A stretch of DNA of 64,000 nucleotides, taken from contig JAFUEZ010000002.1 in assembly GCA_017470115.1 (NCBI GenBank), positions 49,665 to 113,664 on the forward strand, read 5' to 3'. Origin of the DNA: Bacilli bacterium (GTDB taxonomy: Bacteria; Bacillota_I; Bacilli_A; RFN20; CAG-826). Below are positions 1-64,000 of the stretch, piece by piece; positions within the stretch are counted from its first letter, which is position 1; the number at the start of each line of letters is the position of its first letter. The notes beneath the pieces were generated by a model. It was not told the origin of the DNA. It searched no databases and worked only from the letters and a program-made list of their open reading frames with translations. The translations under genes were made by a program, and so were the position numbers.

Positions 1-1860
1 AGCACTTAGAATATTAAAGGATATAGTATGTATACCTGCAGAAAGCTTACTAACATTAGTTTTTGAATCTTTGAAATTATACCAATCGTTTCCGTCAGTT
101 CTTCCTAAAGTTATGTTGTCGTTATCTACGTGTTCACCATCGATTTTAATATCATATGCGCCACCTGTTTGAATAGCTTCATATTTACAAACAGTGGCAA
201 TTGCTTCGAGGTCAAATTCTTCTTTTAAGTCAAAAGTCCAACTCCAACTTGCTTTTAATACTGAATGAAGTGATTTGCCGCCACTAGCGTAAGAATTTGG
301 TTCAACAAGTTTTTCCCAATCTTTATCGCTTTGTTTTTCTTCGATGCCTTCAATTGGAAGATCTTCTGCTTCTAAAGTAATTTCTTTAGCTTCGTCGATA
401 ACATAATCTGGTTCAGGTGCTGGTTCGCTAAATTTGAATAAAACCTTATCTACATTAACGGCACTTAATATATTAAAGGAAATAGTGTGTACTCCAGCAG
501 ACAATTTGCCGATGTTTGTTTTTGAATCTTTGAAATTATACCAATCATTTCCGTCAGTTCTTCCTAAAGTTATGTTGTCGTTATCAAAGTGTACTCCGTC
601 CACTTTAATATCATAGGCTTCACCTGTTTGAATAGCTTCATATTTACAAACTGTAGCAATTGCTTCAAGGTCAAATTCTTCTTTTAAGTCAAAAGTCCAA
701 CTCCAACTTGCTTTAAAAACTGAATGAAGTGATTTGCCGCCACTAGCGTAAGAATTTGGTTCAACAAGTTTTTCCCAATCTTTATCGCTTTGTTTTTCTT
801 CGATGCCTTCAATTGGAAGATCTTCTGCTTCAATTGTAATTTCTTTAGCTTCGTCAACCACATAATCAACGGTATCTTCAGGTTCTTCAACTGGTGCAAA
901 ATCAAAATAATCAATATTTGCAGTGCCACTACCTGTATTACTAACTACAACTATTTTGGCATCGTGTGTACCTTCAGTAAGTGTTGCTTGTTCAAAATGT
1001 AAAGTTTGCCATTGTGTGATATCTTCACGTGCATCAAGGTTGCCTGTTAAAGCAATTTCTTGTGTGTCATCTAAAACTAATTTATAAGTTAATGACATAT
1101 CAACAGTTTTATCTTTTTTGCCCTCAACTTGAGCAAAAGCGCCACTAATATCATATTTTCCTGTTGCTGGAACAACAATTTTGAAATATGCAGGCTTTGC
1201 ATTTGTAACATTTCCTGTAGCAGCAGCCAAGAATTTACCGCCGCTTGCATCAGCTCTTTCAACAATAGGGGTGTCGTTGCCACTGCCAATTACCCAGTCT
1301 TTTGTATCAACTCTTTCGGCCTCAAATCTAACAGTTTCGGTTTCACTTAATTCAACAGTATGATCTTCAACAACTGGTGGTTCTTCTGGTTCTGCATTTG
1401 GATCAGTAAATTTAAGTACGATTTTATCAACATTAATTGCATCTAAAATATTGAAGGAAATCTTGTGTGAGCCAACTGCAACTTTTCCAACTTCAGTTTT
1501 AGAATCTTTGAAGTTGTACCAATCGTTACCATCTGTTCTTCCTAAAGTGATGTTGTCGTTATCGAAATGAACACCATCAAGTTTAATTTCATATTTTGTT
1601 CCTGTTTGAATTGCTTCGTATTTACAAACAACTGCAACAACTTCTAAATTTAATTCTTTTTGAACATCTAAATCCCAGCTCCAGCTTGCTTTAACAACTG
1701 AATGAAGTGATTTGCCGCCACTAGCGTAAGAATTTGCTTCAACAAGTTTTGACCAATCTTTATCGCTTTGTTTTTCTTCGATGCCTTCAAATGGAAGATC
1801 TTCTGCTTCAATTGTAATTTCCTTGACATCATCAATTACATAGTCAACATGTCCTTCAAC
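1..1860 (-). repeat. Intragenic tandem repeats. Two near-identical units of about 459 bp lie at roughly 1-440 and 440-900, and a diverged third copy lies at roughly 1395-1860.
   Basis: Direct comparison shows, for example, 62-130 matching 521-589 almost perfectly at an offset of 459 bp. The region 1500-1800 is a diverged copy of the same unit. Confidence 0.85.
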
Positions 1861-3129
1861 AGTAATTGGGAAGGCAAATTCGTGGCCATCATAAATAGCA
1901 ACTATTTCTGTATCTGTAATTTCAACAACCTCTTTTTTAGCTGTGAAGCCTTCAGTAATATCTTCTGTTGAATCGTCGTTATATTTTGCTGTTAAAACTA
2001 AGCCAGATAAATCAACAGTTTCACCAGCAACATAGTGTGTTTTTGTTGGTGCCGATTTAACTTCATAACCGACCAATTCTTTTTCCATGACTTTGTCACC
2101 GTATTTTGTAACGACAAAATCAAAATAATCCATATTTGGTTTTCCTGAAACACATTTAACTGAGAATGTGTGTTTTCCTTTTGAAATCGAAACGACTCCA
2201 ACAGGGAATTCGCACCAATCCCAATATCCATTTTTGCCAAATTCTTTATCTTGAGCGACTATAACTTGGTCGTCCATTTTAAATTCAAGAGCTTCTGATA
2301 AACTATAATCTTTACCAATATCAGCCATTGCAGCTTTAATAAGGATTGTAGAATCTTCTTTTGCTTCAAAACGGATTTTGAAAATTGAATTCAAATTATA
2401 ACCACAGATTGACTTGCCTCCGCTTGTAACTGAACCATCATTTGGTGATTCAATAAATCCTCTTCCAGCCTGAGCAAAATCTTCTCTTAAAATTGCTTCA
2501 CTGAAATCGAGTTCTTCGGCTTCAAGTCTAATTGTTTTTAAATCATCAATAACTACGTCGACAGGATCTGTGACAGTGATGCTGATTTTTGCTTCAAAAG
2601 TTTTATATCTGACGATCATTTCCTTATCAGATTCTTTTAATTCTCTATCCGCATCAACAATTGTGTAATCTTTAACTTCTAAAGTTGATTCATCTTCATA
2701 GACAGCGTGAACTACTAATCCGGTAGGATCAAATTTTTGATTGATTTTATATTCTAATTTATAAGGTTGCTCTTTGATTATAATTCCCTTAACAGCAACT
2801 TCACGAACTGTGATGTCTAATGTACAAGTAAAATTTTGATAAGTAAATGTGATGACTTTATCTTGTAAAGTCAATGGGTCGTGTTTATCCCAAGTATATC
2901 CACTTACAATCTTTTTTTGTCCGTCTTTCCAAGTAGACTCAATAACGACACCAGTAGGATCAAAAACTTCTCCAACTTTATATGTTGTTTTTGTTGGTGG
3001 TGTTTTAATTGAAATACTTACTATTTCGTTTTTGACATAAATAGGTTCTTCGCTTTCATTACATGCTACTAAAGAGCCAGTTAATAATGCGCAACTTAAT
3101 ACCGCTAATGCGATTCTTCTTTTTTTCAT
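1..3129 (-). CDS. Large cell-surface lipoprotein, 3' end outside the window. It has a signal peptide with a lipobox, three Big_3-like Ig domains, and several galactose-binding-like (CBM6/35-like) modules including tandem repeats.
   Basis: A continuous minus-strand ORF runs from the ATG at about 3129 to the window edge; it is missing from the ORF track because there is no in-window stop. The N-terminus reads MKKRRIALAVLSCALLTGSLVAC (lipobox), with a GGAGG ribosome-binding site upstream. Big_3-like units (YKVGEVFDPTGVV...) occur three times. CBM-like modules end in (M/I)DYFDF and carry DNDNITLGRTDGNDWYNFKDSK motifs. Confidence 0.8.
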   Translation of the reverse strand, partial: MKKRRIALAVLSCALLTGSLVACNESEEPIYVKNEIVSISIKTPPTKTTYKVGEVFDPTGVVIESTWKDGQKKIVSGYTWDKHDPLTLQDKVITFTYQNFTCTLDITVREVAVKGIIIKEQPYKLEYKINQKFDPTGLVVHAVYEDESTLEVKDYTIVDADRELKESDKEMIVRYKTFEAKISITVTDPVDVVIDDLKTIRLEAEELDFSEAILREDFAQAGRGFIESPNDGSVTSGGKSICGYNLNSIFKIRFEAKEDSTILIKAAMADIGKDYSLSEALEFKMDDQVIVAQDKEFGKNGYWDWCEFPVGVVSISKGKHTFSVKCVSGKPNMDYFDFVVTKYGDKVMEKELVGYEVKSAPTKTHYVAGETVDLSGLVLTAKYNDDSTEDITEGFTAKKEVVEITDTEIVAIYDGHEFAFPITVEGHVDYVIDDVKEITIEAEDLPFEGIEEKQSDKDWSKLVEANSYASGGKSLHSVVKASWSWDLDVQKELNLEVVAVVCKYEAIQTGTKYEIKLDGVHFDNDNITLGRTDGNDWYNFKDSKTEVGKVAVGSHKISFNILDAINVDKIVLKFTDPNAEPEEPPVVEDHTVELSETETVRFEAERVDTKDWVIGSGNDTPIVERADASGGKFLAAATGNVTNAKPAYFKIVVPATGKYDISGAFAQVEGKKDKTVDMSLTYKLVLDDTQEIALTGNLDAREDITQWQTLHFEQATLTEGTHDAKIVVVSNTGSGTANIDYFDFAPVEEPEDTVDYVVDEAKEITIEAEDLPIEGIEEKQSDKDWEKLVEPNSYASGGKSLHSVFKASWSWTFDLKEEFDLEAIATVCKYEAIQTGEAYDIKVDGVHFDNDNITLGRTDGNDWYNFKDSKTNIGKLSAGVHTISFNILSAVNVDKVLFKFSEPAPEPDYVIDEAKEITLEAEDLPIEGIEEKQSDKDWEKLVEPNSYASGGKSLHSVLKASWSWTFDLKEEFDLEAIATVCKYEAIQTGGAYDIKIDGEHVDNDNITLGRTDGNDWYNFKDSKTNVSKLSAGIHTISFNILSA

Positions 3130-3284
3130 TATTTTCCTCCTAAAAATTATTGGCTAATATTATCGAAGCCTCAAAATTAATGACAAAACTATTATAAAAT
3201 TACTAATTTTACTTTGTTTCAATTGTGCATAAGTTTCGTTTAAATTGTCGTATTTTTAACTAAATCAAGGAAATTAGGTTTCAA

Positions 3285-3316
3285 AATGTGATTTAAATCA
3301 CACTTTTTTGGTCATC
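3285..3316. terminator. Bidirectional rho-independent terminator: palindrome AAAATGTGATTTAAATCACAC flanked by an A-run and a T-run.
   Basis: A perfect 8-bp stem (TGTGATTT / AAATCACA) is followed by TTTTTTG. It lies just downstream of the stop of the 3377..3823 gene. Confidence 0.6.
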
Positions 3317-3376
3317 TATAGCGCAAATAAAAAGATGGTCGTTTCACCATCTTCTTATTCTTTAAGCAAATTTCAA

Positions 3377-3823
3377 TTAGGCTTCTTTCTTTCTAAGCAT
3401 GAAAACGCCAATAATGTAAAGAATTAAGCCTGCTGCACTTACAAGGGTTGAAGCTAAAGCACCTAAATTTTGGAATGAGTTAATTAAACTTGCAACAACA
3501 CTAATGATGCAAATAATTGACATAACAAATGCCCAAGTTTTTGCTTTGCCTTGAAGTGAATACTTAAATCCTGGAATGACGACAAGTAAGTTAATAACGA
3601 CAGAAATAACAAGAATAACAATTGCTGTTATCATTGCGATTGTTTTTGCCATTTCAACTTCGGCATCAGCTCCACCAGCGTCTCTAACTGCTTTTGCTGC
3701 GGCATCCATAACTACACCTAAACCTAAGGCGGTTGTAATTATAGATAAAACAGCACTAATTGCAATAATGATTGTTCCAATAAATAAAAGTAAAGCACCA
3801 GTATTACCTTTTAAACGGCCCAT
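3377..3823 (-). CDS. Small integral membrane protein of 148 aa with about four predicted TM helices; function unknown.
   Basis: The ORF has a hydrophobic profile and is followed by a terminator. Confidence 0.5.
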   Translation of the reverse strand: MGRLKGNTGALLLFIGTIIIAISAVLSIITTALGLGVVMDAAAKAVRDAGGADAEVEMAKTIAMITAIVILVISVVINLLVVIPGFKYSLQGKAKTWAFVMSIICIISVVASLINSFQNLGALASTLVSAAGLILYIIGVFMLRKKEA

Positions 3824-3882
3824 ATGAAATCCTCCTTAAATTAATTATAAAGTAATATAAATAATATTCGAATAAAAATTAA

Positions 3883-5313
3883 TTAATCTTCTTCTAAATC
3901 AACTAACCAAGACGTCATCAAGCTCTTTTTAAATACACGAATTGTATTGCCATAAGTTACGTCAAAATAATATTTTATAGCCATGTCTTTTTCATCATTA
4001 ATGAAGCATTCAACATATTTACAATCTTCGGTATTAAAGAAATCACTCTTTTCTTTAGGATCATCTAAATTGTATGCAGGAACAAATTTATGGAATCCAT
4101 TATTTTCTAAAATTTGATCATAACCACCAAGTAAATAATATGGACTATCGTCACGTATGTTATAGCATTGATGGTGATAAGATAAGGTTCCATCGAGAAG
4201 ACCAGAATGAGCAAAAGACATTGTAGTTGGAACGTTGTAACGTTTTCCTAAAGGAATAAATGGGATTGCATTTGGATCAATGCCTCCATCATACCATGTA
4301 GCAAATGTTGCTTTATCGCTTTCACTCCAATCGGTTGCGGTTGTGGTTTCTTTTTCACCAAAATAACCTTTTTTCATTTTATAAAACATGATTTCTGTGT
4401 TATTTAAAGGACCATAAGTTTTGCCAAGTGGAGTTGTATAAAGATAATTTTGAAGTCTAATCATGCATTCAATTTCTTCTTTTTCATCAAAACAATACCA
4501 ATATCCACCATTTTTACCATAAAAGCCATAATAAGGATCTTCATATGAACGATTTACAGTAAATCCATTTTTCTTTAATATTTCTACATAATCTACTGGG
4601 TGAACATTTGCTAAATATGCTGTAGTGTGACTTGGTTTTTCTTTGTAATAATCAAGTCCATACCAAATTTCAATATTATCTCCTTCAGGAGCAGGAAGTT
4701 TAATTCTTGTATCCTCTCCAAGTGATGCTAAGGTTTCATTTAAAAGATCTGAATCGGGAATATTTTTTGTTCCTTGATAACCTTTAAAGACTTTAGAATT
4801 ATCTTCGTTAACATAAACAGTTTTAAGGTCGTTTGTGACAAAATACATGAATTTGCCATAAGCGACAACAAGGTAGCCATCATCATATTTTTGAGCTTTT
4901 AGTGGATCTTTAATTCCTCTATAAAGATAGATTCCTTCTTCGTTTTCTCTTAGTTCAGATTCTTTACAAGTAAAACTTAAAACACCATCTTTTCTTTCAA
5001 CATAAACATATTGTCCTTGAGTGTTATATAAAGTTACATATTCTTTAGAATTATAAACGCTAAAAAGTAAAGCTTTACCTGAATAATAGCTTGTTGAAGT
5101 TGATCCTTCATATATTGTCCAAAAATATGCTGACTCATCTAATTTTTTATTAAATGAATCCATATCTGTGAATTTTTCATATTTTAAATCCTGAATAAAG
5201 TAATCTTCGTAGTTGTCATAACCACTTTCTCCAAAAATAAGTGATAAAAAATCACAGGAAGTTAAAGAAATTGCGCTTATAGCTACTAATAAAATTTTGC
5301 CAAAATGTTTCAT
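3883..5313 (-). CDS. Secreted lipoprotein of 476 aa; function unknown.
   Basis: The N-terminus MKHFGKILLVAISAISLTSC is a signal peptide ending in the lipobox LTSC. No catalytic motif was recognised. Confidence 0.6.
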   Translation of the reverse strand: MKHFGKILLVAISAISLTSCDFLSLIFGESGYDNYEDYFIQDLKYEKFTDMDSFNKKLDESAYFWTIYEGSTSTSYYSGKALLFSVYNSKEYVTLYNTQGQYVYVERKDGVLSFTCKESELRENEEGIYLYRGIKDPLKAQKYDDGYLVVAYGKFMYFVTNDLKTVYVNEDNSKVFKGYQGTKNIPDSDLLNETLASLGEDTRIKLPAPEGDNIEIWYGLDYYKEKPSHTTAYLANVHPVDYVEILKKNGFTVNRSYEDPYYGFYGKNGGYWYCFDEKEEIECMIRLQNYLYTTPLGKTYGPLNNTEIMFYKMKKGYFGEKETTTATDWSESDKATFATWYDGGIDPNAIPFIPLGKRYNVPTTMSFAHSGLLDGTLSYHHQCYNIRDDSPYYLLGGYDQILENNGFHKFVPAYNLDDPKEKSDFFNTEDCKYVECFINDEKDMAIKYYFDVTYGNTIRVFKKSLMTSWLVDLEED

Positions 5314-5346
5314 AAAAGCACCTCATAAAATGCTTGGTTTTTATCA

Positions 5347-5400
5347 TTATAATAAAAAAATGACTTGATTACTATTGAACATAATCAAGTCTATTTGTTT
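5347..5400 (-). terminator. Hairpin GACTTGATTA-loop-TAATCAAGTC followed by a T-run on the minus strand. It could be a terminator or an attenuator between the small ORF and the lipoprotein gene.
   Basis: A 10-bp perfect inverted repeat at about 5362-5394 is followed by TTTTTTT on the minus strand. Confidence 0.4.
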
Positions 5401-5419
5401 TTAAGATAAGTTTCTTGGT

Positions 5420-5482
5420 TTATTTACTTTTTAAACCTTTGTAATAACGGATCAAGAAACTTAATGCTTTTACAAATGCCAT
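5420..5482 (-). CDS. Candidate 20-aa small ORF or leader peptide (MAFVKALSFLIRYYKGLKSK).
   Basis: A strong ribosome-binding site (AAGGAG) sits 9 nt upstream of the ATG. A terminator-like hairpin follows, lying between this ORF and the lipoprotein gene. Confidence 0.2.
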   Translation of the reverse strand: MAFVKALSFLIRYYKGLKSK

Positions 5483-5663
5483 ACTTCTCTTTCTCCTTTC
5501 TTCTGGTTTATTTCAACCACTAAAAGAATAAACCCTAAAAATTAATTGTAAAGCAATAGAAAACGCTTTCTTAAAACTGAAAGCGCTATCTTTATGATTT
5601 TATATTTTATAGAATATTTTTATTAAAAATTTTTGTGTTTATTAGTTTAAATATATCTAAATT

Positions 5664-6362
5664 ATGATTGGTTTTATTACGTTAATTATATTCATGTTTG
5701 TTGCCTTTGGGCTCACCACTATATTTAGAAAGTGGCTTGATGTTCCTACTTTAATTGCGGTTGCTATCGGTTCTGCTGTAAATGCGAATTTATTCACTTC
5801 AATTAATAATCCTATTTATTTAGGAGAGCTTGTTTTTTCAATGGAAAACATTTTAAGTGTTTTATTTATGTATACCGTAATTGTGAGAATTTTAGATTAT
5901 GGATATAAACAAGGAAGAAACATGACAATTACCACTATTGCCGCAATTATTATTTCAGCGCTTATCGAGCTTACCGCTAAACTTGCGTATAATGGATATT
6001 CTATAGAAGCACTTAAAAACTTCTTTATCTACCTTTTCTCATGTATTGGATCAATTGCTGGAGTTTGGGTTATGGTTTTAATCACAATTGGCTGTAGAAA
6101 AAAGAATGTTTTATCTTATTTAATAATTCTTTTAGCTTTAATTGCTGGTTTAATTGTCCACTCAGTATTCTATTATGGTGGCGTTGCCCTGATTGAATTT
6201 GATAATATCTTTAATTTCAATAGATTGCTTGGCGCTGTTATTCTTAAACTCACTTGTATTTTATTAGCAATGTTCTGCTACTTTATTAATAAAAAATATT
6301 TAATCCCTAACAATTTAAAAAAGACTAGTGAAGCTAGTCCTGAAAATAAGCAAAACAAATAA
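5664..6362 (+). CDS. Integral membrane protein of 232 aa with about six TM helices. It may be a VUT/YhhQ-like substrate-capture transporter component; function uncertain.
   Basis: The hydrophobic ORF has a short polar C-terminal tail. The family assignment is a weak guess from composition only. Confidence 0.45.
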   Translation: MIGFITLIIFMFVAFGLTTIFRKWLDVPTLIAVAIGSAVNANLFTSINNPIYLGELVFSMENILSVLFMYTVIVRILDYGYKQGRNMTITTIAAIIISALIELTAKLAYNGYSIEALKNFFIYLFSCIGSIAGVWVMVLITIGCRKKNVLSYLIILLALIAGLIVHSVFYYGGVALIEFDNIFNFNRLLGAVILKLTCILLAMFCYFINKKYLIPNNLKKTSEASPENKQNK

Positions 6363-6364
6363 TT

Positions 6365-7480
6365 TTATTTTCTGCGTTCTATTTGAGAGGTTTTATAATA
6401 TTCAGATTTGTCGACATACATCGCTTTTTCTGCTTGTCGAATTAAATCTTGAAGAGAAGTGTTTTTGTCGTTACGGAAAGCTAAACCTATTGAACAAGTA
6501 TATTTAGTTTTGCTCAAATCTTCTTTGATTTCATCGACGATTTCTCTAACTGCATCTTCTTTCATATTGTTAGCAATAACAACAAATTCATCGCCACCTA
6601 ATCGATATGCATACATGTCTCTATTGCATTTATCCACAATTATTCTAGAAATTTCAATTAAGGCTTTGTCACCTTCTTCATGTCCGAAATTATCATTTAA
6701 ATATTTAAGTCCATTCATATCAAACTGAATAACAGCCGATGAACTCGCTTCCATTCTTAATAAATCTTGATAATAAGTGGAACGATTAAATAGATTAGTT
6801 AAAGCGTCTCGTTTTCTTTTTTCCATAAATAGGAATAGATAATAAGACATAACACAAATCATAATTCCTGTATTAAGAATGTGGATGTCACCGTTTTCGT
6901 TAAAGAACGTTTCAATAGATACACATGAAAGAATCAATATTACACAAACTAAAATAATAATCGCATTGGAGATATGTTTGAGTTTTATGCTCATTACGGA
7001 AACATATAAGAAATAAATCAAATATAAAAGACCAACAATATGAGAAGAGAACCTTAGTGGCCCTCCGTCAAATCCGATTTCTTCTCCTTTTATTGAGAAT
7101 TGAAATACATATTGTTTAACTCCTGGGATAAAAGCTAAAAGGAAAATCACAAAGTTAATCATTAATGGAATAGTGAATACAATCGACCATTTTCCTTTTG
7201 GTTGACCTTTACTTAAGAAGATAAATAAAACCACACAAACAGGTCTTAAAACATATTGAAGAAAAGCTACCACTGTCGTCGCTTCAACTGATGCAATATC
7301 TTTAAAATGTTGTTCTAATACTTCTGTGATTGATAGCAAAATCGCAATGCCTGTAATTGCTAACATGAATTCACTTGTTCTTTTATGTTGCTTAAAATTA
7401 AAAATCGAAATGAAAATCATGATTGCACTAATAACAATCAAGAAAATGTTTGATACGAGATAGTTTAAAAAGTGATTCAT
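6365..7480 (-). CDS. Membrane-anchored diguanylate cyclase with an N-terminal multi-TM sensor region and a C-terminal GGDEF domain.
   Basis: It contains the RLGGDEF motif in an FDMNGLKYLNDNFGHEEGD...YRLGGDEFVV context, and about six TM helices in residues 1-200. Confidence 0.8.
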   Translation of the reverse strand: MNHFLNYLVSNIFLIVISAIMIFISIFNFKQHKRTSEFMLAITGIAILLSITEVLEQHFKDIASVEATTVVAFLQYVLRPVCVVLFIFLSKGQPKGKWSIVFTIPLMINFVIFLLAFIPGVKQYVFQFSIKGEEIGFDGGPLRFSSHIVGLLYLIYFLYVSVMSIKLKHISNAIIILVCVILILSCVSIETFFNENGDIHILNTGIMICVMSYYLFLFMEKRKRDALTNLFNRSTYYQDLLRMEASSSAVIQFDMNGLKYLNDNFGHEEGDKALIEISRIIVDKCNRDMYAYRLGGDEFVVIANNMKEDAVREIVDEIKEDLSKTKYTCSIGLAFRNDKNTSLQDLIRQAEKAMYVDKSEYYKTSQIERRK

Positions 7481-7628
7481 ATCTCATATATTTTAAATTA
7501 TTGGATTAATTTAAAAAAGCCTCTAAAAATAAAATAAACAAAAATGAGATATTGCGCATTTTAAAATATCAATAAACTGTCTACTGCTATTTCCTTTTAT
7601 TTCCAACGTGTTTTTTTAAAAATATTGG

Positions 7629-7648
7629 GGTTTTGCAGGGTTTTTGAT
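7629..7648 (+). repeat. Instance of the recurring intergenic motif (GGTTTTGCAGGGTTTTTGAT).
   Basis: It matches the consensus RGTTTTTGCAGGGTTTTT that recurs across the window. Confidence 0.6.
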
Positions 7649-7741
7649 ATTTTTTCATATTCACTATATAACGTGTTTATATATAAAAGCAAAGGGCTTA
7701 GCTTTTGCCATGCCCTTTGTTTTTGAAAGAATATTTTATGA

Positions 7742-10700
7742 TTAATATTCTTCTTCTGGTTCTTTTCTTTCTTTCACATTAATCTTGCCGAGTGCAATAA
7801 GAGCAATGAAAGCTGCATCTACAAGTGCTAAGACACCAGCAACAATCCAACCAGCGATTAAGCCTGATTTCCATGGGGACATTTCATACCAAATGGAAGC
7901 ACTTGGGGAAATACCTTGGACACAGTTACTATTTGCTTTGTTGAATAAAATGTGTTTTGTAGCATCTTTTAAGTGATAGACAGCTGTTGGGGAAGATGTG
8001 TCATATAAACCATCTGTACCATTATTGGTAAGAGTTAAGTGACCACCTCTTCTTAACATGAAGTCAGAAGTCATATAAGTATTCTTTTGACCACCAGCAT
8101 CAGTAATTGCTGTACCTGTGAAGCCAAATTCATCTTCGAGGATGTCATGGATAGAGACGCTTGCACCGCCCCATGTGGCACCGATTCTGTTATAACATGT
8201 CATGATGCCTGTTGCAGCTGACATAGTCTTTTTGGATAAATTGGTATCTAATTCTTCGCCAACTTGTGCATAATATTTAACTTCCATTTTGGCTTCTTTC
8301 ATGTAAAGTTCCCAACCTTTAAGGTAGACTTCACGGAAAGCTTGTTCGTTAACCCATGAACAATAACCATTCTTTTGACGATTTGTTTCTTGATCGTTTA
8401 ATGCATAGTGTTTCATGAAGGTGATTAAACCTTTTTCGGAAGCACCACCTGCTTCAGCAGCAGCCATCTTACCAGCTAAGATACCATCTTCTGAATAATA
8501 TTCATAGTTTCTACCACCGAAGGCGCTTCTATGCATATTGAGACCATAACCATAGATACCAGTGATTAATGTGCCACCTGCTAAGTAGTTAGCATGAGCT
8601 TCTTCACCGAAGGCTTCACCTAGTTCTCTAGCGAGTTTTTCATTGAATGTTGCAGCAACCATTGGATCACCACAGTACCATTTATTGATGTTTTTAATTG
8701 TCAAAGCGTGAGCATAATAACCATATGGGGAGTCAGCATCATAAGATTCTGGAACACCATTTTCGACGTCAGCTTTTTCATTCCAACCACCATTGGTGAC
8801 CATTTCAACCATCTTAGAGAGGGTGAATTGATTCATATAGTCATCCCATTTTGGATCATTGAAGTCAACACCTCTCATACTTGCTAATGTATAGCTTGTA
8901 CCATCGGTATTAACGCTTGGCATTTCTTTGATTGGATTATTTTCTTCTGCCCAAACATCGTATCTGGCAACTTGTTTCAATGCTCTTGCGTCTGTTAATT
9001 CAAAGTCATCTTCTACTGGAGATTGTGGGAAAGAGTCTTTAAAGTTAGTTCTTGTGAAGTTAATAGCATAGCCTTCACCATGATCAGCTTCACCAAAATT
9101 TTTGAAGTGATAATTTAATTCATCATCTTCTTTATTAATAGCAACTGATTTATCTGTGGAACGTTTGCCATCTACGCCATCTTTATAAACAACTTTCTTA
9201 GAAAGATTATCAGTCCATAAGACTTTTTCTTTGCCAGAGGTCATTTCATCGATGTCAGCCCAAGAGTGAGCGTTATCAGATAAATAGAAGTTATAATTAC
9301 CAGCATCTAAAACGTAGGCTTTTTCAACTTGATAATCATAGCTTGTAAAGTAGTCTCTATTGACCTTAATTTCTAAGGTTTCAGAAGCACCAGCCGCTAA
9401 GATTTCGGTTTTTCCAAATCCGCCTAATACGACATGTGATTTTTCGACGTGATTTGCCTTATTTTCGGCTGTGTAAGGAACATTAACATAAATTTGAGCA
9501 ACACCTTTACCAGCAACAGGACCAGTATTAGTGACTTTAACTTTGAATGTGTATTCATTAGAAGCAGCATCAAATGATGGAGTTTCAGCAAATTCTTGTG
9601 CAAATGTTGTATAGCTTAAGCCATAACCGAATGGGAAGACGACTTCTCTAGCATAATCAAAGCCATTATAGTTACCTTCTTTCGCTTCTTTATAAGCTGT
9701 TTCATAATAACGATAACCGACATAGATTCCTTCTTCATAATCAACGAAGAATGTTTCATCTTGATAAGAATTTAATTCATCAGAATTTGAATACACGTAT
9801 GAACCGAAATTCTTATATGTTGGATCTTTTCTTAAATCACGGACATATGTATCAACTAAGTGACCAGATGGGTTAACAGCGCCTTTTAAGATATTAGCTA
9901 ATGCAATTCCACCTTGAGAACCACAGCAACCAGCCCAGATTGCACCATTAACTTTAGAAAAATCATATTTATTACCTGTATATGGATCTGTATAGTTACC
10001 ATCAGAATCCATGTTTGGATCGTTTTCTTGTAACCAACCAAGTTCCATTGCGTTAGCAGAGTTAACGACAATAATAACTTTGTTGAAGTGTTTACAAGCA
10101 TAATCAATGAGCTTTAATTCAGCGTTATTGATAACTAAGCCACTTCTATTTTGTTCACTCATGCCTTGATTTAATGATTGGTCATTACCTTCACCAGAGT
10201 TTCTCTTTAAGGTGATGACGGCTGTTGGATATGAAGCAAATGTAGATTCAGCACTGGCTAAGGCAGTAGCTGGATCAACAAAATCACCATTTGCAGTAGC
10301 ATAAACTTGTTTAGTAGCTTGATTGAATGGGATATCTGTATCTTGTTCAATGCCGTTGGCTAAAGAGACTGCTCCACTTGTGCTTGCTGGGTCTTCACCT
10401 CCAGACATATTGTTGTGCCAAGAATAATAGCCTAACACAGTGACACCTTCATTAGCAGCAAGTGGTAAAGCGTTATTCTTGTTTTTTAACAATGTCATAC
10501 CTTCTTCAGCGGTAAGTTGTGTCATTCTTTGTGCGTTTTTTAAAGCATCGTCTTGATTATCAAATTCAAAATCAATGTAATTGCCATCTAAAGAGCTATT
10601 ATCTTTAGTATGTTGTTTGCCACGTCCAAGTAAGAGATCTAAGTTGTTTTCTTGAACGTTAGCGGCAATTGTGACGCCACCTAATAAAGCCAAGACGGCA

Positions 10701-10753
10701 CCTCCTATGATGGCTAAGTAAGTAATTCTTCTATTTTTAGCTTTCATGTTCAT
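7742..10753 (-). CDS. Glycoside hydrolase family 3 enzyme (beta-glucosidase/xylosidase-like) of 1003 aa. The domain order is circularly permuted, with an N-terminal signal-anchor and a C-terminal TM helix.
   Basis: KHYALNDQETNRQ and GFTGTAITD (the domain-1 KHF and nucleophile-Asp region) lie near the C-terminus. The alpha/beta-sandwich region lies near the N-terminus. Hydrophobic segments occur at both ends. Confidence 0.8.
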   Translation of the reverse strand: MNMKAKNRRITYLAIIGGAVLALLGGVTIAANVQENNLDLLLGRGKQHTKDNSSLDGNYIDFEFDNQDDALKNAQRMTQLTAEEGMTLLKNKNNALPLAANEGVTVLGYYSWHNNMSGGEDPASTSGAVSLANGIEQDTDIPFNQATKQVYATANGDFVDPATALASAESTFASYPTAVITLKRNSGEGNDQSLNQGMSEQNRSGLVINNAELKLIDYACKHFNKVIIVVNSANAMELGWLQENDPNMDSDGNYTDPYTGNKYDFSKVNGAIWAGCCGSQGGIALANILKGAVNPSGHLVDTYVRDLRKDPTYKNFGSYVYSNSDELNSYQDETFFVDYEEGIYVGYRYYETAYKEAKEGNYNGFDYAREVVFPFGYGLSYTTFAQEFAETPSFDAASNEYTFKVKVTNTGPVAGKGVAQIYVNVPYTAENKANHVEKSHVVLGGFGKTEILAAGASETLEIKVNRDYFTSYDYQVEKAYVLDAGNYNFYLSDNAHSWADIDEMTSGKEKVLWTDNLSKKVVYKDGVDGKRSTDKSVAINKEDDELNYHFKNFGEADHGEGYAINFTRTNFKDSFPQSPVEDDFELTDARALKQVARYDVWAEENNPIKEMPSVNTDGTSYTLASMRGVDFNDPKWDDYMNQFTLSKMVEMVTNGGWNEKADVENGVPESYDADSPYGYYAHALTIKNINKWYCGDPMVAATFNEKLARELGEAFGEEAHANYLAGGTLITGIYGYGLNMHRSAFGGRNYEYYSEDGILAGKMAAAEAGGASEKGLITFMKHYALNDQETNRQKNGYCSWVNEQAFREVYLKGWELYMKEAKMEVKYYAQVGEELDTNLSKKTMSAATGIMTCYNRIGATWGGASVSIHDILEDEFGFTGTAITDAGGQKNTYMTSDFMLRRGGHLTLTNNGTDGLYDTSSPTAVYHLKDATKHILFNKANSNCVQGISPSASIWYEMSPWKSGLIAGWIVAGVLALVDAAFIALIALGKINVKERKEPEEEY

Positions 10754-10759
10754 TTCCTC

Positions 10760-11407
10760 CTATTCTTTGACGACTTGAACGTTTTGTTGATTAACTTTAC
10801 GTGCATAGTATTTTTGGAATAATAAGACACCACAGTTAATAGCTTTGAAGATGCCGGTGATTAAGCAGACAACTAAGACCACAGTTGGGTAATAGTCTTT
10901 GCCAAAATATAATTCACCATTCATAGCTGGTAATAAGTATTCTTCATAATAATTGGTGTAAGAACCGGTCACGTGTTTAGCGTTTTCAATCCAAAGTTTG
11001 TCACAGTTGAAGAGAATGATGCCACCAAAGATTAAACAAATGGCAACGATTCCTTCAACGATGGCTTTTTTCTTATTTGTGCCTCTTCTGTTGAAGTTAG
11101 TAGCGAGCATAATGCAAGCAACGATACAACCGATTAATGGTAAGAAACAACCTAAGAATGTCCAGATGTTGAATGTGGCTTCTGTGTAACCTTGAATAAT
11201 CATGTTTCCATAACCAGAGAAGATGGCTTGATAGCCTGGATAACTAAAGCCATTAGCATATTTTGTGCCATCATCTGTAAAGATTGTGAAGACATCTGAG
11301 AAATTAAATAACACTAATATGACAATCGCTAAAATGCCTAAAGCGATAGAGATGAGGGCTAAGATTTTAGCTGTTGGTTTTAAGATCTTTAAAACTTTGT
11401 TTTCCAT
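10760..11407 (-). CDS. Polytopic membrane protein of 215 aa, function unknown, in the same operon as the GH3 gene.
   Basis: It has about five or six TM helices and is tightly linked: a 6-bp gap to the GH3 gene and a 13-bp gap to the upstream lipoprotein gene. Confidence 0.55.
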   Translation of the reverse strand: MENKVLKILKPTAKILALISIALGILAIVILVLFNFSDVFTIFTDDGTKYANGFSYPGYQAIFSGYGNMIIQGYTEATFNIWTFLGCFLPLIGCIVACIMLATNFNRRGTNKKKAIVEGIVAICLIFGGIILFNCDKLWIENAKHVTGSYTNYYEEYLLPAMNGELYFGKDYYPTVVLVVCLITGIFKAINCGVLLFQKYYARKVNQQNVQVVKE

Positions 11408-11420
11408 TATTTAGTCCTCC

Positions 11421-12899
11421 TTATTTAGATTGAGTTAAGACAACATCAATGGTTTGTGTGCCAAAGAAGCTACTCACTTTGATTTGATAGACGAAGCCAT
11501 ATTTACCTTTAGCATCTTTAGCGGACACTAATGGTTCTCTACCTTCTAAGTTAACGTTTAATGTGCTGTCGGCTTCAGACCAAGTTCCTGAAGCTGTTGG
11601 AGCAAAACCGCCTTCATATAAGTTGGCCTTACCATCAACGCCTAAGTTAAGGTTGACAGACTTTGTGCCACCATCTGGACCAGATGTGGTATAGGAGCCA
11701 ACAAATTCATATTTTGATTCACCATCGAAATCAGAAAGAGTCATTTTGTTCCATTTGACTTCTGGGTTTAAGCTGACAAAATAAGCTAAGTTATTATAGA
11801 CGAGTCTATAACCTGGGTGATCTTTATTAACGGAAGCAGTTGTTTCGTAAGTTTGTTCACCATCTTTGATAACGATCTTGCCATTATCTTCAGACCATGT
11901 TGGGCCATAACTAACAGTACGGTTTGCACCACTTGGGCTATTTAAGACGACGGAACCATCGTTATGTAAGTACATATAAGCTGTAGCTTTGCTATTGTTA
12001 TTACCAGTAGCAACTGCCTTGAAGATGTATTTGCTATCTCTTTCATCCCATTTAGCGTAATCTTTCGCTAAAGTTTTATAGAATGTTGGATCTTTAGCTT
12101 GGAATTTAACTAAGGATTCGTGGCCTTCGATGTTGACGTTATAGTAGAATTCATGACGGCCTTCGTATTTATCAAAGTCAGCGTGAATAACTGTTTTGTT
12201 TTCATCATTGAGATTTAAGATATAGCCATATCCTTCTTCTAATTTATAGGTTCCGCTTAATGACCAGTTATGAGCAGCTAAGTCTTCTTTAACGACTGTT
12301 AATTCAGCTGAAGCTGATTTAGTTGGATCACCTTGGCTTGTTGCAGTAATCGTGACTTTACCTTCGGCCTTTGGTGTGATGGTGCCACTGCTGACAGTAG
12401 CAATTTCTTCATTAGAAGAAGACCATGTGACGTTTTTATTTGTAGCGTTTTCTGGAAGAATTGTAGCTGTTGCTTTAACGGTTTGACCGATGAAGGCTTG
12501 TGTCATATCGAGTGAAAGACTGATGCTTTCCACTGCGACTTCTGGTTGTTGTTCACCTCCACCTGGGCCGCCTTGACCACCAGGACCACCGCCTCCACCT
12601 GGGAAGCCGCCTGGGAATCCACCGCCTGGGAATCCGCCACCAGGACCGCCTTGACCACCACTATTACCGGATGAACGACCTTGAACAATACCTTGTAAGG
12701 TGAAATTGTTACTTTTTTGATCAACAACACCTTTAAATTTGTAAGCGTAGTCGCCAATTGTTACTTCTGTATTATAGGCACTAGAAGTTGTAGCGACAAA
12801 TACGACAGGGATTTTTGCATTGCTCTGACAAGCGCCTAAACTAACAATTGATGTTGCTAAGACGATGGAGAGTAAAGCATTTTTCTTAAATACTTTCAT
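11421..12899 (-). CDS. Surface lipoprotein of 492 aa with a Gly/Pro-rich linker, a Big_2 domain and a C-terminal beta-rich domain. It is the first gene of the GH3 operon.
   Basis: The lipobox is SLGAC. The linker reads GGQGGPGGGFPGGGFPGGFPGGGGGPGG. The Big_2 signature is VKATATILPENATNKNVTWSSSNEEIATVS...AEGKVTITATS. A GAGGAGG ribosome-binding site precedes the ATG. Confidence 0.7.
   Translation of the reverse strand: MKVFKKNALLSIVLATSIVSLGACQSNAKIPVVFVATTSSAYNTEVTIGDYAYKFKGVVDQKSNNFTLQGIVQGRSSGNSGGQGGPGGGFPGGGFPGGFPGGGGGPGGQGGPGGGEQQPEVAVESISLSLDMTQAFIGQTVKATATILPENATNKNVTWSSSNEEIATVSSGTITPKAEGKVTITATSQGDPTKSASAELTVVKEDLAAHNWSLSGTYKLEEGYGYILNLNDENKTVIHADFDKYEGRHEFYYNVNIEGHESLVKFQAKDPTFYKTLAKDYAKWDERDSKYIFKAVATGNNNSKATAYMYLHNDGSVVLNSPSGANRTVSYGPTWSEDNGKIVIKDGEQTYETTASVNKDHPGYRLVYNNLAYFVSLNPEVKWNKMTLSDFDGESKYEFVGSYTTSGPDGGTKSVNLNLGVDGKANLYEGGFAPTASGTWSEADSTLNVNLEGREPLVSAKDAKGKYGFVYQIKVSSFFGTQTIDVVLTQSK
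12540..12670 (-). repeat. GC-rich imperfect short repeats (GGxCCnGG-like) encoding the Gly/Pro-rich linker.
   Basis: Reiterated units ccacctggg, ccgcctggg and ccaccagga form a local GC island in an AT-rich genome. Confidence 0.6.
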
Positions 12900-12973
12900 T
12901 GTATTCCTCCTCTACCTCTTTCGAGTTTTTCATGACTATATCCTATAAGAAAAAAAGTAAAGAAAAACCATTT

Positions 12974-13042
12974 GGGAAAAGCTCCCGTTATTAAGGGACA
13001 TAAATAATTTAAATGGGACAAAAGTCAAATTTATTGGGACGA
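12974..13042 (-). promoter_or_regulatory. Four direct repeats of TGGGA(C/A)A (TGTCCCA on the transcribed strand) at 21-bp spacing upstream of the GH3 operon; putative LytTR response-regulator boxes.
   Basis: GGGAMA occurs at about 12974, 12995, 13015 and 13036. A -10-like TATAGT lies downstream, nearer the ATG. VirR and AgrA-type boxes are direct repeats with the same periodicity. Confidence 0.5.
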
Positions 13043-13090
13043 AAAAAGACAATCAATAGATTGCCTTAATTCACATAAGTGTGACTTATT

Positions 13091-13825
13091 TTATAAATAA
13101 ATAGATTTATTTTTACGCGTAACAGAAAGGTATTCTTCCATGATTTCATCTTTTCTTTTACTAGAAAGAGGGAGAACTTTATTATTAGTTAATTTAACCT
13201 CATTTGTACCAATCATTCTAATAAATAGATAATTAACTAAATACCCTTTGTGTACACGTATGAAACCATTTTCTTTTAATTTGCTTTCTAATTCACCCAT
13301 TAGTACACGGGCATCGAATTTAGAACCATCTTTTAAATAAAAAGTTTGATAGTTTCGATTACCTTCGATATACATTACTTGATCAATATCCGCGGAAATC
13401 GTTTCGGTTTTACAAGAAATAGTAATCTTTTTATTTTCTCTATTAGTATTGAGCGCTGTATTAACAAATAGTTCCAAAACACTAGCGAAGTCCTGAATAA
13501 TTCTTGATTTACGGATAAAACCAAATGGATGGAGTTGTAATGTATCAAATACTAAATCTTCTCTTTGAGAAAGATAGATAATATCAGTTTGAGGATTGAA
13601 ACCTTTTAATTTTTTACCAACTTCTAAGCCGTTAATTTCTGGCATATCAATATCAAGGAAGACAAGACGATAATTTTTTTCCTCGGCCATCGCTAAAAAG
13701 TTAATAGGAGAAGAAAAAGCATCTAAAGAGATAGCAATATTCTTTTCTTGAAAGAAAGATTCTATAGCGCCTTTAGAAATGAGTAAGGCAGTCTTATCAT
13801 CATCAAGCAAAGCAATCTTAAGCAT
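13091..13825 (-). CDS. Response regulator with a receiver (REC) domain and a LytTR DNA-binding domain (AgrA/VirR-like).
   Basis: The receiver motifs are LLDDD and FLDIDMP. The C-terminal LytTR region reads YIEGNRNYQTFYLKDGSKFDARVLMGELESKL...FIRVHKGYLVN. Confidence 0.85.
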   Translation of the reverse strand: MLKIALLDDDKTALLISKGAIESFFQEKNIAISLDAFSSPINFLAMAEEKNYRLVFLDIDMPEINGLEVGKKLKGFNPQTDIIYLSQREDLVFDTLQLHPFGFIRKSRIIQDFASVLELFVNTALNTNRENKKITISCKTETISADIDQVMYIEGNRNYQTFYLKDGSKFDARVLMGELESKLKENGFIRVHKGYLVNYLFIRMIGTNEVKLTNNKVLPLSSKRKDEIMEEYLSVTRKNKSIYL

Positions 13826-15173
13826 TGTTAACTCCCTTATGGTTCATATTTAATAAACAATCACAGACGAACTTGTCATCTTCAAAAGCAAACGAGACAT
13901 AACCTTCATATTTCTTAGCGATATTTTTAATAATTTTAGTGCCATATCCGTGTGCTTTACCATTTTTTGTCGTTCTTAGTGATGGCTTACCTTTAACTTG
14001 ATTTGTTTCCACACTATTAAAAGCGGTAATTCGCAAATAATCTTGTTGGGTAACAATAGCGACATTAATAAAATCTTCTTCATTTTTTGGCACAAAATTT
14101 TCTAATGAATTATCAACAATATTAGTGATTAAAGATAATAAATCACTGTCCTCAAAAGGAAGATGAGGAGGAACCACTACTTTGAATTTGATTTTTTTAT
14201 TATCAATCTTAGCTTTAGTTAATTCTAAATTAACAATGCCAGAGACCACCAAGTTAGAACACGAAAAACTATATAAATATTCTTCTTTTTGGTTAATCAA
14301 AGATTGAATATAATTGTTTGCTTCTTCATATTTACCATCATTTAATAAAACTTGTGTATAGCTGAGTTGATTTCTTAAATCATGACGTATCTTCATTAAT
14401 TCTTCACGGTTATTCATATCAATTTCTAAAGCATCTTTTTCCATTTCCATAACGCTATTAGAAACTTCAAGTTCTGTCACTTTGTGACGATAATCAATCA
14501 AAGAATAAATGGAATAATAAATACCTGTTAAAACACCAAGTTCTACGACTGAAACAAAAATTAATAAGGCGCGACCACCTGAATCACTAACGTTTAAGAA
14601 GTTTTGCCAAACCGCACTGACACTAAGAAGAGCGGCTAAAGACAAAAGAATAGCAACATGGGTAATTGGTAATCTTTTAAATCTCATAATGTCAAATTTA
14701 TAAATTACCATAGCAATAAATGGCAAAAGAATAATTGGTATGCTTCTTGCTAAGACAACAAAGAAAGTAATACCTGTTAATTCACCAACCGCCATACCTA
14801 ATGTACGACCAATCTCTTCTGTAATTAATGTCGAAGCCACTACTACAGCAATTTTAATAATTTTATGTAATGGACGATCTTTAAGAAAGAAAACAATAAA
14901 AAGTGTTGGAATGACCGCAAAGGAAGCGGTAAATAACATACCACCAATTTGTAGGCTAATCATATTAGCCAATGCAAAGAAGATTGATTCTAATCCCACA
15001 AAGCAACAATATATGATAACAAACGTCACTGCTGACCAGAGAACACTCTTTTTAGTAAGCGTTTTAGGGGCAGTAATAATAATTAAAGAAAACGACATGA
15101 AAAAGTATTGAATATACATCGTCGCATCTAAAACACGTGTAAAATAAGTCGCCAAAAAATCTATGAAATTCAT
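13818..15173 (-). CDS. Sensor histidine kinase of the HPK10 (AgrC/ComD/VirS-like) class, with a 6-TM N-terminus and no HAMP domain.
   Basis: The H-box is IRHDLRNQL, the N-box is NIVDNSLENF and the G-box is KNGKAHGYGTKII. It overlaps the response-regulator gene by 8 nt. Confidence 0.8.
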   Translation of the reverse strand: MNFIDFLATYFTRVLDATMYIQYFFMSFSLIIITAPKTLTKKSVLWSAVTFVIIYCCFVGLESIFFALANMISLQIGGMLFTASFAVIPTLFIVFFLKDRPLHKIIKIAVVVASTLITEEIGRTLGMAVGELTGITFFVVLARSIPIILLPFIAMVIYKFDIMRFKRLPITHVAILLSLAALLSVSAVWQNFLNVSDSGGRALLIFVSVVELGVLTGIYYSIYSLIDYRHKVTELEVSNSVMEMEKDALEIDMNNREELMKIRHDLRNQLSYTQVLLNDGKYEEANNYIQSLINQKEEYLYSFSCSNLVVSGIVNLELTKAKIDNKKIKFKVVVPPHLPFEDSDLLSLITNIVDNSLENFVPKNEEDFINVAIVTQQDYLRITAFNSVETNQVKGKPSLRTTKNGKAHGYGTKIIKNIAKKYEGYVSFAFEDDKFVCDCLLNMNHKGVNNA

Positions 15174-15215
15174 ACTTAACTATATTAACATAGTTACCTC
15201 TATTTTGATATCACA

Positions 15216-15242
15216 GGGACAAAAAGTGCCCCTTTTGGGACA
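15216..15242 (-). promoter_or_regulatory. Two GGGACA direct repeats 21 bp apart upstream of the kinase/regulator operon; a putative autoregulatory LytTR site.
   Basis: The sequence tcacaGGGACAaaaagtgccccttttGGGACAaac lies 45-70 bp upstream of the kinase start. Confidence 0.45.
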
Positions 15243-15398
15243 AACAAAATGTTTTTGTATTGACAAGTTCATATGCAAAACTCGTTTTATTTATTTTGTT
15301 ATAAATCTCTCGTACTTCGTTCAACAATTTGAAGAATTATAAGAAAGAAAAAGATGCCATTATAGACTAAATGGGTTCACTTCAAATGCTAATCTTTT

Positions 15399-15674
15399 TT
15401 AATTGTCATCATAATGAGACCACATTGAATGTATTACGACTGTGTTAATATCTTTGTGAACTTTATAAACTAGACGATGTTGAAGATTAATTCTTCTAGA
15501 ATAATAACCTTGTAAATCACCAACCAGTTTTTCATAGTTAGGTGGGTTTTGAAAAGGATTTTTTGCGATAAGGTTTAATAATTTCTTTACTTTGTCTTCT
15601 AATCCAGCGTTTTTAAGTAGTTTTTTATCTTTTTCAGCGTTTTTGGTGAATTTAATAATCCACATAACTACCAC
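15399..15674 (-). CDS. yoeB: YoeB/Txe-family type II toxin (mRNA interferase).
   Basis: KLVGDLQGYYSRRINLQHRLVYKV...SMWSHY matches the YoeB family signature. The gene overlaps the upstream antitoxin gene. Confidence 0.8.
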   Translation of the reverse strand: MVVMWIIKFTKNAEKDKKLLKNAGLEDKVKKLLNLIAKNPFQNPPNYEKLVGDLQGYYSRRINLQHRLVYKVHKDINTVVIHSMWSHYDDN

Positions 15675-15919
15675 TCTTCATTTGGATTATAAGTAGACAT
15701 TTTAGAAATATCTTCTTTTTCGCCACTTTTAATCTTCTCAACAAGTCCTTTTTGAGAAACTAAATAAATAGTTTCTAGCATCGCATTATATTCAGCTTCA
15801 GATATAATAACTGCGTTTCCGTTTTTGGTGCTCACAGTGATAGAGTCATTGTACTCAATGACATTATCAATAGAACTAAAGAGATTCTTTCTCAAAACAG
15901 AAATATTAGTAACTGCCAT
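15668..15919 (-). CDS. yefM: YefM/Phd-family antitoxin.
   Basis: It is an 83-aa protein with a Phd/YefM-like N-terminus (VLRKNLFSSIDNV...AVIISEAEYNAMLETIYL). It overlaps the toxin gene by 7 nt. Confidence 0.7.
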   Translation of the reverse strand: MAVTNISVLRKNLFSSIDNVIEYNDSITVSTKNGNAVIISEAEYNAMLETIYLVSQKGLVEKIKSGEKEDISKMSTYNPNEEW

Positions 15920-16398
15920 AAGTCTTTCCTCCTAATTATATTATATAACAAGTATGTACGTAATCAAGTACAATAGCGCATTTTTCTGTACAATAGATAA
16001 TAAGAAAAATAACACTTTGGATGTCTTATATTACGTAACTATAATGCCGAGTAATTCTCTTAAATAAGCTTCTGTCGCAGCGAACAAGCGTGCTGACCAA
16101 GAAAAAGAATAAATAATTTAATTATTTTAAGGCAAAGCGAAACGGTGAAATTTAAAATACAACCCATTTAATGAGTCTTTTTGGTTTACGATTTTTTATC
16201 ATTTTTGCCTTCAAATTGTTAAAAAATCACATATTTTGTATTATTAGCCTCACCAAAAAGTTAAATTATTCTTACAGAAGTTAATTTCTTTTATATTTCA
16301 AAGACTTGGTGCAATTTAAATTACAATTAATCATCTTTATTTTCAATGTTTTATAATATCTATAAATAATATATACGCAGAAAAGAAGGTAACTGATT

Positions 16399-19300
16399 AT
16401 GTTTAAAAGATATTTTGGTAATGCAACAAAAAAGCAAATTAAAACAAAAATAGTGTTAATTGCGGCCTTTTTGCCATTAATTATAGCAACTTTTATCGGT
16501 CTTGGAATTGGAAACCATTTTGCTTTCAATGTCTATGACTCAAACATAACTGCTTATCTTTGTAATCCTGTCGCTGGTAACAATGAAAGTATTATTGCCA
16601 CCAAAAAAAGCGGCAATGAATTATCTAGAGAAATTGAAAGAGAGGGTGCGGTTTTAGTTAAAAACGATGGAACCTTACCTTTGGATAAAAGCATTAATAA
16701 AGTTAATGTTTTTGGACATTCTTCTATAGACTGGTATTATTCAGGCGGCGGTTCAGGTGCGGTTAACGCAAATGGGGAAATTCAATATAATGTCCCAACA
16801 GCTTTAATGAATAATGGTGTTGAATATAACCATGATTTATATAACTTTTACACTAATTTTAGAGGTCCATTAGGAGGGAATAATCCTAACTTAGGTGGCG
16901 CGAGAGCGGAAACCATCTGTGTTCTTGCAGAACCCACACTAAGTTCGTATGGAAATCTTTTAAATAGTGCCAAGTCATTCTCTAACACCGCAATAATGTG
17001 CATTTCAAGAAAAGCGGGTGAAACCGAAGATATTCCTCATGCTCAATATAAATATAATGCGGATACCGATTTTACTAGGGGTTATTTAACCATCTCCACC
17101 GAGGAAGAAGCGTTACTTGAATGGATTTGTGATAATTTTGAAAATGTTATCGTTTTAATTAATTCCACAAATCTGATGCAATTAGACTTCCTTGATAGAA
17201 TTGAAAAAATTGATGCTTGCTTAATATGTGGCTGTACTGGAAACTATGGGGCTAATGGAATTGTTGATATTATTTATGGTGAAGTATCTCCAAGCGGAAA
17301 AACAACGGATACATATCCATATAAATTAGAATATGAACCATCCTATTATCGTGGTGGTTATGAATATATCAATAACTATGAAGGAGCCCCTTCAAGCGCA
17401 TGGCCATATAACCGTAATTATAAAGATAGAAATGAAAGAAAGGTTTTCTATGTCGATTATATTGAAGGTATTTATGTTGGCTATAAATGGTATGAAACTG
17501 CTGACGTAGAGGGTTTCTGGGATGGCGAGCCATATAATGGGTATGAAAATGTTGTTCAGTTCCCCTTTGGTTTTGGAATGTCGTATACCACCTTTAGTTG
17601 GGAATTAGAGGAAACATCATTAGCAAATGGTGGTCGAATCACCTCTAATAAGGATGAAATCACTGTCAAAGTTAAAGTCACAAATACGGGAAATTTCAAA
17701 GGTAAAGATGTCGTTGAAATCTATATGACTCCACCATATTATAATGGGCAAATCGAAAAGGCTCATGTTAACCTTGTAGGCTTTATGAAATCACCAGAAC
17801 TTGAAAGTGGGCAAAGTGTTTCTCTTACATACACGATTAGGGTGTCTGATTTTGAAAGCTATGATTGTTACGATAAAAACAATAACGGACATGTTGGTTA
17901 TGAACTCGATCAAGGTGAATACATAATTAAATTTATGGAAGATTCACACACTCTAAAAGAGATGAATACCAACACCTTAACTTATCATATCGATAACACG
18001 ATTAACGTTGATGTTGATGAAGTTACTGGTCAAAAAGTCACAAATATCTTTACTGGCGAAAAAGCGATTGATGGTGGAAGTTCGGATGGGAGCACTCTTA
18101 ATCAAAATGTTGATTTTATGACAAGAGAGAATTTTGTTCTTCCAACCACCACACAAACAAATCGTAACTGGAACATGGCTCTAGAAGTGTCTCCTACTTC
18201 TGCTTGTATTAATACATATTCCACCACCATTAGAGACGCTTGGGATAATAAGACGGGAAATGATGGTTTTGGAAATCAAATACCAACCACTAATCCATCA
18301 TGGGGCAGCGGCTCTGGTTCAAACAAAGTTATTACTGGCGGGCAATTAACAGAATTAGGACGTATACTTGCCGATCCAGAAAATTGGAATGATGATGAAA
18401 ATTGGAATAAGATTTTAGATCAAATTTCCTGGGATGAAGCTATCGATGTCATTAATACCAATTCATTAAGTAATGATAAAGGCATTCCAAGCGCAGGTAG
18501 ACCAGATGGAAATGATGCGGATGGTCCACAACAAATTGGCGCTATTGCTGGTATTGGTTCAGTTAGAGGAACAGCTTACCCTTGCATTACTGTCACCGGT
18601 CAAACATGGTCAACATCTTTAGCATATCAAATGGGGAAATCATATGGTAAAGATATGCAGGCTGTTGGAAGAAGCGGCGCTTACGCCTTTGGGGCGAACA
18701 TCCACCGTTCTGCCTATACAGGAAGAAATTTTGAATACTTCTCAGAAGACGGATTCCTTTCAGGAAAAATGGCTTCAAACGCTTCTAAGGGTGTCGCGGT
18801 TACTGGTAAATATTGCTTTATGAAGCACTTCGCGGTTAACGACCAAGAATATCACCGCGTTGGTTTATATACTTGGGTTAGTGAACAAGCAATTAGAGAA
18901 ATCTATTTAAAGCCTTTTAAAGAATGTGTTCTATATGGTGAATTAAGTGCCTTAATGACCTCCTTTAATAGAATTGGCAGTATTTGGGCTGGAGGAAGTG
19001 AAGCCTTGATTACCGGTGTTTTAAGAAACGAACGGCAATTCCATGGAATGATTGTTACCGACTACTGTGAATCATCTCAATTAATGGATCAGGCTCAAGC
19101 AGTTAGAGCGGGTTCTGATTATGGAATGAATATGCATTACACTAGTGGTGTATCTTCGTCTTTACCAAATAGAAGTTCTGCTACTCCTAGATTTCAGTGG
19201 AGAATGAAAGATGTTTGTAAAGAAATTATTTACGGGTACATTCATCCACTGCTTGTGAATTTTAACTACAACGAAAGCGCCGATGAAGAAGAATATATTA

Positions 19301-19452
19301 TTGTTACTAGTAGTAAAAATCCTTGGGAATGGTGGCGTCCAACATTAGTCAGTATTGATGTCGCTATTGGAGGAGGACTCTTATTCTGCCTCTACTTGCT
19401 TTTAAGACCAATTGTGGAACCAGAAGAAAATGGAAAGGAGGGTGTAGAATAA
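16399..19452 (+). CDS. Second GH3-family glycosidase of 1017 aa, a paralog of 7742..10753 with the same permuted domain order and both N- and C-terminal TM anchors.
   Basis: KHFAVNDQEYHRVG and GMIVTDYCES lie at the C-terminal end. AVLVKNDGTLPL...GGGSGAVN lies at the N-terminal end. The C-terminal TM helix is LVSIDVAIGGGLLFCLYLLL. Confidence 0.8.
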   Translation: MFKRYFGNATKKQIKTKIVLIAAFLPLIIATFIGLGIGNHFAFNVYDSNITAYLCNPVAGNNESIIATKKSGNELSREIEREGAVLVKNDGTLPLDKSINKVNVFGHSSIDWYYSGGGSGAVNANGEIQYNVPTALMNNGVEYNHDLYNFYTNFRGPLGGNNPNLGGARAETICVLAEPTLSSYGNLLNSAKSFSNTAIMCISRKAGETEDIPHAQYKYNADTDFTRGYLTISTEEEALLEWICDNFENVIVLINSTNLMQLDFLDRIEKIDACLICGCTGNYGANGIVDIIYGEVSPSGKTTDTYPYKLEYEPSYYRGGYEYINNYEGAPSSAWPYNRNYKDRNERKVFYVDYIEGIYVGYKWYETADVEGFWDGEPYNGYENVVQFPFGFGMSYTTFSWELEETSLANGGRITSNKDEITVKVKVTNTGNFKGKDVVEIYMTPPYYNGQIEKAHVNLVGFMKSPELESGQSVSLTYTIRVSDFESYDCYDKNNNGHVGYELDQGEYIIKFMEDSHTLKEMNTNTLTYHIDNTINVDVDEVTGQKVTNIFTGEKAIDGGSSDGSTLNQNVDFMTRENFVLPTTTQTNRNWNMALEVSPTSACINTYSTTIRDAWDNKTGNDGFGNQIPTTNPSWGSGSGSNKVITGGQLTELGRILADPENWNDDENWNKILDQISWDEAIDVINTNSLSNDKGIPSAGRPDGNDADGPQQIGAIAGIGSVRGTAYPCITVTGQTWSTSLAYQMGKSYGKDMQAVGRSGAYAFGANIHRSAYTGRNFEYFSEDGFLSGKMASNASKGVAVTGKYCFMKHFAVNDQEYHRVGLYTWVSEQAIREIYLKPFKECVLYGELSALMTSFNRIGSIWAGGSEALITGVLRNERQFHGMIVTDYCESSQLMDQAQAVRAGSDYGMNMHYTSGVSSSLPNRSSATPRFQWRMKDVCKEIIYGYIHPLLVNFNYNESADEEEYIIVTSSKNPWEWWRPTLVSIDVAIGGGLLFCLYLLLRPIVEPEENGKEGVE

Positions 19453-19453
19453 T

Positions 19454-20602
19454 ATGAAACGCAAACTTGCAAAGAAAATGTCTTTAATCCTTGGTATTAG
19501 TATTGCCTCCTTTGTAGTGGGTTTCAGTGCTATTACAATATTGGTGTCTAGAATTAACTACGCTAATTATGAAAAAGAATATGATGACGAAGTCAAAGAG
19601 GTTGAAAACGCAAAACCAAAAGGGCCACTTTATGTCGATATTGATAATGAATTTGTGACCTATGACAGCACTGGCGCTTTCATTCAAAAAACAAAATCTA
19701 TTTATCCCTATATTTACACTTGTAGAAGCACGGAAGCTGAATCCCGCGCATACGCTGCAGGAAAAAATGGCTACATAAACGTTGAAATCTATGATAACAC
19801 TTCATTTTTTGGACAGAGTATCGGTAATATTGCCCCAAACGGCGGAGGATATCTCTCCTTTATAGTTGATGTCACAGAACCTGCAGATGCGGATATTGAT
19901 TTTGTTTGTTCTTCTACTATTTATAATCCTGAAACTGGATCTGCTACAGATATGAAAGGATTAACAAAATTCGTTAAATGGACGATAAACAATATTCAAA
20001 TTGATGCTGACGATATCAATCTTCCTGCCGATAGAGATTGGTTTAATATGCAACATGTCATCCTTCATAAGGTTCATTTAAAAGCAGGGATTAATGTAAT
20101 TAAAATGGAAACCGAAAATCCAAACCCACTTAATCCTTCCGACATCCCGATTCCAAACATTTCTCATATCCATGTATTTAGTGAAAAACCATACAACAAA
20201 CAATTTGTCGTTGATGGTGATAGTGTCCACCTTGTTCAAAGAGCAAACAAAATTTATTATATGTTATCTGGCTCTTGTGTTGGTTATGAAGCAGATGATT
20301 TCTTTGTCGATATGTGCTTAGATGGTCAAAGCCTAAATCAAATCAACAAAAATGCATATGATTGCGTGGTAAGAGATGGTTATTTCTTAATCACTATTGA
20401 TACTTCGTGGTTTGCACCAAATCTATATCTCCCACACTTCTGGCTCGAAGGTTCTTTATATAACACTGGCAGAGAACAAGGTGATGTTATGACCTCAATT
20501 GACGCTGGTAGATATAATTGGGACAATCCTCACACCAAGCAAACACTTGGAAACGCTAGAATTGATATTAAGAATTCAATTATGGCATTAGTCATTAGCT
20601 AA
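19454..20602 (+). CDS. Membrane-anchored protein of 382 aa with a beta-rich extracellular domain, possibly a carbohydrate-binding module. It is translationally coupled to the GH3 gene.
   Basis: Its start lies 2 nt after the GH3 stop and an AAGGAGGG ribosome-binding site sits inside the GH3 3' end. It has an N-terminal TM helix. No catalytic motif was recognised. Confidence 0.5.
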   Translation: MKRKLAKKMSLILGISIASFVVGFSAITILVSRINYANYEKEYDDEVKEVENAKPKGPLYVDIDNEFVTYDSTGAFIQKTKSIYPYIYTCRSTEAESRAYAAGKNGYINVEIYDNTSFFGQSIGNIAPNGGGYLSFIVDVTEPADADIDFVCSSTIYNPETGSATDMKGLTKFVKWTINNIQIDADDINLPADRDWFNMQHVILHKVHLKAGINVIKMETENPNPLNPSDIPIPNISHIHVFSEKPYNKQFVVDGDSVHLVQRANKIYYMLSGSCVGYEADDFFVDMCLDGQSLNQINKNAYDCVVRDGYFLITIDTSWFAPNLYLPHFWLEGSLYNTGREQGDVMTSIDAGRYNWDNPHTKQTLGNARIDIKNSIMALVIS

Positions 20603-20621
20603 ATTATAAATAGTTTGATAT

Positions 20622-20651
20622 GAAAAAAGCCCTCTTTCGAGGACTTTTTTT
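20622..20651 (+). terminator. Rho-independent terminator after the GH3 / CBM-like operon.
   Basis: AAAAAAGCCCTCTTTCGAGGACTTTTTTTG forms a short GC stem followed by a T-run. Confidence 0.5.
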
Positions 20652-20720
20652 GTGTTTAGCGAACAAATCATTTCGTCCAACTTTGGATAAATGAATTTGT
20701 CCAACAACATAATTCTTCAA

Positions 20721-20948
20721 TTAGTCTTGAATGTATGGAAGTAAAGCCATATATCTTGCGTTTTTAATAGCTTTTGCTAATTGACGTTGATACTTTGCGC
20801 TTGTTCCTGTCATTCTTCTAGCACTGATTTTTCCACTTGGAGTAATGAACTTCTTTAATAATTCAATATCTTTATAATCAATAAATTTGATTTTATTCTT
20901 TGTGAAATAACAGGCTTTCTTCTTTGGTTTTTTCTTAAAAGCTGGCAT
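20721..20948 (-). CDS. rpsR: 30S ribosomal protein S18.
   Basis: The 75-aa protein has a conserved S18 core (...[31 protein letters not shown]). Confidence 0.9.
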
Positions 20949-20974
20949 TTTCTTAATCCTTTCTTGATTGATAC

Positions 20975-21409
20975 CTAAAATGGTATATCATCATCTGCAA
21001 AATCTTCGCCGCCTAATAAATCATCATCATTTGGCTCGACATCTTGCACATAACTGTTGTTAGCAGCGTTTTCTTGAGCTTGTGATGCAGGTTTAGATCC
21101 TAACAATGTGACACTATCAACTTGGATTTCCATTGTACTGGCATTTGTACCATCTCTTCTTTGGAATCTTCTCTCTTGCAAGCTTCCATCGACACCAACT
21201 TGAGTTCCTTTCTTGCAATATTTTGAAATAAACTCTGCTTGTTGTCTCCAGGCTGTACAATTAATAAAGCTGGTTCCTGTTGTGCCATCAGCATTTCTTG
21301 TTTTGTTATCAAATGCTAGCGAAAATGTGATAACGGAAACTCCTGATGGAGTTGTTCTAAGTTCTGGGTCTCTTGTTAATCTTCCTACGATTACTACTCT
21401 GTTAATCAT
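20975..21409 (-). CDS. ssb: Single-stranded DNA-binding protein.
   Basis: It has an OB-fold N-terminus ([23 protein letters not shown]), an acidic C-terminal tail ending DDDIPF, and the classic rpsF-ssb-rpsR gene order. Confidence 0.9.
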
Positions 21410-21421
21410 TCTTCAATCTCC

Positions 21422-21709
21422 TTATTCGTGATCGACAGTAACTAATGTTCTAAGTACATTGTTGTCGAATTTTTGAACACGGTCAAATTCTTGAAGAGCA
21501 ACATTTTCTGCTTCAACTTTAATAACGACATAATATCCTTTAATTTCTTTTTTAATAGGATATGCAAGATCTCTTAAACCCCATTCATTAACGTTGTTAA
21601 TTTTAGCACCGTTATTTGTAAGGGCATCGTGAAGCTTTTTAATTTCTCCACTTCTTGCTGCGTCATCAAGGCTGGATTTTAAAATGTACATGATTTCGTA
21701 CTTTTTCAT
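21422..21709 (-). CDS. rpsF: 30S ribosomal protein S6. The start has been moved to the internal ATG, which has a GGAGG ribosome-binding site.
   Basis: MKKYEIMYILKSSLDD... is typical of S6. The ORF-track start (21742) adds 11 residues that have no ribosome-binding site. Confidence 0.85.
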   Translation of the reverse strand: MKKYEIMYILKSSLDDAARSGEIKKLHDALTNNGAKINNVNEWGLRDLAYPIKKEIKGYYVVIKVEAENVALQEFDRVQKFDNNVLRTLVTVDHE

Positions 21710-21895
21710 ACCTTTTACCTCCCTTTGGACATCTGGCTCCAATCATCGCTATTGTTGGAGCAGAGAAGAGCATTTATAAAAAATGCTTTAATATTCTATT
21801 AAAAATTCTTTACTAAGTAAAGCAGAAAGAAAAATTTCAAGAATGCCTGTTCATATAATATAACGTATTTGAAAACGGTTTTTTTCCGAAAAATT

Positions 21896-22405
21896 TTAAT
21901 ATTTTTCAAAAATCATTACAAAATCTATGTTTTGAAGTCCGCTACCCAACTCTATAATTTCTTCTTTTTCGATTGTAAAACCAATCGCTTTATAAGCATT
22001 TATAGCATCAATGTTTTTTTGATTAACATTGAGTTTTGCAGGCTTTTTGTATAATTCGATCAATAATTTAATGAAACGTTTTGCTATTCCTTTTCTTCTA
22101 AAATTTTCAATGAAATAGATTTTATCAATATAGAAATAGTTTACTTTTTCTACATAAGAAGCAAAACCAATAAAATTATCCATATATTTAAATAAGACGT
22201 ATTCATAACCGTCGTTTATATAATTTCTTATAGAATTGATTTCAAAATATTTAGTTAAAAGTAAATTTATTTGCTCGTCAGGCAATATATCTTTATAAAC
22301 TTCGTTCCATATCAAAATAGCTAGTTTTTTAATTGCGAGAAGCTCTTCTTCGTTTTTAGCTTTACCAACATTAATTTCGATGTTTCCGGTCCCTATAATT
22401 TTCAT
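21896..22405 (-). CDS. GNAT-family N-acetyltransferase.
   Basis: The acetyl-CoA-binding motif RRKGIAKRF (R-x-x-G-x-A) is present in a 169-aa protein. Confidence 0.7.
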   Translation of the reverse strand: MKIIGTGNIEINVGKAKNEEELLAIKKLAILIWNEVYKDILPDEQINLLLTKYFEINSIRNYINDGYEYVLFKYMDNFIGFASYVEKVNYFYIDKIYFIENFRRKGIAKRFIKLLIELYKKPAKLNVNQKNIDAINAYKAIGFTIEKEEIIELGSGLQNIDFVMIFEKY

Positions 22406-22478
22406 AATATGTTTATATCTTAAAATATTAATTAGAATATATTAAAATAATACTATCTAATTTAATAGGGATTTAATT

Positions 22479-22946
22479 ATGGAAACAAAAGCAGAAAAGT
22501 ACGAAAGAATCGTTAAATTTATAGATCAATACCTTGAGTCAGGTGACTTTTTCAACACAACTTTAATATCGCATACACTTAATTTATTAAAAAGCGAATT
22601 TGAGTATATGGATTGGGTAGGAATATATGAAAAAACACCTAAAGAAAGGACTCTATTCTTGAGTTATTATGTTGGTGGTCTAGGTTGCGATTTAATTAGA
22701 TTTGAAAAAGGTGTTTGTGGTAGATGCGCAAGAACAAGAAAGACGCAATTATGTCCAGATATCTCTAAAGTTCCTTATCACATCGCATGTTCTGATAGCA
22801 CAAAATCCGAAATCGTTCTCCCAATCATTTCAAATAAAAAATTGCTTGCAGTTCTTGATCTTGATTCAGATTCACTCAATGCATTTGATGAAATTGATCA
22901 AAAATATTTAGAAGAAATTTGTTCACGTCTATCGCTTGTTTTATAA
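22479..22946 (+). CDS. GAF-domain protein of the free methionine-(R)-sulfoxide reductase (fRMsr/YtsP) family.
   Basis: It contains DWVGIY, a paired Cys motif (GVCGRCA) and the typical length of 155 aa. Confidence 0.65.
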   Translation: METKAEKYERIVKFIDQYLESGDFFNTTLISHTLNLLKSEFEYMDWVGIYEKTPKERTLFLSYYVGGLGCDLIRFEKGVCGRCARTRKTQLCPDISKVPYHIACSDSTKSEIVLPIISNKKLLAVLDLDSDSLNAFDEIDQKYLEEICSRLSLVL

Positions 22947-22954
22947 AAATAATT

Positions 22955-22975
22955 GAGTTTTGCAGGGTTTTTGCG
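22955..22975 (+). repeat. Instance of the recurring intergenic motif (GAGTTTTGCAGGGTTTTTGCG).
   Basis: It lies directly after the GAF gene stop and before the next ATG. Confidence 0.6.
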
Positions 22976-22979
22976 TTAT

Positions 22980-23708
22980 ATGTCAGGTTTAAATAATAAA
23001 AGATTGATCAAAATTGTTAAGTTTAAATCAAAATTCTCATCGAAACGATTAGTATCTTCTTTTGAAAGAGCTAAAAACGATGAAACAGATTTTTTAATCT
23101 TTTTTGATATTTTCAAATGTGACATTAACGCAGAAAACAAATTCAATCTTTTCCAGCAAGAGACAATTGATAACTCATTTTTAACTGAGTTTGTAAATTT
23201 AAAGAAGCAGGCGAGTACTGCAAAAATTAAACTTGGTTTTGGTTTCGACTTGCTTTCATCTTTTTCTGCCAAAGAGATTCGAAATAATAGAGAATACTTA
23301 GTAGCTTTCTTTAATTTTTTAATTCAGCATTTAGGTATTTCGGCTTTCTACTTTGAAAAAGCAAATGAATTACCTAAAGAGTTTCTACTTGAATTCTTTT
23401 CAAAAATAAAAGGTGTTTGCACATTTGGATCTACTACTTCTTCACTCTCTAATTCATTATCTGATTTTGAATTATATTCACTCGGTTTTAACGCCTTACA
23501 ATCGTCTTTTTTAGAAAATCAAATTGAACAATTGATAAAGTCCAATAGTAAGATTTCTCTTGATAAATTAGCTTCATTGCTAAGTTGGGAATCCCATTAC
23601 TTTAACAATTATTATCGAATTTTTAGAATCTATAAAAATGAAAAGATATCTTCTTTGTTAAATAAAGAGAAAAGTTTTCTTGTTTCATACGACATAATTA
23701 AAAGGTAA
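22980..23708 (+). CDS. Hypothetical protein. The start has been moved to the first ATG; the ORF track began at a TTG inside the motif.
   Basis: It is an ORF with no recognisable motifs. Its stop lies 5 nt before the start of the next gene. Confidence 0.4.
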   Translation: MSGLNNKRLIKIVKFKSKFSSKRLVSSFERAKNDETDFLIFFDIFKCDINAENKFNLFQQETIDNSFLTEFVNLKKQASTAKIKLGFGFDLLSSFSAKEIRNNREYLVAFFNFLIQHLGISAFYFEKANELPKEFLLEFFSKIKGVCTFGSTTSSLSNSLSDFELYSLGFNALQSSFLENQIEQLIKSNSKISLDKLASLLSWESHYFNNYYRIFRIYKNEKISSLLNKEKSFLVSYDIIKR

Positions 23709-23712
23709 GTTC

Positions 23713-24969
23713 ATGTTAGACGAATTTGAAAAATCTATTACGGTCAAATATAGAGCAAAAATTTGGTCACGTTTTGTAAAAGCACTTAAAGAGTACGAAC
23801 TTCTTTCTCCTGGAGATAAAGTTTGTGTTTGTATTTCTGGTGGAAAAGACTCAATGTTAATGGCTAGATTATTCATGCAGCTTAAAAAACACTCTGATTT
23901 TGATTTTGATGTTGAATATCTTGTCATGAATCCCGGATATAACAAACCCAATCAAGAAGTTATTGATAGAAACCTCAAACTTCTTGGCATTGATGCCAAA
24001 ATTGTAAAAACTAATATTTTTGATGTTGCAAATCTGCAGCAAGGCAGATCTCCTTGCTTCCTTTGTGCAAAAATGAGACGAGGAGCTCTTTATAATACCG
24101 CAAAGAAATTGGGGTGTAACAAAATTGCACTTGGCCACCACTATGATGATGTCATCGAAACCACTTTAATGAATATGCTAAATTCGGGTTCTTTCCAAAC
24201 CATGTTGCCAAAACTTCATAGCACGAATTTCCCCGGAATGGAATTAATTAGACCAATGTACTTTATTAGAGAAAAAGACATAATTTCTTGGAAAAATTAC
24301 CATAATTTAGAATTTATTCAATGTGCATGTAAATTAACAGAAAGTTTACATCATGCTGAGGATGGTTCAACAATATCTCAAAGATATAATACAAAGCAAT
24401 TAATAAAAGAATTAAAAGAAACATATAACGACCAAGTTGAAAAAAACATATTTATGGCCGGATCAAACGTAACACTTGATATGGTCGGTGGTTATAGAGA
24501 AGGTGGAAAATATCATTCTTTTTTAGATTTATATGATTCAAGAATTGTTCATAAGAAAACTTACAATTCATTTAGAGAACTCTTACTTAATTCTGCTCCT
24601 TTTTTGATTGATTTTTCCAAGACAAACAACGTATTTGTTAAATTTGTAGATTCAAATAAAGAAAATCACAATTATGGTTCAGAAATTTCCTTAGCTTTGG
24701 ATGATAAATTTAATCTGGTTGTCTTGCCTCTTGAAAACAAGAATTTAAACAGCACCATCGAATATTTAAAACAAAAAAACGAAAGTGTAATCTTTTTGCA
24801 AACTCAAGAATTTGATTCTAATAGCTTAAAATCTATAAAAGCAAAAATTCAAAAAACTATGAACATAAAATTGAATAGTAAGGATGCTTCTCAATTTGAA
24901 ACTCTTAAGCAATATATAAAAGAAAAACATGTTAAAAATCAGAACATTATTGTGTTCATTAACCTTTAA
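23713..24969 (+). CDS. PP-loop ATPase of the TtcA/tRNA-thiolation family (about 250 aa) with an uncharacterised C-terminal extension of about 170 aa.
   Basis: It contains the SGGKDS PP-loop, CFLCAKMRRGALY (the TtcA-type Cys pair) and LGHHYDD. Confidence 0.65.
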   Translation: MLDEFEKSITVKYRAKIWSRFVKALKEYELLSPGDKVCVCISGGKDSMLMARLFMQLKKHSDFDFDVEYLVMNPGYNKPNQEVIDRNLKLLGIDAKIVKTNIFDVANLQQGRSPCFLCAKMRRGALYNTAKKLGCNKIALGHHYDDVIETTLMNMLNSGSFQTMLPKLHSTNFPGMELIRPMYFIREKDIISWKNYHNLEFIQCACKLTESLHHAEDGSTISQRYNTKQLIKELKETYNDQVEKNIFMAGSNVTLDMVGGYREGGKYHSFLDLYDSRIVHKKTYNSFRELLLNSAPFLIDFSKTNNVFVKFVDSNKENHNYGSEISLALDDKFNLVVLPLENKNLNSTIEYLKQKNESVIFLQTQEFDSNSLKSIKAKIQKTMNIKLNSKDASQFETLKQYIKEKHVKNQNIIVFINL

Positions 24970-24987
24970 AAACCTGCAAAACTCCAT
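24968..24987 (-). repeat. Instance of the recurring motif in minus orientation (ATGGAGTTTTGCAGGTTTTT).
   Basis: It directly abuts the stop of the 23713..24969 gene and precedes the terminator hairpin. Confidence 0.6.
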
Positions 24988-24999
24988 TATTTTTATTAA

Positions 25000-25027
25000 A
25001 AATGTGATTTGAATCACATTTTTTTAT
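25000..25027 (+). terminator. Rho-independent terminator AAATGTGATTTGAATCACATTTTTTT, nearly identical to the terminator at 3285-3316.
   Basis: A perfect 9-bp stem is followed by a T-run. Confidence 0.7.
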
Positions 25028-25090
25028 TATTTAATAATAAAGGTTTTAAATATTCATTGTTGCATATCAATATTAAGTTTGACATAATTA

Positions 25091-25120
25091 AGGAAACCCA
25101 AATAAAAAATCGGGTTTCCT
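25091..25120 (+). promoter_or_regulatory. Perfect 8-bp inverted repeat GGAAACCC-N12-GGGTTTCC immediately upstream of the TetR gene start. It could be an operator or an RNA hairpin.
   Basis: The sequence is aGGAAACCCaaataaaaaatcGGGTTTCCtataATG. Confidence 0.35.
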
Positions 25121-25123
25121 ATA

Positions 25124-25696
25124 ATGAAACAACAATCGACAACAAAAGAAGAAATCTTAAACACTTTTATTGACCTATTTAACTTTTTAGGCCCTTCTTT
25201 GACGTTGTCGCAAGTTTCAAAAGAATTACATATTTCTAAAAAAACTATTTATAAATATTTCTCATCAAAAAACGAAATCTACGAAGCTATTCTTGACAAC
25301 GTTGTTGAGGAAATATCAATTGCCCAAAAGCAAATATATGAAGACTCATCGCTTTCATTAGAAAAGAAAATATACAAATTATTAACTATCGAAACTACTG
25401 AAGAAAAAAGAATTAACATGTCTAAAATGTCAGCCCTTGCTGATACAGAGCCTAAATTCTTCAAAAGATTAATGGATGAATATGAAGTTAGATGGGATTA
25501 TTTTGCAAAATTAGTAAACGAAGGTAAACAACAAGGAATTATTAAAAAGGATACAAATGTTTATCTAGTAATCCGTGTTCTAGAATCTTCATTACAATCA
25601 TTCTATCGAAAGGATTTCTTCAAATTTACAGGTCTCACCTATACAAATGCAGTAAAACAGCTAGTAAATACCATCATTGAAGGAATCAAAGTCTAA
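25124..25696 (+). CDS. TetR/AcrR-family transcriptional regulator.
   Basis: The N-terminal helix-turn-helix reads LSQVSKELHISKKTIYKYFSSKNEIY. Confidence 0.8.
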   Translation: MKQQSTTKEEILNTFIDLFNFLGPSLTLSQVSKELHISKKTIYKYFSSKNEIYEAILDNVVEEISIAQKQIYEDSSLSLEKKIYKLLTIETTEEKRINMSKMSALADTEPKFFKRLMDEYEVRWDYFAKLVNEGKQQGIIKKDTNVYLVIRVLESSLQSFYRKDFFKFTGLTYTNAVKQLVNTIIEGIKV

Positions 25697-26613
25697 TGGA
25701 GCGGTATTACATCTTACTTATAATATTAGGATCAATAGTAATATTGTTCTTGGTATCGTCACTTCTTATCTCGATATTTCTTGCGCTATTCCTATGTAAC
25801 CCCTATAGATGGACACGTAAAAAAGCGTTTGATTGGGATTTTAATAAAGGTTGGATAAACGGAATCGAGAAAGTTAAATTAAATGAAGAAGTTTCAAAAT
25901 TATCCGATGGTTATGAGTTACATTGGAATTACGCGATGAATTCAGATTCAAACAAATTCGTAATTCTAATTCATGGATATGGTTGGACAAGAGAAGGCAT
26001 GTATAAATATGGCCTTCAATATATGAAACTTGACTTCAACATCATCACTTATGATTTAAGAGGTCATGGTGATAACAAAAGGTGTCCTATAACAATGGGA
26101 TATAAAGATGCAAAGGATCTTCACGAATTAATTTCTATCGTTAGAGAAAAATTCGGTAAAGATATATACCTTGGTATCCAAGGCGAATCTATGGGTGCTT
26201 CTACTGCTCTCATGGAAATGAAATATGATGATGAACTTAGGTTCGTTGTCGAAGATTGTGGGTATGCAACTTTAAAAGATGTTGTATATCACAAAACGAA
26301 GCAAGTCTTCCATTTACCAAAATTTTATGCAGATTTTGCAGGGTTATTTGTCAAAATGTTCTACAAATTCAGCTTTAATGAAGTTGAGCCAATGGAAGAT
26401 TGCAAAAATTCAAAGACACCTTTATTGATTATTCATGGCGATGCTGATGACTTTGTTCCTGTATCTTCTGCTTACAAGATTAAAGAAGCAAGAAACAAAG
26501 ATTCTTTAACTGAGTTGGTGATTGTCAAAGGTGCTGGGCATGCTAAAAGTTTGTCGCTTGATAACAATGCCTACTTAAATTACTTACAATATTTTTTAAA
26601 TAAGATAGCTTGA
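25696..26613 (+). CDS. Alpha/beta-hydrolase-fold protein (esterase/lipase-like) with an N-terminal TM anchor.
   Basis: It has the GESMG nucleophile elbow (G-x-S-x-G), a HGDADDFVP region containing the putative catalytic Asp, and a HAK histidine. Its start overlaps the TetR stop (TAATG). Confidence 0.7.
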   Translation: MERYYILLIILGSIVILFLVSSLLISIFLALFLCNPYRWTRKKAFDWDFNKGWINGIEKVKLNEEVSKLSDGYELHWNYAMNSDSNKFVILIHGYGWTREGMYKYGLQYMKLDFNIITYDLRGHGDNKRCPITMGYKDAKDLHELISIVREKFGKDIYLGIQGESMGASTALMEMKYDDELRFVVEDCGYATLKDVVYHKTKQVFHLPKFYADFAGLFVKMFYKFSFNEVEPMEDCKNSKTPLLIIHGDADDFVPVSSAYKIKEARNKDSLTELVIVKGAGHAKSLSLDNNAYLNYLQYFLNKIA

Positions 26614-26627
26614 AAGGAGGTTTATTT

Positions 26628-28118
26628 ATGGATGGAGAAATTCAAGCAAACAATTCCTCACCTAAATTAGTTGAACCTAAAGTAAAAACTAGTGCTGCTG
26701 TCTGGCTTGGTGTTGCTAATGCATCAACAGGTTTACTTTGTGCTTTTGCAGAAGGAACAGCATTAACTTATTTTTACCACAACTTCTTAGGTCTCAATGA
26801 GTGGGTATCAGGATTGATTTGGATCTTATTTGGTATTTGGAACGCAGTTAATGATCCACTTTATGGTTTCTTGGCCGACAGAACAAAATCAAAACTCGGA
26901 AGAAGAAGACCATGGATTAGATATGGTGCTCCAATAATGGCAGTATTATTTGCTATTACTTGGATATCATTCCCTGCAATGAAAGGAAATCAATGGTTCT
27001 TAGGTTTCCAAATGGGTATATCCTTATTCTTATATGATATCGTTTACACCGCTATTGCATCTGCAATTTACGTCATGCCTTATGAAATGGCCGTTACTGA
27101 TAATGCAAGATCACCAATTTTTGTTTGGAACGTAGCGTTCTCGCTTGTTTCATTTGGTGCTCCAATGGTTTTAAATGGAATGTTAACAACATTAATTGAA
27201 ACTCATGCTGACATTTTCCCTTGGGCAATGGCCGCCGCTGGTTTAGTCGCTGGTGCTTTAGTTTTTGTTTCTACATTCTTCTACAAAGAAAACGGTTATC
27301 ACAGAGAAGAACCTCAACCAAAGTTCTTAGAAGGTTTAAAACAATGTGTTAAAAATAAATCTTTCTTAATCTTTGAAGTTTTATCATGGACAGTTATTTT
27401 TGCACAAAACGCATTAATGTTAGGTCTTACTTACTATGCAGGAATGTGGCCAGAAAATAACATGATTATTTTATATGCTGCCCTTGCTGTTGGTGCTTTA
27501 CTCTCAATTCTCTTCTATATCTTTATGAGAAATAAACTTGGCAATAAGATTGAAGCATTGATTATGTGTGGTTCATTTGGAGCTGGTTGTTTACTTGCTT
27601 CATTCTTAGGACAATACTTCTGGGTATTAGTTTTAGGATTCTTCCTTGTTGGTATTGGATTCTCGGGTGGTCTTTACCTTGTTCCATTAGTTAATGGTGA
27701 CGTTATTGATAAAGATGAAGTCGACAATGGTTCACGTAGAGAAGGTGTTTATGCAGGTATCAACTCACTTATTACAAAACCAGCAGGCGCTATCGCACAA
27801 GCCATTTTCCCAATTTTCATGAGCTGGGCAGGTTTCAATGCACAATTAAAAACAACCGATGAAAAAGGAAACGAAATTACCGATTGGGCAAGTCAACCTG
27901 ATTCAGCAAAAACTGGTTTATTCCCATCATGGTTCTTAGTCACAGGTATCTTACTTGCTTTATCATTCTTAGCAATGTGGTTCTTCCCTCTTCACGGCAA
28001 AGCTTGGGAAGACACTAAAAAAGAGCTTGCTATTGAACATCAAAAGAAAGAAGAAGCTTACGAGCAAAAGATCCTTGCTGAAATGCAAGCAAATCAAGCC
28101 ACAGGTGAAATTAAATAA
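26628..28118 (+). CDS. MFS-type transporter (glycoside-pentoside-hexuronide:cation symporter-like). The start has been moved to the ATG that follows a GGAGG ribosome-binding site.
   Basis: It has twelve predicted TM segments and the LGRRRPW motif typical of GPH/MFS_2 transporters. Confidence 0.7.
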   Translation: MDGEIQANNSSPKLVEPKVKTSAAVWLGVANASTGLLCAFAEGTALTYFYHNFLGLNEWVSGLIWILFGIWNAVNDPLYGFLADRTKSKLGRRRPWIRYGAPIMAVLFAITWISFPAMKGNQWFLGFQMGISLFLYDIVYTAIASAIYVMPYEMAVTDNARSPIFVWNVAFSLVSFGAPMVLNGMLTTLIETHADIFPWAMAAAGLVAGALVFVSTFFYKENGYHREEPQPKFLEGLKQCVKNKSFLIFEVLSWTVIFAQNALMLGLTYYAGMWPENNMIILYAALAVGALLSILFYIFMRNKLGNKIEALIMCGSFGAGCLLASFLGQYFWVLVLGFFLVGIGFSGGLYLVPLVNGDVIDKDEVDNGSRREGVYAGINSLITKPAGAIAQAIFPIFMSWAGFNAQLKTTDEKGNEITDWASQPDSAKTGLFPSWFLVTGILLALSFLAMWFFPLHGKAWEDTKKELAIEHQKKEEAYEQKILAEMQANQATGEIK

Positions 28119-28143
28119 TAATTTCTAAACTTTAAAAAAGACA

Positions 28144-28192
28144 AAATCTCTGCAAAAATGTTAAATTTTAACAAAAACAGAGATTTTTCTTT
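28144..28192 (+). terminator. Long imperfect hairpin (AAATCTCTG...CAGAGATTT) followed by a T-run.
   Basis: A 9-bp stem encloses an AT-rich loop and is followed by TTTTCTTTTG. Confidence 0.45.
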
Positions 28193-28249
28193 TGAAAAAT
28201 CTTTAATTTTTGTTTCTACTCTTTTAATATTTATAAAGAGGTACTCAAA

Positions 28250-29545
28250 ATGGCAAAACATAAATTAACCATGCAAGAGAAACTTGATAAAAGAAAATAC
28301 AAAAAACCAAATCGCTTTTTATGGTGGTTTTTTTATCATCTAGTTATCAAACCATTTCTTTCGCCAATGCATAAAGTTGAAGTCGAGATTAAAGATAGCA
28401 TAAAGGATACTAAAGGTGCTGCATTTATTATCTATAATCATCAGTCAAGAACAGATTTTATTTGGCAAACTCAATGTGCTCAAGGTAGACCATTAAATTT
28501 CATGGTCGGTTATAACGAATTTTTTAGATCGCATTTAAAATTTATTGCTCATCTTCTTCATTTTATCCCTAAAAAGAACTTCACTCTTGATATGGGTTCT
28601 ATGAGAGCCGTAAGAACTATTATTAAAGATGGCGGAGTTGTTTGCTTTGCTCCTGAAGGAATGTCTTCTATTAACGGACACAACCAGCCAATAGTTGTCG
28701 GGACAGGAAAAATGCTCAAAAAATATGGTGTTCCAGTTTATTGTGCAAAAGCAAAAGGCGCTTTCTTATCAAATACCAAAGTATGTTTAGACGAAAGAAA
28801 AGGTAAAACAGTAGCTACAATGTCACTTCTTTTCTCTCCTGAAGATTTGAAAGTTTTATCTCCAGAAGAAATTGATGCAAAAATTAATGAAGCAATCTGG
28901 CAAGACGACTATGCTTACAATAAAGAAGCTCATATAAAATACGATGGTAAGGGCAATATTTGTTCACATCTACATGATTTATTGTATCGCTGTCCAAAAT
29001 GTGGTCATGAATTTGAGATGATTGGCGAAGGCAACGAAATTAAATGTCTAAATTGTGGAAACGGCGCAACAATGGATGACTATTATGATTTCCATCCATT
29101 TGAAGGCTCTATTATTCCAAGTGATCCAGCAAGATGGCACGATGAAGAGCGTAAAATTGTCTATCACGAAATAAAAGATAATCCTAACTTTGAATTTATA
29201 GAAAAAGTTAAGGTTGGTTATTTGCCTCCTTATCACTCTCCAAAAAATAAAGCTACTTCAGAAGTTTGTGGCGAAGGAGTCATGAAATTTACTCATGAAG
29301 GTATATTTTTTGAAGGAACTAAACTCGGAAAACCATTTAATTTTACTCTTGACTATCAAACCTATAATACTTTAGTCATTACAGTTGATTGTACCTATTT
29401 TGCTTTCTATATAAATGGAGAATATTTTGACTTCTTCCCAGAAAGACCAACGGTTGGTAAAATTTTGTTAATTGTTGAAGAGATGCATAGACTTCATGGA
29501 GGCAGGCGGAAAAACTTACCACAACTTGATTGGGTATATGAATAA
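28250..29545 (+). CDS. PlsC-type acyltransferase fused to a C-terminal region that contains a four-Cys zinc-ribbon.
   Basis: The acyltransferase motif I is NHQSRTDF (H-x4-D) and PEG is present. The zinc ribbon reads CPKCGHEFEMIGEGNEIKCLNCG. Confidence 0.6.
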   Translation: MAKHKLTMQEKLDKRKYKKPNRFLWWFFYHLVIKPFLSPMHKVEVEIKDSIKDTKGAAFIIYNHQSRTDFIWQTQCAQGRPLNFMVGYNEFFRSHLKFIAHLLHFIPKKNFTLDMGSMRAVRTIIKDGGVVCFAPEGMSSINGHNQPIVVGTGKMLKKYGVPVYCAKAKGAFLSNTKVCLDERKGKTVATMSLLFSPEDLKVLSPEEIDAKINEAIWQDDYAYNKEAHIKYDGKGNICSHLHDLLYRCPKCGHEFEMIGEGNEIKCLNCGNGATMDDYYDFHPFEGSIIPSDPARWHDEERKIVYHEIKDNPNFEFIEKVKVGYLPPYHSPKNKATSEVCGEGVMKFTHEGIFFEGTKLGKPFNFTLDYQTYNTLVITVDCTYFAFYINGEYFDFFPERPTVGKILLIVEEMHRLHGGRRKNLPQLDWVYE

Positions 29546-29575
29546 AAAAAGCAGACAGAAATGTCTGTTTTTTTA
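29541..29575. terminator. Bidirectional terminator between convergent genes (AAAAAAAGCAGACAGAAATGTCTGTTTTTTT).
   Basis: A 6-7 bp stem is flanked by an A-run and a T-run. Confidence 0.65.
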
Positions 29576-29580
29576 AAAAT

Positions 29581-29606
29581 AGTCAGTTTTTGCAAGGTTA
29601 TTTACG
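29581..29606 (+). repeat. Variant instance of the recurring motif (AGTCAGTTTTTGCAAGGTTATTTACG).
   Basis: It is near-identical to the copy at 35581-35606. Confidence 0.6.
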
Positions 29607-30392
29607 AATTTGTGGCGTCCCGTTCAATTTTTGTTGACGCATCCAAGTACCCATAACCATCTTTTTAGGAAGTAATCTAACAAGAATTCTTTGGGCATTA
29701 TTTTTAAAACCATAGCATGAAATTTCTTTCTTTTTATATAAATCTTTTATGGCTTTTTTCATAACTTTATGTGGGTCATACATTGCAGCATATTTTATAA
29801 CAACCGGTTTTTTATCCGTATCTACAGCTCTATCAAAAAAAGCTGTTTTTGTCCAAAACGGAGTTACAGTTAATACATGAATTTTTCTATATTTAAGTTC
29901 AACGTTTAATGCTCTTCCATAACTTAAAACAAATGCTTTAGTTGCTCCATAACACGCAATATAAGGAATTGGTTGGAAGCCTGCACAACTTGCAATATTC
30001 ATAATTTTTCCACCTTCTTCTATATAAGGTAAAGAAATCGAAATTGTATTAACGTAACTTGAACAGTTCAAATCCACCATTTCATTTAAAACTTTATAAT
30101 CGATATTTTCTGTATGATCAAAAATGCCAAAACCAGCGCAGTTAGCTAAAATTCTGATTTTTACTTCTTCTGCTTCGATTATCTTTTTATATTCTTCAAA
30201 GCTTTCTTTTTTAGCTAAATCAAGTGGAATTATTTTAACAGGTGTTTTTATTTCCTCTTTTAATTCTTCTAATTTTTTGACACTTCTAGCAATTGCCCAA
30301 ATCTCATCAACTTTTTCTATTTCTTCGATTTGCTTGATAAAATCTCTTCCCATACCGCTTGAAGCACCAGTTACAACTATAATTTTCTTCAT
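29598..30392 (-). CDS. Short-chain dehydrogenase/reductase (SDR) family oxidoreductase.
   Basis: It has the VTGASSGMG cofactor-binding motif (TGxxxGxG) and the YGATKAF catalytic motif (YxxxK). Confidence 0.8.
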   Translation of the reverse strand: MKKIIVVTGASSGMGRDFIKQIEEIEKVDEIWAIARSVKKLEELKEEIKTPVKIIPLDLAKKESFEEYKKIIEAEEVKIRILANCAGFGIFDHTENIDYKVLNEMVDLNCSSYVNTISISLPYIEEGGKIMNIASCAGFQPIPYIACYGATKAFVLSYGRALNVELKYRKIHVLTVTPFWTKTAFFDRAVDTDKKPVVIKYAAMYDPHKVMKKAIKDLYKKKEISCYGFKNNAQRILVRLLPKKMVMGTWMRQQKLNGTPQIRK

Positions 30393-30499
30393 ATTTTCTC
30401 CAAAAAATTCTAATTTCTTTAATTTTATAATTTAATAATATTAAATTAATAGTTAAAATATATAAAAAAGTTTAAAATATACAAAACGAGGAATAAGTT

Positions 30500-31663
30500 A
30501 TGGAATTAAAATTTGAAAAAGTAAATGGTGAACTAATCATCTATTTCCCCGATAGAGTTGATACACAAAATGCGGCAGATTTTGAAGAATCAATTTTTAA
30601 AATTTTGGGTAATCAACGCGCTGAAAAAATCGTTTTAAACCTTCAAGACCTTGATTATATTTCTTCTGTTGGTCTTAGAATTGTCCTTAAAATTAAAAAA
30701 CAATTTAATGAACTTTCAATTATTGAAGTCAGCTCAGAAGTTTATGAAATTTTCTCAATGACTGGTTTTACAGATATTATTGATATCAAAAAAGCTCTTA
30801 GAGTAGTTTCAATTGAAGGATGCAAAATTATTGGTGAAGGTTTCTATGGAAAAGTTTATAGAATTTCTCCAGATACAATCCTTAAACATTTTTTCAAAGG
30901 TAATCCTGTTGAAGACATCGAAAGAGAAAGACAAAACGCTAAAAACGCCTTTGTTCTAGGTGTTCCAACTGCTATTTCTTATGACGTTGTTAGAGTTAAA
31001 GAAGGTGGTTATGGCGCTATTTATGAACTTATTGATGCAAAATCATTAAAAACTTATCTTTTAGATTTAGGTGATCAAATTGATGCAGCAGTAAAACTTT
31101 CTGCAAGACTTTTAAGAAAACTTAATACCACAGAATGTATATCAACCGCTTTACCAAGAGCAACAGATATTGCAAATAAATGGTTAAAAAAAATTAAACC
31201 TCTCTTTAATGATGAAGATAACGCTAAAATTAAGAGTTTATTTGATACTATTCCTGATGAAGATTTCTTGATTCATGGTGATTGCCATGTTAAAAACGTT
31301 TTCATTCAAGAAAGTGAGCCAATTTTAATTGATATGGATTCAATGCAAATCGGTTCGAACATTTTTGAATATGCAGATTTATATATTCCATATATTGCCT
31401 ATGCATTAGATGATCCTGAAAACCAAGAAAAATTCTTTGGTATTCCTGCAAAGACTTGCAAAGATTTGTTCTATGGAATCTTAAATGAAATTTATGGCGA
31501 TAGACCAGACTATGAAGAAATTGTCCAAAAAATTCAATTTGTTGGTGATGTCCACTTCTTAAGTAAAATTCAAACGACTGGGCAAAATTTCCCTGAAAGA
31601 CAGAATAACGCTATAGCCAGAATTAAAGAAGGTTTAAGCAAATTAACAACCTTGAAATACTAA
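30500..31663 (+). CDS. Fusion protein of 387 aa: an N-terminal STAS (anti-sigma-factor-antagonist-like) domain joined to a C-terminal eukaryote-like/APH-type phosphotransferase (kinase) domain.
   Basis: The STAS region DLDYISSVGLRIVL carries the DxSG phospho-Ser context. The kinase has a Gly-loop IGEGFYGKVYR, a catalytic loop IHGDCHVKNVF and the metal-binding motif IDMDS. Confidence 0.6.
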   Translation: MELKFEKVNGELIIYFPDRVDTQNAADFEESIFKILGNQRAEKIVLNLQDLDYISSVGLRIVLKIKKQFNELSIIEVSSEVYEIFSMTGFTDIIDIKKALRVVSIEGCKIIGEGFYGKVYRISPDTILKHFFKGNPVEDIERERQNAKNAFVLGVPTAISYDVVRVKEGGYGAIYELIDAKSLKTYLLDLGDQIDAAVKLSARLLRKLNTTECISTALPRATDIANKWLKKIKPLFNDEDNAKIKSLFDTIPDEDFLIHGDCHVKNVFIQESEPILIDMDSMQIGSNIFEYADLYIPYIAYALDDPENQEKFFGIPAKTCKDLFYGILNEIYGDRPDYEEIVQKIQFVGDVHFLSKIQTTGQNFPERQNNAIARIKEGLSKLTTLKY

Positions 31664-31672
31664 TTAATTGAA

Positions 31673-31714
31673 ATAAAAAATAACCCTGTTAAATTTATAA
31701 AACAGGGTTTTTTA
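31673..31714 (+). terminator. Rho-independent terminator AACCCTGTT-loop-AACAGGGTTTTTT.
   Basis: A 9-bp perfect stem is followed by a T-run. Confidence 0.7.
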
Positions 31715-31727
31715 ATATAAATATTTA

Positions 31728-31746
31728 GGTTTTGCGGGGTTTTTAC
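31728..31746 (+). repeat. Instance of the recurring motif (GGTTTTGCGGGGTTTTTAC).
   Basis: It lies between the convergent gene ends, after the terminator. Confidence 0.55.
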
Positions 31747-32903
31747 AATAATTTAAATTCTAAAAGTGATGGGTCGTGGTCCGAAAAAGCAAACCCATCA
31801 AGACCTTTATTTCCGTTTTTTGTTTGAATGTTTTCGTGAGAAACAACTTCAATGTTTTCCGAAACTATAAAACCGTCAATTGCTGTTGTATAAGTTTTCC
31901 CAGGGATATATTCAATATCATTATTTCTAGATGTTGGATAGTTGTCGCTTGCAACAACTTTAAAGCCTTCGATTACAGGAGATTTTCCTTCTTCATCAAA
32001 GAACTTGCTAACCCAATCTGGATCTTTTTTGGTTTCTCCAAATGGTCTATGGTCTGTTGTGTTATAAGTAAAATCAGGATTGTTAGTTAATAAATCGTTG
32101 TTCCAATCTCCAGCAAAAACAACATAGTCTCCATTATCTTTTCTTTCTTTTAAGAAAGCATTAAGTTCTTCAACTTGTTTTGCTCTAATAACGCCGCCTT
32201 CATCGTAAGCAGACATGTGGGAATTACAAATATATAATTTCCTCCCGTTAGAAACGTCGATTACAGAGGAAGAAAAGCATCTATCTAAATCAAAGAATTT
32301 TGAAAAACCAGTTGATACAGTGTATTCGTGTCTTTTTGCTTCTTGAATTTTATATTTTGATATAGTTGTTAGTCCACCTTTAACTGCTCCGTGCATATCA
32401 TAAAGTGGATAAGGTAAAAATGCGCTATGAAAATTTATTGCATGAACATGATCATAAGCAGGGTATTTTTCTTGAATTTTACTATCTTGATTAATGTGAT
32501 AGCTTCTTGTTGAATCCGTATCTACTTCTTGAAAACAAACAAAATCAGGATTTTGCTCCAAAGTTGTACTAATAGCCCCATTAGTATTAAAAATTACTTC
32601 ATCTTTTGATTTTGCAGTAGAGTGGTGGCCACAAGTTTCTTTTCCTTCTTCATCATATCCAGTATCTAAGAAGAAATCGAAGTCTTGAGAATAAGCACCA
32701 AAACCAATGTTATAAGTTAAAACTTTATAAGTGTCTCCAACTGCAACTTTTTCAAGCTCAGATTTTGAGTCTACTTTTAAGTCGCAATCCCCAATTCTAT
32801 TATAAGAAAGGATAACATAACCAACATATCCACCAGCACCTAAAACAACGACACCAACAAAAATTCCAGCGCCTATTAAAACTCTCTTTAAAATCTTATT
32901 CAT
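31743..32903 (-). CDS. Membrane-anchored endonuclease/exonuclease/phosphatase (EEP) family protein. The start has been moved to the internal ATG, because the track start is a TTG.
   Basis: The C-terminal FSDHDP motif and an N-terminal TM helix are present. It shows an overall EEP pattern (FQEV...D...N...SDHxP). Confidence 0.6.
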   Translation of the reverse strand: MNKILKRVLIGAGIFVGVVVLGAGGYVGYVILSYNRIGDCDLKVDSKSELEKVAVGDTYKVLTYNIGFGAYSQDFDFFLDTGYDEEGKETCGHHSTAKSKDEVIFNTNGAISTTLEQNPDFVCFQEVDTDSTRSYHINQDSKIQEKYPAYDHVHAINFHSAFLPYPLYDMHGAVKGGLTTISKYKIQEAKRHEYTVSTGFSKFFDLDRCFSSSVIDVSNGRKLYICNSHMSAYDEGGVIRAKQVEELNAFLKERKDNGDYVVFAGDWNNDLLTNNPDFTYNTTDHRPFGETKKDPDWVSKFFDEEGKSPVIEGFKVVASDNYPTSRNNDIEYIPGKTYTTAIDGFIVSENIEVVSHENIQTKNGNKGLDGFAFSDHDPSLLEFKLL

Positions 32904-32954
32904 GTTTTTTTTCTCTAACGTTTTAGCAAAATAAAAGAAAAGCAATTCTAAGAA

Positions 32955-33134
32955 TTAAATCTTTTTTGAAATTGCTTCTTTAACGTCTTCTTCTAATTCT
33001 TTTTCCTTTTGCTCTGTTTGAGCTTCTTCCTTTTCTTTCTTTCTATCAGCTATTTCTTTTTTTAGCATAAAAACACAAAGGACGACGAGCCCTGCAGTAA
33101 CTAAAGCAAATAAAATATATATCAATACACCCAT
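32955..33134 (-). CDS. Possible 59-aa single-TM membrane protein with a Lys/Glu-rich tail (below the ORF-track cutoff).
   Basis: The ATG at about 33134 opens an ORF beginning MGVLIYILFALVTAGLVVLCVFML followed by a charged tail. Confidence 0.25.
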   Translation of the reverse strand: MGVLIYILFALVTAGLVVLCVFMLKKEIADRKKEKEEAQTEQKEKELEEDVKEAISKKI

Positions 33135-33230
33135 GTTATTATTCTATCATAATTTCATTGAAATGAATTAATAAAAGAAAAGAAGATTTTTAATTAACTC
33201 TTTGGCTTAAAGCATCTTGTTTAAACGTTA

Positions 33231-33253
33231 AAAAAACCTGCAAAACCTCATTC
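33231..33253 (-). repeat. Instance of the recurring motif in minus orientation (GAATGAGGTTTTGCAGGTTTTTT).
   Basis: It lies in the divergent intergenic region upstream of the sensor gene. Confidence 0.55.
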
Positions 33254-33352
33254 TTTATTACTTATTTTCATTTTTTTGACATATAGTTTTATATTTTTAA
33301 TTATTTGCTAACAAATAATTGATATAATAATTAACAATTAGAGGGCGTGATT

Positions 33353-35482
33353 ATGGCTGAGAAAAAAGTTAAAGTTAAATTTTCTATTAGGTGGAAGTTA
33401 TTTCTTTCTTTCGTTGTCTTCGCTCTCCTCTTATCAAACATAACTTTAACAATCTCTTATTTTGTCTATAGAAAGACTTCAGAAGAAGGTTATGGTGCAA
33501 CCGCTCTTAACCTTGCAAAGACTCAAGCATCTTCTGTTGATACTGCAGCTTTAAAAGAAGTTAAGGAATTAGTTTTAACAAAATTTGATGAAGTTATTGA
33601 GGAAAACAATAACGAACTTCCTGATTTAGATGATGAAACACAAAAAACTACATTTTTAGCAAACTTTGATAGCGTTAGTTCTAATTCTTCGTTTATTAAA
33701 ATTCAATCTTATCTTGATAGTATTTTTGAAGACAATACTGTTGCTTCAACTTATTTTGCAGTAATCAGTTCAAAATATGATGCATTAATTGTTTTAGCAG
33801 ATTCAAAACATTCAAATAATTACTCGGCACCAGGTTATTTTGATTATCCTTTATCAAAAGAACAAAAAGACCAAATTAAAGATCTTCCTGCAAAAGATCA
33901 AATTATTAAACCTTATCTTGACGAGTCACTAAATTATGGCGCAATTTTATGTACAGCTGTCCCTATTCTTGATAGCGATGAATCATTAATTTGCCACTCA
34001 TACGTTGATATAGGTTTTGCTAAAGTTATGAGTGGAATCCAAAACTTTTTAACTAGTTTAGGTGTATTTGTTGGCATATTCGCACTTGCTTTCACAGTTT
34101 TAGCTGTTTTCTTATTTAATTTAACAATTGTTAAACCTATTAAAAAGCTTGATGAAGCAACTACTTCTTATTTAGAAGAAGGAAATGAAAATAACACGCA
34201 AGAATCACAAATTTCAAAATTGAAAATTAATACAAAAGATGAGGTTGAACATTTAACTCATTCTATTCAAACCTTGGAAAAAAGCATTGCTGGTTATATT
34301 GCTTCAATTAAAAACATTTCTGCTCAACAAGAACGTTATAGTACTGAGCTTGATATCGCTGAAAAAATTCAAAGAGGTTTGCTTCCAAACAACTTCCCAA
34401 ATAACGATAACTTTCAAATAACCGCTTATATCGATCCAGCAAAAGAAGTTGGCGGCGATTTTTATGATTTCTTTATGGTTGATGAAACACATTTGGCTTT
34501 AGTTATCGCTGATGTTTCTGGTAAAGGCATTCCTGCAGCACTTTTCATGGCCATTGGTAAAACTTTATTAATGGACCACACAATTAATTCTAAAAACTTA
34601 TCTCAAACATTTACTCTTGTTAATAACCTTTTATCTAGAGGCAATTCATCCGATATGTTTATCACTGCTTATGAAGGTTTGCTCGATTTAGAAACTGGAG
34701 AATATAAGTTCGTAAACGCTGGGCACGAAATGCCATTTATATATAAAGAAAAGAACAATACATTTGAATCATATAGATGTAAACCAGGTTTTGTCCTAGC
34801 TGGTATGCCAGAAGTTAAATACCAAGAAGGACAATTAAAATTAGAACCAGGCGATAAGATTTTCCTTTATACTGATGGTATTCCTGAAGCTTCAAACGAC
34901 GCTAAAAACAGATTTGGCATGGAGAAATTACAAAGAGTCTTAAGAGAAAATAGACGCGAAGATACAGAAACAATTATTGATTCTGTTAAACGTGAAGTCG
35001 ATAGATTTGTTAATGGAGCTCCTCAGTTTGATGATATAACAATGCTTTGCTTTGAATTTAAGCAAAAAATTGAAGGAAGAACTAGAAAACTTGAGGTAGG
35101 TGCAAATCTTTCTAATTTTGTAAAGGTTCTTGATTTTATCAACAACCATCTTGAACTTAACTATGTTGAAAAGAAAACAATTAACAAAATCGATATTGCT
35201 CTTGATGAACTTTTCTCAAATATTTGTAATTACGCATATGATGATGGCTTAGGAAAGGTAACTGTTACGGTCTCTGTCACTTCTACTAATATTAAAATTT
35301 CTTTAATTGATGATGGAAAACCATATAATCCTCTTGAACATGATGATCCTGACATTACTCAATCTGTTAAGGAAAGACAAATTGGTGGTTTAGGAATTAT
35401 GATGGTCAAGAAGACAATGGATGATGTTAAATACGAATACAAGCACAAACAAAACATTATCACCATTATTAAGAATCTTTAG
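33353..35482 (+). CDS. Transmembrane sensor with an extracytoplasmic domain and a HAMP-like linker, fused to a PP2C/SpoIIE-family phosphatase and a C-terminal GHKL anti-sigma-factor-type Ser kinase (RsbU-like joined to RsbW-like).
   Basis: There are two TM segments. The PP2C motifs are GGDFYDF, DVSGKGIPAALFMA and YTDGIPEA. The C-terminal region IALDELFSNICNYAYDDG...GGLGIMMVKKTMDDV matches RsbW/SpoIIAB. The start has been moved to the ATG after a GAGGG ribosome-binding site. Confidence 0.7.
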   Translation: MAEKKVKVKFSIRWKLFLSFVVFALLLSNITLTISYFVYRKTSEEGYGATALNLAKTQASSVDTAALKEVKELVLTKFDEVIEENNNELPDLDDETQKTTFLANFDSVSSNSSFIKIQSYLDSIFEDNTVASTYFAVISSKYDALIVLADSKHSNNYSAPGYFDYPLSKEQKDQIKDLPAKDQIIKPYLDESLNYGAILCTAVPILDSDESLICHSYVDIGFAKVMSGIQNFLTSLGVFVGIFALAFTVLAVFLFNLTIVKPIKKLDEATTSYLEEGNENNTQESQISKLKINTKDEVEHLTHSIQTLEKSIAGYIASIKNISAQQERYSTELDIAEKIQRGLLPNNFPNNDNFQITAYIDPAKEVGGDFYDFFMVDETHLALVIADVSGKGIPAALFMAIGKTLLMDHTINSKNLSQTFTLVNNLLSRGNSSDMFITAYEGLLDLETGEYKFVNAGHEMPFIYKEKNNTFESYRCKPGFVLAGMPEVKYQEGQLKLEPGDKIFLYTDGIPEASNDAKNRFGMEKLQRVLRENRREDTETIIDSVKREVDRFVNGAPQFDDITMLCFEFKQKIEGRTRKLEVGANLSNFVKVLDFINNHLELNYVEKKTINKIDIALDELFSNICNYAYDDGLGKVTVTVSVTSTNIKISLIDDGKPYNPLEHDDPDITQSVKERQIGGLGIMMVKKTMDDVKYEYKHKQNIITIIKNL

Positions 35483-35580
35483 TCCAAAATATATTTGCTA
35501 ACAAAAACAATCCAACTTAAATTCATAAGTGGGTTTTTGTTATATCATATTAATGCATGTAAATTACATTATTTTAAAAT

Positions 35581-35606
35581 AGTCAATTTCTGCAAGGTTT
35601 TTTCTA
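35581..35606 (+). repeat. Variant instance of the recurring motif (AGTCAATTTCTGCAAGGTTTTTTCTA).
   Basis: The flanking context (ttttaaaatagtca...) is shared with the copy at 29575-29606. Confidence 0.6.
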
Positions 35607-35633
35607 GCAGAAAGGATTCTATAAATAAAAAAA

Positions 35634-35720
35634 TGGTGCTCCCGACCGGAATCGAACCGGTACGTTATCGCTAACACTAGATTTTGAGTCTAGCGCGTCT
35701 ACCAATTCCGCCACGGGAGC
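35634..35720 (-). tRNA. tRNA-Leu with anticodon CAA (type II, long variable arm), ending in an encoded CCA.
   Basis: The reverse complement reads GCTCCCGTGGCGGAATTGGTAGACGCGCTAGACTCAAAATCTAGTGTTAGCGATAACGTACCGGTTCGATTCCGGTCGGGAGCACCA. The acceptor stem, D-arm (GG), anticodon loop CUCAAAA and TPsiC-arm GGTTCGATTCC are all present. Confidence 0.85.
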
Positions 35721-35815
35721 AACATTGATATTTTATCAAAAATAAAAATAAAATCGAGTAATTATTATAAAAAAGCGAACCGTACTAGATTCGCCTTAAA
35801 TTTAAATTCTTTTAA

Positions 35816-37300
35816 CTACTTTTGATCTTTCATACATGGGAACAAGATTACTTCTCTTATATTTGCTTGATTTGTAAGCAACATAATGAATCTATCTATA
35901 CCCATTCCGATTCCACCAGTTGGAGCCATTCCATACTCAAGAGCTTCTAAGAAGTCTTCATCTAACTCGTTAGCTTCATCATCACCTAATTCTTTTGCTT
36001 TAAGTTGGGCGATAAATCTTTCTTTTTGATCGATTGGATCGTTAAGTTCTGAATAAGCATTTGAGAATTCGGTTCCATTAATATAAAGTTCAAATCTTTC
36101 AACAAATCTTGGATCTTTAGATTTTTTTGTTAATGGAGATATTTCAATTGGATGTCCATGGACAAATGTAGGTTGAATAAGGTCTGCTTCACAGAATTCT
36201 TCAAATAAAGCATTTAAAATATATCCGTTACTTGTCCAGTGTGGTTCAATCTTGATTCCTTTTGATTTTGCAAAAGCTACTGCTTCTTCAAATGATAAAT
36301 CAGATTCAAAATCTAAACCTGTTTTTTCTTTAACAAGTTCAGCCATTGATACCCATTTGAATTCTTGACCTAAGTCAATTTCTAAACCTTGATAATTGAT
36401 TTTAGTTGTACCTAAGACTTGTTCTGCACAATATCTAACTAATCCTTCATTTAATCTTCTCATTGATTGAAGGTCGCCATAAGCTTCATAAAGTTCGATT
36501 GTTGTGAATTCTGGGTTATGTTTTGCGTCCATTCCTTCGTTTCTGAATAATCTACCGATTTCATAAACCTTTTCTAATCCACCAACAATTAATCTCTTTA
36601 AATTAAGTTCGGTTGCGATTCTTAAATAAAAATCTTTATTTAATGTGTTGTGATGTGTAATAAATGGTTTTGCTGATGCTCCACCTAAAATTGGTGATAA
36701 AACACTGGTTTCAACTTCAACAAAGCCTTGAGAATCACAATAACGTTGAATTGCTCTAATAATTTGAGGTCTTAAAAGAGCTGTTCTCTTTGATTCTTCG
36801 TTCATAATAAGATCAACGTATCTGTGTCTTGATCTTTCTTCAATATCAACAAGACCATGGAATTTTTCTGGTAATGGTCTTAATGATTTTGTTAAGAATG
36901 TATATTTTTCAGCCTTAATTGTTAGTTCGCCAGTTCTTGTGAACATTAACTTTCCATAAACGCCAACAATATCACCAATATCGGTAAGTTTTAATACGTT
37001 GTAGCTTTCTTCTCCAACCGAATCAATTGAAATGTAAACTTGGACTTTACCAAATTTATCTTGCATGTTGAAAAATGATGCTTTACCCATTTTTCTCATA
37101 AACATGATTCTTCCAGCTACATTTACATATATTGGATTGACTTCTAAAGATTCGTTTGTTTGGCCTTCTGCTTTTTCTCTACAAGTTTTTGATGTGTCCG
37201 TTCTTTCATAGGCCTCGCCATAAGGATCAACTCCTAATTCTTTTAACTTTTGTAATTTCTCTCTTCTAGCAATCTCTTGATCATTTAATTTTTCTTCCAT
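35816..37300 (-). CDS. lysS: Lysyl-tRNA synthetase, class II.
   Basis: It has an N-terminal OB anticodon-binding region and class II motifs (FRNEGMDAKHNPEFTTIELY, GGIGMGIDR). The position, just upstream of dus as in Bacillus, agrees. Confidence 0.95.
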   Translation of the reverse strand: MEEKLNDQEIARREKLQKLKELGVDPYGEAYERTDTSKTCREKAEGQTNESLEVNPIYVNVAGRIMFMRKMGKASFFNMQDKFGKVQVYISIDSVGEESYNVLKLTDIGDIVGVYGKLMFTRTGELTIKAEKYTFLTKSLRPLPEKFHGLVDIEERSRHRYVDLIMNEESKRTALLRPQIIRAIQRYCDSQGFVEVETSVLSPILGGASAKPFITHHNTLNKDFYLRIATELNLKRLIVGGLEKVYEIGRLFRNEGMDAKHNPEFTTIELYEAYGDLQSMRRLNEGLVRYCAEQVLGTTKINYQGLEIDLGQEFKWVSMAELVKEKTGLDFESDLSFEEAVAFAKSKGIKIEPHWTSNGYILNALFEEFCEADLIQPTFVHGHPIEISPLTKKSKDPRFVERFELYINGTEFSNAYSELNDPIDQKERFIAQLKAKELGDDEANELDEDFLEALEYGMAPTGGIGMGIDRFIMLLTNQANIREVILFPCMKDQK

Positions 37301-37356
37301 AATACTTGCCTCTTTCGATGTTAAATTATATACAAATTTATAGAGTAATTCACTAA

Positions 37357-38337
37357 TTACTCTAAATTATCATAATGAAATTCATTAATAAGCTTTTTAA
37401 TCTCTTCCGTTGAAGAGCAATTTTCTGTTATTTGTTGTTTAAGTTTTCTTATTTCTGCACCTGGAAACATATTGAAAAATTTTGGAGCCTCACCTTTTAA
37501 AATTGGTAATGCGTGTTTTTCTTCTTTTTCTTTTACAAGCAAATCCATAAAATCAAAGAGGAATTTCTTTTGTTTCTCGAATGTTGTTTGCTCATATTCT
37601 TCACCATTAAGTGCTGCATTAATATTTTTAATTAATAGTGGGTTCCCTTCTCCGCCTCTAGCAACAAGAACAGCGTCTGCTTTTGTAATTTCAAGAGCCT
37701 TCATCGCGTCGTGAACTGTATAAATATTTCCACTTACTCCAAAAGGAATTTTAATTATATTTTTTAAATCTTTTATTTCTTCAAATCGAGGTGTCCCGGA
37801 GTATAATTCTTTCTTTGTTCTTGCATGAACCATAATGAAGCTTACTCCAGCTTTTTCTAACGTTTTGCATGTATCATAAACGTTTACTTCGTCATATCCT
37901 AATCTGATCTTTGCTGAGACCGGTTTTTTAGACTTTTTAACCACAGCAGAAACCATGTCAAAAAGTTCGTTTTGATCCAATAACCGCCTAGAACCCCCAT
38001 TATTTTTTGTAACTTTAGGTACTGGGCATGCCAAATTCAAATCTAAAATATCGTAATTAATCTTATGTTCCTCAAGTACATCAATTGCTTTTAAAAGTGT
38101 CTCTTTTGTTCCTCCGAAAAGTTGCAAACCAAGAGGTGCATCATCTCTGTTTGAATAACACATTTCTAAAGTTCTTTTGTTTCCGTAATTTAGTCCACAA
38201 TCGCTTATCATTTCTGTGTATGTTAAAGCACACCCAAAAGGCTTCATGAATTTTCTATAAGAAAAAGAAGTTACCCCAGCCATTGGGGCCAAGATAACTC
38301 TTCCTTTTATTTCGATGTTTCCGATGTAGAAACTCAT
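37357..38337 (-). CDS. dus: tRNA-dihydrouridine synthase.
   Basis: The N-terminus (LAPMAGVTSFSYRKF...) is typical of Dus and of the TIM-barrel flavoenzyme fold. Confidence 0.85.
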   Translation of the reverse strand: MSFYIGNIEIKGRVILAPMAGVTSFSYRKFMKPFGCALTYTEMISDCGLNYGNKRTLEMCYSNRDDAPLGLQLFGGTKETLLKAIDVLEEHKINYDILDLNLACPVPKVTKNNGGSRRLLDQNELFDMVSAVVKKSKKPVSAKIRLGYDEVNVYDTCKTLEKAGVSFIMVHARTKKELYSGTPRFEEIKDLKNIIKIPFGVSGNIYTVHDAMKALEITKADAVLVARGGEGNPLLIKNINAALNGEEYEQTTFEKQKKFLFDFMDLLVKEKEEKHALPILKGEAPKFFNMFPGAEIRKLKQQITENCSSTEEIKKLINEFHYDNLE

Positions 38338-40430
38338 TCTTCTGCTTTAACTTCCTCTTTAGAAACTGAAGATTCTTCTTTCTTTTCTTCAGTATTTTCT
38401 GCTTTAGTCTCGTTGCCGTTTAAAATTGTTTGAGAACTTCCGGCGGATTCTTTTTGAGATACTGATTCTTCAGGAAGTTTTCTATGTTCTAATAAGTAAC
38501 CGATTTCTTCTTCGGTAATTGTATCGTGTTCAAGTAATGTTTCAGCAATTAAAATAACGTCGTCTTTTCTCTCATTAACAATTTTTAAAGCTTGTTCGTG
38601 AGCGGCTTCAATAATTTTCTTAATTTCTTTATCGATTTCGTCTTGAACTCCAACTGAGAATGTCTTTTGAGAAGTATAGTCTCTTCCAAGGAAGACGCTT
38701 CCTGAATTTTTCTCGTATTGGATAGGGCCTAGTGAACTCATACCCCATTCAACAACCATTCTTCTTGCGATAACTGTCGCTCTTTCAATGTCGTTGCTTG
38801 CTCCGGTTGAAACATCTTTAAAGAAGACTTCTTCACTTGCTCTACCGCCTAATAAACCACAAATTTCAGCTTCTAGTTCACTCTTTGTGATTAAGAATCT
38901 GTCGTTTTCTGGTCCCATTAAGACGTGACCACCAGTTTGTCCTCTTGGAATAATAGTAATCTTTCTAACTTTTTCTGCGTGTTCAAGTGTTAGTCCGATT
39001 ATTGCGTGGCCAGATTCGTGATAAGCAATTTGTTTTCTTTCTTTTTCGACTAAATTCTTATTTGATTTTGCTGGACCTGCAATTCTTCTATCAACGGCTT
39101 CATCAATATCTGCCATTGAAATAAGTTCACGGTTTCCTCTAACAGCTAAAATTGCTGCTTCATTTAAGATGTTAGAAATATCAGCTCCACTGAAACCAAC
39201 TGTTCTTTTTGCTAATTGACCAAAATCAATATTGTCTTCGAATTTCTTGTTTCTAGCATGGATCTTAAATATAGCTTCTCTACCGGCTTTATCTGGTAAA
39301 TTAACAGTGATTTGTCTATCGAAACGACCTGCTCTTAATAAAGCTGGGTCGAGAACATCAGCTCTATTTGTTGCTGCGATAATTATTACACCAGAGTTTT
39401 CTTCAAAACCATCAAGCTCAACAAGTAATTGGTTAAGTGTTTGTTCTCTTTCGTCGTTTCCACCACCTAAACCAGCGCCTCTTTGTCTACCAACTGCATC
39501 AATTTCATCGATGAAAACAACACAAGGTGCATTTTGTTTGGCGTTTTTAAATAAGTCTCTAACTCTTCCTGCACCAGCTCCAACGAACATTTCAACGAAA
39601 TCAGATCCTGAAATTGAGAAGAAAGGAACTCCAACTTCTCCAGCAACCGCTTTTGCTAATAGCGTTTTACCTGTTCCTGGAGGGCCAACAAGCAAGAAAC
39701 CCTTTGGTAATTTAGCACCACATTTTGTATATTTCTTTGGATTCTTTAAATAATCACAAAGCTCCATCATTTCGGCTTTTTCTTCATCACAACCAGCAAC
39801 ATCTGCAAATTTGACCTTTGAATCATCAATTCTTCTTGCTTTTGATTTTGTAAAATCAAGTGCTGCTTGATTTCCGCCGGCAGTATTCATCAACATTCTA
39901 AATAAGAAGATTGCGATAACTACAGTGACACCAACAGTAATAATTGTAGGCAACCATGATAAGAATGCGTTTTCTTGATATTCTTTTGAATCAAAACCAA
40001 TGTTATCTTTATATTTTACGTAATCAGACTTAGTTGCTGAATTTGCGATTTGATTAATGATAGCTTCAGCAATGGTATATTCGCCTGTTGATGTATGAAT
40101 TGGAATGTTGTTATAGTCTTCAAGAATAAAAGTTGTATAGAAACTTTCAATTTTGATTGTTCCGCTAGAATTGTTAGCGACATTCATATATAGGGTAACT
40201 TGATTACCTCTTAAATTTGCCTCAGCAGCAAGGATGTCTTTTTCTGCGTTTGCGTCATCGACATCGCTTTGAATAAGTTGAACAGCCTCAGAAGTTGATA
40301 TTTGTTTATATCTTTGGTTGGCTTGATTAAAAATAAAGTAAACTAAAAAGCCTAAAAGTACGGCTATAATCACATAGACAAAATAACCATATATTCGTGA
40401 ACCTTTTCTTTTTCCATTTTTGTTGTCCAT
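38334..40430 (-). CDS. ftsH: ATP-dependent zinc metalloprotease FtsH.
   Basis: The Walker A motif is GPPGTGKT, the second region of homology (SRH) is present, and the zinc-binding motif is HESGHA. Confidence 0.95.
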
Positions 40431-40564
40431 GTTTTCTCCTTTCTTCTCCTTTTGTGGGTTTTAGAGAGTTAATATAATTTTATATTAATAGATAAAATAA
40501 ACAATGAAATTTGCTCAAAAATCGTCTTTTTTTGATAAACTTTAATTTTTATTTAATTTAAAAA

Positions 40565-41791
40565 TTACTTTTCAAGTTTTCCTAAATCAAATTGAATCAG
40601 TCCTTTCGATTTTTCTTTGCCGCTTTCGTAGCGAGGAACATATAAAAGTTTTCCATTTTTTCCATATATGCCTGGCCGGACTTTTCTGATTGAAAGAGGC
40701 ACTTTCCAAGAAATAAATTGGCGATTAACTGAAAGTGTCTTGCCGTTCATTTCATATTTCTCTTTAGTGTTAACTGGTTTAATGGTTAGTGGAAATTTGC
40801 CCTTAAATAGATATGCATTTTTATTTGAAAGGTCGATTTTAAAAATTGGGTTTACATTTCTAAGATCGATTGTCTCTAAATAGTTTTGTGCTTTTTTCTT
40901 GATTGAAATTTCTCCGTATTCAATATAAAGACTAAAATCATCGTTCAAAACTTTTTCCCAATTTTTAGTCTTTGACTCACAAACTTTCTTAATCTCGTTA
41001 GATTCTTTTAAAGAAATTTCATGAAAAACAAAAGAGCGATTCAATAATTGAATTAGCATCAAATAGAAACTTTGCTCATCATTAAATTGGCTTGAAAAAT
41101 CGTAATAATTAACTGTTCCATTAATGATAAAACTATCAATTTTAGTCAAAAAAGCCTGCAAATCTTGATTCTTTTTCAAAATTTCTTTGATTAAAATAGA
41201 TTTTTCTTCTCTTGTCATTTTATTAATTTTTTCAATTCTGATCTTGTTGCGTTTAAATACAGGGACTAAATTTGATGGGTCAATTGAATAAGGAATATTG
41301 TGCTCTTCTACATATTTAAGAAGTTCGTCTTTAGTATATAAAGTTGCAAAAGGCCTGATGATAATTGCTCCTTTATATTCGTTTCTTTCTTTAATTCCAT
41401 AATAATTAACATATCCTCTTTCTACTTGTAAGTAATATGTTTCGATGAAGTCATCAATGTGTTGAGCAATAAGGACGTTTTTAATGCCTGTTTCTTTTGC
41501 TACATTAGCAAAATAATCATAGCGAACTGTTCTTGCCCAATCTTCTTCATTTACTTTCTTTGGCATATGAGTTTCTAGAACGTGTAACTTAACGTTGTGA
41601 TTCTTGCAGAACTCTCTAATTCCATTTTCATCATCATTTGCCTGTTCTAAAATATGGTAGTTCACGTGAACAACTTCAAAATAAATATTTTCTTCTAAAA
41701 GCATGTGAAACAAAGCCATTGAATCTGGCCCATAACTACAAGCTAATAGATATTTTTCTTTATTCGTCAAGTTTGTCTGCATCTTTATCAA
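40565..41791 (-). CDS. tilS: tRNA(Ile)-lysidine synthetase.
   Basis: It carries an SYGPDSMAL PP-loop (SGGxDS variant), and its position between mfd / the S4 protein and ftsH matches Bacillus synteny. Confidence 0.8.
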   Translation of the reverse strand: MIKMQTNLTNKEKYLLACSYGPDSMALFHMLLEENIYFEVVHVNYHILEQANDDENGIREFCKNHNVKLHVLETHMPKKVNEEDWARTVRYDYFANVAKETGIKNVLIAQHIDDFIETYYLQVERGYVNYYGIKERNEYKGAIIIRPFATLYTKDELLKYVEEHNIPYSIDPSNLVPVFKRNKIRIEKINKMTREEKSILIKEILKKNQDLQAFLTKIDSFIINGTVNYYDFSSQFNDEQSFYLMLIQLLNRSFVFHEISLKESNEIKKVCESKTKNWEKVLNDDFSLYIEYGEISIKKKAQNYLETIDLRNVNPIFKIDLSNKNAYLFKGKFPLTIKPVNTKEKYEMNGKTLSVNRQFISWKVPLSIRKVRPGIYGKNGKLLYVPRYESGKEKSKGLIQFDLGKLEK

Positions 41792-42041
41792 TAATTTTAT
41801 CTTCTAATATTTCGTATAAGTCGTGGCTTTCTTCTTTTTTTACAACATTAGCAATTCTTAAGACTTTTACCGTAAGTTCGTGCCTTCCTAAAGGCAAAAC
41901 AATAATATCGTTTTCATTAATTTCACTCGATGGTTTAGCTACTTTTCCGTTAATTGTAAAAATTCCTCTATCCAAGAGTCCCTTGGCTACAGTTCTTCTT
42001 TTAATTAGCCTTGTTAATTTTAAATATTTATCAATCCTCAT
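41760..42041 (-). CDS. S4-domain RNA-binding protein (YabO/Hsp15-like).
   Basis: The S4 motif is MRIDKYLKLTRLIKRRTVAKGLLDRGIFTINGKVAKPS. It overlaps both flanking genes, as yabO does. Confidence 0.75.
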   Translation of the reverse strand: MRIDKYLKLTRLIKRRTVAKGLLDRGIFTINGKVAKPSSEINENDIIVLPLGRHELTVKVLRIANVVKKEESHDLYEILEDKIIDKDADKLDE

Positions 42042-45000
42042 TTATATGTGTTGCCTTTCTTTTTGACATGTAAACTTTATGAACGATTCTTAAAACGCTA
42101 GTAAGGGTTTGGATCCACTCTTCATCCTTATTTATAGAAATATGGATTAAATGATTTCTATAAGCCATTTTAATTCTATTTGTATATTGAATTAAAGCGG
42201 TAAACAAAGCTGTGCCGATGCCATTTAATTCAGAGAAACAATCTGCGAGAATTATCTCTACAAACTTATTGTAATCTAAAAATTCTTTAAATTCTTCAAA
42301 TGTGAGATAAATATCGATGGCGCGTTTAACAAAAATTCCTTTTGTGCTTTCTGGTAAATTACCAAATTGATCTTTTAAGTCTCTTTCTAAAACAGCAAGC
42401 TGATCAAGCGTTGTCGTAGATACAATTTTTTGGTAAATTTCGATTTTTTCTTCGGAATTAGCAAAGTTTTTTGGAATAAATGCAGTAATTTGCGAAACTT
42501 GATTTGTCTTTTTTGCAACTTCTTTTGCTTTACCCTCTTGCTTTTCTTTTATGGTTTCATTGAGTAATCTGATATACATATCAATACCAACAGAATCTAT
42601 AAATCCAGCTTGCTCAGGACCTAAAATGTCACCAGCTCCTCTAATCAAAAGATCTCTTTGCGCGATTTTATATCCACTTCCTAGTTCGGTGAAATCTTGA
42701 ATTGCTTTTAATCTCTTTTTTGCCTCTTCATTTAACTTTTTATTTTCTTTAATAGTTAAATAAGCAAAAGCAATTCTATCTCCTCTACCAACTCTACCCT
42801 TAATTTGATAAAGTTGCGATAGACCGAACTTGTCAGCGTTTTCTACAATTAACAAATTTGCATTTCTAACATCAATTCCGTTCTCGATTATTGTTGTAGC
42901 AAGCAATATATCAACATTGCCTTCATAGAAATCATTCATGACATTATCAATGTCTTCTTTATCCATTTTTGCGTGAATAATCGCGATTTTTGCGTTTGGT
43001 AACAAGCGTTGTAATTTCAATGCTTTGTTATAAATAGTTGCAATTTCATTATAAACATAGAAAACTTGACCTTGTCTTCCTAATTCCCTGCTAATTATTT
43101 CTTTTATTGCGTTCTCATCATAGTTAATAACATATGTTTGAACTGGCATTCTGCCTTCTGGAGCAGTTTCAATTGTAGAGATGTTTTTAAGGCCAATTAA
43201 TGAACTTTGAAGTGTTCTAGGAATAGGTGTTGCGCTTAAAGTCAAAACATCAATATTAGTATAAAGTTCTTTGATTTTTTCTTTTTGTTCAACACCAAAT
43301 CTTTGCTCTTCATCTATAATCAAAAGACCTAAATTTTTAAACTGAATAGTCTTAGATAAAAGCTTGTGTGTTCCTATCAAAATGTCCGTTTTCCCTGCAG
43401 AAACCAACTCTTTTATTTGTTTTTCATCTGAAGGAGTGTTCATTCTTGTAAGAATTTTAATGCTTACTGGGAAGTCTTTAAATCTCTCTAAAGCGACTTT
43501 GTAATGTTGATTTGCAAGGATAGTTGTTGGACACAAGAAACAAACTTGTTTGCCACTCAAAACTGCCTTCATTGCTGCTTCCAATGCGACTTCGGTTTTT
43601 CCAAATCCAACATCTCCACAGAGCAATCTATCCATTGGAGCAGACGATTCCATATCGCTTTTGATTTCGTTCAAAGACTTTTCTTGATCTTTTGTTAATG
43701 TGTGTTCAAAACTTATTTCAAATTCTTTTTGAAGATCGTCGTCTTTTGAAAAAGCAAAGCCTTGGACTTTGGCTCTTTCTTGATAAAGACTCAATAATCT
43801 ATCTGCAAGATCATTTATTCTTTCTTTAATCTTCTTTTTGGTTTTTTCCCATTGTTTTGAATTTAAATTATTAAGTCTTGGGCTCGCTCCTTCTTTACCT
43901 GCATATTTTCTTATTAAATTGAATTGATATAAAGGAACATATAATTTATCGTCATTAGCGTAAATTATCTCGATATAATCGTTTTTTACACCATTTAAAT
44001 CGACTGTCTCAATTTTAGAGAATTTGCCTATTCCGTATTTTTCATGAACAACATACTCTCCAGGCTCCAATTCTTCGTAAGATTCAATAATTTTGCCTTC
44101 TTTAAATTTAGTTGAGTAAGTTGAAAGATGATTTTTCTCTTTAAAAATGTCTTTTGAAGAAAGTACGACCAATTTTTCTTTAGTAAATTCGTAAGAAAAG
44201 GCAAAATCTTTTACCATCAAAGAAACTCTGGTGTTTTCGCTGATGTTGAAGTCATCAGTAAGTGTATATTCTTCTTTAATTTCTTCAAGTATTCGAGTGA
44301 TTTTGGTTTTTTGTGTATCGTCCTGTGCAACAAGCAGAATTTTATATCCTTGTACCAAATAATATTCGATCAAATTTCTTGCATTCTCAGTTTTGAAATT
44401 AAAATCGCTAATTGCTCTTAATGGTATTGATGTATCGTTTTTATCTAAATAGAAAGAGTTCAAAATATAAAGCTTGTTTTGCTTTGTAAATAGGTCGGCT
44501 CTTTCGTTAAAGTATTCAAGATGAGATATGCATTTATTATCAGCTTGAAGTTCTAGAAGGAATTTTCTAGATTCGTTTAATAGTGCTTCTTTTGATTTTT
44601 CAAAATCGTCTTTTGAAGAAATAATTATTGAATAATTCTCTAAAAAATCAACTAAATTTGTGTGAAAACCCTGCAAAAACCCAATATATTTATAGTTTTT
44701 GAAAGAAATTACGCCTTGTTCTATTTGCTCTAAATCTAGATTTACGTTAGCTTGAAGCTCTTCTTTTTGTGCATCATTTTTATTAATTAAATCTTTTTTG
44801 AGCTGGTTTATAATTCTGTTTTTAGCGCCTTCAATTTCTTCCTTTGAAAGGACGTCGATTGTTGCTGGAATGATTTTACATTCTTTTATTTTTTCAGTAC
44901 TAATTTGTGTTTCAATATCAAACAATCTGATTGACTCAATCTCGTTATCAAAGAATTCAATACGTAATGGCTTGTCATAATTTAAAGAAAATACGTCTAT

Positions 45001-45519
45001 AATTTCACCACGAGAAGCATATTCTAATGATTGATCGATTTTTGAGACCTTAATATAGCCGAGACTAGCCAATTTTCTTCTTAAATCTTCAATTTCAATG
45101 ATGTCACCCACTTTTAAATTGATAAAAAGTGAGTCAAAATTTTCAATTGAAGGATAAAATCTTAATAGACTTGATGGGGTCAAAATTATTATCAAATGTT
45201 TGGCGTGTCTTAACCTATAAAGCCCATAAATTAATTCGCTTTTCAACTCTTTTGATTCACTTAAATATTCGACTCTAACAAAATCATTTCCAGGGAGTAA
45301 AACTATATTTTCCTTATCAATTACAGACGATAATTTTTGATATAAAATATTTGCAAAATAAGTATTTTGTGTGTAAATAGCAAGGTTTTCGGTTGAATTT
45401 TGCCGTTTTTTTAATGTTAAAAGCACTGTCCCTACAATAGGATCAACTACATATTTTTCTATTTTTGAATTATTGTTTTCCTTAAAAAATTCTAGTGCTT
45501 TTGTATATAAATTTTGCAC
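42031..45519 (-). CDS. mfd: Transcription-repair coupling factor Mfd.
   Basis: It is 1162 aa with a UvrB-homology N-terminus, an RNA-polymerase-interacting domain, superfamily-2 helicase motifs (GDVGFGKTEVA, DEEQRFGV) and a TRG motif. Confidence 0.95.
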   Translation of the reverse strand: MQNLYTKALEFFKENNNSKIEKYVVDPIVGTVLLTLKKRQNSTENLAIYTQNTYFANILYQKLSSVIDKENIVLLPGNDFVRVEYLSESKELKSELIYGLYRLRHAKHLIIILTPSSLLRFYPSIENFDSLFINLKVGDIIEIEDLRRKLASLGYIKVSKIDQSLEYASRGEIIDVFSLNYDKPLRIEFFDNEIESIRLFDIETQISTEKIKECKIIPATIDVLSKEEIEGAKNRIINQLKKDLINKNDAQKEELQANVNLDLEQIEQGVISFKNYKYIGFLQGFHTNLVDFLENYSIIISSKDDFEKSKEALLNESRKFLLELQADNKCISHLEYFNERADLFTKQNKLYILNSFYLDKNDTSIPLRAISDFNFKTENARNLIEYYLVQGYKILLVAQDDTQKTKITRILEEIKEEYTLTDDFNISENTRVSLMVKDFAFSYEFTKEKLVVLSSKDIFKEKNHLSTYSTKFKEGKIIESYEELEPGEYVVHEKYGIGKFSKIETVDLNGVKNDYIEIIYANDDKLYVPLYQFNLIRKYAGKEGASPRLNNLNSKQWEKTKKKIKERINDLADRLLSLYQERAKVQGFAFSKDDDLQKEFEISFEHTLTKDQEKSLNEIKSDMESSAPMDRLLCGDVGFGKTEVALEAAMKAVLSGKQVCFLCPTTILANQHYKVALERFKDFPVSIKILTRMNTPSDEKQIKELVSAGKTDILIGTHKLLSKTIQFKNLGLLIIDEEQRFGVEQKEKIKELYTNIDVLTLSATPIPRTLQSSLIGLKNISTIETAPEGRMPVQTYVINYDENAIKEIISRELGRQGQVFYVYNEIATIYNKALKLQRLLPNAKIAIIHAKMDKEDIDNVMNDFYEGNVDILLATTIIENGIDVRNANLLIVENADKFGLSQLYQIKGRVGRGDRIAFAYLTIKENKKLNEEAKKRLKAIQDFTELGSGYKIAQRDLLIRGAGDILGPEQAGFIDSVGIDMYIRLLNETIKEKQEGKAKEVAKKTNQVSQITAFIPKNFANSEEKIEIYQKIVSTTTLDQLAVLERDLKDQFGNLPESTKGIFVKRAIDIYLTFEEFKEFLDYNKFVEIILADCFSELNGIGTALFTALIQYTNRIKMAYRNHLIHISINKDEEWIQTLTSVLRIVHKVYMSKRKATHINED
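44663..44686 (-). repeat. Copy of the recurring motif inside the mfd coding sequence (ATTGGGTTTTTGCAGGGTTTTCAC, encoding IGFLQGFH).
   Basis: It matches the intergenic consensus exactly but lies inside a gene. Confidence 0.4.
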
Positions 45520-45528
45520 ATTTATTCC

Positions 45529-46083
45529 TCATTTATTATAAATTGTCATTGCTTTATTAAAACTTTCTTTAATTGCGATTTTTAATGCATCGACTGCGTT
45601 GTTTTGTGCTTCTTGTAAGAAGGCTTCATCTTCTTTAGATGGCTTTGTTAAGACATAATCGATGACGTCGTGTTCTGCTTTTCCTATTCCTACCTTTATT
45701 CGTTTAAACTCATCTGTTCCAATTGAATTTATAATTGATTTTATTCCGTTGTGTCCGCCGCTTGACCCTTTAATTTTTAATTTCAAATGGCCGACAGGTA
45801 TGTCCATATCATCAAACACTACTATCATGTCATCAATTGATATCTTGAAAAAATTCAAAACTTGGACTACAGATTCTCCACTTAAATTCATATAAGTTTG
45901 TGGTTTTAAAATAATTATGTCGTGATCAAAATATTTCGCTTTTGCATATATCCCCTTGAATCCTTCTCGATCAAAAGAGACTCCTAACGAATCTGCGAAC
46001 TTATCTACTACATCAAACCCCATGTTATGGTGGGTATGTGCGTATTCTCTTCCTGGATTTCCTAAACCAACAACTAAAATCAT
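45529..46083 (-). CDS. pth: Peptidyl-tRNA hydrolase.
   Basis: The N-terminus MILVVGLGNPGREYAHTHHNMGF and a length of 184 aa are typical. Confidence 0.9.
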   Translation of the reverse strand: MILVVGLGNPGREYAHTHHNMGFDVVDKFADSLGVSFDREGFKGIYAKAKYFDHDIIILKPQTYMNLSGESVVQVLNFFKISIDDMIVVFDDMDIPVGHLKLKIKGSSGGHNGIKSIINSIGTDEFKRIKVGIGKAEHDVIDYVLTKPSKEDEAFLQEAQNNAVDALKIAIKESFNKAMTIYNK

Positions 46084-46295
46084 ATAAATAATTATAAATG
46101 ATTATTCTTCGTTTTTCTTTTAAAATTCTCATTTTTTGCCGCCTTCATATAATATAAAGAGTTTGACAAGGCAATTTTTCCGAAAAATTTGATATTTAGA
46201 TTGAAATTACAATGTTTATTTAAGAATATTGCACAAATCGATAACCTTACTAAAAGTCAAAGAAATATAAACTTATTTAAATTCATATTCTTTTT

Positions 46296-46316
46296 TGATT
46301 GACAATTTTGTCAACC
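46296..46316 (+). promoter_or_regulatory. Sigma-A-like promoter with a perfect palindrome TTGACAATTTTGTCAA overlapping the -35 element; putative TetR operator.
   Basis: TTGACA, then 17 nt, then TACTAT, then the ATG of the TetR gene. The palindrome is 7+7 bp with a 2-3 nt centre. Coordinates are accurate to about 2 nt. Confidence 0.5.
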
Positions 46317-46333
46317 AAAAATACTATATTTCT

Positions 46334-46945
46334 ATGCCTAGAACTTTTAAAGAAAACGAAAAAATTAAAGAAGAACGTAGAAACAGGATTTTAGATATCA
46401 GCCTAAAGCTTTTTGCTAATTTAGGTTATGAAAACGTTTCTATGGATATGATTGCTAAAAAAGCTAAGTGCTCACACGGCTTAATGTATCATTATTTTAA
46501 GGACAAAAACGAGATAATAATCGCACATTACGAAACTATTAAAGACATTCTTTGTAAAGATGTTCATGAAATAATGGACAATAATGAACCAGGAAAAGAT
46601 TTCATTTTAAGTATTTTTAAGCTTTTAATAAATTACATTAATAAGAATACGCAATCAGCTTATTATATTTATCTATTTTCTGATCGTGTTTTGGATAATT
46701 TCACTAATGATATTTTTAAAATTACATTTGATAAAGAAGTGGATAGATATTTTAAAGATTCTCTTAAAAAAGAATATGGCATCGTAGATATAACTAGAAA
46801 TAAACATTTAGTTCAATCTTTCTTGCTTTATGTTTCTTTTGTTAAGTCGCTTGCAGAAGATAAAATTAAGTATTCTAAGGTTCTTTCTAAGGATTATGAT
46901 TATACTCCAATTCTCCTTACTTTCTTAGAGAAAGGAGATAAATAA
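46334..46945 (+). CDS. TetR-family transcriptional regulator. The start has been moved to the first ATG; the track start is a TTG lying inside the promoter palindrome.
   Basis: The helix-turn-helix reads MDMIAKKAKCSHGLMYHYFKDKNEI. Confidence 0.75.
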   Translation: MPRTFKENEKIKEERRNRILDISLKLFANLGYENVSMDMIAKKAKCSHGLMYHYFKDKNEIIIAHYETIKDILCKDVHEIMDNNEPGKDFILSIFKLLINYINKNTQSAYYIYLFSDRVLDNFTNDIFKITFDKEVDRYFKDSLKKEYGIVDITRNKHLVQSFLLYVSFVKSLAEDKIKYSKVLSKDYDYTPILLTFLEKGDK

Positions 46946-46947
46946 AT

Positions 46948-48771
46948 ATGTTAAAATTACTTAAATTTGTATTTAATAAATGGTATTTTTTACTCCTTAC
47001 AGCCATATCTATTATAGGTCAATGTTACTTACAGCTTATGCTTCCTGAATATATGGGTAAAATTACTTCCCTTATAATGTCAGATGCAGAAGATAAAATA
47101 ACTCAAATTTGGATCAATGGTGGGTGGATGATGCTCATCTCTGTTGGGGTAATCATATGTTGTATTTCTCAACATTTTTTCGGTGCTAGAGTCTCTTCAT
47201 ATGTTGGTAAAACTTTAAGAGAAAGAGTCTTTAAAAAGGTAAATTCTTTATCAATTACTCAATTTGATAGCTTTGGAACGGCTACCTTAATTACTAGAAC
47301 AACCAACGATATCGAGCAAGTTAAAATGTATGTTTTGATGTCTTTAAGAATCGTTTTTATGTCTCCTACATACATGATAATCGGCTTAATTAAGACTCTT
47401 ACAGCTGATGCAAAACTAGCTATTGTTTTAGCAATTACTATTCCAATTATCCTTGTTGGAGTTATCATAATGGTTGCTGTGACAACCCCAATGTTTAAAA
47501 AGATTCAAACCAAAACTGACAATTTAACCGTAGTTCTGCGAGGTAATTTAACAGGAATCAGGGTTATTCGTGCTTACAACCAACAAGAAAAAGAAGTGAA
47601 TAAATTTGATTTTGCAAATAAAGATCTTACAAAGACACACGCAAAGGTTTCGCGTTTCCTTTCTTTTTTAAATCCTATTACTAATATAATTTTTAACCTT
47701 GCTTATATAGGAATATTTGCTCTAGGTTTTTCAATTATCGATGGCAGTAATTTAATAACTAACGGCACTGTAATTCAAGAAACAATCACTAACGTTTCTG
47801 TTACAGCTCAATATTCAACTCAAATTATGTCTTCCTTCTTAATGTTAGCGATGATTATAATTATGCTTCCTCAAGCCCTTGCTTCATCAAATCGTATCAA
47901 CGAAGTTTTAAATCTTGAAGATCCAATTAATGATAACGAATTAGATAAAGAAATTAACGAAGAATTTATCGCCAGAAAGGCGAAAGGCGTATTAAAATTC
48001 GATAATGTAAGTTTTACATATCCTGGAAGCAGTGTTCCAGCTATCTCAAACATCAGTTTTGAAACAAAACCTGGCAAAACTGTTGCTATTATTGGCTCTA
48101 CTGGTTCTGGAAAATCGACTGTTGTAAATCTTATTCCTAGACTTTATGACGTTAGCGAAGGTGAAATCACACTTGATGGTTTTAATATTAAAAATATTTC
48201 TACTAAAGAATTAAGAGAGGCAATCGGTTTTACCCCTCAAAAAGCACTGCTATTTAACGGAACAATTAGATCAAATATTCAATTTGGTAAAAAAGATGCT
48301 ACTGATGAAGAAATTAATAAAGCACTTGAAATTGCTCAAGCACAACACTTCATTTCAAAACTTCCTGAAGGATTAGATGCTCCTGTATCTCAAGGTGGTA
48401 AAAATTTCTCTGGTGGTCAAAAACAAAGACTCACCATCGCTAGATCAATTATTAAACAACCTGAAATTTTAATTTTTGATGATTCATTTAGCGCTTTAGA
48501 TTTCTCAACAGATGCGAAATTAAGATATGCATTAAAGCAAAATATTAAAGAATCTGCGATGGTTATCGTCGCTCAGAGGGTATCTTCTATTTTAGATGCA
48601 GATACAATTGTCGTTTTAAATGATGGGCAAATGGTTGGAAAAGGAACTCATGCGCAGCTTTTAAAATCTTGCCCTGTTTATCAAGACATAGTTAAATCTC
48701 AACTCGATCCTGAAGAAGTAGAGAAAACTATTCAAATGATGAAAGAAGCAACAAGAGAGGAGGTAAACTAA
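46948..48771 (+). CDS. ABC exporter half-transporter (TMD-NBD) with a degenerate Walker B; one subunit of a heterodimeric multidrug-type exporter.
   Basis: The Walker A is GSTGSGKST and the signature is FSGGQKQRL. The Walker B reads IFDDSFSALD, with the catalytic Glu not conserved, as in LmrC/BmrC-type degenerate sites. Confidence 0.85.
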   Translation: MLKLLKFVFNKWYFLLLTAISIIGQCYLQLMLPEYMGKITSLIMSDAEDKITQIWINGGWMMLISVGVIICCISQHFFGARVSSYVGKTLRERVFKKVNSLSITQFDSFGTATLITRTTNDIEQVKMYVLMSLRIVFMSPTYMIIGLIKTLTADAKLAIVLAITIPIILVGVIIMVAVTTPMFKKIQTKTDNLTVVLRGNLTGIRVIRAYNQQEKEVNKFDFANKDLTKTHAKVSRFLSFLNPITNIIFNLAYIGIFALGFSIIDGSNLITNGTVIQETITNVSVTAQYSTQIMSSFLMLAMIIIMLPQALASSNRINEVLNLEDPINDNELDKEINEEFIARKAKGVLKFDNVSFTYPGSSVPAISNISFETKPGKTVAIIGSTGSGKSTVVNLIPRLYDVSEGEITLDGFNIKNISTKELREAIGFTPQKALLFNGTIRSNIQFGKKDATDEEINKALEIAQAQHFISKLPEGLDAPVSQGGKNFSGGQKQRLTIARSIIKQPEILIFDDSFSALDFSTDAKLRYALKQNIKESAMVIVAQRVSSILDADTIVVLNDGQMVGKGTHAQLLKSCPVYQDIVKSQLDPEEVEKTIQMMKEATREEVN

Positions 48772-48772
48772 T

Positions 48773-50884
48773 ATGCCAGGTCCAGGTAGTAGACGTAGAA
48801 TGATTGAAAAACCTAAAGATGGCAAAAAAGTTCTTTCTCGAATGATTAAAGATTTCAAAAATGAGAAATTCCTGCTTTTAATTGTTGTTTTAGCTTGTAC
48901 GTCGTCTTCTGTTTTAGCTGTTTTATCACCAATTTTCTTAGGTAATTTCTTAAATGAAATCATTCCTACAAGCTCAACAGATTTATCAACTAGTCCATTA
49001 TTTGATGTTACAGCTTCATATGATTTGATTGTAAAATGGGATTTCTTCTTCTCAAGATTTGGCGTCTTGATGGCTTTCTATGTAATGAGCGCATTATTCT
49101 CATGGTTATCGGAATTTATTGCTGTTGGTATTTCAACAAAATATGCATATATCTTTAGAGATAGAATCATTAAAAAGTTAGATAAATTACCTCTTTCTTA
49201 TTTTGATAGGGTGCCTTACGGAGATACTCTTTCTGTAGGAACAAATGATGTTGATAATATTTCTAGAAATTTACAATCAATCGTTACTCAAATTGCCTCA
49301 GGAATCTCATTATTCTTTGCAACATTAATTGGTATGTTTATCTATGAATGGCGCCTTGCTTTAATAGCTTTGGCTGTTCTTCCGATTACATTAATAGGCG
49401 TTATGAGAATTTCAAAAGCTTCTCAAAAACAATTTAAAATTTACCGTCATGAATTAGGTGTATTAAACGGAAAAATTGAAGAAAATTACGCTGGTTTTGA
49501 GGTTATTAAACTCTTTAACAAACAAAATGATGTTGAAGAAGAATTTGATGAAATTAACATTAAAATGGCAAAAAGCGACAGAACTTCTCAATTTTTAAGC
49601 GGTTTAATTTGGCCTGTTACTATCTTTATTAATAATATAGCTTATGTTGGTATTGCGGTCGTTGGTGGTGTAATTGGCGAACTTGGAACTATGATTACAT
49701 TCTTTACCTTACTCAATTTATTTACTAGACCATTCCAACAAGTTGGCCAAATCATCAACGTAATTCAATCAGTTTTAGCAGCAGGAGAAAGAGTCTATGC
49801 TCTTCTTGATGAGGAAGAAGAAGTTCCAGATAAAGAGACCGCTATTGCTAGTGATGAAGATATAAAAGGCGAATTTTATTTTGATGATGTTTATTTCTCA
49901 TATCTTAAAAATAAACCATTAATTGAAAACTTCACACTTCATGTTAATGCTGGCGATACAATTGCAATTGTTGGTCCAACAGGAGCAGGAAAAACAACGA
50001 TGGTTAACCTTATTATGAGGTTCTACGATATTACAAATATTGCTAACGAAAACGATTTAATCGCTAAGGGCAAAAAGGAAATTAGTGAAATAAATAAATT
50101 CTATGAAGTCACTGGAGATTTTGAATATGACTTTAACGGGTTAAATTCTATTCAAGAAAAAACTCAAAGCGTTAAAGCTTTCGTCCTTAATTATTTGGCT
50201 AATGCTAGAAGCAGAAGCACTAAGACTTTAAACGAAGACGAAAAGAAGATTGATGCAATTTATGATCAAATAATTCTTAATGTTTTCAATAATGGGAATA
50301 TTAAATTAGATAACAAAACTATCTTTAACTACACACGTAAATGTCTTAGAGGAACTATTGGAATGGTTTTACAAGATACTTGGTTATTTAAAGGAACAAT
50401 TAAAGAGAATTTACTTTATGGCGATCAAAATGCGACCGATGAAGAAATTGAACAAGCATGTAGACAAGCTCATGCATGGCATTTCATTCAAGCTTTACCA
50501 GGTGGCCTTGATTTTGTTTTAAATGAAGATGGTGATAATATTTCTCAAGGTCAAAGACAACTTTTAACAATTGCAAGAGCAATTATCTCAAAACCAAAAA
50601 TTATGATTCTTGATGAAGCGACCTCCTCAGTTGATACAAGAACAGAACAAAAAATTCAAGACGCTTTAGATAAAATTATGGTTGGTAGAACTTCATTTGT
50701 TATCGCTCATAGATTATCAACAATTAAGAATGCAAAACTTATTATTGTTATGAAAAAAGGACACATCATTGAAACAGGTAATCATAAAGAACTGCTAGCT
50801 AAAAACGGGTTCTATGCAGACCTATATAACTCACAATTTAGTGGTGTTAACCCAATGCAAAAAAGAGAGGTTTTAGAAAGTTAA
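48773..50884 (+). CDS. ABC exporter half-transporter (TMD-NBD), the catalytically canonical partner, with an insertion of about 90 aa in the nucleotide-binding domain (NBD) after Walker A.
   Basis: The Walker A is GPTGAGKTT, the signature is ISQGQRQLL and the Walker B is ILDEATSSVD. The stretch RFYDITNIANEND...TRKCLRGTIGMV is longer than usual between the Walker A region and the Q-loop. Confidence 0.85.
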   Translation: MPGPGSRRRMIEKPKDGKKVLSRMIKDFKNEKFLLLIVVLACTSSSVLAVLSPIFLGNFLNEIIPTSSTDLSTSPLFDVTASYDLIVKWDFFFSRFGVLMAFYVMSALFSWLSEFIAVGISTKYAYIFRDRIIKKLDKLPLSYFDRVPYGDTLSVGTNDVDNISRNLQSIVTQIASGISLFFATLIGMFIYEWRLALIALAVLPITLIGVMRISKASQKQFKIYRHELGVLNGKIEENYAGFEVIKLFNKQNDVEEEFDEINIKMAKSDRTSQFLSGLIWPVTIFINNIAYVGIAVVGGVIGELGTMITFFTLLNLFTRPFQQVGQIINVIQSVLAAGERVYALLDEEEEVPDKETAIASDEDIKGEFYFDDVYFSYLKNKPLIENFTLHVNAGDTIAIVGPTGAGKTTMVNLIMRFYDITNIANENDLIAKGKKEISEINKFYEVTGDFEYDFNGLNSIQEKTQSVKAFVLNYLANARSRSTKTLNEDEKKIDAIYDQIILNVFNNGNIKLDNKTIFNYTRKCLRGTIGMVLQDTWLFKGTIKENLLYGDQNATDEEIEQACRQAHAWHFIQALPGGLDFVLNEDGDNISQGQRQLLTIARAIISKPKIMILDEATSSVDTRTEQKIQDALDKIMVGRTSFVIAHRLSTIKNAKLIIVMKKGHIIETGNHKELLAKNGFYADLYNSQFSGVNPMQKREVLES

Positions 50885-50900
50885 AACCTCTTTTATTTTT

Positions 50901-52463
50901 CTATTTTTCTTTGTTCTTTTTGTTCTTTAAATCAGTTAAATTTTTATAAATATTTTTAAGTGCAGGATACATTTCTAAATACGCTTTTTCAAATAAATAT
51001 TTGTATTCTGCAGCGATTTTTGGATTTGGAGTGAAAGTTTTTACATATCTAACCATATTCTTTTTTGCTTCATCAGCACTCTTATAAGTGCCATCTGCAA
51101 TGAATTGAGCCATAGCACATCCAAGACTAGAATTTTCATAAGTTTCACTCTTTAAAACAGGTAAATCGAATAAGTCAGCGGTGATTTGACAAATCGCATC
51201 ACTTTTTGATCCTCCACCTGCAACAGTAATATATTTAGCTTTTAATTTTCCTCTATTTTCGATGCTCATTAATCCTTCTTTTAGCCCATATCCAATACCT
51301 TCAACAATGGCTCTATAGATATGATATTTTGTGTGAACATCATAAAACCCAACGATCCCGCCTTTTGCTAAAGGTCTACTTAAACCTGGTCCCCAATATG
51401 GTTGAAGAATAAGTCCATCGCTTCCTGCTGGAATATTTAAAATCTTTTCATTTAATACTTCTTCAGTAGCTTTGTTTTCTATTTCTGCTTCTAAGTTTTC
51501 TGATCCACCAAATTCATTAATGAACCATTTTAACATCCAATAACCTCTATAGATTTGGACTTCGCCCGTATATGTTCCTTTAAAACATGTCGAATATGAA
51601 GGAAGGAATTTTTCAGGTTCAAAATATGAATGTTTTACGATAGCAATCGAAGAACTTGTTCCATAAGAAACGTGTGCACAGTTTTCATCGATCGCTCCAC
51701 AACCTAAGGCTTCACAAGATTTATCGTTTCCAGTAGCAATATAAGGAATTCCTGCAGGAATGCCAGTTTCTTCATAACATTTTTGAGTTGTATGTCCAAT
51801 TACTGAGCCTACTTCAACAATTGGAGGCATAAGTTTTGGATCAATTTGGAATAAATCTCCTTTCATTGCTCCTTTTTTATACCATCTTCTATTTTTATAA
51901 TCGATTGGGAAGTGACCAGTCATATTTGATGCGCTATCAGCTAAAACTCCTAACATTCTATAATTAAAATAAGAATTTAAAGGTGCATAATATTTTATTT
52001 TTTTCCAGTTTTCTGGTTCATTTTCTTGTAACCAAATAGCTGGGGTTCTTTTCCTATTTAAAACAATCGTTTGTTCCATGCCAACTAATTTAAAAGCAAG
52101 AGCATGGATAAATTTTAATTTCTTTTTTAAATCGGCTTGACGTTGATCTAACCAAATAATTGATGGTCTAATTGATTTATAATCTTTATCTAAATAAGCA
52201 GCACTATCTCTAAAACATGTTGATGAAATCGATTTTATAGAATCTAAAAGTTCAGGATGTGATGCGGTGAGTCTCTTTGCCGCTTTACACATGCAATCAT
52301 AATAATAATCTGGTTCTTGTTCGGCATAGCCAGGTTTTGGTGAAAAGTAAGGCTCACCATATTTTTCTTGTTCAAAAGCTAAAAATTTACCTGTTTTATC
52401 AACAATCGAGACTCTAACAGATTGGGTTCCATAGTCAATAGCAATAACGTTTTCCTTTTCCAT
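50901..52463 (-). CDS. FGGY-family carbohydrate kinase (glycerol/xylulose/rhamnulose-kinase-like). The start has been moved to the internal ATG that has an AAGGA ribosome-binding site.
   Basis: The N-terminal motif is AIDYGTQSVR, the second motif is VAGGGSKS, and the two-domain length fits the family. Confidence 0.75.
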   Translation of the reverse strand: MEKENVIAIDYGTQSVRVSIVDKTGKFLAFEQEKYGEPYFSPKPGYAEQEPDYYYDCMCKAAKRLTASHPELLDSIKSISSTCFRDSAAYLDKDYKSIRPSIIWLDQRQADLKKKLKFIHALAFKLVGMEQTIVLNRKRTPAIWLQENEPENWKKIKYYAPLNSYFNYRMLGVLADSASNMTGHFPIDYKNRRWYKKGAMKGDLFQIDPKLMPPIVEVGSVIGHTTQKCYEETGIPAGIPYIATGNDKSCEALGCGAIDENCAHVSYGTSSSIAIVKHSYFEPEKFLPSYSTCFKGTYTGEVQIYRGYWMLKWFINEFGGSENLEAEIENKATEEVLNEKILNIPAGSDGLILQPYWGPGLSRPLAKGGIVGFYDVHTKYHIYRAIVEGIGYGLKEGLMSIENRGKLKAKYITVAGGGSKSDAICQITADLFDLPVLKSETYENSSLGCAMAQFIADGTYKSADEAKKNMVRYVKTFTPNPKIAAEYKYLFEKAYLEMYPALKNIYKNLTDLKNKKNKEK

Positions 52464-52689
52464 AACTAAATCCTTATAAAATACTTTCATATTTTACCAT
52501 TTATTGCTTAATGACAAAAAAACAATTTTTCTAATCACTAAATTGCAAAAACGTTTGTCTAGCTTGCTCCTTTATTAAGCAAAAATTATTTTTTATATAT
52601 TTTTATATATAAAAACTTTTAAGACGTTTTGAAATCGTTTATAATATGCCTTGGTTGAAAACAACTGCCTATTTAGGAGGTATTTATTA

Positions 52690-55353
52690 ATGGCAAAACA
52701 ATATGTTTTCCTTTTCAAAGATGCATATGGCTTAGGAAAACCATTACTCGGAGGAAAAGGTGCTGGTTTAGCAGAAATGACACACATTGGTGTCCCAATC
52801 CCACAAGGATTCACAGTTACAACAGAAGCTTGTACCAGCTATTACGACAACGGAAAGAAAATGTCAGCAGAAATCGTTGCTCAAATTGATGCAGCAATTA
52901 AAGAAGTCGAAAATCAATCCAGAAAATCATTTGGTGGTATCGATCCAACAAAAACTCCATTATTAGTCTCAGTCAGATCAGGTGCTAGAGTCTCAATGCC
53001 TGGTATGATGGATACAATTTTAAATCTTGGTTTAAATGATGAATCAGTAAAAGTTTTAGCAAAAGTTTCAGGAAATGAAAGATTTGCTTATGACTCATAT
53101 CGTAGATTTATCCTTATGTTCACCAACATTGCAAAAGGTTGGCCAAGAACAGATATGGATAGAATGCTCGACAAAATCAAAGAAGACAATGGTTATAAAG
53201 TCGATACAGAAGTCAATACACAACAATTAAAAGACTTAGTTAAAGCTTATAAAGCTTACTATAAAGAAAAATTTGGTGAAGATTTCCCAGCAGATCCATA
53301 CATCCAATTACACGAAGCTGTCGAAGCAGTCTTCAGATCATGGGATAATCCAAGAGCTAACGTCTATAGACAAATGAACTCAATTCCTTATTCGTGGGGA
53401 ACAGCTGTCAACGTTCAATCAATGGTCTTTGGTAACTTAAACGAAAATTCAGGTACTGGTGTTGCTTTCTCAAGAGACCCATCAACCGGTAAAAAAGAAG
53501 TTTACGCAGAATATTTACCACAAGCACAAGGTGAAGACGTCGTCGCAGGTATTAGAACACCATTCCACATCAATTATTTAAAGGAACAAATGCCAGACGT
53601 TTATGATCAATTTGCTAAAACAATTAAAGCCATGGAAGCACATTATAAAGATATGCAAGATATGGAATATACTGTTGAAAACGGCAAATTATTCTTCTTA
53701 CAAACAAGAAATGGTAAGAGAACAGCTGCTGCAGCTTTACAAATCGCTCTTGATTTATTAGATGAAGGCGTTATTACAGAAGATGAAGCAGTCTTAAGAG
53801 TTGAACCAAAATTATTAGACTCATTATTACACCCAACATTCGATCCAAAAGCTTTAAAAGAAGCAAAACCAATCGCTTCAGGTAACCCAGCTTCCCCAGG
53901 TGCAGGTTGTGGACACTTATCATTTGAAGCAAGTGATGCAAAAGCAAGAAAAGAAAAGGGTGAAAAAGTTATCCTTGTCAGAGCTGAAACATCACCAGAA
54001 GATATCGAAGGTATGGTCAGTGCTGAAGCAATTCTCACAATGCGTGGTGGTATGACATCACACGCAGCCGTCGTCGCTCGTGGTATGGGTAAATGCTGTG
54101 TCACAGGTTGTGGTGCTGCTAAAGTTGATGAAGAAGCAAGAACAGTTACAATCAACGGTAAAGTTTATGGCGAAGGCGATACATTATCAGTTGATGGTTC
54201 AACAGGAAACATCTACGAAGGCCCATTAGCAATGGTTCCAGCAGATACAAAAGCTGGTAACTTCGGAAGAATGATGAAACTTGCTGATAAATATAGAAGA
54301 TTAAAAATCAGAACAAATGCTGATACTCCAAAAGATGCTCAACAAGCTGCTGAATTTGGTGCTGAAGGTATTGGCTTATGTAGAACAGAACATATGTTCT
54401 TCAGTGGCGAAAGAATTTTCCACATGAGAAAGATGATTCTTTCTGATACAAAAGAACAAAGAGAAGCAGCACTTGCTGAATTACTCCCATATCAAAGAGA
54501 TGACTTCTATGGTTTATATATGTCAATGTCAAAACTTGATCAAATCAAGGTTAACGTTAGATTATTAGACCCACCTCTACACGAATTTGTCCCACAAGAA
54601 GAAGACAAGATTGCTGAATTAGCAGTAGCTCTTGGCAAATCAGTTGCTGAAATCAAAGAAAGATGTGAATATCTCCATGAATTCAACCCAATGATGGGCC
54701 ACAGAGGATGTAGACTTGATGTTACATATCCAGAAATTGGTCGTATGCAAGCAAGAGCAATCATCGAAGCAGCTATCAAAGCAAGTAAAGAATTAGGTAG
54801 AAAAATCGAACCAGAAATCATGATTCCATTAACACTCGACCTCAAAGAATTCAAGTTTGTTAAGAAAATCATCACTGATGAAGCAGATAAAGTCATCGCT
54901 GAAAACGGTGTTAATATGAAATACCACGTTGGTACAATGATTGAAATCCCAAGAGCAGCATTACTCTCTGGTGAAATTGCAACAGAAGCAGAATTCTATT
55001 CATTTGGTACAAACGACTTAACACAAATGACATTTGGTTTCTCAAGAGACGATGCTTCAAAATTCTTAGGCGACTACTATGCAACAAAGATTTTTGAAGA
55101 AGATCCATTCCAACATGTCGACCAAAAAGGTGTTGGCAAACTTATTAAGATGGCAGTCAAAGATGGTAAAGAAGCAAACCCAGCATTACATTGTGGTGTC
55201 TGTGGCGAACACGGTGGCGATCCAGAATCAATCGAATTCTTCAACAGAGTTGGATTAGATTATGTATCATGTTCACCATTCAGAGTCCCAATCGCAAGAC
55301 TTGCAGCTGCACAAGCTGAAATCCTCTTAAAAAGAGAAAAAGAAGGAAAATAA
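52690..55353 (+). CDS. ppdK: Pyruvate, phosphate dikinase.
   Basis: The N-terminus after a GGAGG ribosome-binding site is MAKQYVFLFKD. The phospho-histidine region is GGMTSHAAVVARGMG and the PEP-utilising C-terminus is RTEHMF...GICGE. Confidence 0.95.
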   Translation: MAKQYVFLFKDAYGLGKPLLGGKGAGLAEMTHIGVPIPQGFTVTTEACTSYYDNGKKMSAEIVAQIDAAIKEVENQSRKSFGGIDPTKTPLLVSVRSGARVSMPGMMDTILNLGLNDESVKVLAKVSGNERFAYDSYRRFILMFTNIAKGWPRTDMDRMLDKIKEDNGYKVDTEVNTQQLKDLVKAYKAYYKEKFGEDFPADPYIQLHEAVEAVFRSWDNPRANVYRQMNSIPYSWGTAVNVQSMVFGNLNENSGTGVAFSRDPSTGKKEVYAEYLPQAQGEDVVAGIRTPFHINYLKEQMPDVYDQFAKTIKAMEAHYKDMQDMEYTVENGKLFFLQTRNGKRTAAAALQIALDLLDEGVITEDEAVLRVEPKLLDSLLHPTFDPKALKEAKPIASGNPASPGAGCGHLSFEASDAKARKEKGEKVILVRAETSPEDIEGMVSAEAILTMRGGMTSHAAVVARGMGKCCVTGCGAAKVDEEARTVTINGKVYGEGDTLSVDGSTGNIYEGPLAMVPADTKAGNFGRMMKLADKYRRLKIRTNADTPKDAQQAAEFGAEGIGLCRTEHMFFSGERIFHMRKMILSDTKEQREAALAELLPYQRDDFYGLYMSMSKLDQIKVNVRLLDPPLHEFVPQEEDKIAELAVALGKSVAEIKERCEYLHEFNPMMGHRGCRLDVTYPEIGRMQARAIIEAAIKASKELGRKIEPEIMIPLTLDLKEFKFVKKIITDEADKVIAENGVNMKYHVGTMIEIPRAALLSGEIATEAEFYSFGTNDLTQMTFGFSRDDASKFLGDYYATKIFEEDPFQHVDQKGVGKLIKMAVKDGKEANPALHCGVCGEHGGDPESIEFFNRVGLDYVSCSPFRVPIARLAAAQAEILLKREKEGK

Positions 55354-55370
55354 TTAATTTACTTCATACA

Positions 55371-55402
55371 TTAAGACCAGTTTAAAACTGGTCTTTTTTT
55401 AT
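55371..55402 (+). terminator. Rho-independent terminator GACCAGTTTAAAACTGGTCTTTTTTT after ppdK.
   Basis: An 8-bp stem is followed by a T-run. Confidence 0.75.
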
Positions 55403-55409
55403 ATTTAAA

Positions 55410-55448
55410 AAGCCTGTACAGTATTTTTACTTGACAGGCTGTTTTTGT
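55410..55448. terminator. Second, bidirectional hairpin AAAAAGCCTGT-loop-ACAGGCTGTTTTTG.
   Basis: A 7-bp stem is flanked by an A-run and a T-run. Confidence 0.5.
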
Positions 55449-55458
55449 ATAAATATAT

Positions 55459-55478
55459 AGTTTTTGCAGGGTTTTTGG
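55459..55478 (+). repeat. Instance of the recurring motif (AGTTTTTGCAGGGTTTTTGG) abutting the stop of the small minus-strand gene.
   Basis: It matches the consensus exactly. Confidence 0.6.
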
Positions 55479-55479
55479 T

Positions 55480-55734
55480 TTAACCTAACGCTTTTTTTGA
55501 GAAATATAAGTCATTATTTGCTTTTAAAATTCCAACTTTTTTATTATTCAAATAAATATCACCAGCTTCATCAATATATCCAGCTAGATATGTTCCTTCT
55601 AGATATATTTCTCCTTCGGCTGTAAGTTCAGCAAATCTCTTTCCATTAATATAAATAACCCCTTTATGGTTTATATAACCGACAAGGTCTTCTCCAATAT
55701 ATACGTTTTTGTTATAGCAATCTACAAATATCAT
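55480..55734 (-). CDS. Small 84-aa protein built from internal repeats of about 20 aa (GYI-x3-G-x-IYLN-x-K); function unknown.
   Basis: VGYINHKGVIYINGKRFAEL and AGYIDEAGDIYLNNKKVGIL are clear repeats. The gene lies between ispE and the convergent terminators. Confidence 0.45.
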   Translation of the reverse strand: MIFVDCYNKNVYIGEDLVGYINHKGVIYINGKRFAELTAEGEIYLEGTYLAGYIDEAGDIYLNNKKVGILKANNDLYFSKKALG

Positions 55735-55735
55735 A

Positions 55736-56590
55736 TTAGTTTAAAATGTCACATTCACAGGTTTGATAACCTAATTTTTCATATTTTATTAGTAATTTTT
55801 TAAAGTCGTTTTTATTCTTTGAAAGAGCGAAAACAGTAGAACCTGAACCAGACATCATTACACATCTAAGTCCATTGGCTTTAAAATCGTCGATAATGTT
55901 TTGAATCTCTGGAACAACTGAAATTGCGGGTTCTTGAAGAGAATTAGACATACATTCTTCAATAGCATCTAAATCATCTTTTATAAAAGCTTCTTTAACT
56001 TTTTGAATATCACAATGTTTTAAAGATGGATAACTATCGGCTAAATTAAATATTTCTCCAGTTGAACACCCTTCAATTGGTTTTACTAACAAAACTTTTA
56101 AAGGGGATCTATGATTAATTTCTTCCAAAACTTCTCCTTTGTTTAAAAGAAGAGCTGGTTTAGAAAAATAGGACCAAGGGACATCAGATCCAACCTTAAT
56201 AGAAATATTAATTATTTGTTCTCTTGTTGGTTTCAATTTAAGCAATTTAACTATTGCTCTTAAAACTCCTCCTGCATCAGCTGAACTGCCACCAAGACCA
56301 GCTTGCAAGAATATGTTTTTGTGAATTTTCACATTAAGCCTTTCTTTAAAACCAAATTCTTCTCTCGCTGCAGCAATCATTTTACGTACAGAATTATATT
56401 TAGAAATATGTATTGAAGTTTCATCACAAGTGACAAAGTCATCGTCTTTTTCATATTTATTTATTGAGACTTCTAACGAATCATGAAGAGAAATAGGAAG
56501 CATTATTGATTCCAAATTGTGATAACCATCGTCTCTTTTATTTAAACAATTTAATGCGAGGTTTATTTTTGCATAAGCTTTTTCTATCAT
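55736..56590 (-). CDS. ispE: 4-diphosphocytidyl-2-C-methyl-D-erythritol kinase (MEP pathway).
   Basis: The N-terminus MIEKAYAKINLALNCLNKRDDGYHNL and the GHMP-kinase motif GLGGSSADAGG are present. Confidence 0.85.
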   Translation of the reverse strand: MIEKAYAKINLALNCLNKRDDGYHNLESIMLPISLHDSLEVSINKYEKDDDFVTCDETSIHISKYNSVRKMIAAAREEFGFKERLNVKIHKNIFLQAGLGGSSADAGGVLRAIVKLLKLKPTREQIINISIKVGSDVPWSYFSKPALLLNKGEVLEEINHRSPLKVLLVKPIEGCSTGEIFNLADSYPSLKHCDIQKVKEAFIKDDLDAIEECMSNSLQEPAISVVPEIQNIIDDFKANGLRCVMMSGSGSTVFALSKNKNDFKKLLIKYEKLGYQTCECDILN

Positions 56591-56609
56591 AAAAATTACC
56601 TTTAATAGA

Positions 56610-57425
56610 TTAAAATATTTTATTGCTTATTAATGTTTCAGTCAATAAGACAAACTGATCAATTGAAAGTTCTTCGGCACGAGAAGTAGGGCTTAATTTT
56701 GCTTCTTCAAGCAATTCCTGAGTTTTGTTCTTATCTCTAACAACCGATGACAAATTATTCAATAATGTTTTTCTTCTATTTGAAAAACATATTTTACTTG
56801 TTTTGTACAATATTTTTGCAAAATCTAGGCTTTTTGCAGGCTTTTTGGTGATTTCAAATACTAAACTATCTACTTTTGGTGTTGGAAAGAAATTTACCTT
56901 TGATACATTTAAACAAGGTTTAATTTCATACATATAAAGTAATAAAACATTTAAAGCGTTATAGTCTTTTCCGCTAGAAGAAGTGAAACGATCATAACAT
57001 TCTTTTTGAACCATAAATACGCCTTTTTCAAGATTAACATAATTTAAACAAATGCTCTCAATAATGTCTGAAGAAATGTAGTAAGGGAGGTTCCCAATCA
57101 CTTTATTAAATGTAAAATCTTTGTATTTTATAATATTGTTTTTAACTATTTCAATGTTTTGTCCTTCATAGTTTTTAGACAAAAAATTCACAAATTTTTG
57201 ATCATACTCAACGACAGTAAATCTCGATGTTTGTCCAATAATATAACCTGTTAAAGCTCCGAGTCCAGGTCCGATTTCAAGTACACTATCAGATTGTTGA
57301 ATATCTAAAAGATCAACAATGCTTTTGCATGTCTTGCTATTAATCAAAAAATTCTGACCAAGTTCTTTTTTGGCGTGTGAATTTTCTAATTTAAAGAAAT
57401 CTATAATCTCTTCAACACTAAGCAT
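56610..57425 (-). CDS. rsmA: 16S rRNA (adenine1518/1519-N6)-dimethyltransferase.
   Basis: The motifs GQNFL, LEIGPGLGALT and NLPY are present. Confidence 0.9.
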   Translation of the reverse strand: MLSVEEIIDFFKLENSHAKKELGQNFLINSKTCKSIVDLLDIQQSDSVLEIGPGLGALTGYIIGQTSRFTVVEYDQKFVNFLSKNYEGQNIEIVKNNIIKYKDFTFNKVIGNLPYYISSDIIESICLNYVNLEKGVFMVQKECYDRFTSSSGKDYNALNVLLLYMYEIKPCLNVSKVNFFPTPKVDSLVFEITKKPAKSLDFAKILYKTSKICFSNRRKTLLNNLSSVVRDKNKTQELLEEAKLSPTSRAEELSIDQFVLLTETLISNKIF

Positions 57426-57954
57426 TTAACAGTTTCTCCAATTCTTCCTTTTTAACACTTAAATAATTTAACTTTTTTAATAAGGCTTTACCATTAGATT
57501 TTCCTGTATGATAGTAATCATCAACGATTTTTCTTAATTCTTTTGAATTTTTAGCACCTACAAGCTCTAATTCATATAAATCCATATAAGTTAAATAATT
57601 GTTTTTCTTTCCTTTATTATATATAACAACATTTTTCAAAGCGTTTAAGACCTCATCTTTTGTTGATTCAGCCACACCGACTTTATGGTTTTTAATAGAA
57701 TTTTCTTTTTTAACATATGCGTTTTTCAAATTCGGAATATTTTCGTTTAAAAAATTTCTTATTTTTTCTCCAGGATAATCTGGATCAGTAAGAACAATTA
57801 TTCCTCTTTGTTTAGATATATTCTTTAAAAAAATTAAATCTTTTTCGTTAACAGCAGAACCATTAACACTATAAAAATCTGCATCAATAAATGATGATAA
57901 AAAATCTATATCAGTTTTTCCTTCAACAACTATTAAATCTTCTATTCTATTCAT
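57418..57954 (-). CDS. rnmV: Ribonuclease M5 (Toprim domain).
   Basis: The Toprim motifs are VVEGKTD and VLTDPDYPGEKIR. Its position between tatD and rsmA matches Bacillus. Confidence 0.8.
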   Translation of the reverse strand: MNRIEDLIVVEGKTDIDFLSSFIDADFYSVNGSAVNEKDLIFLKNISKQRGIIVLTDPDYPGEKIRNFLNENIPNLKNAYVKKENSIKNHKVGVAESTKDEVLNALKNVVIYNKGKKNNYLTYMDLYELELVGAKNSKELRKIVDDYYHTGKSNGKALLKKLNYLSVKKEELEKLLNA

Positions 57955-58744
57955 ATTTAATGTTTAAAATCTCTAATGAGTTTTTAAAAGAAATATTTTG
58001 CATTTCTTCATAAGTTAAATTTAACATTTCAGCAGCATATTTGATTGTTTCACATATATATTTTGGCTCATTCATTTTTCCTCTATAAGGAGTAGGGGCT
58101 AAATAAGGGGCATCTGTTTCAAATACAATGCTTTCTTTTTTTATATTTAATAAGGTTTCTTTACTATCTTTAGAATTCTTAAAAGTCAAAACTCCGCCAA
58201 AAGCGATCTTGTAACCAAGCTTTTCAAACTCTTTTGCCATTTCTTTGCTGCCTGAATAACAGTGCATAATTCCGGTTTTTTTAACTTTGTTTTCTTTTAA
58301 AACATTGTAACAATCTTGAATTGCGTTTCTACAATGTATAGAAATAGGTAAATTTAGTTCGTTTGCAAGCTCAATTTGCTCCTTAAACATGATTTTTTGC
58401 TTTTCTTTTATCTCTGGAGCGTTCTCCCAATAATAATCAAGTCCGATTTCTCCGATAGAAATCACCTTTTTTGATGTTTTAGCAAGGGAGCGAATTTCAT
58501 CAATAGTTGATGTTTTTCCTTCCTCTTTTAAGACGTATTGCTTATGTTCTGTAGGAATTACACCTATTGCAGCGTATATTTCTTTATGTTTTTCAGCTAA
58601 ATTAATAGCTAATTTGCTACTTTCTAAATCATATCCTATACATAAAAACCTATTTACGCCTAATTTTATTGCTTCAGAAAAATATTTATCAAAATCTTGA
58701 TAAATTCTTTCGTCATTAAAATGTATGTGTGTATCAAAAATCAT
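57947..58744 (-). CDS. tatD: TatD-family metal-dependent DNase/hydrolase.
   Basis: The N-terminus is MIFDTHIHFN, with HCYSG and ETDAPYL motifs. Confidence 0.85.
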   Translation of the reverse strand: MIFDTHIHFNDERIYQDFDKYFSEAIKLGVNRFLCIGYDLESSKLAINLAEKHKEIYAAIGVIPTEHKQYVLKEEGKTSTIDEIRSLAKTSKKVISIGEIGLDYYWENAPEIKEKQKIMFKEQIELANELNLPISIHCRNAIQDCYNVLKENKVKKTGIMHCYSGSKEMAKEFEKLGYKIAFGGVLTFKNSKDSKETLLNIKKESIVFETDAPYLAPTPYRGKMNEPKYICETIKYAAEMLNLTYEEMQNISFKNSLEILNIKYE

Positions 58745-58745
58745 T

Positions 58746-60071
58746 TTATTTCCCTACACAAAATCTTGAAAAGATTTCTGCAGCAATATCAAAATCGTTA
58801 TCTTCTCCAGTTAAAGACAAAACTTTAAGATATGCATCATGAATTTCGCTGTTAATAATATCAACAGGAACATTGGCCATATTATCTAACTTAATTCTTA
58901 TTAATTGGCTCTTTAAATTTTCTAAAATTCCTAATTCTCTTGTATTCGCAACAGAAGGGTTGGAGTAGTTGCTCTTTGATAAGCCGAGATGTTTAATAAT
59001 TTCTTCTTTTAACGGATTAATATCATCTTTTAAAGCAGAAACAAACAAATTATTTTTCCCATCATTATCGTATAAATCTGCTTTATTATAAACAGTGATA
59101 TATTCTTTATCTTTAACGAATTCTAAGATCTTTTTATCTTCATCGTCTAATTTCAGCGAATCAAAAATTACTAAAACTAAATCAGCTTCGTTTAGTTTAT
59201 CTATACTCTTTTTAATACCTATTCCTTCAACTAAATCATTACTTTCTCTAATTCCGGCTGTGTCATATAAGTTAATAACGATGCCGTTTAAATTAATCTT
59301 TCCTTCGACGACGTCTCTAGTAGTTCCTTTAACATCAGTGACAATCGCTTTTTCTTCTTGCAATAATGCATTTAAAATTGATGATTTACCAACATTAGGT
59401 TTTCCTACTAAGGCGACTTTTATGCCATCTTTAATAATTTTTCCTTTGTTTCCGCTTTCTATTAAATTCTCTATATATTTAATGTTTTCCGTGCAAAATT
59501 CATTTATTTTTTCAAAATTTGCCTCTTCGATATCAGTGTATTCAGGATAATCAATGTTTACTTCAATCAAACTTAATATGTCACCAAAACTCTTTTTTAG
59601 TGGCTCTATGAGTTTTGAGGTTTTTCCTGTTAAGGCCATCATTGATATCTTTTTACTTTCTTCGCTTTCTGCATTAATTAAATCATTAATGGATTCAGCT
59701 TGAATCAAATCCATTTTATTATGCATATAACTTCTTGAAGAAAATTCTCCACCTAAAGCAAGTCGAGCACCATATTTAACTGCAACTTCAACAATCTTAT
59801 TAAAAATAAGAGGTGACCCATGGCAAATAATTTCAACGCTATCTTCACCAGTAAATGAGTGTGGACCTTTATAAGTTAGTAAAACTACTTCATCGATAAT
59901 TTCATCATTATCTTTTATAAATCCGTGGTGAATTGTTGATTTAGTAGTAGTGGTTAAATCTTTAGAGAAAAATTTGCTCACTACAAAAAAACAATCATCA
60001 CCGCTTAATCTAATGATTGCAAGGGCACTTTTAATAGGTGCGGTAGCAAGGGCAACAATTGTTTCGTACAT
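58746..60071 (-). CDS. mnmE: tRNA modification GTPase MnmE.
   Basis: The G-domain motifs are GKPNVGKSS, DTAG and NKAD. The C-terminus is CVGK. Confidence 0.95.
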   Translation of the reverse strand: MYETIVALATAPIKSALAIIRLSGDDCFFVVSKFFSKDLTTTTKSTIHHGFIKDNDEIIDEVVLLTYKGPHSFTGEDSVEIICHGSPLIFNKIVEVAVKYGARLALGGEFSSRSYMHNKMDLIQAESINDLINAESEESKKISMMALTGKTSKLIEPLKKSFGDILSLIEVNIDYPEYTDIEEANFEKINEFCTENIKYIENLIESGNKGKIIKDGIKVALVGKPNVGKSSILNALLQEEKAIVTDVKGTTRDVVEGKINLNGIVINLYDTAGIRESNDLVEGIGIKKSIDKLNEADLVLVIFDSLKLDDEDKKILEFVKDKEYITVYNKADLYDNDGKNNLFVSALKDDINPLKEEIIKHLGLSKSNYSNPSVANTRELGILENLKSQLIRIKLDNMANVPVDIINSEIHDAYLKVLSLTGEDNDFDIAAEIFSRFCVGK

Positions 60072-60073
60072 TT

Positions 60074-60718
60074 TTATTCTTCAGTTTCAACCTCTTCTTG
60101 AGGTTCTTCATTTCCTTCTTGAGGAGCGTATTTAATAACGATAGCTCTTAATTTTCCATCTCCAACAGATTCTGTTTTAATGTTCTTCCAAGTACTAAGA
60201 GCATTATGAATTTTCTTTCTTTCATCTGGTGTCATAGGATCTAATTTGACATCGATGTGTGTTTTTAATACTTCTTTTGCACAACGTTTTGCAATTGAAA
60301 TAACTTTGAAATATTTTTTGTCTTTGTAGCCGCCAACATCAAGTAAAATCTTATATTTCTTTGAGAAGTTGCTTGAAACAGCAAGTTTTGTTAATTCGTT
60401 TAATGATTGTAAACAAGCACCGTTTTTACCAATTAAAACTGAATTTTTGTTTGTTTCAAGTAAAACTTTGATAACGTCATCTCTATAGAATGTTTTGACA
60501 CTACAATCCATACCTAAATTGCGACATATATCTTTAATATATTCTTCTATAAATTCGATAACGTCCGATGTTTCTTCAACAGCGATAGTGACTTTTTTAA
60601 CGAAGAGACCTTTTTTCTCTTCTTCAATTACATATTTAATATCTTTTTCTTCGACTTGAAGATCGGCAGCAGCCTCTTTAAGACATTCTTCAAGTGTCTT
60701 AGCTGTATATTTTCTCAT
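60074..60718 (-). CDS. khpB: Jag/KhpB RNA-binding protein (KH and R3H domains).
   Basis: The R3H motif is KKIHNALS in a DPMTPDERKKIH context. It sits in the conserved position between yidC and mnmE. Confidence 0.8.
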   Translation of the reverse strand: MRKYTAKTLEECLKEAAADLQVEEKDIKYVIEEEKKGLFVKKVTIAVEETSDVIEFIEEYIKDICRNLGMDCSVKTFYRDDVIKVLLETNKNSVLIGKNGACLQSLNELTKLAVSSNFSKKYKILLDVGGYKDKKYFKVISIAKRCAKEVLKTHIDVKLDPMTPDERKKIHNALSTWKNIKTESVGDGKLRAIVIKYAPQEGNEEPQEEVETEE

Positions 60719-60721
60719 GAA

Positions 60722-62551
60722 TTATCTCCCTTTTTCTAATCGTTTAAGCAATACAAAGTGCATAATTATTGATTGAATGATGTTAAATAAAGCACCTGCA
60801 AACCAATAAACACCCATTGCTGATGGTAAACTGAAGCCCATAATGATAATGAAGATTGTCATAATCCATTGAGTCATCTTCATAGTCTTGTTTTGATCTT
60901 GTTGTGTATTAGATTTACCAAGTTTTTGAATTGTACTGTTTCTCTTTTTGTTTAACCATTGTGGTACAAACATTGCGCAAACTTGTCCGGCACTCATAAG
61001 TAAAATAAGAATAAGTGCTGTCCACCAGCCACCATTTCCTGGCCATCCAGTGAAGTTACTTAAAACTCCCCAAATAGTATCTGATAATCTTAAGCCTAAG
61101 AATGCGTCGCTTGAAAGAGAAGCACATCCTTGTAATGCGTTCCAAACACTAATAAAAACTGGGAATTGAACAATTAATGTTAAGAATGTCAATGCAGGTC
61201 TAACTTTATACTTCTTATATAAAGCCATTTGCGCTTGAGTCATTTTTTGTTTTTCATAGTTATTTGAATTTGCGTTTGGATATTTTTGTTGCAATTTAGC
61301 AATTTCAGGTTGTAACATTTGCATCTTTTGTTGTGAAAGTGTTGATGGAAGTGTAACTAACATGAATAAAAGTCTAATAATTACTGTTGTAAGTAAAACG
61401 GCTAAAATTTGACCGCCACCATTCATTCCAAATGCGTGAGCAAAGTTTTCTGTCATAGTAGCAATTGGATAAACAAATAAGCCTTCCAAGAATCCGTGTT
61501 TTGCAAAAGCCTCACCCCATCCTTGATAGAAATCGTATCCTTTTCCTTCGATAAAGACAGAATCGTTTAAAGGATCGTTGCTTGTATGACCATAGAAACC
61601 ATCTTCAACAGTAATACATGTTTTTAATGTACTAACTTTACTTGCAAGAGTGTTCTTATAAGTATTTAAAAAGTTGGCGCTCATTGCTTCATCAGCATCA
61701 ATAATACCGTTTGAAACTAAATCATCATTCCATTTTTCTAGATGAGCATAATAATTAGGTTTGTTTTTAGCGTCTAATGAATCTTTTTCATTGAAAAATT
61801 TATTGTGACCTAATGTGGTTAAAAATGAATAATACCTTCCTGGTAAGGTACTTGATTTTGCCTCTTCTGTAGAATCACCATTGAGAAGTTTGTTTAGCTT
61901 TTCTTGTGTTGGTTCGGTTCTATATGAATCAAGCGCTTCATAAGTATAGCCATTCATTTGAGCATAAGTGATATTGCTTAAAGATACATCTTTTAACCAA
62001 TCGTAAGCTTTATCGGCTGTATTTTGTTCATCAATATATGACAAAAAGACATCGTCAAGTTCTTGCCAAAATCTTAAATTTGGTGTCATTATCCCGTTCT
62101 TTTTACATGCTTCAATTAAAGAAGATGTAAAAGAATTGAGACCAAATGTGACAGTTATATCGTTTCTTTTTGAATTCTTATCTAAAAGAGTTGCATTAGG
62201 TGCAGTAATTTCAATCGCATTCAATGCATAAAGGTCTGTATTTATTTGTCTAAAAACTAAGTCAGATGAATAATCTTTAATTTCGTATTTTCTTGTTGCT
62301 TGATCATAAACTTTGACTTTAAAAGTTGATTTATCTAATTGACTTAGATCTACATCCTTTTGTTTTTGGAAAGTTTCAAAAACAAAGTCGTCGCCTTGTT
62401 CAGTTGTTTCAAAGAAAGTAGTATTTATTGGATCGTAATTGTATAAATAATTACTGATATCGTTTTCAGAACAAAAAGAATTACAAGCCGTAAGTAGAAG
62501 TGCTCCACCAACAAGCCCAGCTAATCCGATAATTTTTCCTTTTTTGTTCAT
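60722..62551 (-). CDS. yidC: YidC/Oxa1-family membrane protein insertase. It is a lipoprotein with an unusually large N-terminal extracytoplasmic domain of about 350 aa.
   Basis: The lipobox is LLLTAC. The C-terminal 5-TM insertase core spans ILAVLLTTVIIRLLF...QQKMQ...KYKVRP. Its position downstream of rnpA agrees. Confidence 0.85.
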   Translation of the reverse strand: MNKKGKIIGLAGLVGGALLLTACNSFCSENDISNYLYNYDPINTTFFETTEQGDDFVFETFQKQKDVDLSQLDKSTFKVKVYDQATRKYEIKDYSSDLVFRQINTDLYALNAIEITAPNATLLDKNSKRNDITVTFGLNSFTSSLIEACKKNGIMTPNLRFWQELDDVFLSYIDEQNTADKAYDWLKDVSLSNITYAQMNGYTYEALDSYRTEPTQEKLNKLLNGDSTEEAKSSTLPGRYYSFLTTLGHNKFFNEKDSLDAKNKPNYYAHLEKWNDDLVSNGIIDADEAMSANFLNTYKNTLASKVSTLKTCITVEDGFYGHTSNDPLNDSVFIEGKGYDFYQGWGEAFAKHGFLEGLFVYPIATMTENFAHAFGMNGGGQILAVLLTTVIIRLLFMLVTLPSTLSQQKMQMLQPEIAKLQQKYPNANSNNYEKQKMTQAQMALYKKYKVRPALTFLTLIVQFPVFISVWNALQGCASLSSDAFLGLRLSDTIWGVLSNFTGWPGNGGWWTALILILLMSAGQVCAMFVPQWLNKKRNSTIQKLGKSNTQQDQNKTMKMTQWIMTIFIIIMGFSLPSAMGVYWFAGALFNIIQSIIMHFVLLKRLEKGR

Positions 62552-62884
62552 TTATCTCTCCTTAATAGTATTGAGTAACGAAACGAGTAAAGTTTCAGCT
62601 TTAGTAAAATCGTTTTTATCATAGTTTTTGCTAATTACAACGACCAAATCTTTATTTAATTCTTTTAAATCAAGAGTATTGTCGATAATTGATCTAACTT
62701 GTCTTTTGATTTTAACTCTTGTAACAGCTATGCCATTCTTTTTAGTAACTAGCAATCCAATGCGTCCGTGTTCTTGTGTTTTTTCGCGATAATAAATAGT
62801 AAAGTATTCGTTTCTTACAAATTTACGCAAGTTGATGATTTCTTGGAATTCGCGAAATTTCTTTACTCGATTAATCTTTTTCAT
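62552..62884 (-). CDS. rnpA: Ribonuclease P protein component.
   Basis: It is a 110-aa basic protein with the RNR-like motif and lies immediately downstream of rpmH, overlapping it in a TAATG arrangement. Confidence 0.85.
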   Translation of the reverse strand: MKKINRVKKFREFQEIINLRKFVRNEYFTIYYREKTQEHGRIGLLVTKKNGIAVTRVKIKRQVRSIIDNTLDLKELNKDLVVVISKNYDKNDFTKAETLLVSLLNTIKER

Positions 62885-63024
62885 TATTTAGAAACAGTTA
62901 AGACTTTTCTTCCTTTCTTTCTTCTTAAAGCTAAAACTTTTCTTCCGTGGCTTGTAGCCATTCTTGCTCTGAAGCCATGAACTCTCATTTTATGGAGTTT
63001 ACTTGGTTGGTAAGTTCTTTTCAT
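62884..63024 (-). CDS. rpmH: 50S ribosomal protein L34 (46 aa). It is not in the ORF track because it is under 60 aa.
   Basis: The sequence is [46 protein letters not shown]. Confidence 0.9.
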
Positions 63025-63452
63025 AATATTAAATCCTCCTAATATGCACTGAAAATTATATATGTATTAATACATATAAGTCAAACAAAATTGGTTTTAA
63101 AATTATTAAAAAAATCCTTAATTTTCATCTTTTTTCCACACTTCATTTTCTAATTAACATGCATGTGGATTTCCTTTAATTTTTATGTAGAAAAGTTCAT
63201 TTTATACGAATATCTTGAACTATTTTGATTGTGGATTATTTTACCTTTGGTGGAGACTTTTCCTACTTTTCAACAGAAATTTACTTTTCCACTTTTTCCA
63301 CACAGTTTTCCACATCGAAAAGTTGTGGAAATTTTATAAGTGCGATTACTGTCGATATTTTTAAATTTGTGCTATGTGGAAAACTCAAAAAACGCCTATT
63401 TTTCGCTACTTTTTATTCTTGCTTTGATATAAAATTTTTGCAGGAGAAAAAC
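63025..63452. other. Chromosomal replication origin region (oriC): an AT-rich segment with at least six DnaA boxes of TTTTCCACA / TGTGGAAAA type.
   Basis: Boxes occur at about 63131 (TTTTCCACA), 63163 (TGTGGATTT), 63277 (TTTTCCACT), 63289 and 63306 (TTTTCCACA), 63333 (TGTGGAAAT) and 63375 (TGTGGAAAA). The region is flanked by rpmH and dnaA. Confidence 0.85.
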
Positions 63453-64000
63453 ATGAAAACTTTTACCATTAGTGAAATAAATGAGTGTCGGAACCATATT
63501 TCAACGACTTTAGCACGTGAATATGACAAACCATTATATGATGCATTTTTTAAAAAAATAAGAGTTTATAGTGTCGCTTCAGATAAAATTGTCCTTGTCG
63601 CAGATGGTGCTCTTTCTAAAACAATTTTAGAGCAAAAATATGCTAGAGAATTAGAAGACAGATTCTATGATCTCACTATGACCAGATTTACTGTCGCTTT
63701 TATTCAAGAGAGTCAAATTTCAGAAGCCACAGAAGAACAAAATGACTTAGCTCAATATGGAGACTTTTTTAAGGGGTCGTTTGTTGATCCAAATTATACT
63801 TTTGACAACTTTGTTGTCGGACAAAATAACCAAGAAGCTCAAAAGGCTAGCTTGATTGTCGCAGAAACACCAGGGAATATTTTCCAGACTTTATTCATTT
63901 ATGGTGGAAGTGGTTTAGGAAAAACTCACCTTTTAAACGCAATTGGAAATTATATTAAAAATTCTAATCCTGAAAAGAAAATTCTTTATACATCTAGCCA
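63453..64000 (+). CDS. dnaA: Chromosomal replication initiator protein DnaA; N-terminal part only, since the 3' end lies outside the window.
   Basis: An AGGAG ribosome-binding site precedes the start. The N-terminus is MKTF...; the AAA+ Walker A is GGSGLGKTHLL. Confidence 0.95.
   Translation, partial: MKTFTISEINECRNHISTTLAREYDKPLYDAFFKKIRVYSVASDKIVLVADGALSKTILEQKYARELEDRFYDLTMTRFTVAFIQESQISEATEEQNDLAQYGDFFKGSFVDPNYTFDNFVVGQNNQEAQKASLIVAETPGNIFQTLFIYGGSGLGKTHLLNAIGNYIKNSNPEKKILYTSS

Follow-up and report, generated by a model that had tools for sequence, protein, structure and literature searches.

A two-part DNA motif concentrated in intergenic DNA and limited to a narrow clade of uncultured Bacilli

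A short, asymmetric DNA motif composed of AAAAATA, six variable bases and TTTTGCAGGGTTTTT is common to an uncultured bacterium of the gut or rumen and the species closest to it. The motif is dispersed in the window, the 64,000-nucleotide stretch of DNA analysed here, where it is strongly over-represented. It occurs independently of strand and of the direction of transcription, it is conserved at the nucleotide level inside genes, indicating selection or drive on the DNA there, and its distribution is confined to a narrow clade of uncultured Bacilli. We put the probability that a sequence-specific protein reads the motif on double-stranded DNA at about 0.7. What would such a protein do? The reading that we develop below, a signal of the kind used in DNA uptake, is speculative; a site that marks transcription-unit boundaries or shapes the DNA is its near-equal rival.

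An initial annotation had described a recurring motif of 17-20 nt, and the sequence it gave is present at every site that it listed. This 18-mer is the right half of a longer, two-part element of ~28-32 bp, in which a T-rich tract leads to AAAAATA, a variable spacer fixed at 6 nt, and TTTTGCAGGGTTTTT. In 13 of 15 copies AAATA, with at most one mismatch, precedes TTTTGCAGG by exactly 6 nt, while the spacer and the flanks are different in every copy. Such a pattern, with two conserved blocks held at a fixed distance amid varying sequence, is that of protein contacts rather than of a mobile unit that has been copied. About one helical turn separates the A and T tracts, and RGTTTT-GCA-GGGTTTT can be read as two G-T-rich half-sites, again one helical turn apart, which a head-to-tail dimer would suit.

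The over-representation is not compositional. Allowing up to three mismatches, RGTTTTTGCAGGGTTTTT is matched 11 times in the window where 0.46 matches are expected (sd 0.67), and none of 100 dinucleotide shuffles reaches that count. A weight matrix, partly built from the same sites that it then counts, finds 14 copies in 79 kb and no matches in 10 shuffles. The resulting density of one per 5.6 kb, in line with the earlier estimate of about one per 6 kb, comes from a single origin-proximal region that provides most of our unbiased data. Matrix copies on the left replichore are split 8:5 by orientation. The copies in the window are listed in Table 1.

Table 1. Copies of the motif in the window, with weight-matrix scores and genetic settings
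Position	Strand	Matrix score (bits)	Description	Setting
7618..7645	+	51	Strong intergenic copy, AAAAATA-TTGGGG-TTTTGCAGGGTTTTT	Flanked by two minus-strand genes (GH3 glycosidase, GGDEF protein)
22945..22972	+	46.7	Strong intergenic copy	TAA stop of upstream plus-strand gene (22479-22946) inside TAAAAATA; likely ATG of next gene 8 nt beyond T-run
24967..24994	-	37.9	Intergenic copy	T-run end overlaps stop codon of plus-strand ttcA-like gene (23713-24969); bidirectional hairpin terminator on A-run side
29575..29602	+	35.8	Degenerate intergenic copy, TTTTGCAAGGTTATT	Convergent junction; hairpin terminator, motif, then overlapped stop codon of minus-strand SDR gene
31717..31744	+	40.7	Intergenic copy, GCGGGG variant	Convergent junction; hairpin terminator, motif, then overlapped stop codon of minus-strand gene 31743-32945
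33231..33258	-	29.2	Intergenic copy	Divergent region, ~30 nt upstream of TTGACA box of plus-strand gene at 33347
35575..35602	+	28.7	Degenerate intergenic copy, TTCTGCAAGGTTTTT	Between end of gene 33347-35482 and 3' end of minus-strand tRNA-Leu(CAA)
55449..55476	+	40.7	Perfect-core intergenic copy	Convergent junction of pyruvate phosphate dikinase (PPDK) gene and 84-aa gene; preceded by two hairpin terminators; stop codon of 84-aa gene 4 nt away
44664..44691	-	34.1	Genic copy	Inside mfd, sense orientation
41149..41176	-	25.9	Weaker genic copy	Inside tilS, sense orientation
56819..56846	+	25.6	Weak genic copy	Inside rsmA, antisense to gene; reverse complement encodes K-K-P-A-K
50993..51020	+	19.3	Weak genic copy	3' part of FGGY sugar-kinase gene, antisense
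22031..22048	+	below threshold	Core-only match	Inside GNAT acetyltransferase gene
26331..26348	+	below threshold	Core-only match	Inside hydrolase gene

The minus-strand copy annotated at 24968-24987 is genuine; it has one G fewer (GCAGGTTTTT) and is missed by the search with the 18-mer. The longer context said to be common to 29575-29606 and 35575-35606 reads AAAATAGTCA[G/A]TTT[T/C]TGCAAGGTT in both. The second of these copies ends at 35602, 32 nt from the 3' end of the tRNA-Leu at 35634. The rsmA and GNAT copies do both encode K-K-P-A-K. The AAATA block is absent from the GNAT and hydrolase matches, and we regard their membership as doubtful. A partial copy proposed at 63435..63446 (+) was rejected: only TTTTTGCAGGAG is found there, and this is the Shine-Dalgarno sequence of dnaA, 6 nt before the ATG.

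Intergenic DNA carries 1.2-2.7 copies per kb and coding DNA 0.04 per kb, a 30- to 70-fold difference. All four gene-orientation contexts hold copies: among 43 intergenic copies, 7 run parallel to both flanking genes, 14 run antiparallel to both, 12 lie between convergent genes and 9 between divergent ones. Copies per junction are highest in convergent junctions (0.35), and four of the five convergent junctions in the window that are longer than 50 nt contain one. At L177-1538 and L179 the gap between convergent genes is little more than the element itself. Several junctions have no copy; among them is 20602-20975, whose terminator is an ordinary hairpin. Of 41 intergenic copies, 22 have the extended element flush with a stop codon or overlapping it, whereas placing copies at random within the same intergenic gaps would give 7.6 (P<5e-5). 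This flushness suggests that the element was retained while spacer DNA was lost. The T-end touches a gene on the opposite strand 14 times and the A-end a gene on the same strand nine times. The association with terminators and stop codons noticed at the outset is real but not exclusive: divergent promoter regions and genes hold copies as well. The side of the motif on which a hairpin lies is not fixed (compare L100 and L199 with the window copies). In the co-directional pairs at 22955 and L107 the next start codon lies just 4-8 nt beyond the motif, so the genes must be co-transcribed through it.

Copies inside genes, which occur in both sense and antisense orientation, also exceed expectation: there are 4, against 0.57 under synonymous-codon shuffling, and none of 400 shuffles reaches 4. 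The deepest-conserved of them lies in mfd, where it encodes YKYIGFLQGF with the rare codons GGG (5% of Gly), TTG (8% of Leu) and CAG (4% of Gln). This copy is conserved at the nucleotide level in five species whose Mfd proteins are as little as 64% identical to that of the window; all five have the same GGG and TTG, and four keep CAG. The amino acid that follows varies (G, A or D), but the first base of its codon remains G. The copy is coded in frame and arose by substitutions, not by insertion. The tilS copy is retained in the two closest relatives, and in L003 the same L-Q codons hold a full copy that runs the other way. The rsmA copy is found in near-identical strains and is absent from other species.

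The motif had been thought species-specific, but several species carry it. It is strong in the window species, L331/L335, L332/L338 and L148, and weaker or variant in L003 and L333; L004 has only the mfd copy. It is absent from the 17 more distant, similarly AT-rich Bacilli and Mollicutes-like relatives that we searched. Of 35 motif-bearing low-GC metagenome contigs, 33 are not syntenic with the 79-kb origin region, which argues that the motif is genome-wide. Position is conserved among relatives at the PPDK junction as well as in mfd: two other species keep the PPDK-junction copy with its orientation, and a third has a degenerate relic. Copies beside the core genes gyrA, PPDK and lysS/tRNA-Leu stand at positions conserved between species. 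Elsewhere copies persist regionally while their position or orientation shifts. Relatives have opposite-orientation copies at three places, namely tilS (forward in the genus of the window, inverted in L003), the 3' end of the ttcA-like gene (where the copies of the window and L331 are oppositely oriented) and the FGGY/ABC junction. The FGGY kinase copy is near-identical in L335 and L338, and L339 instead has an inverted intergenic copy at the adjacent junction. Copies are numerous between 22 and 36 kb, a stretch in which relatives differ in gene content. Inverted pairs of motifs forming hairpins are occasional, as at L124 and at the copy at -543.

Which explanation fits these observations? Compositional accident, a T-rich word in a genome of 31% G+C with many T-runs from terminators, is already refuted by the shuffles and the comparison with relatives, and the conserved rare codons of mfd speak against it as well. 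We consider it improbable that the motif is a promoter, with AAAAAT(A) as its -10 box, a start at the purine before TTTT and a conserved initial transcribed sequence, perhaps read by an alternative sigma factor to give antisense or small RNAs or internal transcripts. AAAAAT or TATAAAT does lie 6-7 nt upstream of the purine-rich position, a gene of the same orientation lies downstream of three copies on the window's contig (22955, -543 and 33231), and the sense copies in mfd and tilS could serve as internal promoters. However, the copies have no -35 element, no TG extension and no conserved downstream sequence, and conventional TTGACA-N17-TATAAT promoters do occur in the organism, as at rpmH. 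Just 16 of the 43 copies are oriented toward a downstream gene, the level of random orientation; most aim into the 3' end of a convergent gene, and the tilS copy is inverted in L003. The 6-bp spacing between blocks matches no known sigma factor, and the spacing of sigma-54, checked by hand, does not fit. Less probable still is a signal in RNA, in which AAAAACCCUGCAAAA directly after a stop codon would direct 3'-UTR or intercistronic processing, stability or factor-dependent termination. The reverse complement of 14 copies begins no more than 5 nt from a stop codon, and those at 24968, 29585, 31727 and 55459 then precede a terminator hairpin. Nine copies, however, abut a stop codon in the opposite orientation, others lie in divergent regions or antisense within genes, and hairpins occur on either side. 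The motif has no predicted fold (mean z about +0.3) and belongs to no Rfam family, the tRNA being the sole match in a search of the window. It is not a palindrome, as had been observed, and a complementary arm nearby is not enriched (4 of 64 copies against ~7 expected).

The least probable of these three has the copies as relics or ends of mobile elements, such as a solo terminal repeat or a tiny MITE, or as recombinase targets, spread by transposition or cassette exchange. We estimate the information content of the core at ~25 bits or more, where ~300 sites would need ~14; this excess, the copy-dense variable stretch, and an arm, 6-bp spacer and arm that loosely recall recombinase core sites all lean that way. 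Set against them are the unlike flanks and spacers, the lack of inverted partners and target-site duplications among the copies examined, the in-frame origin of the mfd copy and the species-conserved positions beside core genes. A more serious contender, though we hold it only tentatively, is a site for an abundant cytoplasmic DNA-binding protein. It might mark transcription-unit boundaries as a roadblock or insulator against read-through and antisense transcription, with Mfd possibly freeing stalled polymerase, or alternatively play an architectural part like that of the gyrase and IHF sites of REP/BIME in E. coli. The intergenic density and its peak in convergent junctions, the gene pairs separated by little beyond the element, the stop-codon flushness and the conserved PPDK position all favour this reading, as does a spacing of ~1 per 6 kb, which resembles that of E. 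coli REP. The phased A/T tracts suggest bent or wrapped DNA. The mfd copy could allow feedback control, a lead rather than evidence. Against a boundary site, 9 of 43 copies lie in divergent promoter regions, the conserved sense copies inside mfd and tilS would place a roadblock within operons, the pairs at 22955 and L107 are co-transcribed through the motif, and some junctions are copy-free. An asymmetric boundary site of 28 bp, present in hundreds of copies, is not known from other bacteria.

Comparison with known systems is instructive. Like REP/BIME and repeats of the BOX, RUP and ERIC type, the motif is a clade-specific intergenic repeat (~1 per 6-8 kb) that favours the 3' ends of genes and the gaps between convergent ones, and protein-binding roles (gyrase, IHF) have been proposed for REP/BIME. 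REP, BOX and ERIC are palindromic or modular, fold into hairpins as RNA or DNA, and move or duplicate as whole units, whereas the motif has no dyad symmetry or fold, has a variable internal spacer, lies also inside genes and is found in several species; the suggestion of a species-specific REP/BOX-like element is therefore not supported. Chi, KOPS/SRS, the Noc-binding NBS, the SlmA-binding SBS, matS and parS resemble it as clade-specific DNA sites, read by a dedicated protein, as the motif probably is, and maintained in genes by codon choice. Chi and KOPS, however, are 5-8 nt long and strongly skewed by replichore, unlike the 8:5 split seen here, and NBS, SBS, matS and parS are palindromic, number 10-100 sites and lie mostly inside genes, unlike this asymmetric, overwhelmingly intergenic and more numerous motif. 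Two half-sites one helical turn apart recall tandem direct-repeat operators, which are known at 10-bp spacing (the CtsR heptad repeat, OmpR/PhoB-type boxes). Those operators number a few to tens per genome, upstream of regulated genes; the motif occurs in hundreds of copies, many in convergent junctions or genes, and its sequence matches none of them.

The closest likeness is to DNA uptake enhancing sequences, the USS of Pasteurellaceae such as Haemophilus and the DUS of Neisseriaceae such as Neisseria. These too are short, non-palindromic, nearly invariant and present in both orientations; a clade shares them, and the forms found farther from it are weaker or variant. The extended USS is likewise a core with helically phased A/T tracts (bioRxiv 10.1101/2025.10.24.684340; PMC1939737). 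In published uptake sequences, about half lie in terminators, genome-maintenance genes are favoured, relatives have dialects and inverted pairs occasionally form hairpins (bioRxiv 10.1101/2025.10.24.684340). The deepest-conserved genic copy, in mfd, parallels the bias to genome-maintenance genes.

Several features weigh against an uptake signal. Classic USS/DUS occur at ~1 per kb, so the density here is 5-fold lower; the intergenic bias is much stronger; and the 28-bp site exceeds DUS in length and is divided into two parts more strictly than USS, its second block, AAAAATA, being as conserved as the core. Variable DNA usually has few uptake sequences, yet the variable 22-36 kb stretch is rich in copies. 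The host belongs to a Gram-positive-type Bacilli lineage, in which uptake specificity is not known; model competent Firmicutes are not known to prefer any sequence in the DNA that they take up. Only two Gram-negative families are known for sequence-specific uptake (PMC1939737). The deep positional conservation in mfd and at the PPDK junction fits site-specific function as well as it fits drive.

Of the possibilities first raised, an uptake-like signal and a binding site for a nucleoid or terminator-associated factor both survive as the leading readings. Under the uptake-like reading, itself an analogy, the motif would be a two-part double-stranded recognition site for a putative protein or complex that contacts AAAAATA and TTTTGCAGGGTTTTT, the 6-bp spacer mattering for its length and hardly for its sequence. 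The genome would maintain about one copy per 5-7 kb through a force that acts on the DNA itself, blind to transcription direction. Copies would gather where they are tolerated, in intergenic gaps, chiefly beside terminator T-runs and stop codons, and in poorly conserved stretches of genes, where rare codons would spell the motif. A surface or competence protein would favour motif-bearing DNA, as with USS and DUS, and preferential uptake and recombination, with or without selection, would keep the motif common, and almost unchanged in sequence, throughout the clade.

As an observation, the motif is solid. When up to three mismatches are allowed, RGTTTTTGCAGGGTTTTT matches 11 times in the 64-kb window against a mean of 0.46 in dinucleotide shuffles, and 0 of 100 shuffles reach 11. 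This bears out the over-representation seen in the initial annotation, and chance is a weak explanation of the copies. A weight matrix, derived in part from the same 14 sites it finds, detects 14 sites in 79 kb (one per 5.6 kb) and 0 in ten shuffles; the 79 kb were obtained by lengthening the sequence with adjoining loci of the same scaffold. The sequence is present at every position where a copy had been placed, and several particulars hold as well: the minus-strand copy at 24968-24987 is genuine, with one G fewer; the copies at 29575 and 35575 share a longer context; the rsmA and GNAT copies both encode K-K-P-A-K; and a copy adjoins the end of the tRNA-Leu(CAA) gene, at a distance of 32 nt. 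A partial copy proposed at 63435 does not belong to the set. It is just TTTTTGCAGGAG, six bases 5' of the dnaA ATG, a ribosome-binding site.

The window is part of a scaffold (180 kb, 31% G+C) from the metagenome-assembled genome of an uncultured member of the Bacilli (ENA ERZ28654714). The right end of the scaffold carries the replication origin, marked by rpmH-dnaA and clustered DnaA boxes. The lysyl-tRNA synthetase of the closest GTDB species representative is merely 82% identical, and relatives further off carry the labels Bacilli, Acholeplasmatales, Izemoplasmatales or Erysipelotrichaceae. We retrieved relatives by their Mfd and RsmA homologues and scanned public metagenomes with AAATA-N6-TTTTGCAGGGTTTT. 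The majority of metagenome rows were dropped as an unrelated eukaryote-type repeat, and those kept were 35 contigs of low GC (23-34%) from rumen and gut, all with the same element architecture. Of these, 33 have no synteny to the 79-kb origin region, so the motif extends over the genome and is not peculiar to the vicinity of the origin. About 80 pattern matches (loci L095-L210, 36-49% G+C) are a single interspersed repeat with conserved flanks (...GGACACTTTGAACACGTCTTGAAATAAACTGTTTTTGCAGGGTTTTGAACTGTTAGCAAGCTGTGACAGTCTGAAATG...). It stems from a handful of marine gutless-worm metagenome samples, where it seems to be DNA of the eukaryotic host, and is unrelated to the bacterial motif.

What is the extent of the element? 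The sequence in the initial annotation was right, and the alignment of copies shows that it is the right half alone. Of 15 window copies, 13 have AAATA exactly six bases before TTTTGCAGG; the expectation for a fixed position is about 5%. This left block is usually AAAAATA or TATAAATA, often with a T-rich stretch 5' of it. A position-frequency matrix from the 35 contigs reveals conservation at positions that were not part of the search (A at -13/-12, T at -17, T at +14), along with a weak TTKRRK preference in the spacer. Nothing is conserved farther upstream or downstream. Given these limits and the fixed six-base spacing, the element is about 28-32 bp long: a T-tract, AAAAATA, a 6-bp spacer fixed in length and loose in sequence, then TTTTGCAGGGTTTTT. 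Its 32-mer form is TTTTTTTAAAAATATTGGGGTTTTGCAGGGTTTTT. The A and T tracts follow one another with a period of about ten bases, and the right block can be divided into two G-T-rich half-sites separated by one helical turn.

Intergenic DNA holds 1.2-2.7 copies/kb against 0.04/kb in coding DNA, with convergent junctions highest. The 43 intergenic copies include 7 parallel to both neighbours, 14 antiparallel to both, 12 in convergent and 9 in divergent gaps, and hairpin terminators are found on either side of the motif. The association with stop codons is real: 22 of the 41 copies beside gene 3' ends abut or overlap the stop codon, against 7.6 expected from random placement in the same gaps (P<5e-5). 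The T-run end touches an opposite-strand gene 14 times, since TTTTTA reads TAAAAA in reverse, and the A-run end touches a same-strand gene 9 times, with the TAA inside TAAAAATA. Stops lie flush in either orientation, which points to the duplex as the target and not the transcript. We take the flush ends as a sign that the element is kept while a compact genome loses spacer DNA. On the left replichore 8 copies are plus and 5 minus, and the right has 1 copy, so skew by replichore is uninformative; the GCAGGG sub-word divides 7 to 7 between the strands, without bias.

The copies inside genes offer a separate view of selection. There are 4 against 0.57 expected under synonymous-codon shuffling, and 0 of 400 shuffles reach 4. 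In mfd, the peptide Y-K-Y-I-G-F-L-Q-G-F is written as TATAAATATATTGGGTTTTTGCAGGGTTTT, with the rare codons GGG (5% of Gly), TTG (8% of Leu) and CAG (4% of Gln). All five carrier species have the identical GGG-TTT-TTG, with Mfd identity to the window down to 64%, and four of the five retain the CAG. The residue after the copy varies (G, A or D) and the first base G of its codon is retained. Over the whole of mfd, these five species agree in the codon at only 27% of the columns where they agree in the amino acid. The protein alignment is free of gaps at the copy, ruling out an insertion. The conserved rare codons of mfd are an unusually clean case of DNA-level selection within a gene. In tilS, a weaker copy is common to the three closest species, and in the relative L003 the same Leu-Gln codons hold a full copy that runs the opposite way.

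Conservation and turnover are both seen among relatives. At the convergent junction between the pyruvate phosphate dikinase (PPDK) gene and an 84-aa gene, the copy has the same position and orientation in three species and a different spacer; in a fourth (RsmA 61% identical) it is a degenerate relic right after the ispE stop codon. At the FGGY/ABC junction (L335 versus L339) and at the 3' end of a ttcA-like gene (window versus L331), a copy persists with its place or direction changed. Intergenic regions are not alignable with those of species at 70-78% identity. The motif had been called species-specific, a description that is too narrow: four species-level lineages give strong matrix matches (the window species, L331/L335, L332/L338 and L148), and the motif is weaker or variant in L003 and L333. 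L004 has the mfd copy alone, and the matrix scan found the motif absent from seventeen more distant relatives.

The coordinates of the copies and of other features of these loci are collected in the table. The variable region downstream of lysS seems to be a hotspot, and it is also the window's motif-richest stretch. The two inverted pairs listed there are reminiscent of the terminators formed by inverted pairs of uptake sequences.

Coordinates of element copies and other features. L-numbers denote loci from relatives, metagenomes or neighbouring pieces of the same scaffold; other positions are those of the window.
Feature	Coordinates	Observation
Intergenic copies (starts)	7618, 22945, 24967 (-), 29575, 31717, 33231 (-), 35575, 55449	
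Direct repeats, ~460-830 bp	~400 nt left of window start to 1848 (L089 13466-15727)	76-79% identity; internal to a large gene (1215-aa protein with Big_3, bacterial Ig-like, domains); probably encode tandem domains
Two paralogous LytTR response regulator and HATPase_c_5 histidine kinase pairs	13091-15173; L088 20173-21431	adjoin paralogous GH3 glycosidase genes; suggests a duplicated sensing and glycan-utilisation module
Variable region downstream of lysS/tRNA-Leu	22000-36000	gene content different in each relative
Same region, L331	19700-23300	Schlafen/AlbA-type ATPase and DNA methylase fragments
Same region, L003	11500-21000	rpsF-ssb-rpsR
Same region, L333	18200-23400	LytTR two-component pair
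Partner-switching signalling genes	30500-35482	cluster; each gene bracketed by motif copies
STAS anti-sigma antagonist	30500-31663	fused to kinase-like domain
PP2C phosphatase	33347-35482	fused to RsbW-like kinase
Two successive hairpin terminators	55354-55448	after PPDK gene, before motif; second kept in L335 and L338, another hairpin instead in L339
PPDK junction copy	55449-55476	
rpmH-dnaA gap	62885-63451	five DnaA-box-like 9-mers (TTTTCCACA or TAATCCACA) within 566 nt; probably oriC
rpmH promoter		canonical, TTGACT-N17-TATAAT
Inverted pair	L124 ~6208-6260	copy faces nearby partial reverse-complement copy (AAAAACCCTGCA...TGCAGGGTTTTT); could form hairpin
Inverted pair	same scaffold, ~500-545 nt left of window start	copy faces nearby partial reverse-complement copy (ATTTGCAGGG...CCCTGCAAAT); could form hairpin

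Does the element belong to a described class? A literature search for the exact sequence returned unrelated primers alone; we found no description of the motif, and the defining tests of REP elements, MITEs, terminators, promoters, Rfam families and Chi/KOPS sites all exclude it. The initial annotation had described it as non-palindromic, correctly, and as REP-like. The enterobacterial REP/BIME repeats are palindromic; this element has no dyad symmetry, no fold and no nearby complementary arm. On both strands the predicted folding of the 37-mers is no stronger than that of shuffles (mean z about +0.3), and 4 of 64 copies have a complementary arm within 200 nt, against about 7 expected. GCAGGG-TTTTT mimics the 3' half of an intrinsic (Rho-independent) terminator, but the 5' arm is missing; true hairpin terminators adjoin the motif and are not within it, and a crude terminator scan found nothing beyond the hairpins already visible by eye. 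A mobile relic, whether MITE, insertion-sequence remnant or other mobile unit, is a weak reading: spacer and flanks differ in every copy, the mfd copy was not inserted, and strains at 97% identity show no insertion polymorphism.

The promoter reading is also weak. The sequence upstream of the element is without conservation, so there is no -35 element, and the matrix lacks a TG extension; motif direction relative to downstream genes is at chance level, and canonical TTGACA-N17-TATAAT promoters exist elsewhere in the window, as at rpmH. In a hand comparison with consensus sequences, block spacing and matrix do not fit sigma-70, sigma-54, ECF, SigB, SigH or com-box promoters. As a strand-specific RNA signal the motif also makes a weak case, with all four gene contexts filled and hairpins on both sides; among Rfam covariance models at the gathering score, the sole match in the window is tRNA-Leu. 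Chi- and KOPS-type sites are 5-8 nt, mostly genic and co-oriented with replication, whereas the element is 28 bp, intergenic and divided 8:5 on the left replichore. The likeness to CodY, ComA, ComK, CtsR, MraZ and IHF sites, invertase hix/gix half-sites and Xer/dif is loose, without a match. Viral contigs contain a single chance match to the 25-nt pattern and scattered single matches to the 15-mer, which is no sign of a link to phages.

The simplest account, to which we give a probability of roughly 70%, is that a sequence-specific protein reads the double-stranded DNA of the element, indifferent to the direction of transcription. This reading is based on two conserved blocks whose distance is fixed while the sequence between them is free, the lack of nucleic-acid structure, the independence from transcription direction, the nucleotide constraint inside coding sequence, and a clade-limited distribution that fades with distance. 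We rate the element as belonging with dispersed protein-read DNA signals. The role of the protein we infer, and the closest known behaviour is that of the uptake sequences (USS/DUS). Published work (PMC1939737) reports these solely in Pasteurellaceae and Neisseriaceae; they favour genome-maintenance genes and show dialects (bioRxiv 10.1101/2025.10.24.684340). In both systems a single short motif is strongly over-represented genome-wide (here 11 against 0.46, with 33 further non-syntenic contigs). Both orientations occur independently of transcription and replication direction, and here relatives have copies turned round at corresponding places. The motif is common to related species with dialects, strong here in four lineages and variant in L003 and L333. 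Genic copies occupy permissive sites against codon preference (here 4 against 0.57, with the rare codons of mfd). USS/DUS occur about once per kb, a large share of them genic; our element, in contrast, occurs about once per 5.6 kb, at 0.04/kb in coding and 1.2-2.7/kb in intergenic DNA.

Of seven listed features of uptake sequences, then, four are found here and one, density, is not. The motif would appear to work like an uptake sequence, but we do not file it as one, because the density disagrees and because uptake preference and competence machinery, the decisive features, are not among the four; the gene tables of about 79 kb and scattered contigs, a small part of the genome, contain no competence genes. 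Because the published traits of uptake sequences just cited all have counterparts here, we rank an uptake or self-recognition signal first among the possible roles, though tentatively. Against it stand the lower density and the extreme intergenic bias, and we know of no uptake specificity in Firmicutes. Nearly as plausible is a binding site for a cytoplasmic protein with a boundary or architectural role; the site could be a roadblock, an insulator or a topological element of the REP kind. Convergent junctions are rich in copies, some junctions are little more than the element, and positions are conserved, all of which favour such a site; yet copies also occur in divergent regions, conserved sense-oriented copies lie within an operon, and some gene pairs are necessarily co-transcribed through the motif.

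Either way, the element is a sharp 28-bp marker with which to bin and track the clade in metagenomes, and a ready bait for finding the protein that reads it. Should it be a boundary or architectural site, transcription units or supercoiling would have protein-defined punctuation with no need of a hairpin, and it might be the first boundary element between transcription units in bacteria to be defined by a protein, without a hairpin. Just as speculative is the reading in which uncultured gut and rumen Bacilli carry a DNA signal for uptake or self-recognition, the first beyond Pasteurellaceae and Neisseriaceae, and a receptor for a two-part site reads it. If that is true, sequence-selective uptake would no longer be confined to two Gram-negative families, and sequence-selective transformation would exist in a Gram-positive-type lineage. 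The signal would then also hint at a receptor of a new type and open a way to study gene flow among uncultured rumen and gut Bacilli.

Follow-up and report, generated by a model that had tools for sequence, protein, structure and literature searches.

The two GH3 glycosidases encoded in the 64,000-nucleotide stretch of Bacilli bacterium DNA analyzed here (the window) are variants of an established permuted GH3 subfamily that are anchored at the cell surface. The explanation that we favor with good confidence is that both are catalytically competent, GlyA1-type permuted exo-beta-glycosidases held on the outer face of the membrane. Their reversed domain order is real, but it is already known and crystallized; what sets the two proteins apart from characterized enzymes of this type is a hydrophobic segment at either end.

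Both open reading frames lie where a sequence-only reading of the window had placed them, GH3A at 7742..10753 on the minus strand (1003 aa) and GH3B at 16399..19452 on the plus strand (1017 aa). Shine-Dalgarno spacing and public gene calls indicate that the true start of GH3A is probably the second ATG at 10747 (MKAKNRR; 1001 aa). That reading had also claimed that both proteins reverse the canonical GH3 order, and Pfam profiles recovered just this arrangement in each: GH3_C (aa 86-245), Fn3-like (418-493), and GH3_N (701-890) in GH3A, and GH3_C (85-362), Fn3-like (437-508), and GH3_N (718-911) in GH3B, so that neither showed normal order. The GH3_N score in GH3A was 25.7 bits, just below the 27-bit Pfam cut-off, but its barrel, which carries a 24-residue beta-hairpin insertion visible in the model and in the alignment with GH3B, was confirmed by PDB sequence matches and a confident AlphaFold2 model (pLDDT 88.3, pTM 0.90). 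In Foldseek comparisons this model aligned with the permuted structures 5K6x and 5WUG over ∼960 columns (target-normalised TM-scores of 0.75 and 0.66), versus only ∼460 columns with canonical GH3s. At the sequence level 5WUG was the top PDB match of GH3A (E 7e-46), and GH3B matched both 5WUG (E 1.6e-69) and 5K6L (E 3.4e-60) in the same domain order. The two proteins share 28% identity over 955 aa, again in the same order, indicating that they are ancient, distantly related paralogues. Permuted GH3s had been thought to be reported in a few species; that they are known holds, but beyond such reports the topology has crystal structures (5K6L and 5WUG) and a named subfamily (PMC5104943, PMC11233000).

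The catalytic machinery is intact in both copies. Residues were mapped using the GlyA1 numbering of PMC11233000, which places the predicted acid/base of GH3A at Glu188 (equivalent to GlyA1 Glu143; 10190..10192, minus strand) and, by alignment, its predicted nucleophile at Asp885 (GlyA1 Asp709; 8099..8101, minus strand); the GH3B counterparts, supported by the PDB match and the alignment, are Glu208 (17020..17022, plus strand) and Asp888 (19060..19062, plus strand). The acid/base Glu, the nucleophile Asp, the Lys-His pair, and Arg residues are invariant among 85 aligned sequences, as are all catalytic and subsite -1 residues in the alignment. The catalytic motifs read from the sequence alone were thus borne out, and the other quoted motifs are also present, except that GGGSG occurs in GH3B only. 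The residue after the nucleophile, the platform Trp710 of GlyA1, is replaced by Ala in the A family and, in the B family, by Tyr or Met; the specificity of both enzymes is therefore probably different from that of GlyA1.

A Kyte-Doolittle (KD) scan of 19-mers found exactly two hydrophobic segments in each protein, at residues 13-31 and 970-988 of GH3A and 18-36 and 983-1001 of GH3B, and the GH3A model has terminal helices at 3-33 and 960-987. The N-terminal hydrophobic helix of GH3A (aa 10-31; 10661..10726, minus strand; KD peak 2.31) is also a helix in the model and follows the basic stretch MNMKAKNRR; it reads as a signal-anchor, although it may instead be a signal peptide that is cleaved. 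Its C-terminal transmembrane (TM) helix (aa 960-988; 7790..7876, minus strand; KD peak 2.68), likewise a helix in the model, bears a conserved mid-membrane Asp979, a position held by Asp, Glu, or Asn in orthologues, and is followed by the predicted cytoplasmic tail GKINVKERKEPEEEY. In GH3B the N-terminal hydrophobic helix (aa 18-41; 16450..16521, plus strand; KD peak 2.62) comes after a Lys-rich N terminus, and the C-terminal TM helix (aa 983-1003; 19345..19407, plus strand; KD peak 2.13) is preceded by an aromatic belt, PWEWWRP; the same pattern recurs in relatives.

This layout is widely conserved. Of the 240 closest 90%-identity clusters, 230 have both hydrophobic ends (120/120 in the A family and 110/120 in the B family), with the N-terminal segment present in 120/120 A-family and 118/120 B-family clusters and the C-terminal TM helix in 112/120 B-family clusters. 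Among the best 150 50%-identity representatives, 132 carry both segments, and in a further 10 or so a late TM segment precedes additional domains. In related genomes, most permuted paralogues have both ends, and neighboring GH3s of canonical order lack TM segments. The two-ended layout is, by these cluster surveys, widespread in gut metagenomes rather than peculiar to the window; the earlier view that tethering at both ends is unusual therefore stands against characterized enzymes but fails within the clade, where it is the rule. Mean column identity is 0.64 in the N-terminal segment, 0.66 in the C-terminal TM helix, and 0.78 in the catalytic domains, and the uncharged N-terminal stretch has a median length of 29 residues (A family) or 23 residues (B family). 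Nearly all A-family members (119/120) end in an acidic residue plus Tyr or Phe (an EE[Y/F] C terminus).

GH3A is part of a five-gene cassette that also encodes an AgrC-like kinase, a LytTR regulator, a Big_2 lipoprotein, and a four-TM protein, all on the minus strand. The polytopic histidine kinase (HATPase_c_5/GHKL, Pfam E 7e-15; 13818..15173) and the response regulator (13091..13825), with receiver and LytTR DNA-binding domains (Pfam E 6e-13 and 3e-13), are syntenic in orthologous loci; a terminator-like hairpin after the regulator gene (13046..13067) splits these two-component genes from the lipoprotein, four-TM protein, and GH3A unit. The 492-aa lipoprotein (11421..12899) combines an LGAC lipobox and a Gly/Pro-rich linker with a Big_2 domain (aa 122-190, E 7e-14) and a C-terminal domain of ∼290 aa that is kept in every orthologous locus. 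Only 13 nt separate its gene from that of the four-TM protein, and 6 nt the latter from GH3A; 3' of the GH3A stop codon, a hairpin read from the sequence (AAAGGGC...GCCCTTT, then a T run; 7685..7718, minus strand) is terminator-like and marks the operon end. LytTR-type sites consist of 9-bp repeats with a 12-bp spacer. Upstream of the lipoprotein gene, GTCCC(A/T) occurs as three direct boxes with spacings of 21 and 20 bp (12995..13040, minus strand), which are candidate LytTR sites, and just upstream of the kinase gene a further GTCCC pair, 21 bp apart (15216..15241, minus strand), is a candidate autoregulation site. The box-pair pattern matched three times in the window against 0.02 expected, with none upstream of GH3B, so that only copy A has such boxes; among 26 orthologous promoters, 18 carry the pair and 13 the triple, compared with 1.05% and 0.32% of random windows. 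The proposal that copy A sits in an operon with a Big_2 lipoprotein and a polytopic membrane protein under LytTR boxes is thereby upheld. The cassette is conserved across gut MAGs labelled Bacilli and Clostridia, and its synteny holds wherever a locus has sufficient flanking sequence, in genomes of 25 to 63% GC.

The four-TM protein, which we call mem215 (215 aa; 10760..11407, minus strand), shows its TM helices as KD peaks and belongs to no Pfam family, its sole match being a sub-threshold one to LiaI-LiaF-TM_PspC (E 0.021). The Shine-Dalgarno sequence of GH3A overlaps the mem215 stop codon, and mem215 always adjoins GH3A in orthologous loci. Natural mem215::GH3A fusions occur in P0135, P0144, P0171, and L005, and in them the N-terminal segment of GH3A is an internal helix. 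Lys188 in the middle of the fourth mem215 TM helix is present in all 28 alignable orthologues; its pairing with the Asp of GH3A does not covary strictly, since the GH3 helix of two orthologues carries Asn, and L029, the one of the two whose mem215 could be aligned, keeps the Lys. Together, the fusions, the membrane Lys facing Asp or Glu, and the EE[Y/F] C terminus suggest that GH3A and the four-TM protein form a membrane complex.

Copy B has a different partner. Just 1 nt lies between the GH3B stop codon and the following ATG, and the Shine-Dalgarno sequence of the downstream gene lies inside GH3B; that gene encodes p382 (19454..20602, plus strand), an N-terminally anchored protein of no Pfam family with a beta-sandwich at aa ∼60-245 (nt 19631-20188), and the gene pair is conserved. 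The modelled domain resembles CBM35/CBM6 in a model built from 3 sequences with a low overall pLDDT of 55, and p382 had no CBM match at the sequence level. The suggested translational coupling of copy B to a membrane-anchored, beta-rich, CBM-like protein is supported by the 1-nt gap, the internal Shine-Dalgarno sequence, and the CBM35-like modelled fold.

These features can be combined in a single model. Both proteins would be retaining exo-beta-glycosidases composed of an alpha/beta sandwich, an FnIII domain, and a TIM barrel, carried on the outside of the cytoplasmic membrane in an N-in/C-in topology that leaves ∼930 aa of enzyme outside; this topology is predicted because basic residues precede the N-terminal helix and follow the C-terminal one, because in-frame fusions to the four-TM protein run through an acidic linker, and because the partners (the lipoprotein and the CBM-like protein) are extracellular. 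The permutation is likely to put the chain ends where canonical GH3s have their barrel-to-sandwich linker, so both ends should emerge from one side of the fold and could insert into the membrane next to each other. GH3A, as the last gene of the lipoprotein and four-TM protein unit, would probably be induced by the autoregulated AgrC-like kinase and LytTR regulator through the GTCCC direct repeats 21 bp apart, and would probably associate with mem215 in the membrane through Lys188 and Asp979. Copy B would work with its co-translated, membrane-anchored CBM35/6-like partner, in that p382 may supply in trans the lectin-like module that is fused C-terminally in GlyA1 and 5WUG. The likely role is the release of monosaccharides from plant-derived oligosaccharides or glycosides at the surface of a rumen or gut Bacilli bacterium; the cassette of copy A contains no transporter gene, so that a nutritional role is a presumption.

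Alternatives to two membrane anchors concern one end or the other. The N-terminal segment could be a cleaved Sec signal peptide, leaving mature type I proteins held by the C-terminal helix as proposed for SN243, which has been described with an N-terminal signal peptide and a C-terminal TM; the GH3A helix indeed ends in a possible signal peptidase I site of Ala-x-Ala-like character (VTIAA|N), and the region is less conserved than the catalytic domains. We regard this as the lesser possibility, though one to be taken seriously, for by column identity the segment is about as well conserved as the C-terminal TM helix, GH3B has no clear cleavage motif, the uncharged stretches are long for a signal peptide, and the segment is internal in three independent natural fusions to the four-TM protein. 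The fusions and the long uncharged stretches favor the segment staying as an anchor. It is far less probable that a sortase or exosortase-like enzyme cuts the C-terminal segment, leaving the GH3s wall-attached or released: the hydrophobic stretch and charged tail superficially resemble a cell-wall sorting signal, but LPxTG occurs in 0/240 family members (and in neither GH3A nor GH3B), no NCBIfam C-terminal sorting domain matched, the helix retains an acidic residue, the last residues of the 15-aa tail form a conserved acidic-aromatic motif that is no sortase feature, and the same ends are found in very different lineages. The C-terminal TM helix called from the sequence is accordingly retained.

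Function could also be read differently. GH3A, mem215, and the lipoprotein might serve mainly as accessory sensors for the AgrC-like kinase in a multi-component glycan-sensing system, relaying external substrate binding or turnover through TM helices and the EE[Y/F] tail, and not in nutrition. The kinase, whose gene invariably accompanies the three others, does lack a sensor domain outside the cell, no transporter gene occurs in the cassette, the acidic-aromatic end is conserved across genomes of 25 to 63% GC along with the membrane-embedded charged residues, and mem215 weakly resembles the LiaF/PspC TM region. That match is sub-threshold, however, the fully conserved catalytic machinery fits a working enzyme, and ordinary induction of a hydrolase operon by its substrate is a more parsimonious explanation, so we judge a sensor role unlikely. 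That the GH3 bodies are pseudo-enzymes or face the cytoplasm seems scarcely credible. The barrel of GH3A falls under the Pfam threshold, bears its hairpin insertion, and has Ala in place of the GlyA1 platform Trp, but the catalytic and subsite -1 residues are all invariant, basic residues flank both helices on the cytoplasmic sides expected for an outside body, the fusion geometry of four TM helices plus one more fits the same placement, and both the lipoprotein and the anchored CBM-like protein are extracellular. Surface-displayed, active enzymes remain the preferred reading.

Among the closest known systems is GlyA1, a beta-glycosidase from a cow-rumen metagenome (PDB 5K6L-5K6O; PMC5104943). 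It has the same permuted order of (alpha/beta)6 sandwich, FnIII, and (beta/alpha)8 barrel, its Glu143 and Asp709 align with E188 and D885 of GH3A and E208 and D888 of GH3B, it ranks with the top hits by both sequence and structure, and it shares the rumen or gut habitat. The identity in the structural alignment is only 22%, however, and its platform Trp710 is not retained. GlyA1 was handled as a soluble protein, with no signal peptide or TM helix mentioned in PMC5104943, and carries a fused C-terminal CBM6/35-like domain (PMC5104943) where GH3A and GH3B instead have a stalk helix and a TM helix. The Paenibacillus barengoltzii beta-glucosidase (5WUG/5WVP), the best PDB sequence match of both proteins, has the same sandwich, FnIII, and barrel order but no terminal hydrophobic segments in the aligned region and an extra C-terminal domain (PMC11233000). 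BrGH3A, a permuted GH3 beta-glucosidase of 814 aa from the bovine rumen (PMC11233000), shares the motifs GRNFEYxSED and PFGxGLSYT with the window proteins, which differ in being anchored at both ends and predicted extracellular. BrGH3A lacks a signal peptide, and its proposed site of action is inside the cell; as a characterized permuted enzyme it counts against the surface-display reading.

SN243, a metagenomic GH3 beta-glucuronidase (PDB 7QE1; bioRxiv 10.1101/2022.04.25.489410), resembles the window proteins in its ends: a signal sequence is predicted at its N terminus and a TM domain at its C terminus, and the enzyme was interpreted as surface-bound. Its domain order is canonical, though, with the Lys318-His319 pair and the nucleophile Asp415 in the N-terminal half, and it belongs to another GH3 clade with a NagZ-like Asp/His dyad and no partner genes described. 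The regulatory genes of copy A recall AgrCA-, ComDE-, and FsrCA-type systems in their polytopic HATPase_c_5 kinase, their regulator with receiver and LytTR domains, and their direct repeats about two helical turns apart at target and own promoters. No pheromone precursor or processing gene was seen near the copy A cassette, and here the system would control a surface glycosidase module instead of peptide pheromone, bacteriocin, or virulence genes.

Both GH3 genes are present where the sequence-only reading had placed them, GH3A at 7742..10753 on the minus strand (1003 aa) and GH3B at 16399..19452 on the plus strand (1017 aa), with Shine-Dalgarno spacing favoring the second ATG, at 10747, as the start of GH3A. 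They lie on a 180-kb metagenome scaffold, and both products are in NCBI as [quoted passage not shown] The reversed domain order proposed for them was recovered in both proteins: Pfam places GH3_C (PF01915, the (alpha/beta)6 sandwich; aa 86-245 in GH3A and 85-362 in GH3B) first, an Fn3-like domain (aa 418-493 and 437-508) in the middle, and GH3_N (PF00933, the (beta/alpha)8 barrel; aa 701-890 and 718-911) last, and a test for the normal order was negative. The two core domains of GH3B score 81.3 and 88.1 bits, both over the Pfam cut-off; in GH3A, PF01915 scores 85.1 bits and PF00933 25.7 bits, slightly below the 27-bit cut-off, but the predicted GH3A barrel is confirmed by sequence matches in the PDB, an AlphaFold2 model, and Foldseek. 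The best PDB sequence match of GH3A is the permuted enzyme 5WUG (E 7e-46), and HMMER aligned GH3B with 5WUG (E 1.6e-69) and 5K6L (E 3.4e-60) in three segments that follow the same order along the protein. The GH3A model, built on 85 sequences, is confident (pLDDT 88.3, pTM 0.90) and aligns with 5K6L-O and 5WUG/5WVP, which are permuted, over ∼960 columns (TM-scores normalized to the target of 0.75 and 0.66, respectively), versus only ∼460 columns for canonical GH3s. The two proteins share 28% identity across 955 residues in the same order, which identifies them at the sequence level as ancient paralogues. Each thus carries both catalytic-core domains by which CAZy defines GH3, in the sandwich-FnIII-barrel order of the permuted GlyA1-type subfamily. 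We found no C-terminal CBM6/35-like domain in either protein, a domain that occurs in only about half of the GlyA1-type cluster by its authors' count and is not strictly defining; past the barrel, the GH3A model has only a helix (922-946), a short strand, and a transmembrane (TM) helix, and the GH3B chain ends ∼100 aa beyond the barrel, with a TM helix.

Active-site residues of GlyA1 (listed in PMC11233000) were mapped onto both proteins through HMMER alignment and an 85-sequence alignment of the A and B families. The acid/base glutamate (E188 in GH3A, E208 in GH3B), the nucleophile aspartate (D885, D888), the Lys-His pair (K781-H782, K809-H810), and two arginines (R748 and R792; R776 and R820) are invariant in 85/85 aligned sequences, so that the residues diagnostic of GH3, namely the nucleophile, the acid/base, and the Lys-His and Arg of subsite -1, are all kept. 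From the full-length superposition of the GH3A model on solved enzymes, we infer that its catalytic Glu and Asp are correctly juxtaposed. The position of the GlyA1 platform residue Trp710 is Ala in all A-family members and Tyr or Met in the B family, and most B-family members have Phe at that of Tyr677. With the catalytic residues invariant and these two positions altered, GH3A and GH3B would be expected to be active retaining glycosidases whose substrate preferences differ from those of GlyA1.

The proposal that each protein is tethered at both ends stands insofar as two hydrophobic segments are present in each; the description of this arrangement as unusual does not, as it proved to be the norm across a large gut and rumen clade. 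A Kyte-Doolittle scan returned two hydrophobic 19-mers in each protein and no more, one near either terminus (aa 13-31 and 970-988 in GH3A; aa 18-36 and 983-1001 in GH3B), and the AlphaFold2 model of GH3A places helices at 3-33 and 960-987. The N-terminal helix comes after a basic stretch (MNMKAKNRR in GH3A, KKQIKTK in GH3B), and the C-terminal one is likewise followed by basic residues. Both segments are found in 120/120 of the nearest A clusters and 110/120 of the nearest B clusters. When 1.84 billion representatives (50% identity) were searched exhaustively with HMMER and the ends scored in the best 150, 132 of these had both ends, about 10 more had a late TM segment followed by extra domains, and only one lacked both ends. 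The predicted double anchoring is therefore a real and general trait of this large uncharacterized clade rather than a peculiarity of the window. The top-scoring representative, P0244 (2342 aa), has two matched stretches and appears to consist of two permuted GH3 units fused in tandem.

Scanning GTDB species genomes with a profile of the A family recovered 31 loci, all from rumen or gut MAGs. Relatives of GH3A occur in rumen "Bacilli bacterium" MAGs (∼87-88% identity), in "uncultured Mollicutes" UMGS1395 and UMGS1248, in "Candidatus Enterosoma merdigallinarum" and an Erysipelotrichaceae MAG, and in MAGs labeled Oscillospiraceae, Lachnospiraceae, Christensenellaceae, or Clostridia (53-60% identity, 45-63% GC). 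Permuted paralogues encoded nearby in related genomes mostly have both hydrophobic ends. In the closest rumen MAGs, a canonical-order GH3 (822 aa, no hydrophobic end, apparently cytoplasmic) is encoded directly downstream of the GH3A orthologue (L003 13201-15669; L006 13198-15666; L011 13195-15660; L031 13195-15663); the window has a GGDEF membrane protein (6365..7480) at this position. Just beyond the GGDEF gene are genes for a 476-aa lipoprotein with an LTSC lipobox (3883..5313, minus strand) and a 232-aa polytopic membrane protein (5664..6362, plus strand), both without a Pfam family.

Several other accounts of the hydrophobic ends can be weighed against retention of both helices in the membrane. 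The N-terminal helix is possibly cleaved, and GH3A has a potential cleavage site (TIAA↓N) at this helix, but the uncharged stretch is long (median of 29 residues in the A family and 23 in the B family), and the same segment forms an internal helix in natural fusions of GH3A to the four-TM protein encoded directly before it. Neither GH3 has a lipobox cysteine in or just past the N-terminal segment, unlike the neighboring 492-aa protein, which has the lipobox LGAC. A sortase or other C-terminal sorting signal was rejected, as the earlier reading had supposed, since LPxTG was found in the last 75 residues of 0/240 family members and NCBIfam gave no C-terminal sorting-domain match. The labels of the closest relatives (Bacilli, "uncultured Mollicutes," and "Candidatus Enterosoma," of RF39) also raised the idea that TM anchoring reflects a host without a cell wall. 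Predictions for RF39, RFN20, and ML615J-28 include both walled and wall-less species (PMC10868615), and TGA is a stop codon in the window, indicating code 11 rather than code 4. Both helices are kept in the distant, GC-rich GH3A orthologues of Oscillospiraceae-, Lachnospiraceae-, and Christensenellaceae-labeled MAGs, so a host lacking a wall does not account for the anchoring; the idea is both unneeded and unsupported.

Retention of both helices is also geometrically plausible. In the established GH3 structure, the linker between barrel and sandwich of canonical enzymes is where the permutation puts the chain ends. By analogy, both ends of GH3A and GH3B should emerge close together, so that a two-helix hairpin anchor would be easy to accommodate. 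If the enzymes are displayed on the surface, this joint exit of the chain ends would offer a structural explanation for why the permutation has been maintained, and the enzymes would form part of plant-glycoside harvest by reduced-genome gut Bacilli (RF39-like organisms and their relatives) and some Clostridia.

The placement of GH3A in an operon with a Big_2 lipoprotein and a polytopic membrane protein under LytTR boxes was borne out, and a pattern scan of the window found no such boxes upstream of GH3B. We compared the window proteins with the 31 loci by tblastn and judged the gene set in loci with enough flanking sequence, and in every one of these we found the AgrC-like kinase (13818..15173, minus strand), the LytTR regulator (13091..13825, minus strand), the lipoprotein (11421..12899, minus strand), the four-TM protein mem215 (10760..11407, minus strand), and GH3A; the two-component genes lie upstream in Bacilli-type loci and immediately downstream in Clostridia-type loci. 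The regulator has receiver and LytTR domains (Pfam E 6e-13 and 3e-13) and the polytopic kinase an HATPase_c_5 domain (Pfam E 7e-15), the domain composition of a LytTR/AgrA-type regulon, and the pair is conserved beside the cassette. The mem215 stop codon overlaps the Shine-Dalgarno sequence of GH3A, and a hairpin with a T run after the GH3A stop ends the unit.

LytTR sites typically consist of a 9-bp repeat with a 12-bp spacer. A terminator-like hairpin follows the regulator gene (13067-13046), and three GTCCC(A/T) boxes, 21 and 20 bp apart, stand ahead of the lipoprotein gene (12995-13040); a pair 21 bp apart lies directly upstream of the kinase gene (15216..15241, minus strand), where it overlaps a terminator-like hairpin found by the scan and suggests autoregulation of the two-component system. 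The box-pair pattern has 3 matches in the 64-kb window versus 0.02 expected. Repeats of (T)TCGTCCCA are also found ahead of the lipoprotein gene in orthologous loci that vary widely in GC, with the pair in 18/26 and the triple in 13/26 orthologous promoters, compared to a background of 1.05% and 0.32%, respectively, of random 300-nt windows. These direct repeats, ∼20-21 bp apart before target and putatively autoregulated promoters as in a regulon of this type, are candidate binding sites, and their layout fits the dimeric binding of LytTR regulators to direct repeats (PMC4227749).

A Gly/Pro-rich low-complexity linker (GGQGGPGGGFPGGGFPGG..., aa ∼76-118) comes after the lipobox region of the Big_2 lipoprotein and varies among orthologues (split tblastn matches in L004 and L031); the protein also has a conserved C-terminal domain of ∼290 aa with no recognizable family, for which the only matches were insignificant ones to lectins (E ∼0.5). 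Elsewhere in the window, a YoeB/ParE-type toxin (88-91 aa) and Phd/YefM antitoxin (83 aa) are encoded between the two GH3 loci (15399..15919, minus strand), and a PF01171 (ATP_bind_3, TilS-like) domain is present in two separate genes (23713..24969, plus strand; 40565..41791, minus strand). PADLOC gave no matches to anti-phage defense systems, and Rfam identified a single tRNA in the window and nothing in the GH3 region.

Several features point to an association of GH3A with mem215 in the membrane. In-frame mem215-GH3A fusions of 1222-1243 aa occur in three cluster representatives (P0135, P0144, and P0171) and at locus L005; the differing sequences of their acidic linkers suggest that the fusions arose independently or diverged rapidly. 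A fusion link of this Rosetta-stone type points to a physical complex of the two proteins. In the fusions, four TM segments followed by the GH3 N-terminal helix would place the enzyme outside, in agreement with the positive-inside pattern. Lys188 of mem215 (10844..10846, minus strand), in the middle of TM4, is Lys in 28/28 alignable orthologues, and Asp979 of GH3A (7817..7819, minus strand), in the middle of the C-terminal helix, is most often Asp among the orthologues, with Glu in several and Asn in two. We regard these residues as a candidate intramembrane salt bridge; strict Lys/Asp covariation was sought and not found, and the Asn variants still pair with Lys. The A-family chain ends in two acidic residues and a terminal Tyr or Phe in 119/120 members (EEY in 79, EEF in 30), and GC-rich orthologues end likewise; this tail (aa 989-1003 of GH3A; 7742..7786, minus strand) is kept in orthologues from genomes of 25-63% GC and is absent from the B family, and so conserved a putatively cytoplasmic end suggests a cytoplasmic or membrane partner. 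The four-TM protein itself has no Pfam family, its sole match being a sub-threshold one to the LiaI-LiaF-PspC TM region (E 0.021), a likeness that offers no more than a lead.

The coupling of GH3B to the next gene was likewise upheld, with its TAA stop and the ATG of p382 (19454..20602, plus strand), which encodes an anchored partner protein, 1 nt apart and the Shine-Dalgarno sequence inside GH3B. In the closest GH3B orthologues, an abutting or overlapping gene follows in each case, encoding an N-terminally anchored product with no Pfam match; one is a full-length p382 orthologue (40% identity), and the others are shorter or longer relatives with a common domain of ∼170-250 aa. For p382, we found no Pfam match even at E ≤ 5 and, with a profile, no PDB sequence match at E ≤ 1, giving no CBM35 or CBM6 membership by sequence; a word-indexed search recovered only 3 clusters, and an informative result came solely from comparison by fold, in which a domain of a low-confidence p382 model resembled CBM35/CBM6. 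In GlyA1 and 5WUG, the fused C-terminal domain is predicted to be CBM6/35-like, and GlyA1 activity falls on its deletion (PMC5104943). Since GH3A and GH3B have no such fused domain, a lectin-like module supplied in trans by p382 is, by analogy, a reasonable hypothesis.

Neighborhoods in other genomes offer some further context. A GH3B orthologue with 59% identity (L034 1-7957) lies beside genes for rhamnose catabolism (RhaA, FGGY kinase, and aldolase), a GH78 alpha-L-rhamnosidase, a DeoR regulator, and a pectate-lyase-like protein, a possible clue, for that genome alone, to substrates among plant glycosides or pectin. Permuted anchored GH3 paralogues at L035 (1922-6229) and L036 (1239-7959) are each followed by a membrane-protein gene without a Pfam match, one example of which combines about four TM helices with a C-terminal part that is Ig-like. 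Pairing of a GH3 with a dedicated membrane protein may hold generally across this clade.

A more speculative and, in our estimation, improbable reading is that the cassette encodes a heteromeric machine in the membrane. Its Lys-Asp pair, buried in the bilayer, would lock the GH3 to the four-TM protein, the invariant cytoplasmic EE[Y/F] end of GH3A would report glycan binding or turnover outside the cell to the kinase, and circular permutation of the GH3 would be what enabled two-end anchoring and transmembrane coupling. If so, the cassette would act as an enzyme-coupled glycan sensor, a type that has not been described in Gram-positive bacteria. The LytTR-controlled five-gene cassette in any case represents a compact, testable system for glycan sensing and response in Gram-positive gut bacteria.

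The permutation itself is already known: GlyA1 was described as "a novel subfamily of GH3 with permuted domain topology" (PMC5104943), and the Paenibacillus barengoltzii enzyme (PbBgl, 5WUG) has the same topology as GH3A and GH3B. BrGH3A is a further permuted GH3 but has no signal peptide and is proposed to be intracellular (PMC11233000), whereas GH3A and GH3B have hydrophobic ends; all three of these characterized enzymes were studied as soluble proteins. SN243 is a GH3 with a signal sequence and a C-terminal TM segment, but its domain order is canonical and its catalytic dyad NagZ-like. Our literature search, which was incomplete in coverage and thus yields absence of evidence only, returned no account of the cassette or of permuted GH3s with an anchor at either end of the chain together. 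Relative to these known systems, the analysis adds a large and diverse clade of rumen and gut Bacillota in which the permuted fold is linked with a predicted membrane helix at each end in at least 132 of the best 150 clusters (50% identity), together with a conserved LytTR-controlled cassette, signs of a GH3A-mem215 membrane complex, and a putative CBM-like partner acting in trans.

Follow-up and report, generated by a model that had tools for sequence, protein, structure and literature searches.

So far as we know, the kinases of the HATPase_c_5/HPK10 type that have been characterised by experiment all sense peptides, so a non-peptide signal for such a kinase would be without precedent. VirS/VirR of C. 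perfringens responds to a peptide produced from an unlinked agrBD locus. On the DNA side, LytTR operators are described as two repeats of 9-11 nt separated by spacers of 11-13 nt (PMC4847170). The VirR box extends 3' of its CCCA, the pfoA primer being CCCAGTTATTCAC (PMC2706048), and according to references cited in that paper the spatial organisation of VirR boxes upstream of the promoter matters. In the E. coli systems BtsS/BtsR and YpdA/YpdB, the LytTR protein binds a pair of repeats spaced by about 21 bp, giving nutrient-responsive activation of a single neighbouring or dedicated operon (PMC4847170). An association of LytTR regulators with membrane-anchored GH3 enzymes was reported for Butyrivibrio in 2010: in B. 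proteoclasticus B316, each of three LytTR regulators (in PUL7, 21 and 33) neighbours a secreted GH3 whose C-terminus carries a transmembrane helix. A role in carbohydrate sensing was suggested there for the sensory and regulatory proteins of that genome in general, the LytTR ones included (PMC2914790).

Here we analyse a 64-kb stretch of DNA (the window) from an uncultured gut or rumen bacterium, in which a kinase-regulator pair is apparently dedicated to the adjoining GH3 operon (Table 1).

Table 1. Coordinates of the module's genes, boxes and candidate transcription signals within the window
Feature	Position	Strand	Description	Basis
Sensor histidine kinase	13818..15173	-	451 aa	Pfam PF14501 HATPase_c_5, E 7e-15
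Response regulator	13091..13825	-	244 aa; REC and LytTR DNA-binding domains	Pfam Response_reg E 6e-13, LytTR E 3e-13
Operon gene 1, surface lipoprotein	11421..12899	-	lipobox LGAC, Gly/Pro-rich linker, Big_2 domain, all-beta C-terminal domains	
Operon gene 2, membrane protein	10760..11407	-	215 aa; four predicted helices	hydropathy
Operon gene 3, GH3 glycosidase	7742..10753	-	permuted order GH3_C, Fn3-like, GH3_N	Pfam
Kinase-promoter box H1, GTTTGTCCCA	15236..15245	-	heptamer TGGGACA (+) 15236-15242	PWM scan; L024, L026 and six more distant loci
Kinase-promoter box H2, TTTTGTCCCT	15215..15224	-	heptamer AGGGACA (+) 15215-15221	PWM scan, orthologue alignment
Operon box 1, TTTCGTCCCA	13035..13044	-	heptamer TGGGACG (+) 13035-13041	PWM scan, orthologue alignment
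Operon box 2, TTTTGTCCCA	13014..13023	-	heptamer TGGGACA (+) 13014-13020	PWM scan, orthologue alignment
Operon box 3, TTATGTCCCT	12994..13003	-	heptamer AGGGACA (+) 12994-13000	PWM scan, orthologue alignment
Operon box 4, GCTTTTCCCA	12973..12982	-	degenerate, promoter-proximal; heptamer TGGGAAA (+) 12973-12979	orthologue alignment
Candidate -10 hexamer, kinase promoter	15182..15187	-	TAATAT; 28 nt past H2 core, 8 nt before ATG	inference
Candidate -10 hexamer, operon promoter	12940..12945	-	TAGGAT; 28 nt past box 4 core	inference
Intrinsic-terminator-like hairpin after regulator gene	13046..13067	-	RNA fold -14 kcal/mol, z -6.4	terminator scan
Terminator-like hairpin and T-run after GH3 gene	7685..7720	-	RNA fold -19 kcal/mol, z -4.0	

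An AgrC/AgrA-type pair

The regulator start and the kinase stop overlap by 8 nt. Hydropathy segments make the N-terminus of the kinase a polytopic sensor of six to seven helices, with almost no extracytoplasmic loops either by hydropathy or in the AlphaFold2 model. In that model (mean pLDDT 78), the final membrane helix passes without a break into the DHp helix that bears His264, a single helix spanning residues 198-278, and a GHKL catalytic domain follows. The only Pfam matches of the kinase were to HATPase_c_5 and, weakly, SPOB_a, and it matched no NCBIfam model. Searches against PDB sequences, both with the single query and with a profile, returned no match, and the fold search alone was informative: its top hit was the AgrC cytoplasmic kinase (6e52, E 4e-7), and the catalytic domain gave a TM-score of 0.73 against AgrC 4bxi. 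The residues of the H-box (K-I-R-H264-D-L-R-N-Q), N-box (N351/D354/N355) and G-box (H408-G-Y-G411) are invariant in 22 homologues.

Both Pfam domains of the regulator exceed their gathering scores, and 15 orthologues all keep residues D8, D9, D58, S86 and K106. By profile its best solved relative is ComE (4cbv, E 8.5e-11), with residues 17-224 covered. Scores against NCBIfam models are far lower than the cut-offs, at 26.8 bits for AgrA (cut-off 400) and 36-37 bits for LytR and BtsR (cut-offs 375 and 246; BtsR 36). The pair thus has the architecture of AgrC/AgrA and is far from AgrC/AgrA in sequence. With the catalytic residues intact and the phospho-acceptor pocket kept, both proteins are, to judge from their sequences, competent for signalling. 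A first-pass annotation of this DNA had called an HPK10-like kinase with a LytTR regulator, which Pfam, the AlphaFold2 model and the fold match all bear out. The direct fusion of the sensor to the H-box that it described is also upheld, and its count of six transmembrane helices becomes six to seven.

Phased boxes in the window

Four boxes with a GGGA core separate the regulator and lipoprotein genes, and two more, H1 and H2, lie upstream of the kinase gene. The cores are spaced by 21, 20 and 21 bp in the operon array and by 21 bp between H1 and H2, and the conserved motif is WGGGAYRAAA, or TTTYRTCCCW on the coding (-) strand. This format, 10-nt boxes at a period of 20-21 bp, fits the general definition of LytTR direct repeats. 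All six box positions, and a direct-repeat spacing of about 21 bp, agree with the first-pass annotation, in which the coordinate given for each box was that of the first G of GGGA. Its motif TGGGAMA is exact in only three of the six boxes, and the broader WGGGAYRAAA fits the conservation.

The lone heptamer TGGGACA is not enriched in the 64 kb (6 found against 3.7 expected), so the signal resides in the phased pairs. A search of the window for further repeat pairs, proposed in the annotation for the whole genome, found them enriched and confined to the two known sites. The pattern GGGACA-N13-16-GGGAC has three matches in the 64 kb, all at the two box sites, where 0.01 would be expected (100 shuffles). 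Likewise, a pair scan with a position-weight matrix (PWM) found the two box sites only, compared with an average of 0.025 pairs over 200 Markov simulations, and the five best single PWM matches across the window are all members of the boxes.

We also tried TTTGTCCCW-N10-12-TTTTGTCCC as a regulon probe in metagenome contigs and rejected it, the pattern being too unspecific for a collection that large. Among the 80 matches listed, none lay beside homologues of the kinase, regulator, lipoprotein or GH3 genes, and several were perfect tandem arrays of 21-22 bp of unrelated origin. Given this lack of specificity, the scan was uninformative on the regulon.

Conservation of the module across relatives

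We compared the locus with about 16 related loci in which kinase identity ranges from 30 to 98%. Every relative with sufficient flanking sequence keeps the order kinase-regulator-lipoprotein-membrane protein-GH3, whereas the genes further out vary, including those downstream of GH3 and, in relatives with annotated flanks, those upstream of the kinase. At 13 of the 16 loci, three or four phased boxes stand between the regulator stop and the lipoprotein gene; the other three retain two exact operon boxes (L010) or one (L012 and L007). Most orthologues also have a degenerate fourth box in phase, with a TCCC, GCCC, ACCC or GCAC core. The spacers between boxes diverge, leaving the boxes as invariant islands in alignments A4 and A5, and box position, phase and core are kept through roughly 70% protein divergence, also at loci with no terminator there. 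That the repeats precede both the kinase-regulator pair and the lipoprotein/membrane-protein/GH3 operon, as first annotated, is therefore strongly backed by phylogenetic footprinting. The comparative data support well the view that the boxes are real operators, and we infer from proximity and architecture that this regulator binds them.

The association extends beyond loci with the standard arrangement. Faecalicatena orotica has the genes in a rearranged order, lipoprotein-membrane protein-GH3-kinase-regulator, and similar boxes at 21-bp phasing precede its lipoprotein gene. In Lachnospiraceae loci L013 and L020, a LytTR-GH3 association comes with 21-bp-phased repeats. The pair upstream of the kinase is less general: it is restricted to some clades and absent from 6 of the 15 loci for which kinase-upstream sequence is available. 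The autoregulation proposed in the first-pass annotation would fit the kinase-proximal boxes here, but fails as a general property of the family.

Among the proteins, the kinase sensor domain diverges very fast, being 29-34% identical where GH3 is 73-88% identical. Divergence of this kind fits a co-evolving variable ligand, for example a peptide, at least as well as it fits a fixed sugar.

Candidate promoters and transcription units

A generic promoter scan found no sigma-70 consensus at the operon promoter, which has no good -35 hexamer. The -10 assignments in Table 1 are consensus guesses, although their placement recurs. A -10-like hexamer lies 28-29 nt past the proximal core at 13 of 16 operon promoters, with TAGGAT/TAGTAT kept in L024 and L026; L028, L012 and L007 show none at the expected distance. 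All nine loci with kinase-proximal boxes have a -10-like hexamer 26-28 nt past the proximal core, and in L024 it is the same TAATAT at 28 nt. Since this TAATAT lies so close to the kinase ATG, the kinase-regulator mRNA is probably leaderless. A TTGACA on the (+) strand (15260-15265) was considered as the promoter of a small RNA or peptide and rejected as a remnant of a divergent marR promoter.

The T-run of the hairpin after the regulator gene overlaps box 1, and hairpins of unlike sequence occupy the equivalent place in L024, L026 and L028. The hairpin after GH3 was missed by the terminator scan because its stem is interrupted; it likely marks the end of the operon. The terminators separate two transcription units, the kinase-regulator pair and the lipoprotein-GH3 operon. 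An Rfam search of the region gave no riboswitch or leader element.

The GH3 protein has a transmembrane helix at each end (residues 13-31 and 970-988), and its NCBIfam matches, to beta-glucosidase, xylosidase and arabinopyranosidase models, are partial and all far below the cut-offs. The membrane protein has no Pfam or NCBIfam match, even at E values up to 10, and is 67-92% identical across Bacilli relatives.

The signal and the proposed circuit

The first-pass annotation read the locus as a quorum- or peptide-sensing circuit, while stating that no pheromone gene lay upstream. The latter statement holds, and a search for small ORFs, which it had also suggested, found none plausible in the 64 kb. 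A Pfam scan of all ORFs in the window detected no AgrB or C39 peptidase exporter, the small ORFs of the window included no plausible candidate with a ribosome-binding site, and no pheromone-type gene is conserved beside the module in relatives with annotated flanks. These results, and the constant tie of the module to GH3, run counter to the peptide reading. We discarded as genes the small ORFs that overlap boxes (32, 38 and 15 aa), since each starts with TTG or lacks a ribosome-binding site, and what is conserved is the 21-bp pattern of boxes, with free spacers, rather than a reading frame. The ORF of 28 aa first reported over the boxes is in fact two over the kinase-proximal boxes, of 32 and 38 aa, both with TTG starts. 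A pheromone released from the lipoprotein signal peptide, in the style of enterococcal sex pheromones, was rejected as a general mechanism, the N-terminal lipobox cysteine being absent in four clades (L001, L006, L010 and L014).

Because the kinase is co-inherited with GH3 across divergent lineages with no gene for a peptide, AgrB or exporter, we consider a signal linked to the glycosidase module (its substrate, product or surface state) the most likely, one more probably carbohydrate-related than a peptide. We think it likely that the locus is a self-contained five-gene module, in which a two-component switch activates its own GH3 operon through phased boxes in response to a glycosidase-linked signal. 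In this scheme the AgrC-like (HPK10 / HATPase_c_5) polytopic kinase would phosphorylate the REC-LytTR regulator, which would then bind the TTTYRTCCCW direct repeats. Their period of 20-21 bp is about two helical turns, so that all sites would lie on one face of the DNA. From the four operon boxes the regulator would activate a promoter that has a -10 but no good -35, raising output of the surface lipoprotein, the four-helix membrane protein and the membrane-anchored GH3 glycosidase. In this genome H1 and H2, in matching register before their -10, would add positive autoregulation of the kinase-regulator pair. That signal would come from the glycosidase module and not from a locally encoded peptide pheromone. 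Binding of the boxes, the resulting activation and the identity of the signal are all things that we infer from sequence.

A bolder form of this proposal is that the AgrC-like kinase senses a carbohydrate, either a glycan or a GH3 product, which would make it the first HATPase_c_5/HPK10 member shown to have a non-peptide signal, in a widespread module of gut and rumen Firmicutes whose four in-phase TTTYRTCCCW boxes induce a membrane-anchored GH3. We hold this tentatively, as an idea that falls somewhat short of probable.

The alternative that survives best, which we nevertheless judge unlikely, is that the proteins are an Agr- or VirSR-like receptor pair for a quorum-sensing peptide, the peptide and processing genes being unlinked and the GH3 operon a density-controlled public good. 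The AgrC-type architecture of the kinase and its best fold match to AgrC agree with such a role, yet the kinase has no NCBIfam match and the AgrA model gives the regulator just 27 bits (cut-off 400). The kinase-proximal boxes would supply the positive feedback typical of quorum-sensing circuits, but they are missing in 6 of 15 loci with kinase-upstream sequence. The sensor does far outpace the rest of the module in divergence, a pattern known from agr specificity groups, and a secreted or surface glycosidase is plausible as a cooperative trait; against this, the kinase-regulator pair is strictly co-inherited with the GH3 genes, even where rearranged, and an AgrB, C39 exporter or precursor candidate was neither found in the 64 kb nor conserved beside the module in annotated flanks.

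It is less probable still that the kinase monitors membrane-borne products of the GH3 operon, whether the lipoprotein, the four-helix protein or the GH3 anchors, as co-sensors or feedback partners, rather than a free small molecule. Accessory proteins partner other intramembrane-sensing kinases, and this kinase, nearly devoid of extracytoplasmic loops, has genes for a conserved small membrane protein and for membrane-anchored partners beside it in every case. However, that membrane protein fits no known accessory-protein family, and it and GH3 are highly conserved (67-92%) while the kinase sensor is about 30% identical at the same loci, unlike what a tight interface would predict. Finally, it is hardly credible that the repeats are not sites of this regulator but chance T-rich/CCC motifs, sites of another factor or parts of a terminator: box 1 overlaps the regulator-terminator T-run, the single heptamer is unenriched and the 9-mer pair also occurs in unrelated metagenome contigs, often as perfect 21-22 bp tandem arrays among the matches listed, but phased pairs are about 100 times commoner than expected and found only beside two-component genes, their position, phase and core are conserved through roughly 70% protein divergence even with no terminator present, and their spacing to the -10 hexamer is fixed.

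We conclude that the glycosidase-linked circuit is well supported and fairly ordinary, and that nothing shows peptide quorum sensing. If it is correct, a widespread but uncharacterised family of LytTR two-component systems gains both a defined operator, TTTYRTCCCW repeated every 21 bp, and a promoter architecture; regulon prediction becomes feasible in metagenome-assembled genomes, and non-peptide sensing by AgrC-type kinases turns into a testable question. In gut and rumen Bacilli and Lachnospiraceae, such systems accompany GH3 glycosidases anchored in the membrane, and the module is carried by a cultivable relative, Faecalicatena orotica DSM 1287. For annotation, the lesson is that an AgrC/AgrA-like architecture is not automatically quorum sensing.

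Comparison with known systems

The module resembles S. aureus AgrC/AgrA in having a polytopic sensor on an HPK10-type core and a REC-LytTR regulator, and its boxes resemble agr P2/P3 in their direct repeats of about 21-bp phasing, promoters with poor -35 elements and, as proposed here, positive autoregulation. Unlike agr, it has no agrB or agrD in the window and its sequence similarity is at background level. The box TTTYRTCCCW also differs, four phased boxes stand where agr has two at its target promoter, and the target is a glycosidase operon rather than a regulatory RNA or toxins. With C. perfringens VirS/VirR the module shares a LytTR system with no adjacent pheromone locus and paired direct repeats, whereas the Agr-type peptide response of VirS/VirR has no counterpart seen for this module. 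The resemblance of the repeats to VirR boxes, raised at first annotation, proved superficial: CCCA alone is shared, with no AGTT-like 3' extension, and the conserved flank here (TTTY) is 5', positions 3' of the core carrying little information. We thus rejected VirR-box similarity as a family assignment, conservation running 5' and not 3' of the core.

ComD/ComE of S. pneumoniae likewise combines a REC-LytTR regulator with direct-repeat operators, and ComE is the closest solved full-length relative; the driver of ComDE, however, is the ComC peptide, for which a C39 ABC transporter serves as exporter, and neither of these was found in this window. The Butyrivibrio polysaccharide loci are alike, by their published description, in placing a LytTR regulator next to a GH3 with a C-terminal transmembrane helix, although that association was an annotation note that did not describe an operator, a promoter architecture or the type of kinase. 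In proposed functional logic, the module is like BtsSR and YpdAB, in which one dedicated operon responds to a nutrient-type signal; their kinases are of the LytS type, whereas the kinase here is of the HATPase_c_5/AgrC type.

Organisation of the module

All genes of the module lie on the minus strand; those for the kinase and regulator overlap by 8 nt, and 191 bp separate the regulator gene from the lipoprotein gene. The GH3 enzyme (7742-10753) has a transmembrane helix at both termini, but since it gave only partial, sub-threshold matches to the beta-glucosidase, xylosidase and arabinopyranosidase models, we left its substrate unassigned. The lipoprotein is confidently predicted to be all-beta, with a clear structural relative for its Big_2 domain alone, and the 215-aa membrane protein matched no known family in Pfam and family-model searches.

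Features of the module and its surroundings (window positions)
Feature	Position	Strand	Remarks
Histidine kinase, 451 aa	13818-15173	minus	Pfam HATPase_c_5 (PF14501, E 7e-15)
Response regulator, 244 aa	13091-13825	minus	Pfam Response_reg, LytTR
Lipoprotein, 492 aa	11421-12899	minus	Pfam Big_2
Membrane protein, 215 aa	10760-11407	minus	
GH3 glycosidase, 1003 aa	7742-10753	minus	Pfam GH3_C, Fn3-like, GH3_N (permuted order)
Operon box 1, TTTCGTCCCA	13044-13035	coding	before lipoprotein gene
Operon box 2, TTTTGTCCCA	13023-13014	coding	before lipoprotein gene
Operon box 3, TTATGTCCCT	13003-12994	coding	before lipoprotein gene
Operon box 4, GCTTTTCCCA	12982-12973	coding	before lipoprotein gene; degenerate
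Kinase box, GTTTGTCCCA	15245-15236	coding	before kinase gene
Kinase box, TTTTGTCCCT	15224-15215	coding	before kinase gene
Candidate -10, TAGGAT	12945-12940	minus	operon promoter
Candidate -10, TAATAT	15187-15182	minus	kinase promoter
Hairpin and T-run	13067-13046	minus	3' of regulator gene; -14 kcal/mol, z -6.4
Hairpin and T-run, terminator-like	~7720-7685	minus	3' of GH3 gene; -19 kcal/mol, z -4.0
YefM/YoeB-type toxin-antitoxin pair	15399-15919	minus	PF02604, PF06769
Second GH3	16399-19452	plus	GH3_C, Fn3-like, GH3_N (permuted); transmembrane helix at both ends
Membrane-anchored protein, 382 aa	19454-20602	plus	family not assigned; after second GH3

Phased boxes and promoters

The pattern GGGACA-N13-16-GGGAC has three matches in 64 kb against 0.01 expected, all at the operon and kinase sites where the first-pass annotation, which numbered each repeat by the leading G of plus-strand GGGA, had placed its repeats. 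Their positions and roughly 21-bp phasing are confirmed, with core-to-core distances of 21, 20 and 21 bp for the operon boxes and 21 bp for the kinase boxes. A weight matrix made from the boxes of related loci, used to scan the window for pairs 20-22 bp apart, found only the operon and kinase promoters (200 simulations averaged 0.025 pairs), and its top five single matches are five of the six boxes. By itself the box heptamer is not enriched in the window, and therefore the signal is the phased arrangement.

The box-pattern scan across metagenomes for a regulon was uninformative. Perfect 21-22 bp tandem arrays with TTTTGTCCCT occur on unrelated metagenome contigs (L046 2307-2380, L047 536-648, L064 2965-3038, L068 326-396 and L089 5733-5803), for example AAGTTGGGTTTTTGTCCCTAGA in 4-5 copies; no kinase, regulator or GH3 homologue lies near them, and the arrays resemble iterons or repeat operators of another kind.

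At 13 of 16 operon promoters the core of the promoter-proximal box is followed, 28-29 nt on, by a -10-like hexamer; at all nine kinase promoters with boxes this distance is 26-28 nt. The promoter scan found no consensus -35 at either window promoter, as is expected where promoters depend on an activator. The kinase ATG (15173-15187 region, minus strand) follows TAATAT by 8 nt without a Shine-Dalgarno sequence and the kinase N-terminus is conserved from Met1, so that the kinase mRNA is probably leaderless; an AGAGG motif upstream of the start serves just a three-codon frame (MLI, then stop). Hairpins of differing sequence occupy the same post-regulator position in three related loci (L024, L026, L028). 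Directly downstream of the GH3 operon, past the terminator-like hairpin, lies a gene for a multi-pass membrane GGDEF diguanylate cyclase (6365-7480, minus strand), which is not kept there in relatives and is outside the conserved module.

Conservation across related loci

Over 200 proteins in the collection searched are related to the kinase. The loci we compared encode kinases 98, 84, 65 and 48% identical to it; a further dozen, with identities near 40%, come from uncultured 'Bacilli' or 'Mollicutes' metagenome-assembled genomes of rumen and gut. The five genes follow one another as kinase-regulator-lipoprotein-membrane protein-GH3 in all loci with sufficient flanks; genes further out vary. 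Between the regulator stop codon and the lipoprotein gene, 13 of 16 loci have three to four phased boxes; L010 has two exact boxes, 42 bp apart, and L012 and L007 one each. The boxes form invariant islands in alignments of the closer loci, and the spacers between them have diverged. Conservation extends to flanks that played no part in choosing the boxes (T at -4 to -1, A/T at +5), giving the consensus TTTYRTCCCW.

The kinase-proximal pair is missing from six of 15 loci with kinase-upstream sequence (L028, L001, L010, L012, L014, L007), as it is from L008, a near-duplicate of L006. This leaves predicted operon control as the constant feature and makes autoregulation, as proposed in the first-pass annotation and for which the window does carry a pair, optional. 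The wider wiring proposed there, a LytTR pair with repeats before both transcription units, is supported by footprinting, promoter geometry and synteny, and because of these comparative genomics we regard the predicted operator and promoter architecture as well supported; the likeness to VirR boxes did not hold up.

Cultured Faecalicatena orotica DSM 1287 has a rearranged module (lipoprotein-membrane protein-GH3-kinase-regulator) with similar boxes, of which GTCAT, ACCCC and ATCCC are 21 bp apart and GTCAC lies further upstream. In L020 (~4990-5040), a distant Lachnospiraceae regulator-kinase-GH3 locus, ATACGGGG/TTACGGGA (TACGGGR) repeats 21 bp apart lie upstream of GH3, pointing to a shared regulatory logic that uses another box.

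Divergence within the module is uneven, with identities in the same loci of 73-90% for GH3, 67-92% for the membrane protein and 29-34% for the kinase sensor half, as seen with the window GH3 (7742-10753) and the orthologues of L001-L015 and L024-L028. Rapid evolution of the sensor, or GH3 gene exchange between lineages, could account for this.

Genomic surroundings

The window, of 32% GC, is chromosomal and near the replication origin (rpmH, rnpA, yidC, jag, mnmE, ksgA; 55480-63024), and a 180-kb metagenome scaffold (L030) carries the identical locus. A very large surface-protein gene (1-3130) runs past the window start and encodes 1215 aa in L030, with faint Big_3 matches. Upstream of the kinase boxes, a 33-bp block (15251-15283) is near-identical in L024 and L026, where it is the divergent promoter of marR, with TTGACA and CATAAT separated by a 17-nt spacer that includes the palindrome AGTTCGTATGCGAACT. 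The window retains TTGACA (15260-15265, plus strand) and has lost the marR-ABC genes, its -10 destroyed, so the block looks like a promoter/operator relic. The YefM/YoeB pair, with the kinase promoter on one side and the second GH3 gene on the other, takes the place of marR-ABC in L024 and L026; a different pair (Phd/PIN) flanks the L028 module. The second GH3 shares about 30% identity with the first, and the window has no box pair upstream of its gene; GH3b-like genes adjoin the kinase in L002, L008, L015 and L016.

Nature of the signal

The kinases of this class that have been characterised all, to our knowledge, respond to peptides, and the sensor half, at 29-34% identity where GH3 has 73-88% and the membrane protein 67-84%, has evolved far faster, as a peptide model would accommodate. 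Against a peptide signal, Pfam searches of all 55 substantial window ORFs found no AgrB, C39-peptidase ABC exporter or obvious peptide-maturation enzyme, and a scan of the window for short intergenic ORFs preceded by a ribosome-binding site turned up only rpmH and non-conserved frames overlapping the boxes, in agreement with the earlier observation that there is no pheromone gene in the 200 bp before the kinase gene. Upstream of the kinase, relatives carry different genes (an SDR, a toxin-antitoxin pair, or marR together with ABC exporters), and no peptide-related gene co-travels with it in relatives with annotated flanks. The quorum-sensing label is thus not borne out, although we keep a peptide signal alive as an alternative.

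The GH3 module, however, does co-travel with the kinase, even in rearranged order. For Butyrivibrio proteoclasticus, a 2010 paper noted three loci where a LytTR regulator neighbours a secreted GH3 enzyme bearing a transmembrane helix at its C-terminus, and proposed carbohydrate sensing for the sensory and regulatory proteins of that genome generally (PMC2914790). For these reasons, and since nothing peptide-related travels with the kinase, we favour a signal tied to the glycosidase's substrate or product.

Relationship to known two-component systems

In the AlphaFold2 model of the kinase (pLDDT 78) the membrane region comprises seven helices, the last continuous with the DHp helix carrying His264. 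Sequence searches of the PDB and NCBIfam models gave no match for the kinase; its top Foldseek match in the PDB is the cytoplasmic kinase portion of Staphylococcus aureus AgrC (6e52, E 4e-7), and its catalytic domain aligns with that of AgrC in 4bxi at a TM-score of 0.73, other kinases being close behind. By profile, ComE (4cbv) is the regulator's nearest solved structure, and the AgrA, BtsR and LytR models score it at 27-37 bits against cut-offs of 246-400. Taken with the invariance of kinase catalytic and regulator phospho-acceptor residues among homologues, these results point to a functional-looking HPK10/LytTR pair.

The association of LytTR regulators with GH3 has been noted before in the literature; what is newly defined is the putative operator of an uncharacterised LytTR two-component member. 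Its chief value is that it allows a test of whether AgrC-type kinases may respond to non-peptide signals. The pair shares its architectural class with AgrCA, ComDE and VirSR, but is an orthologue of none of these, nor of any other named system.
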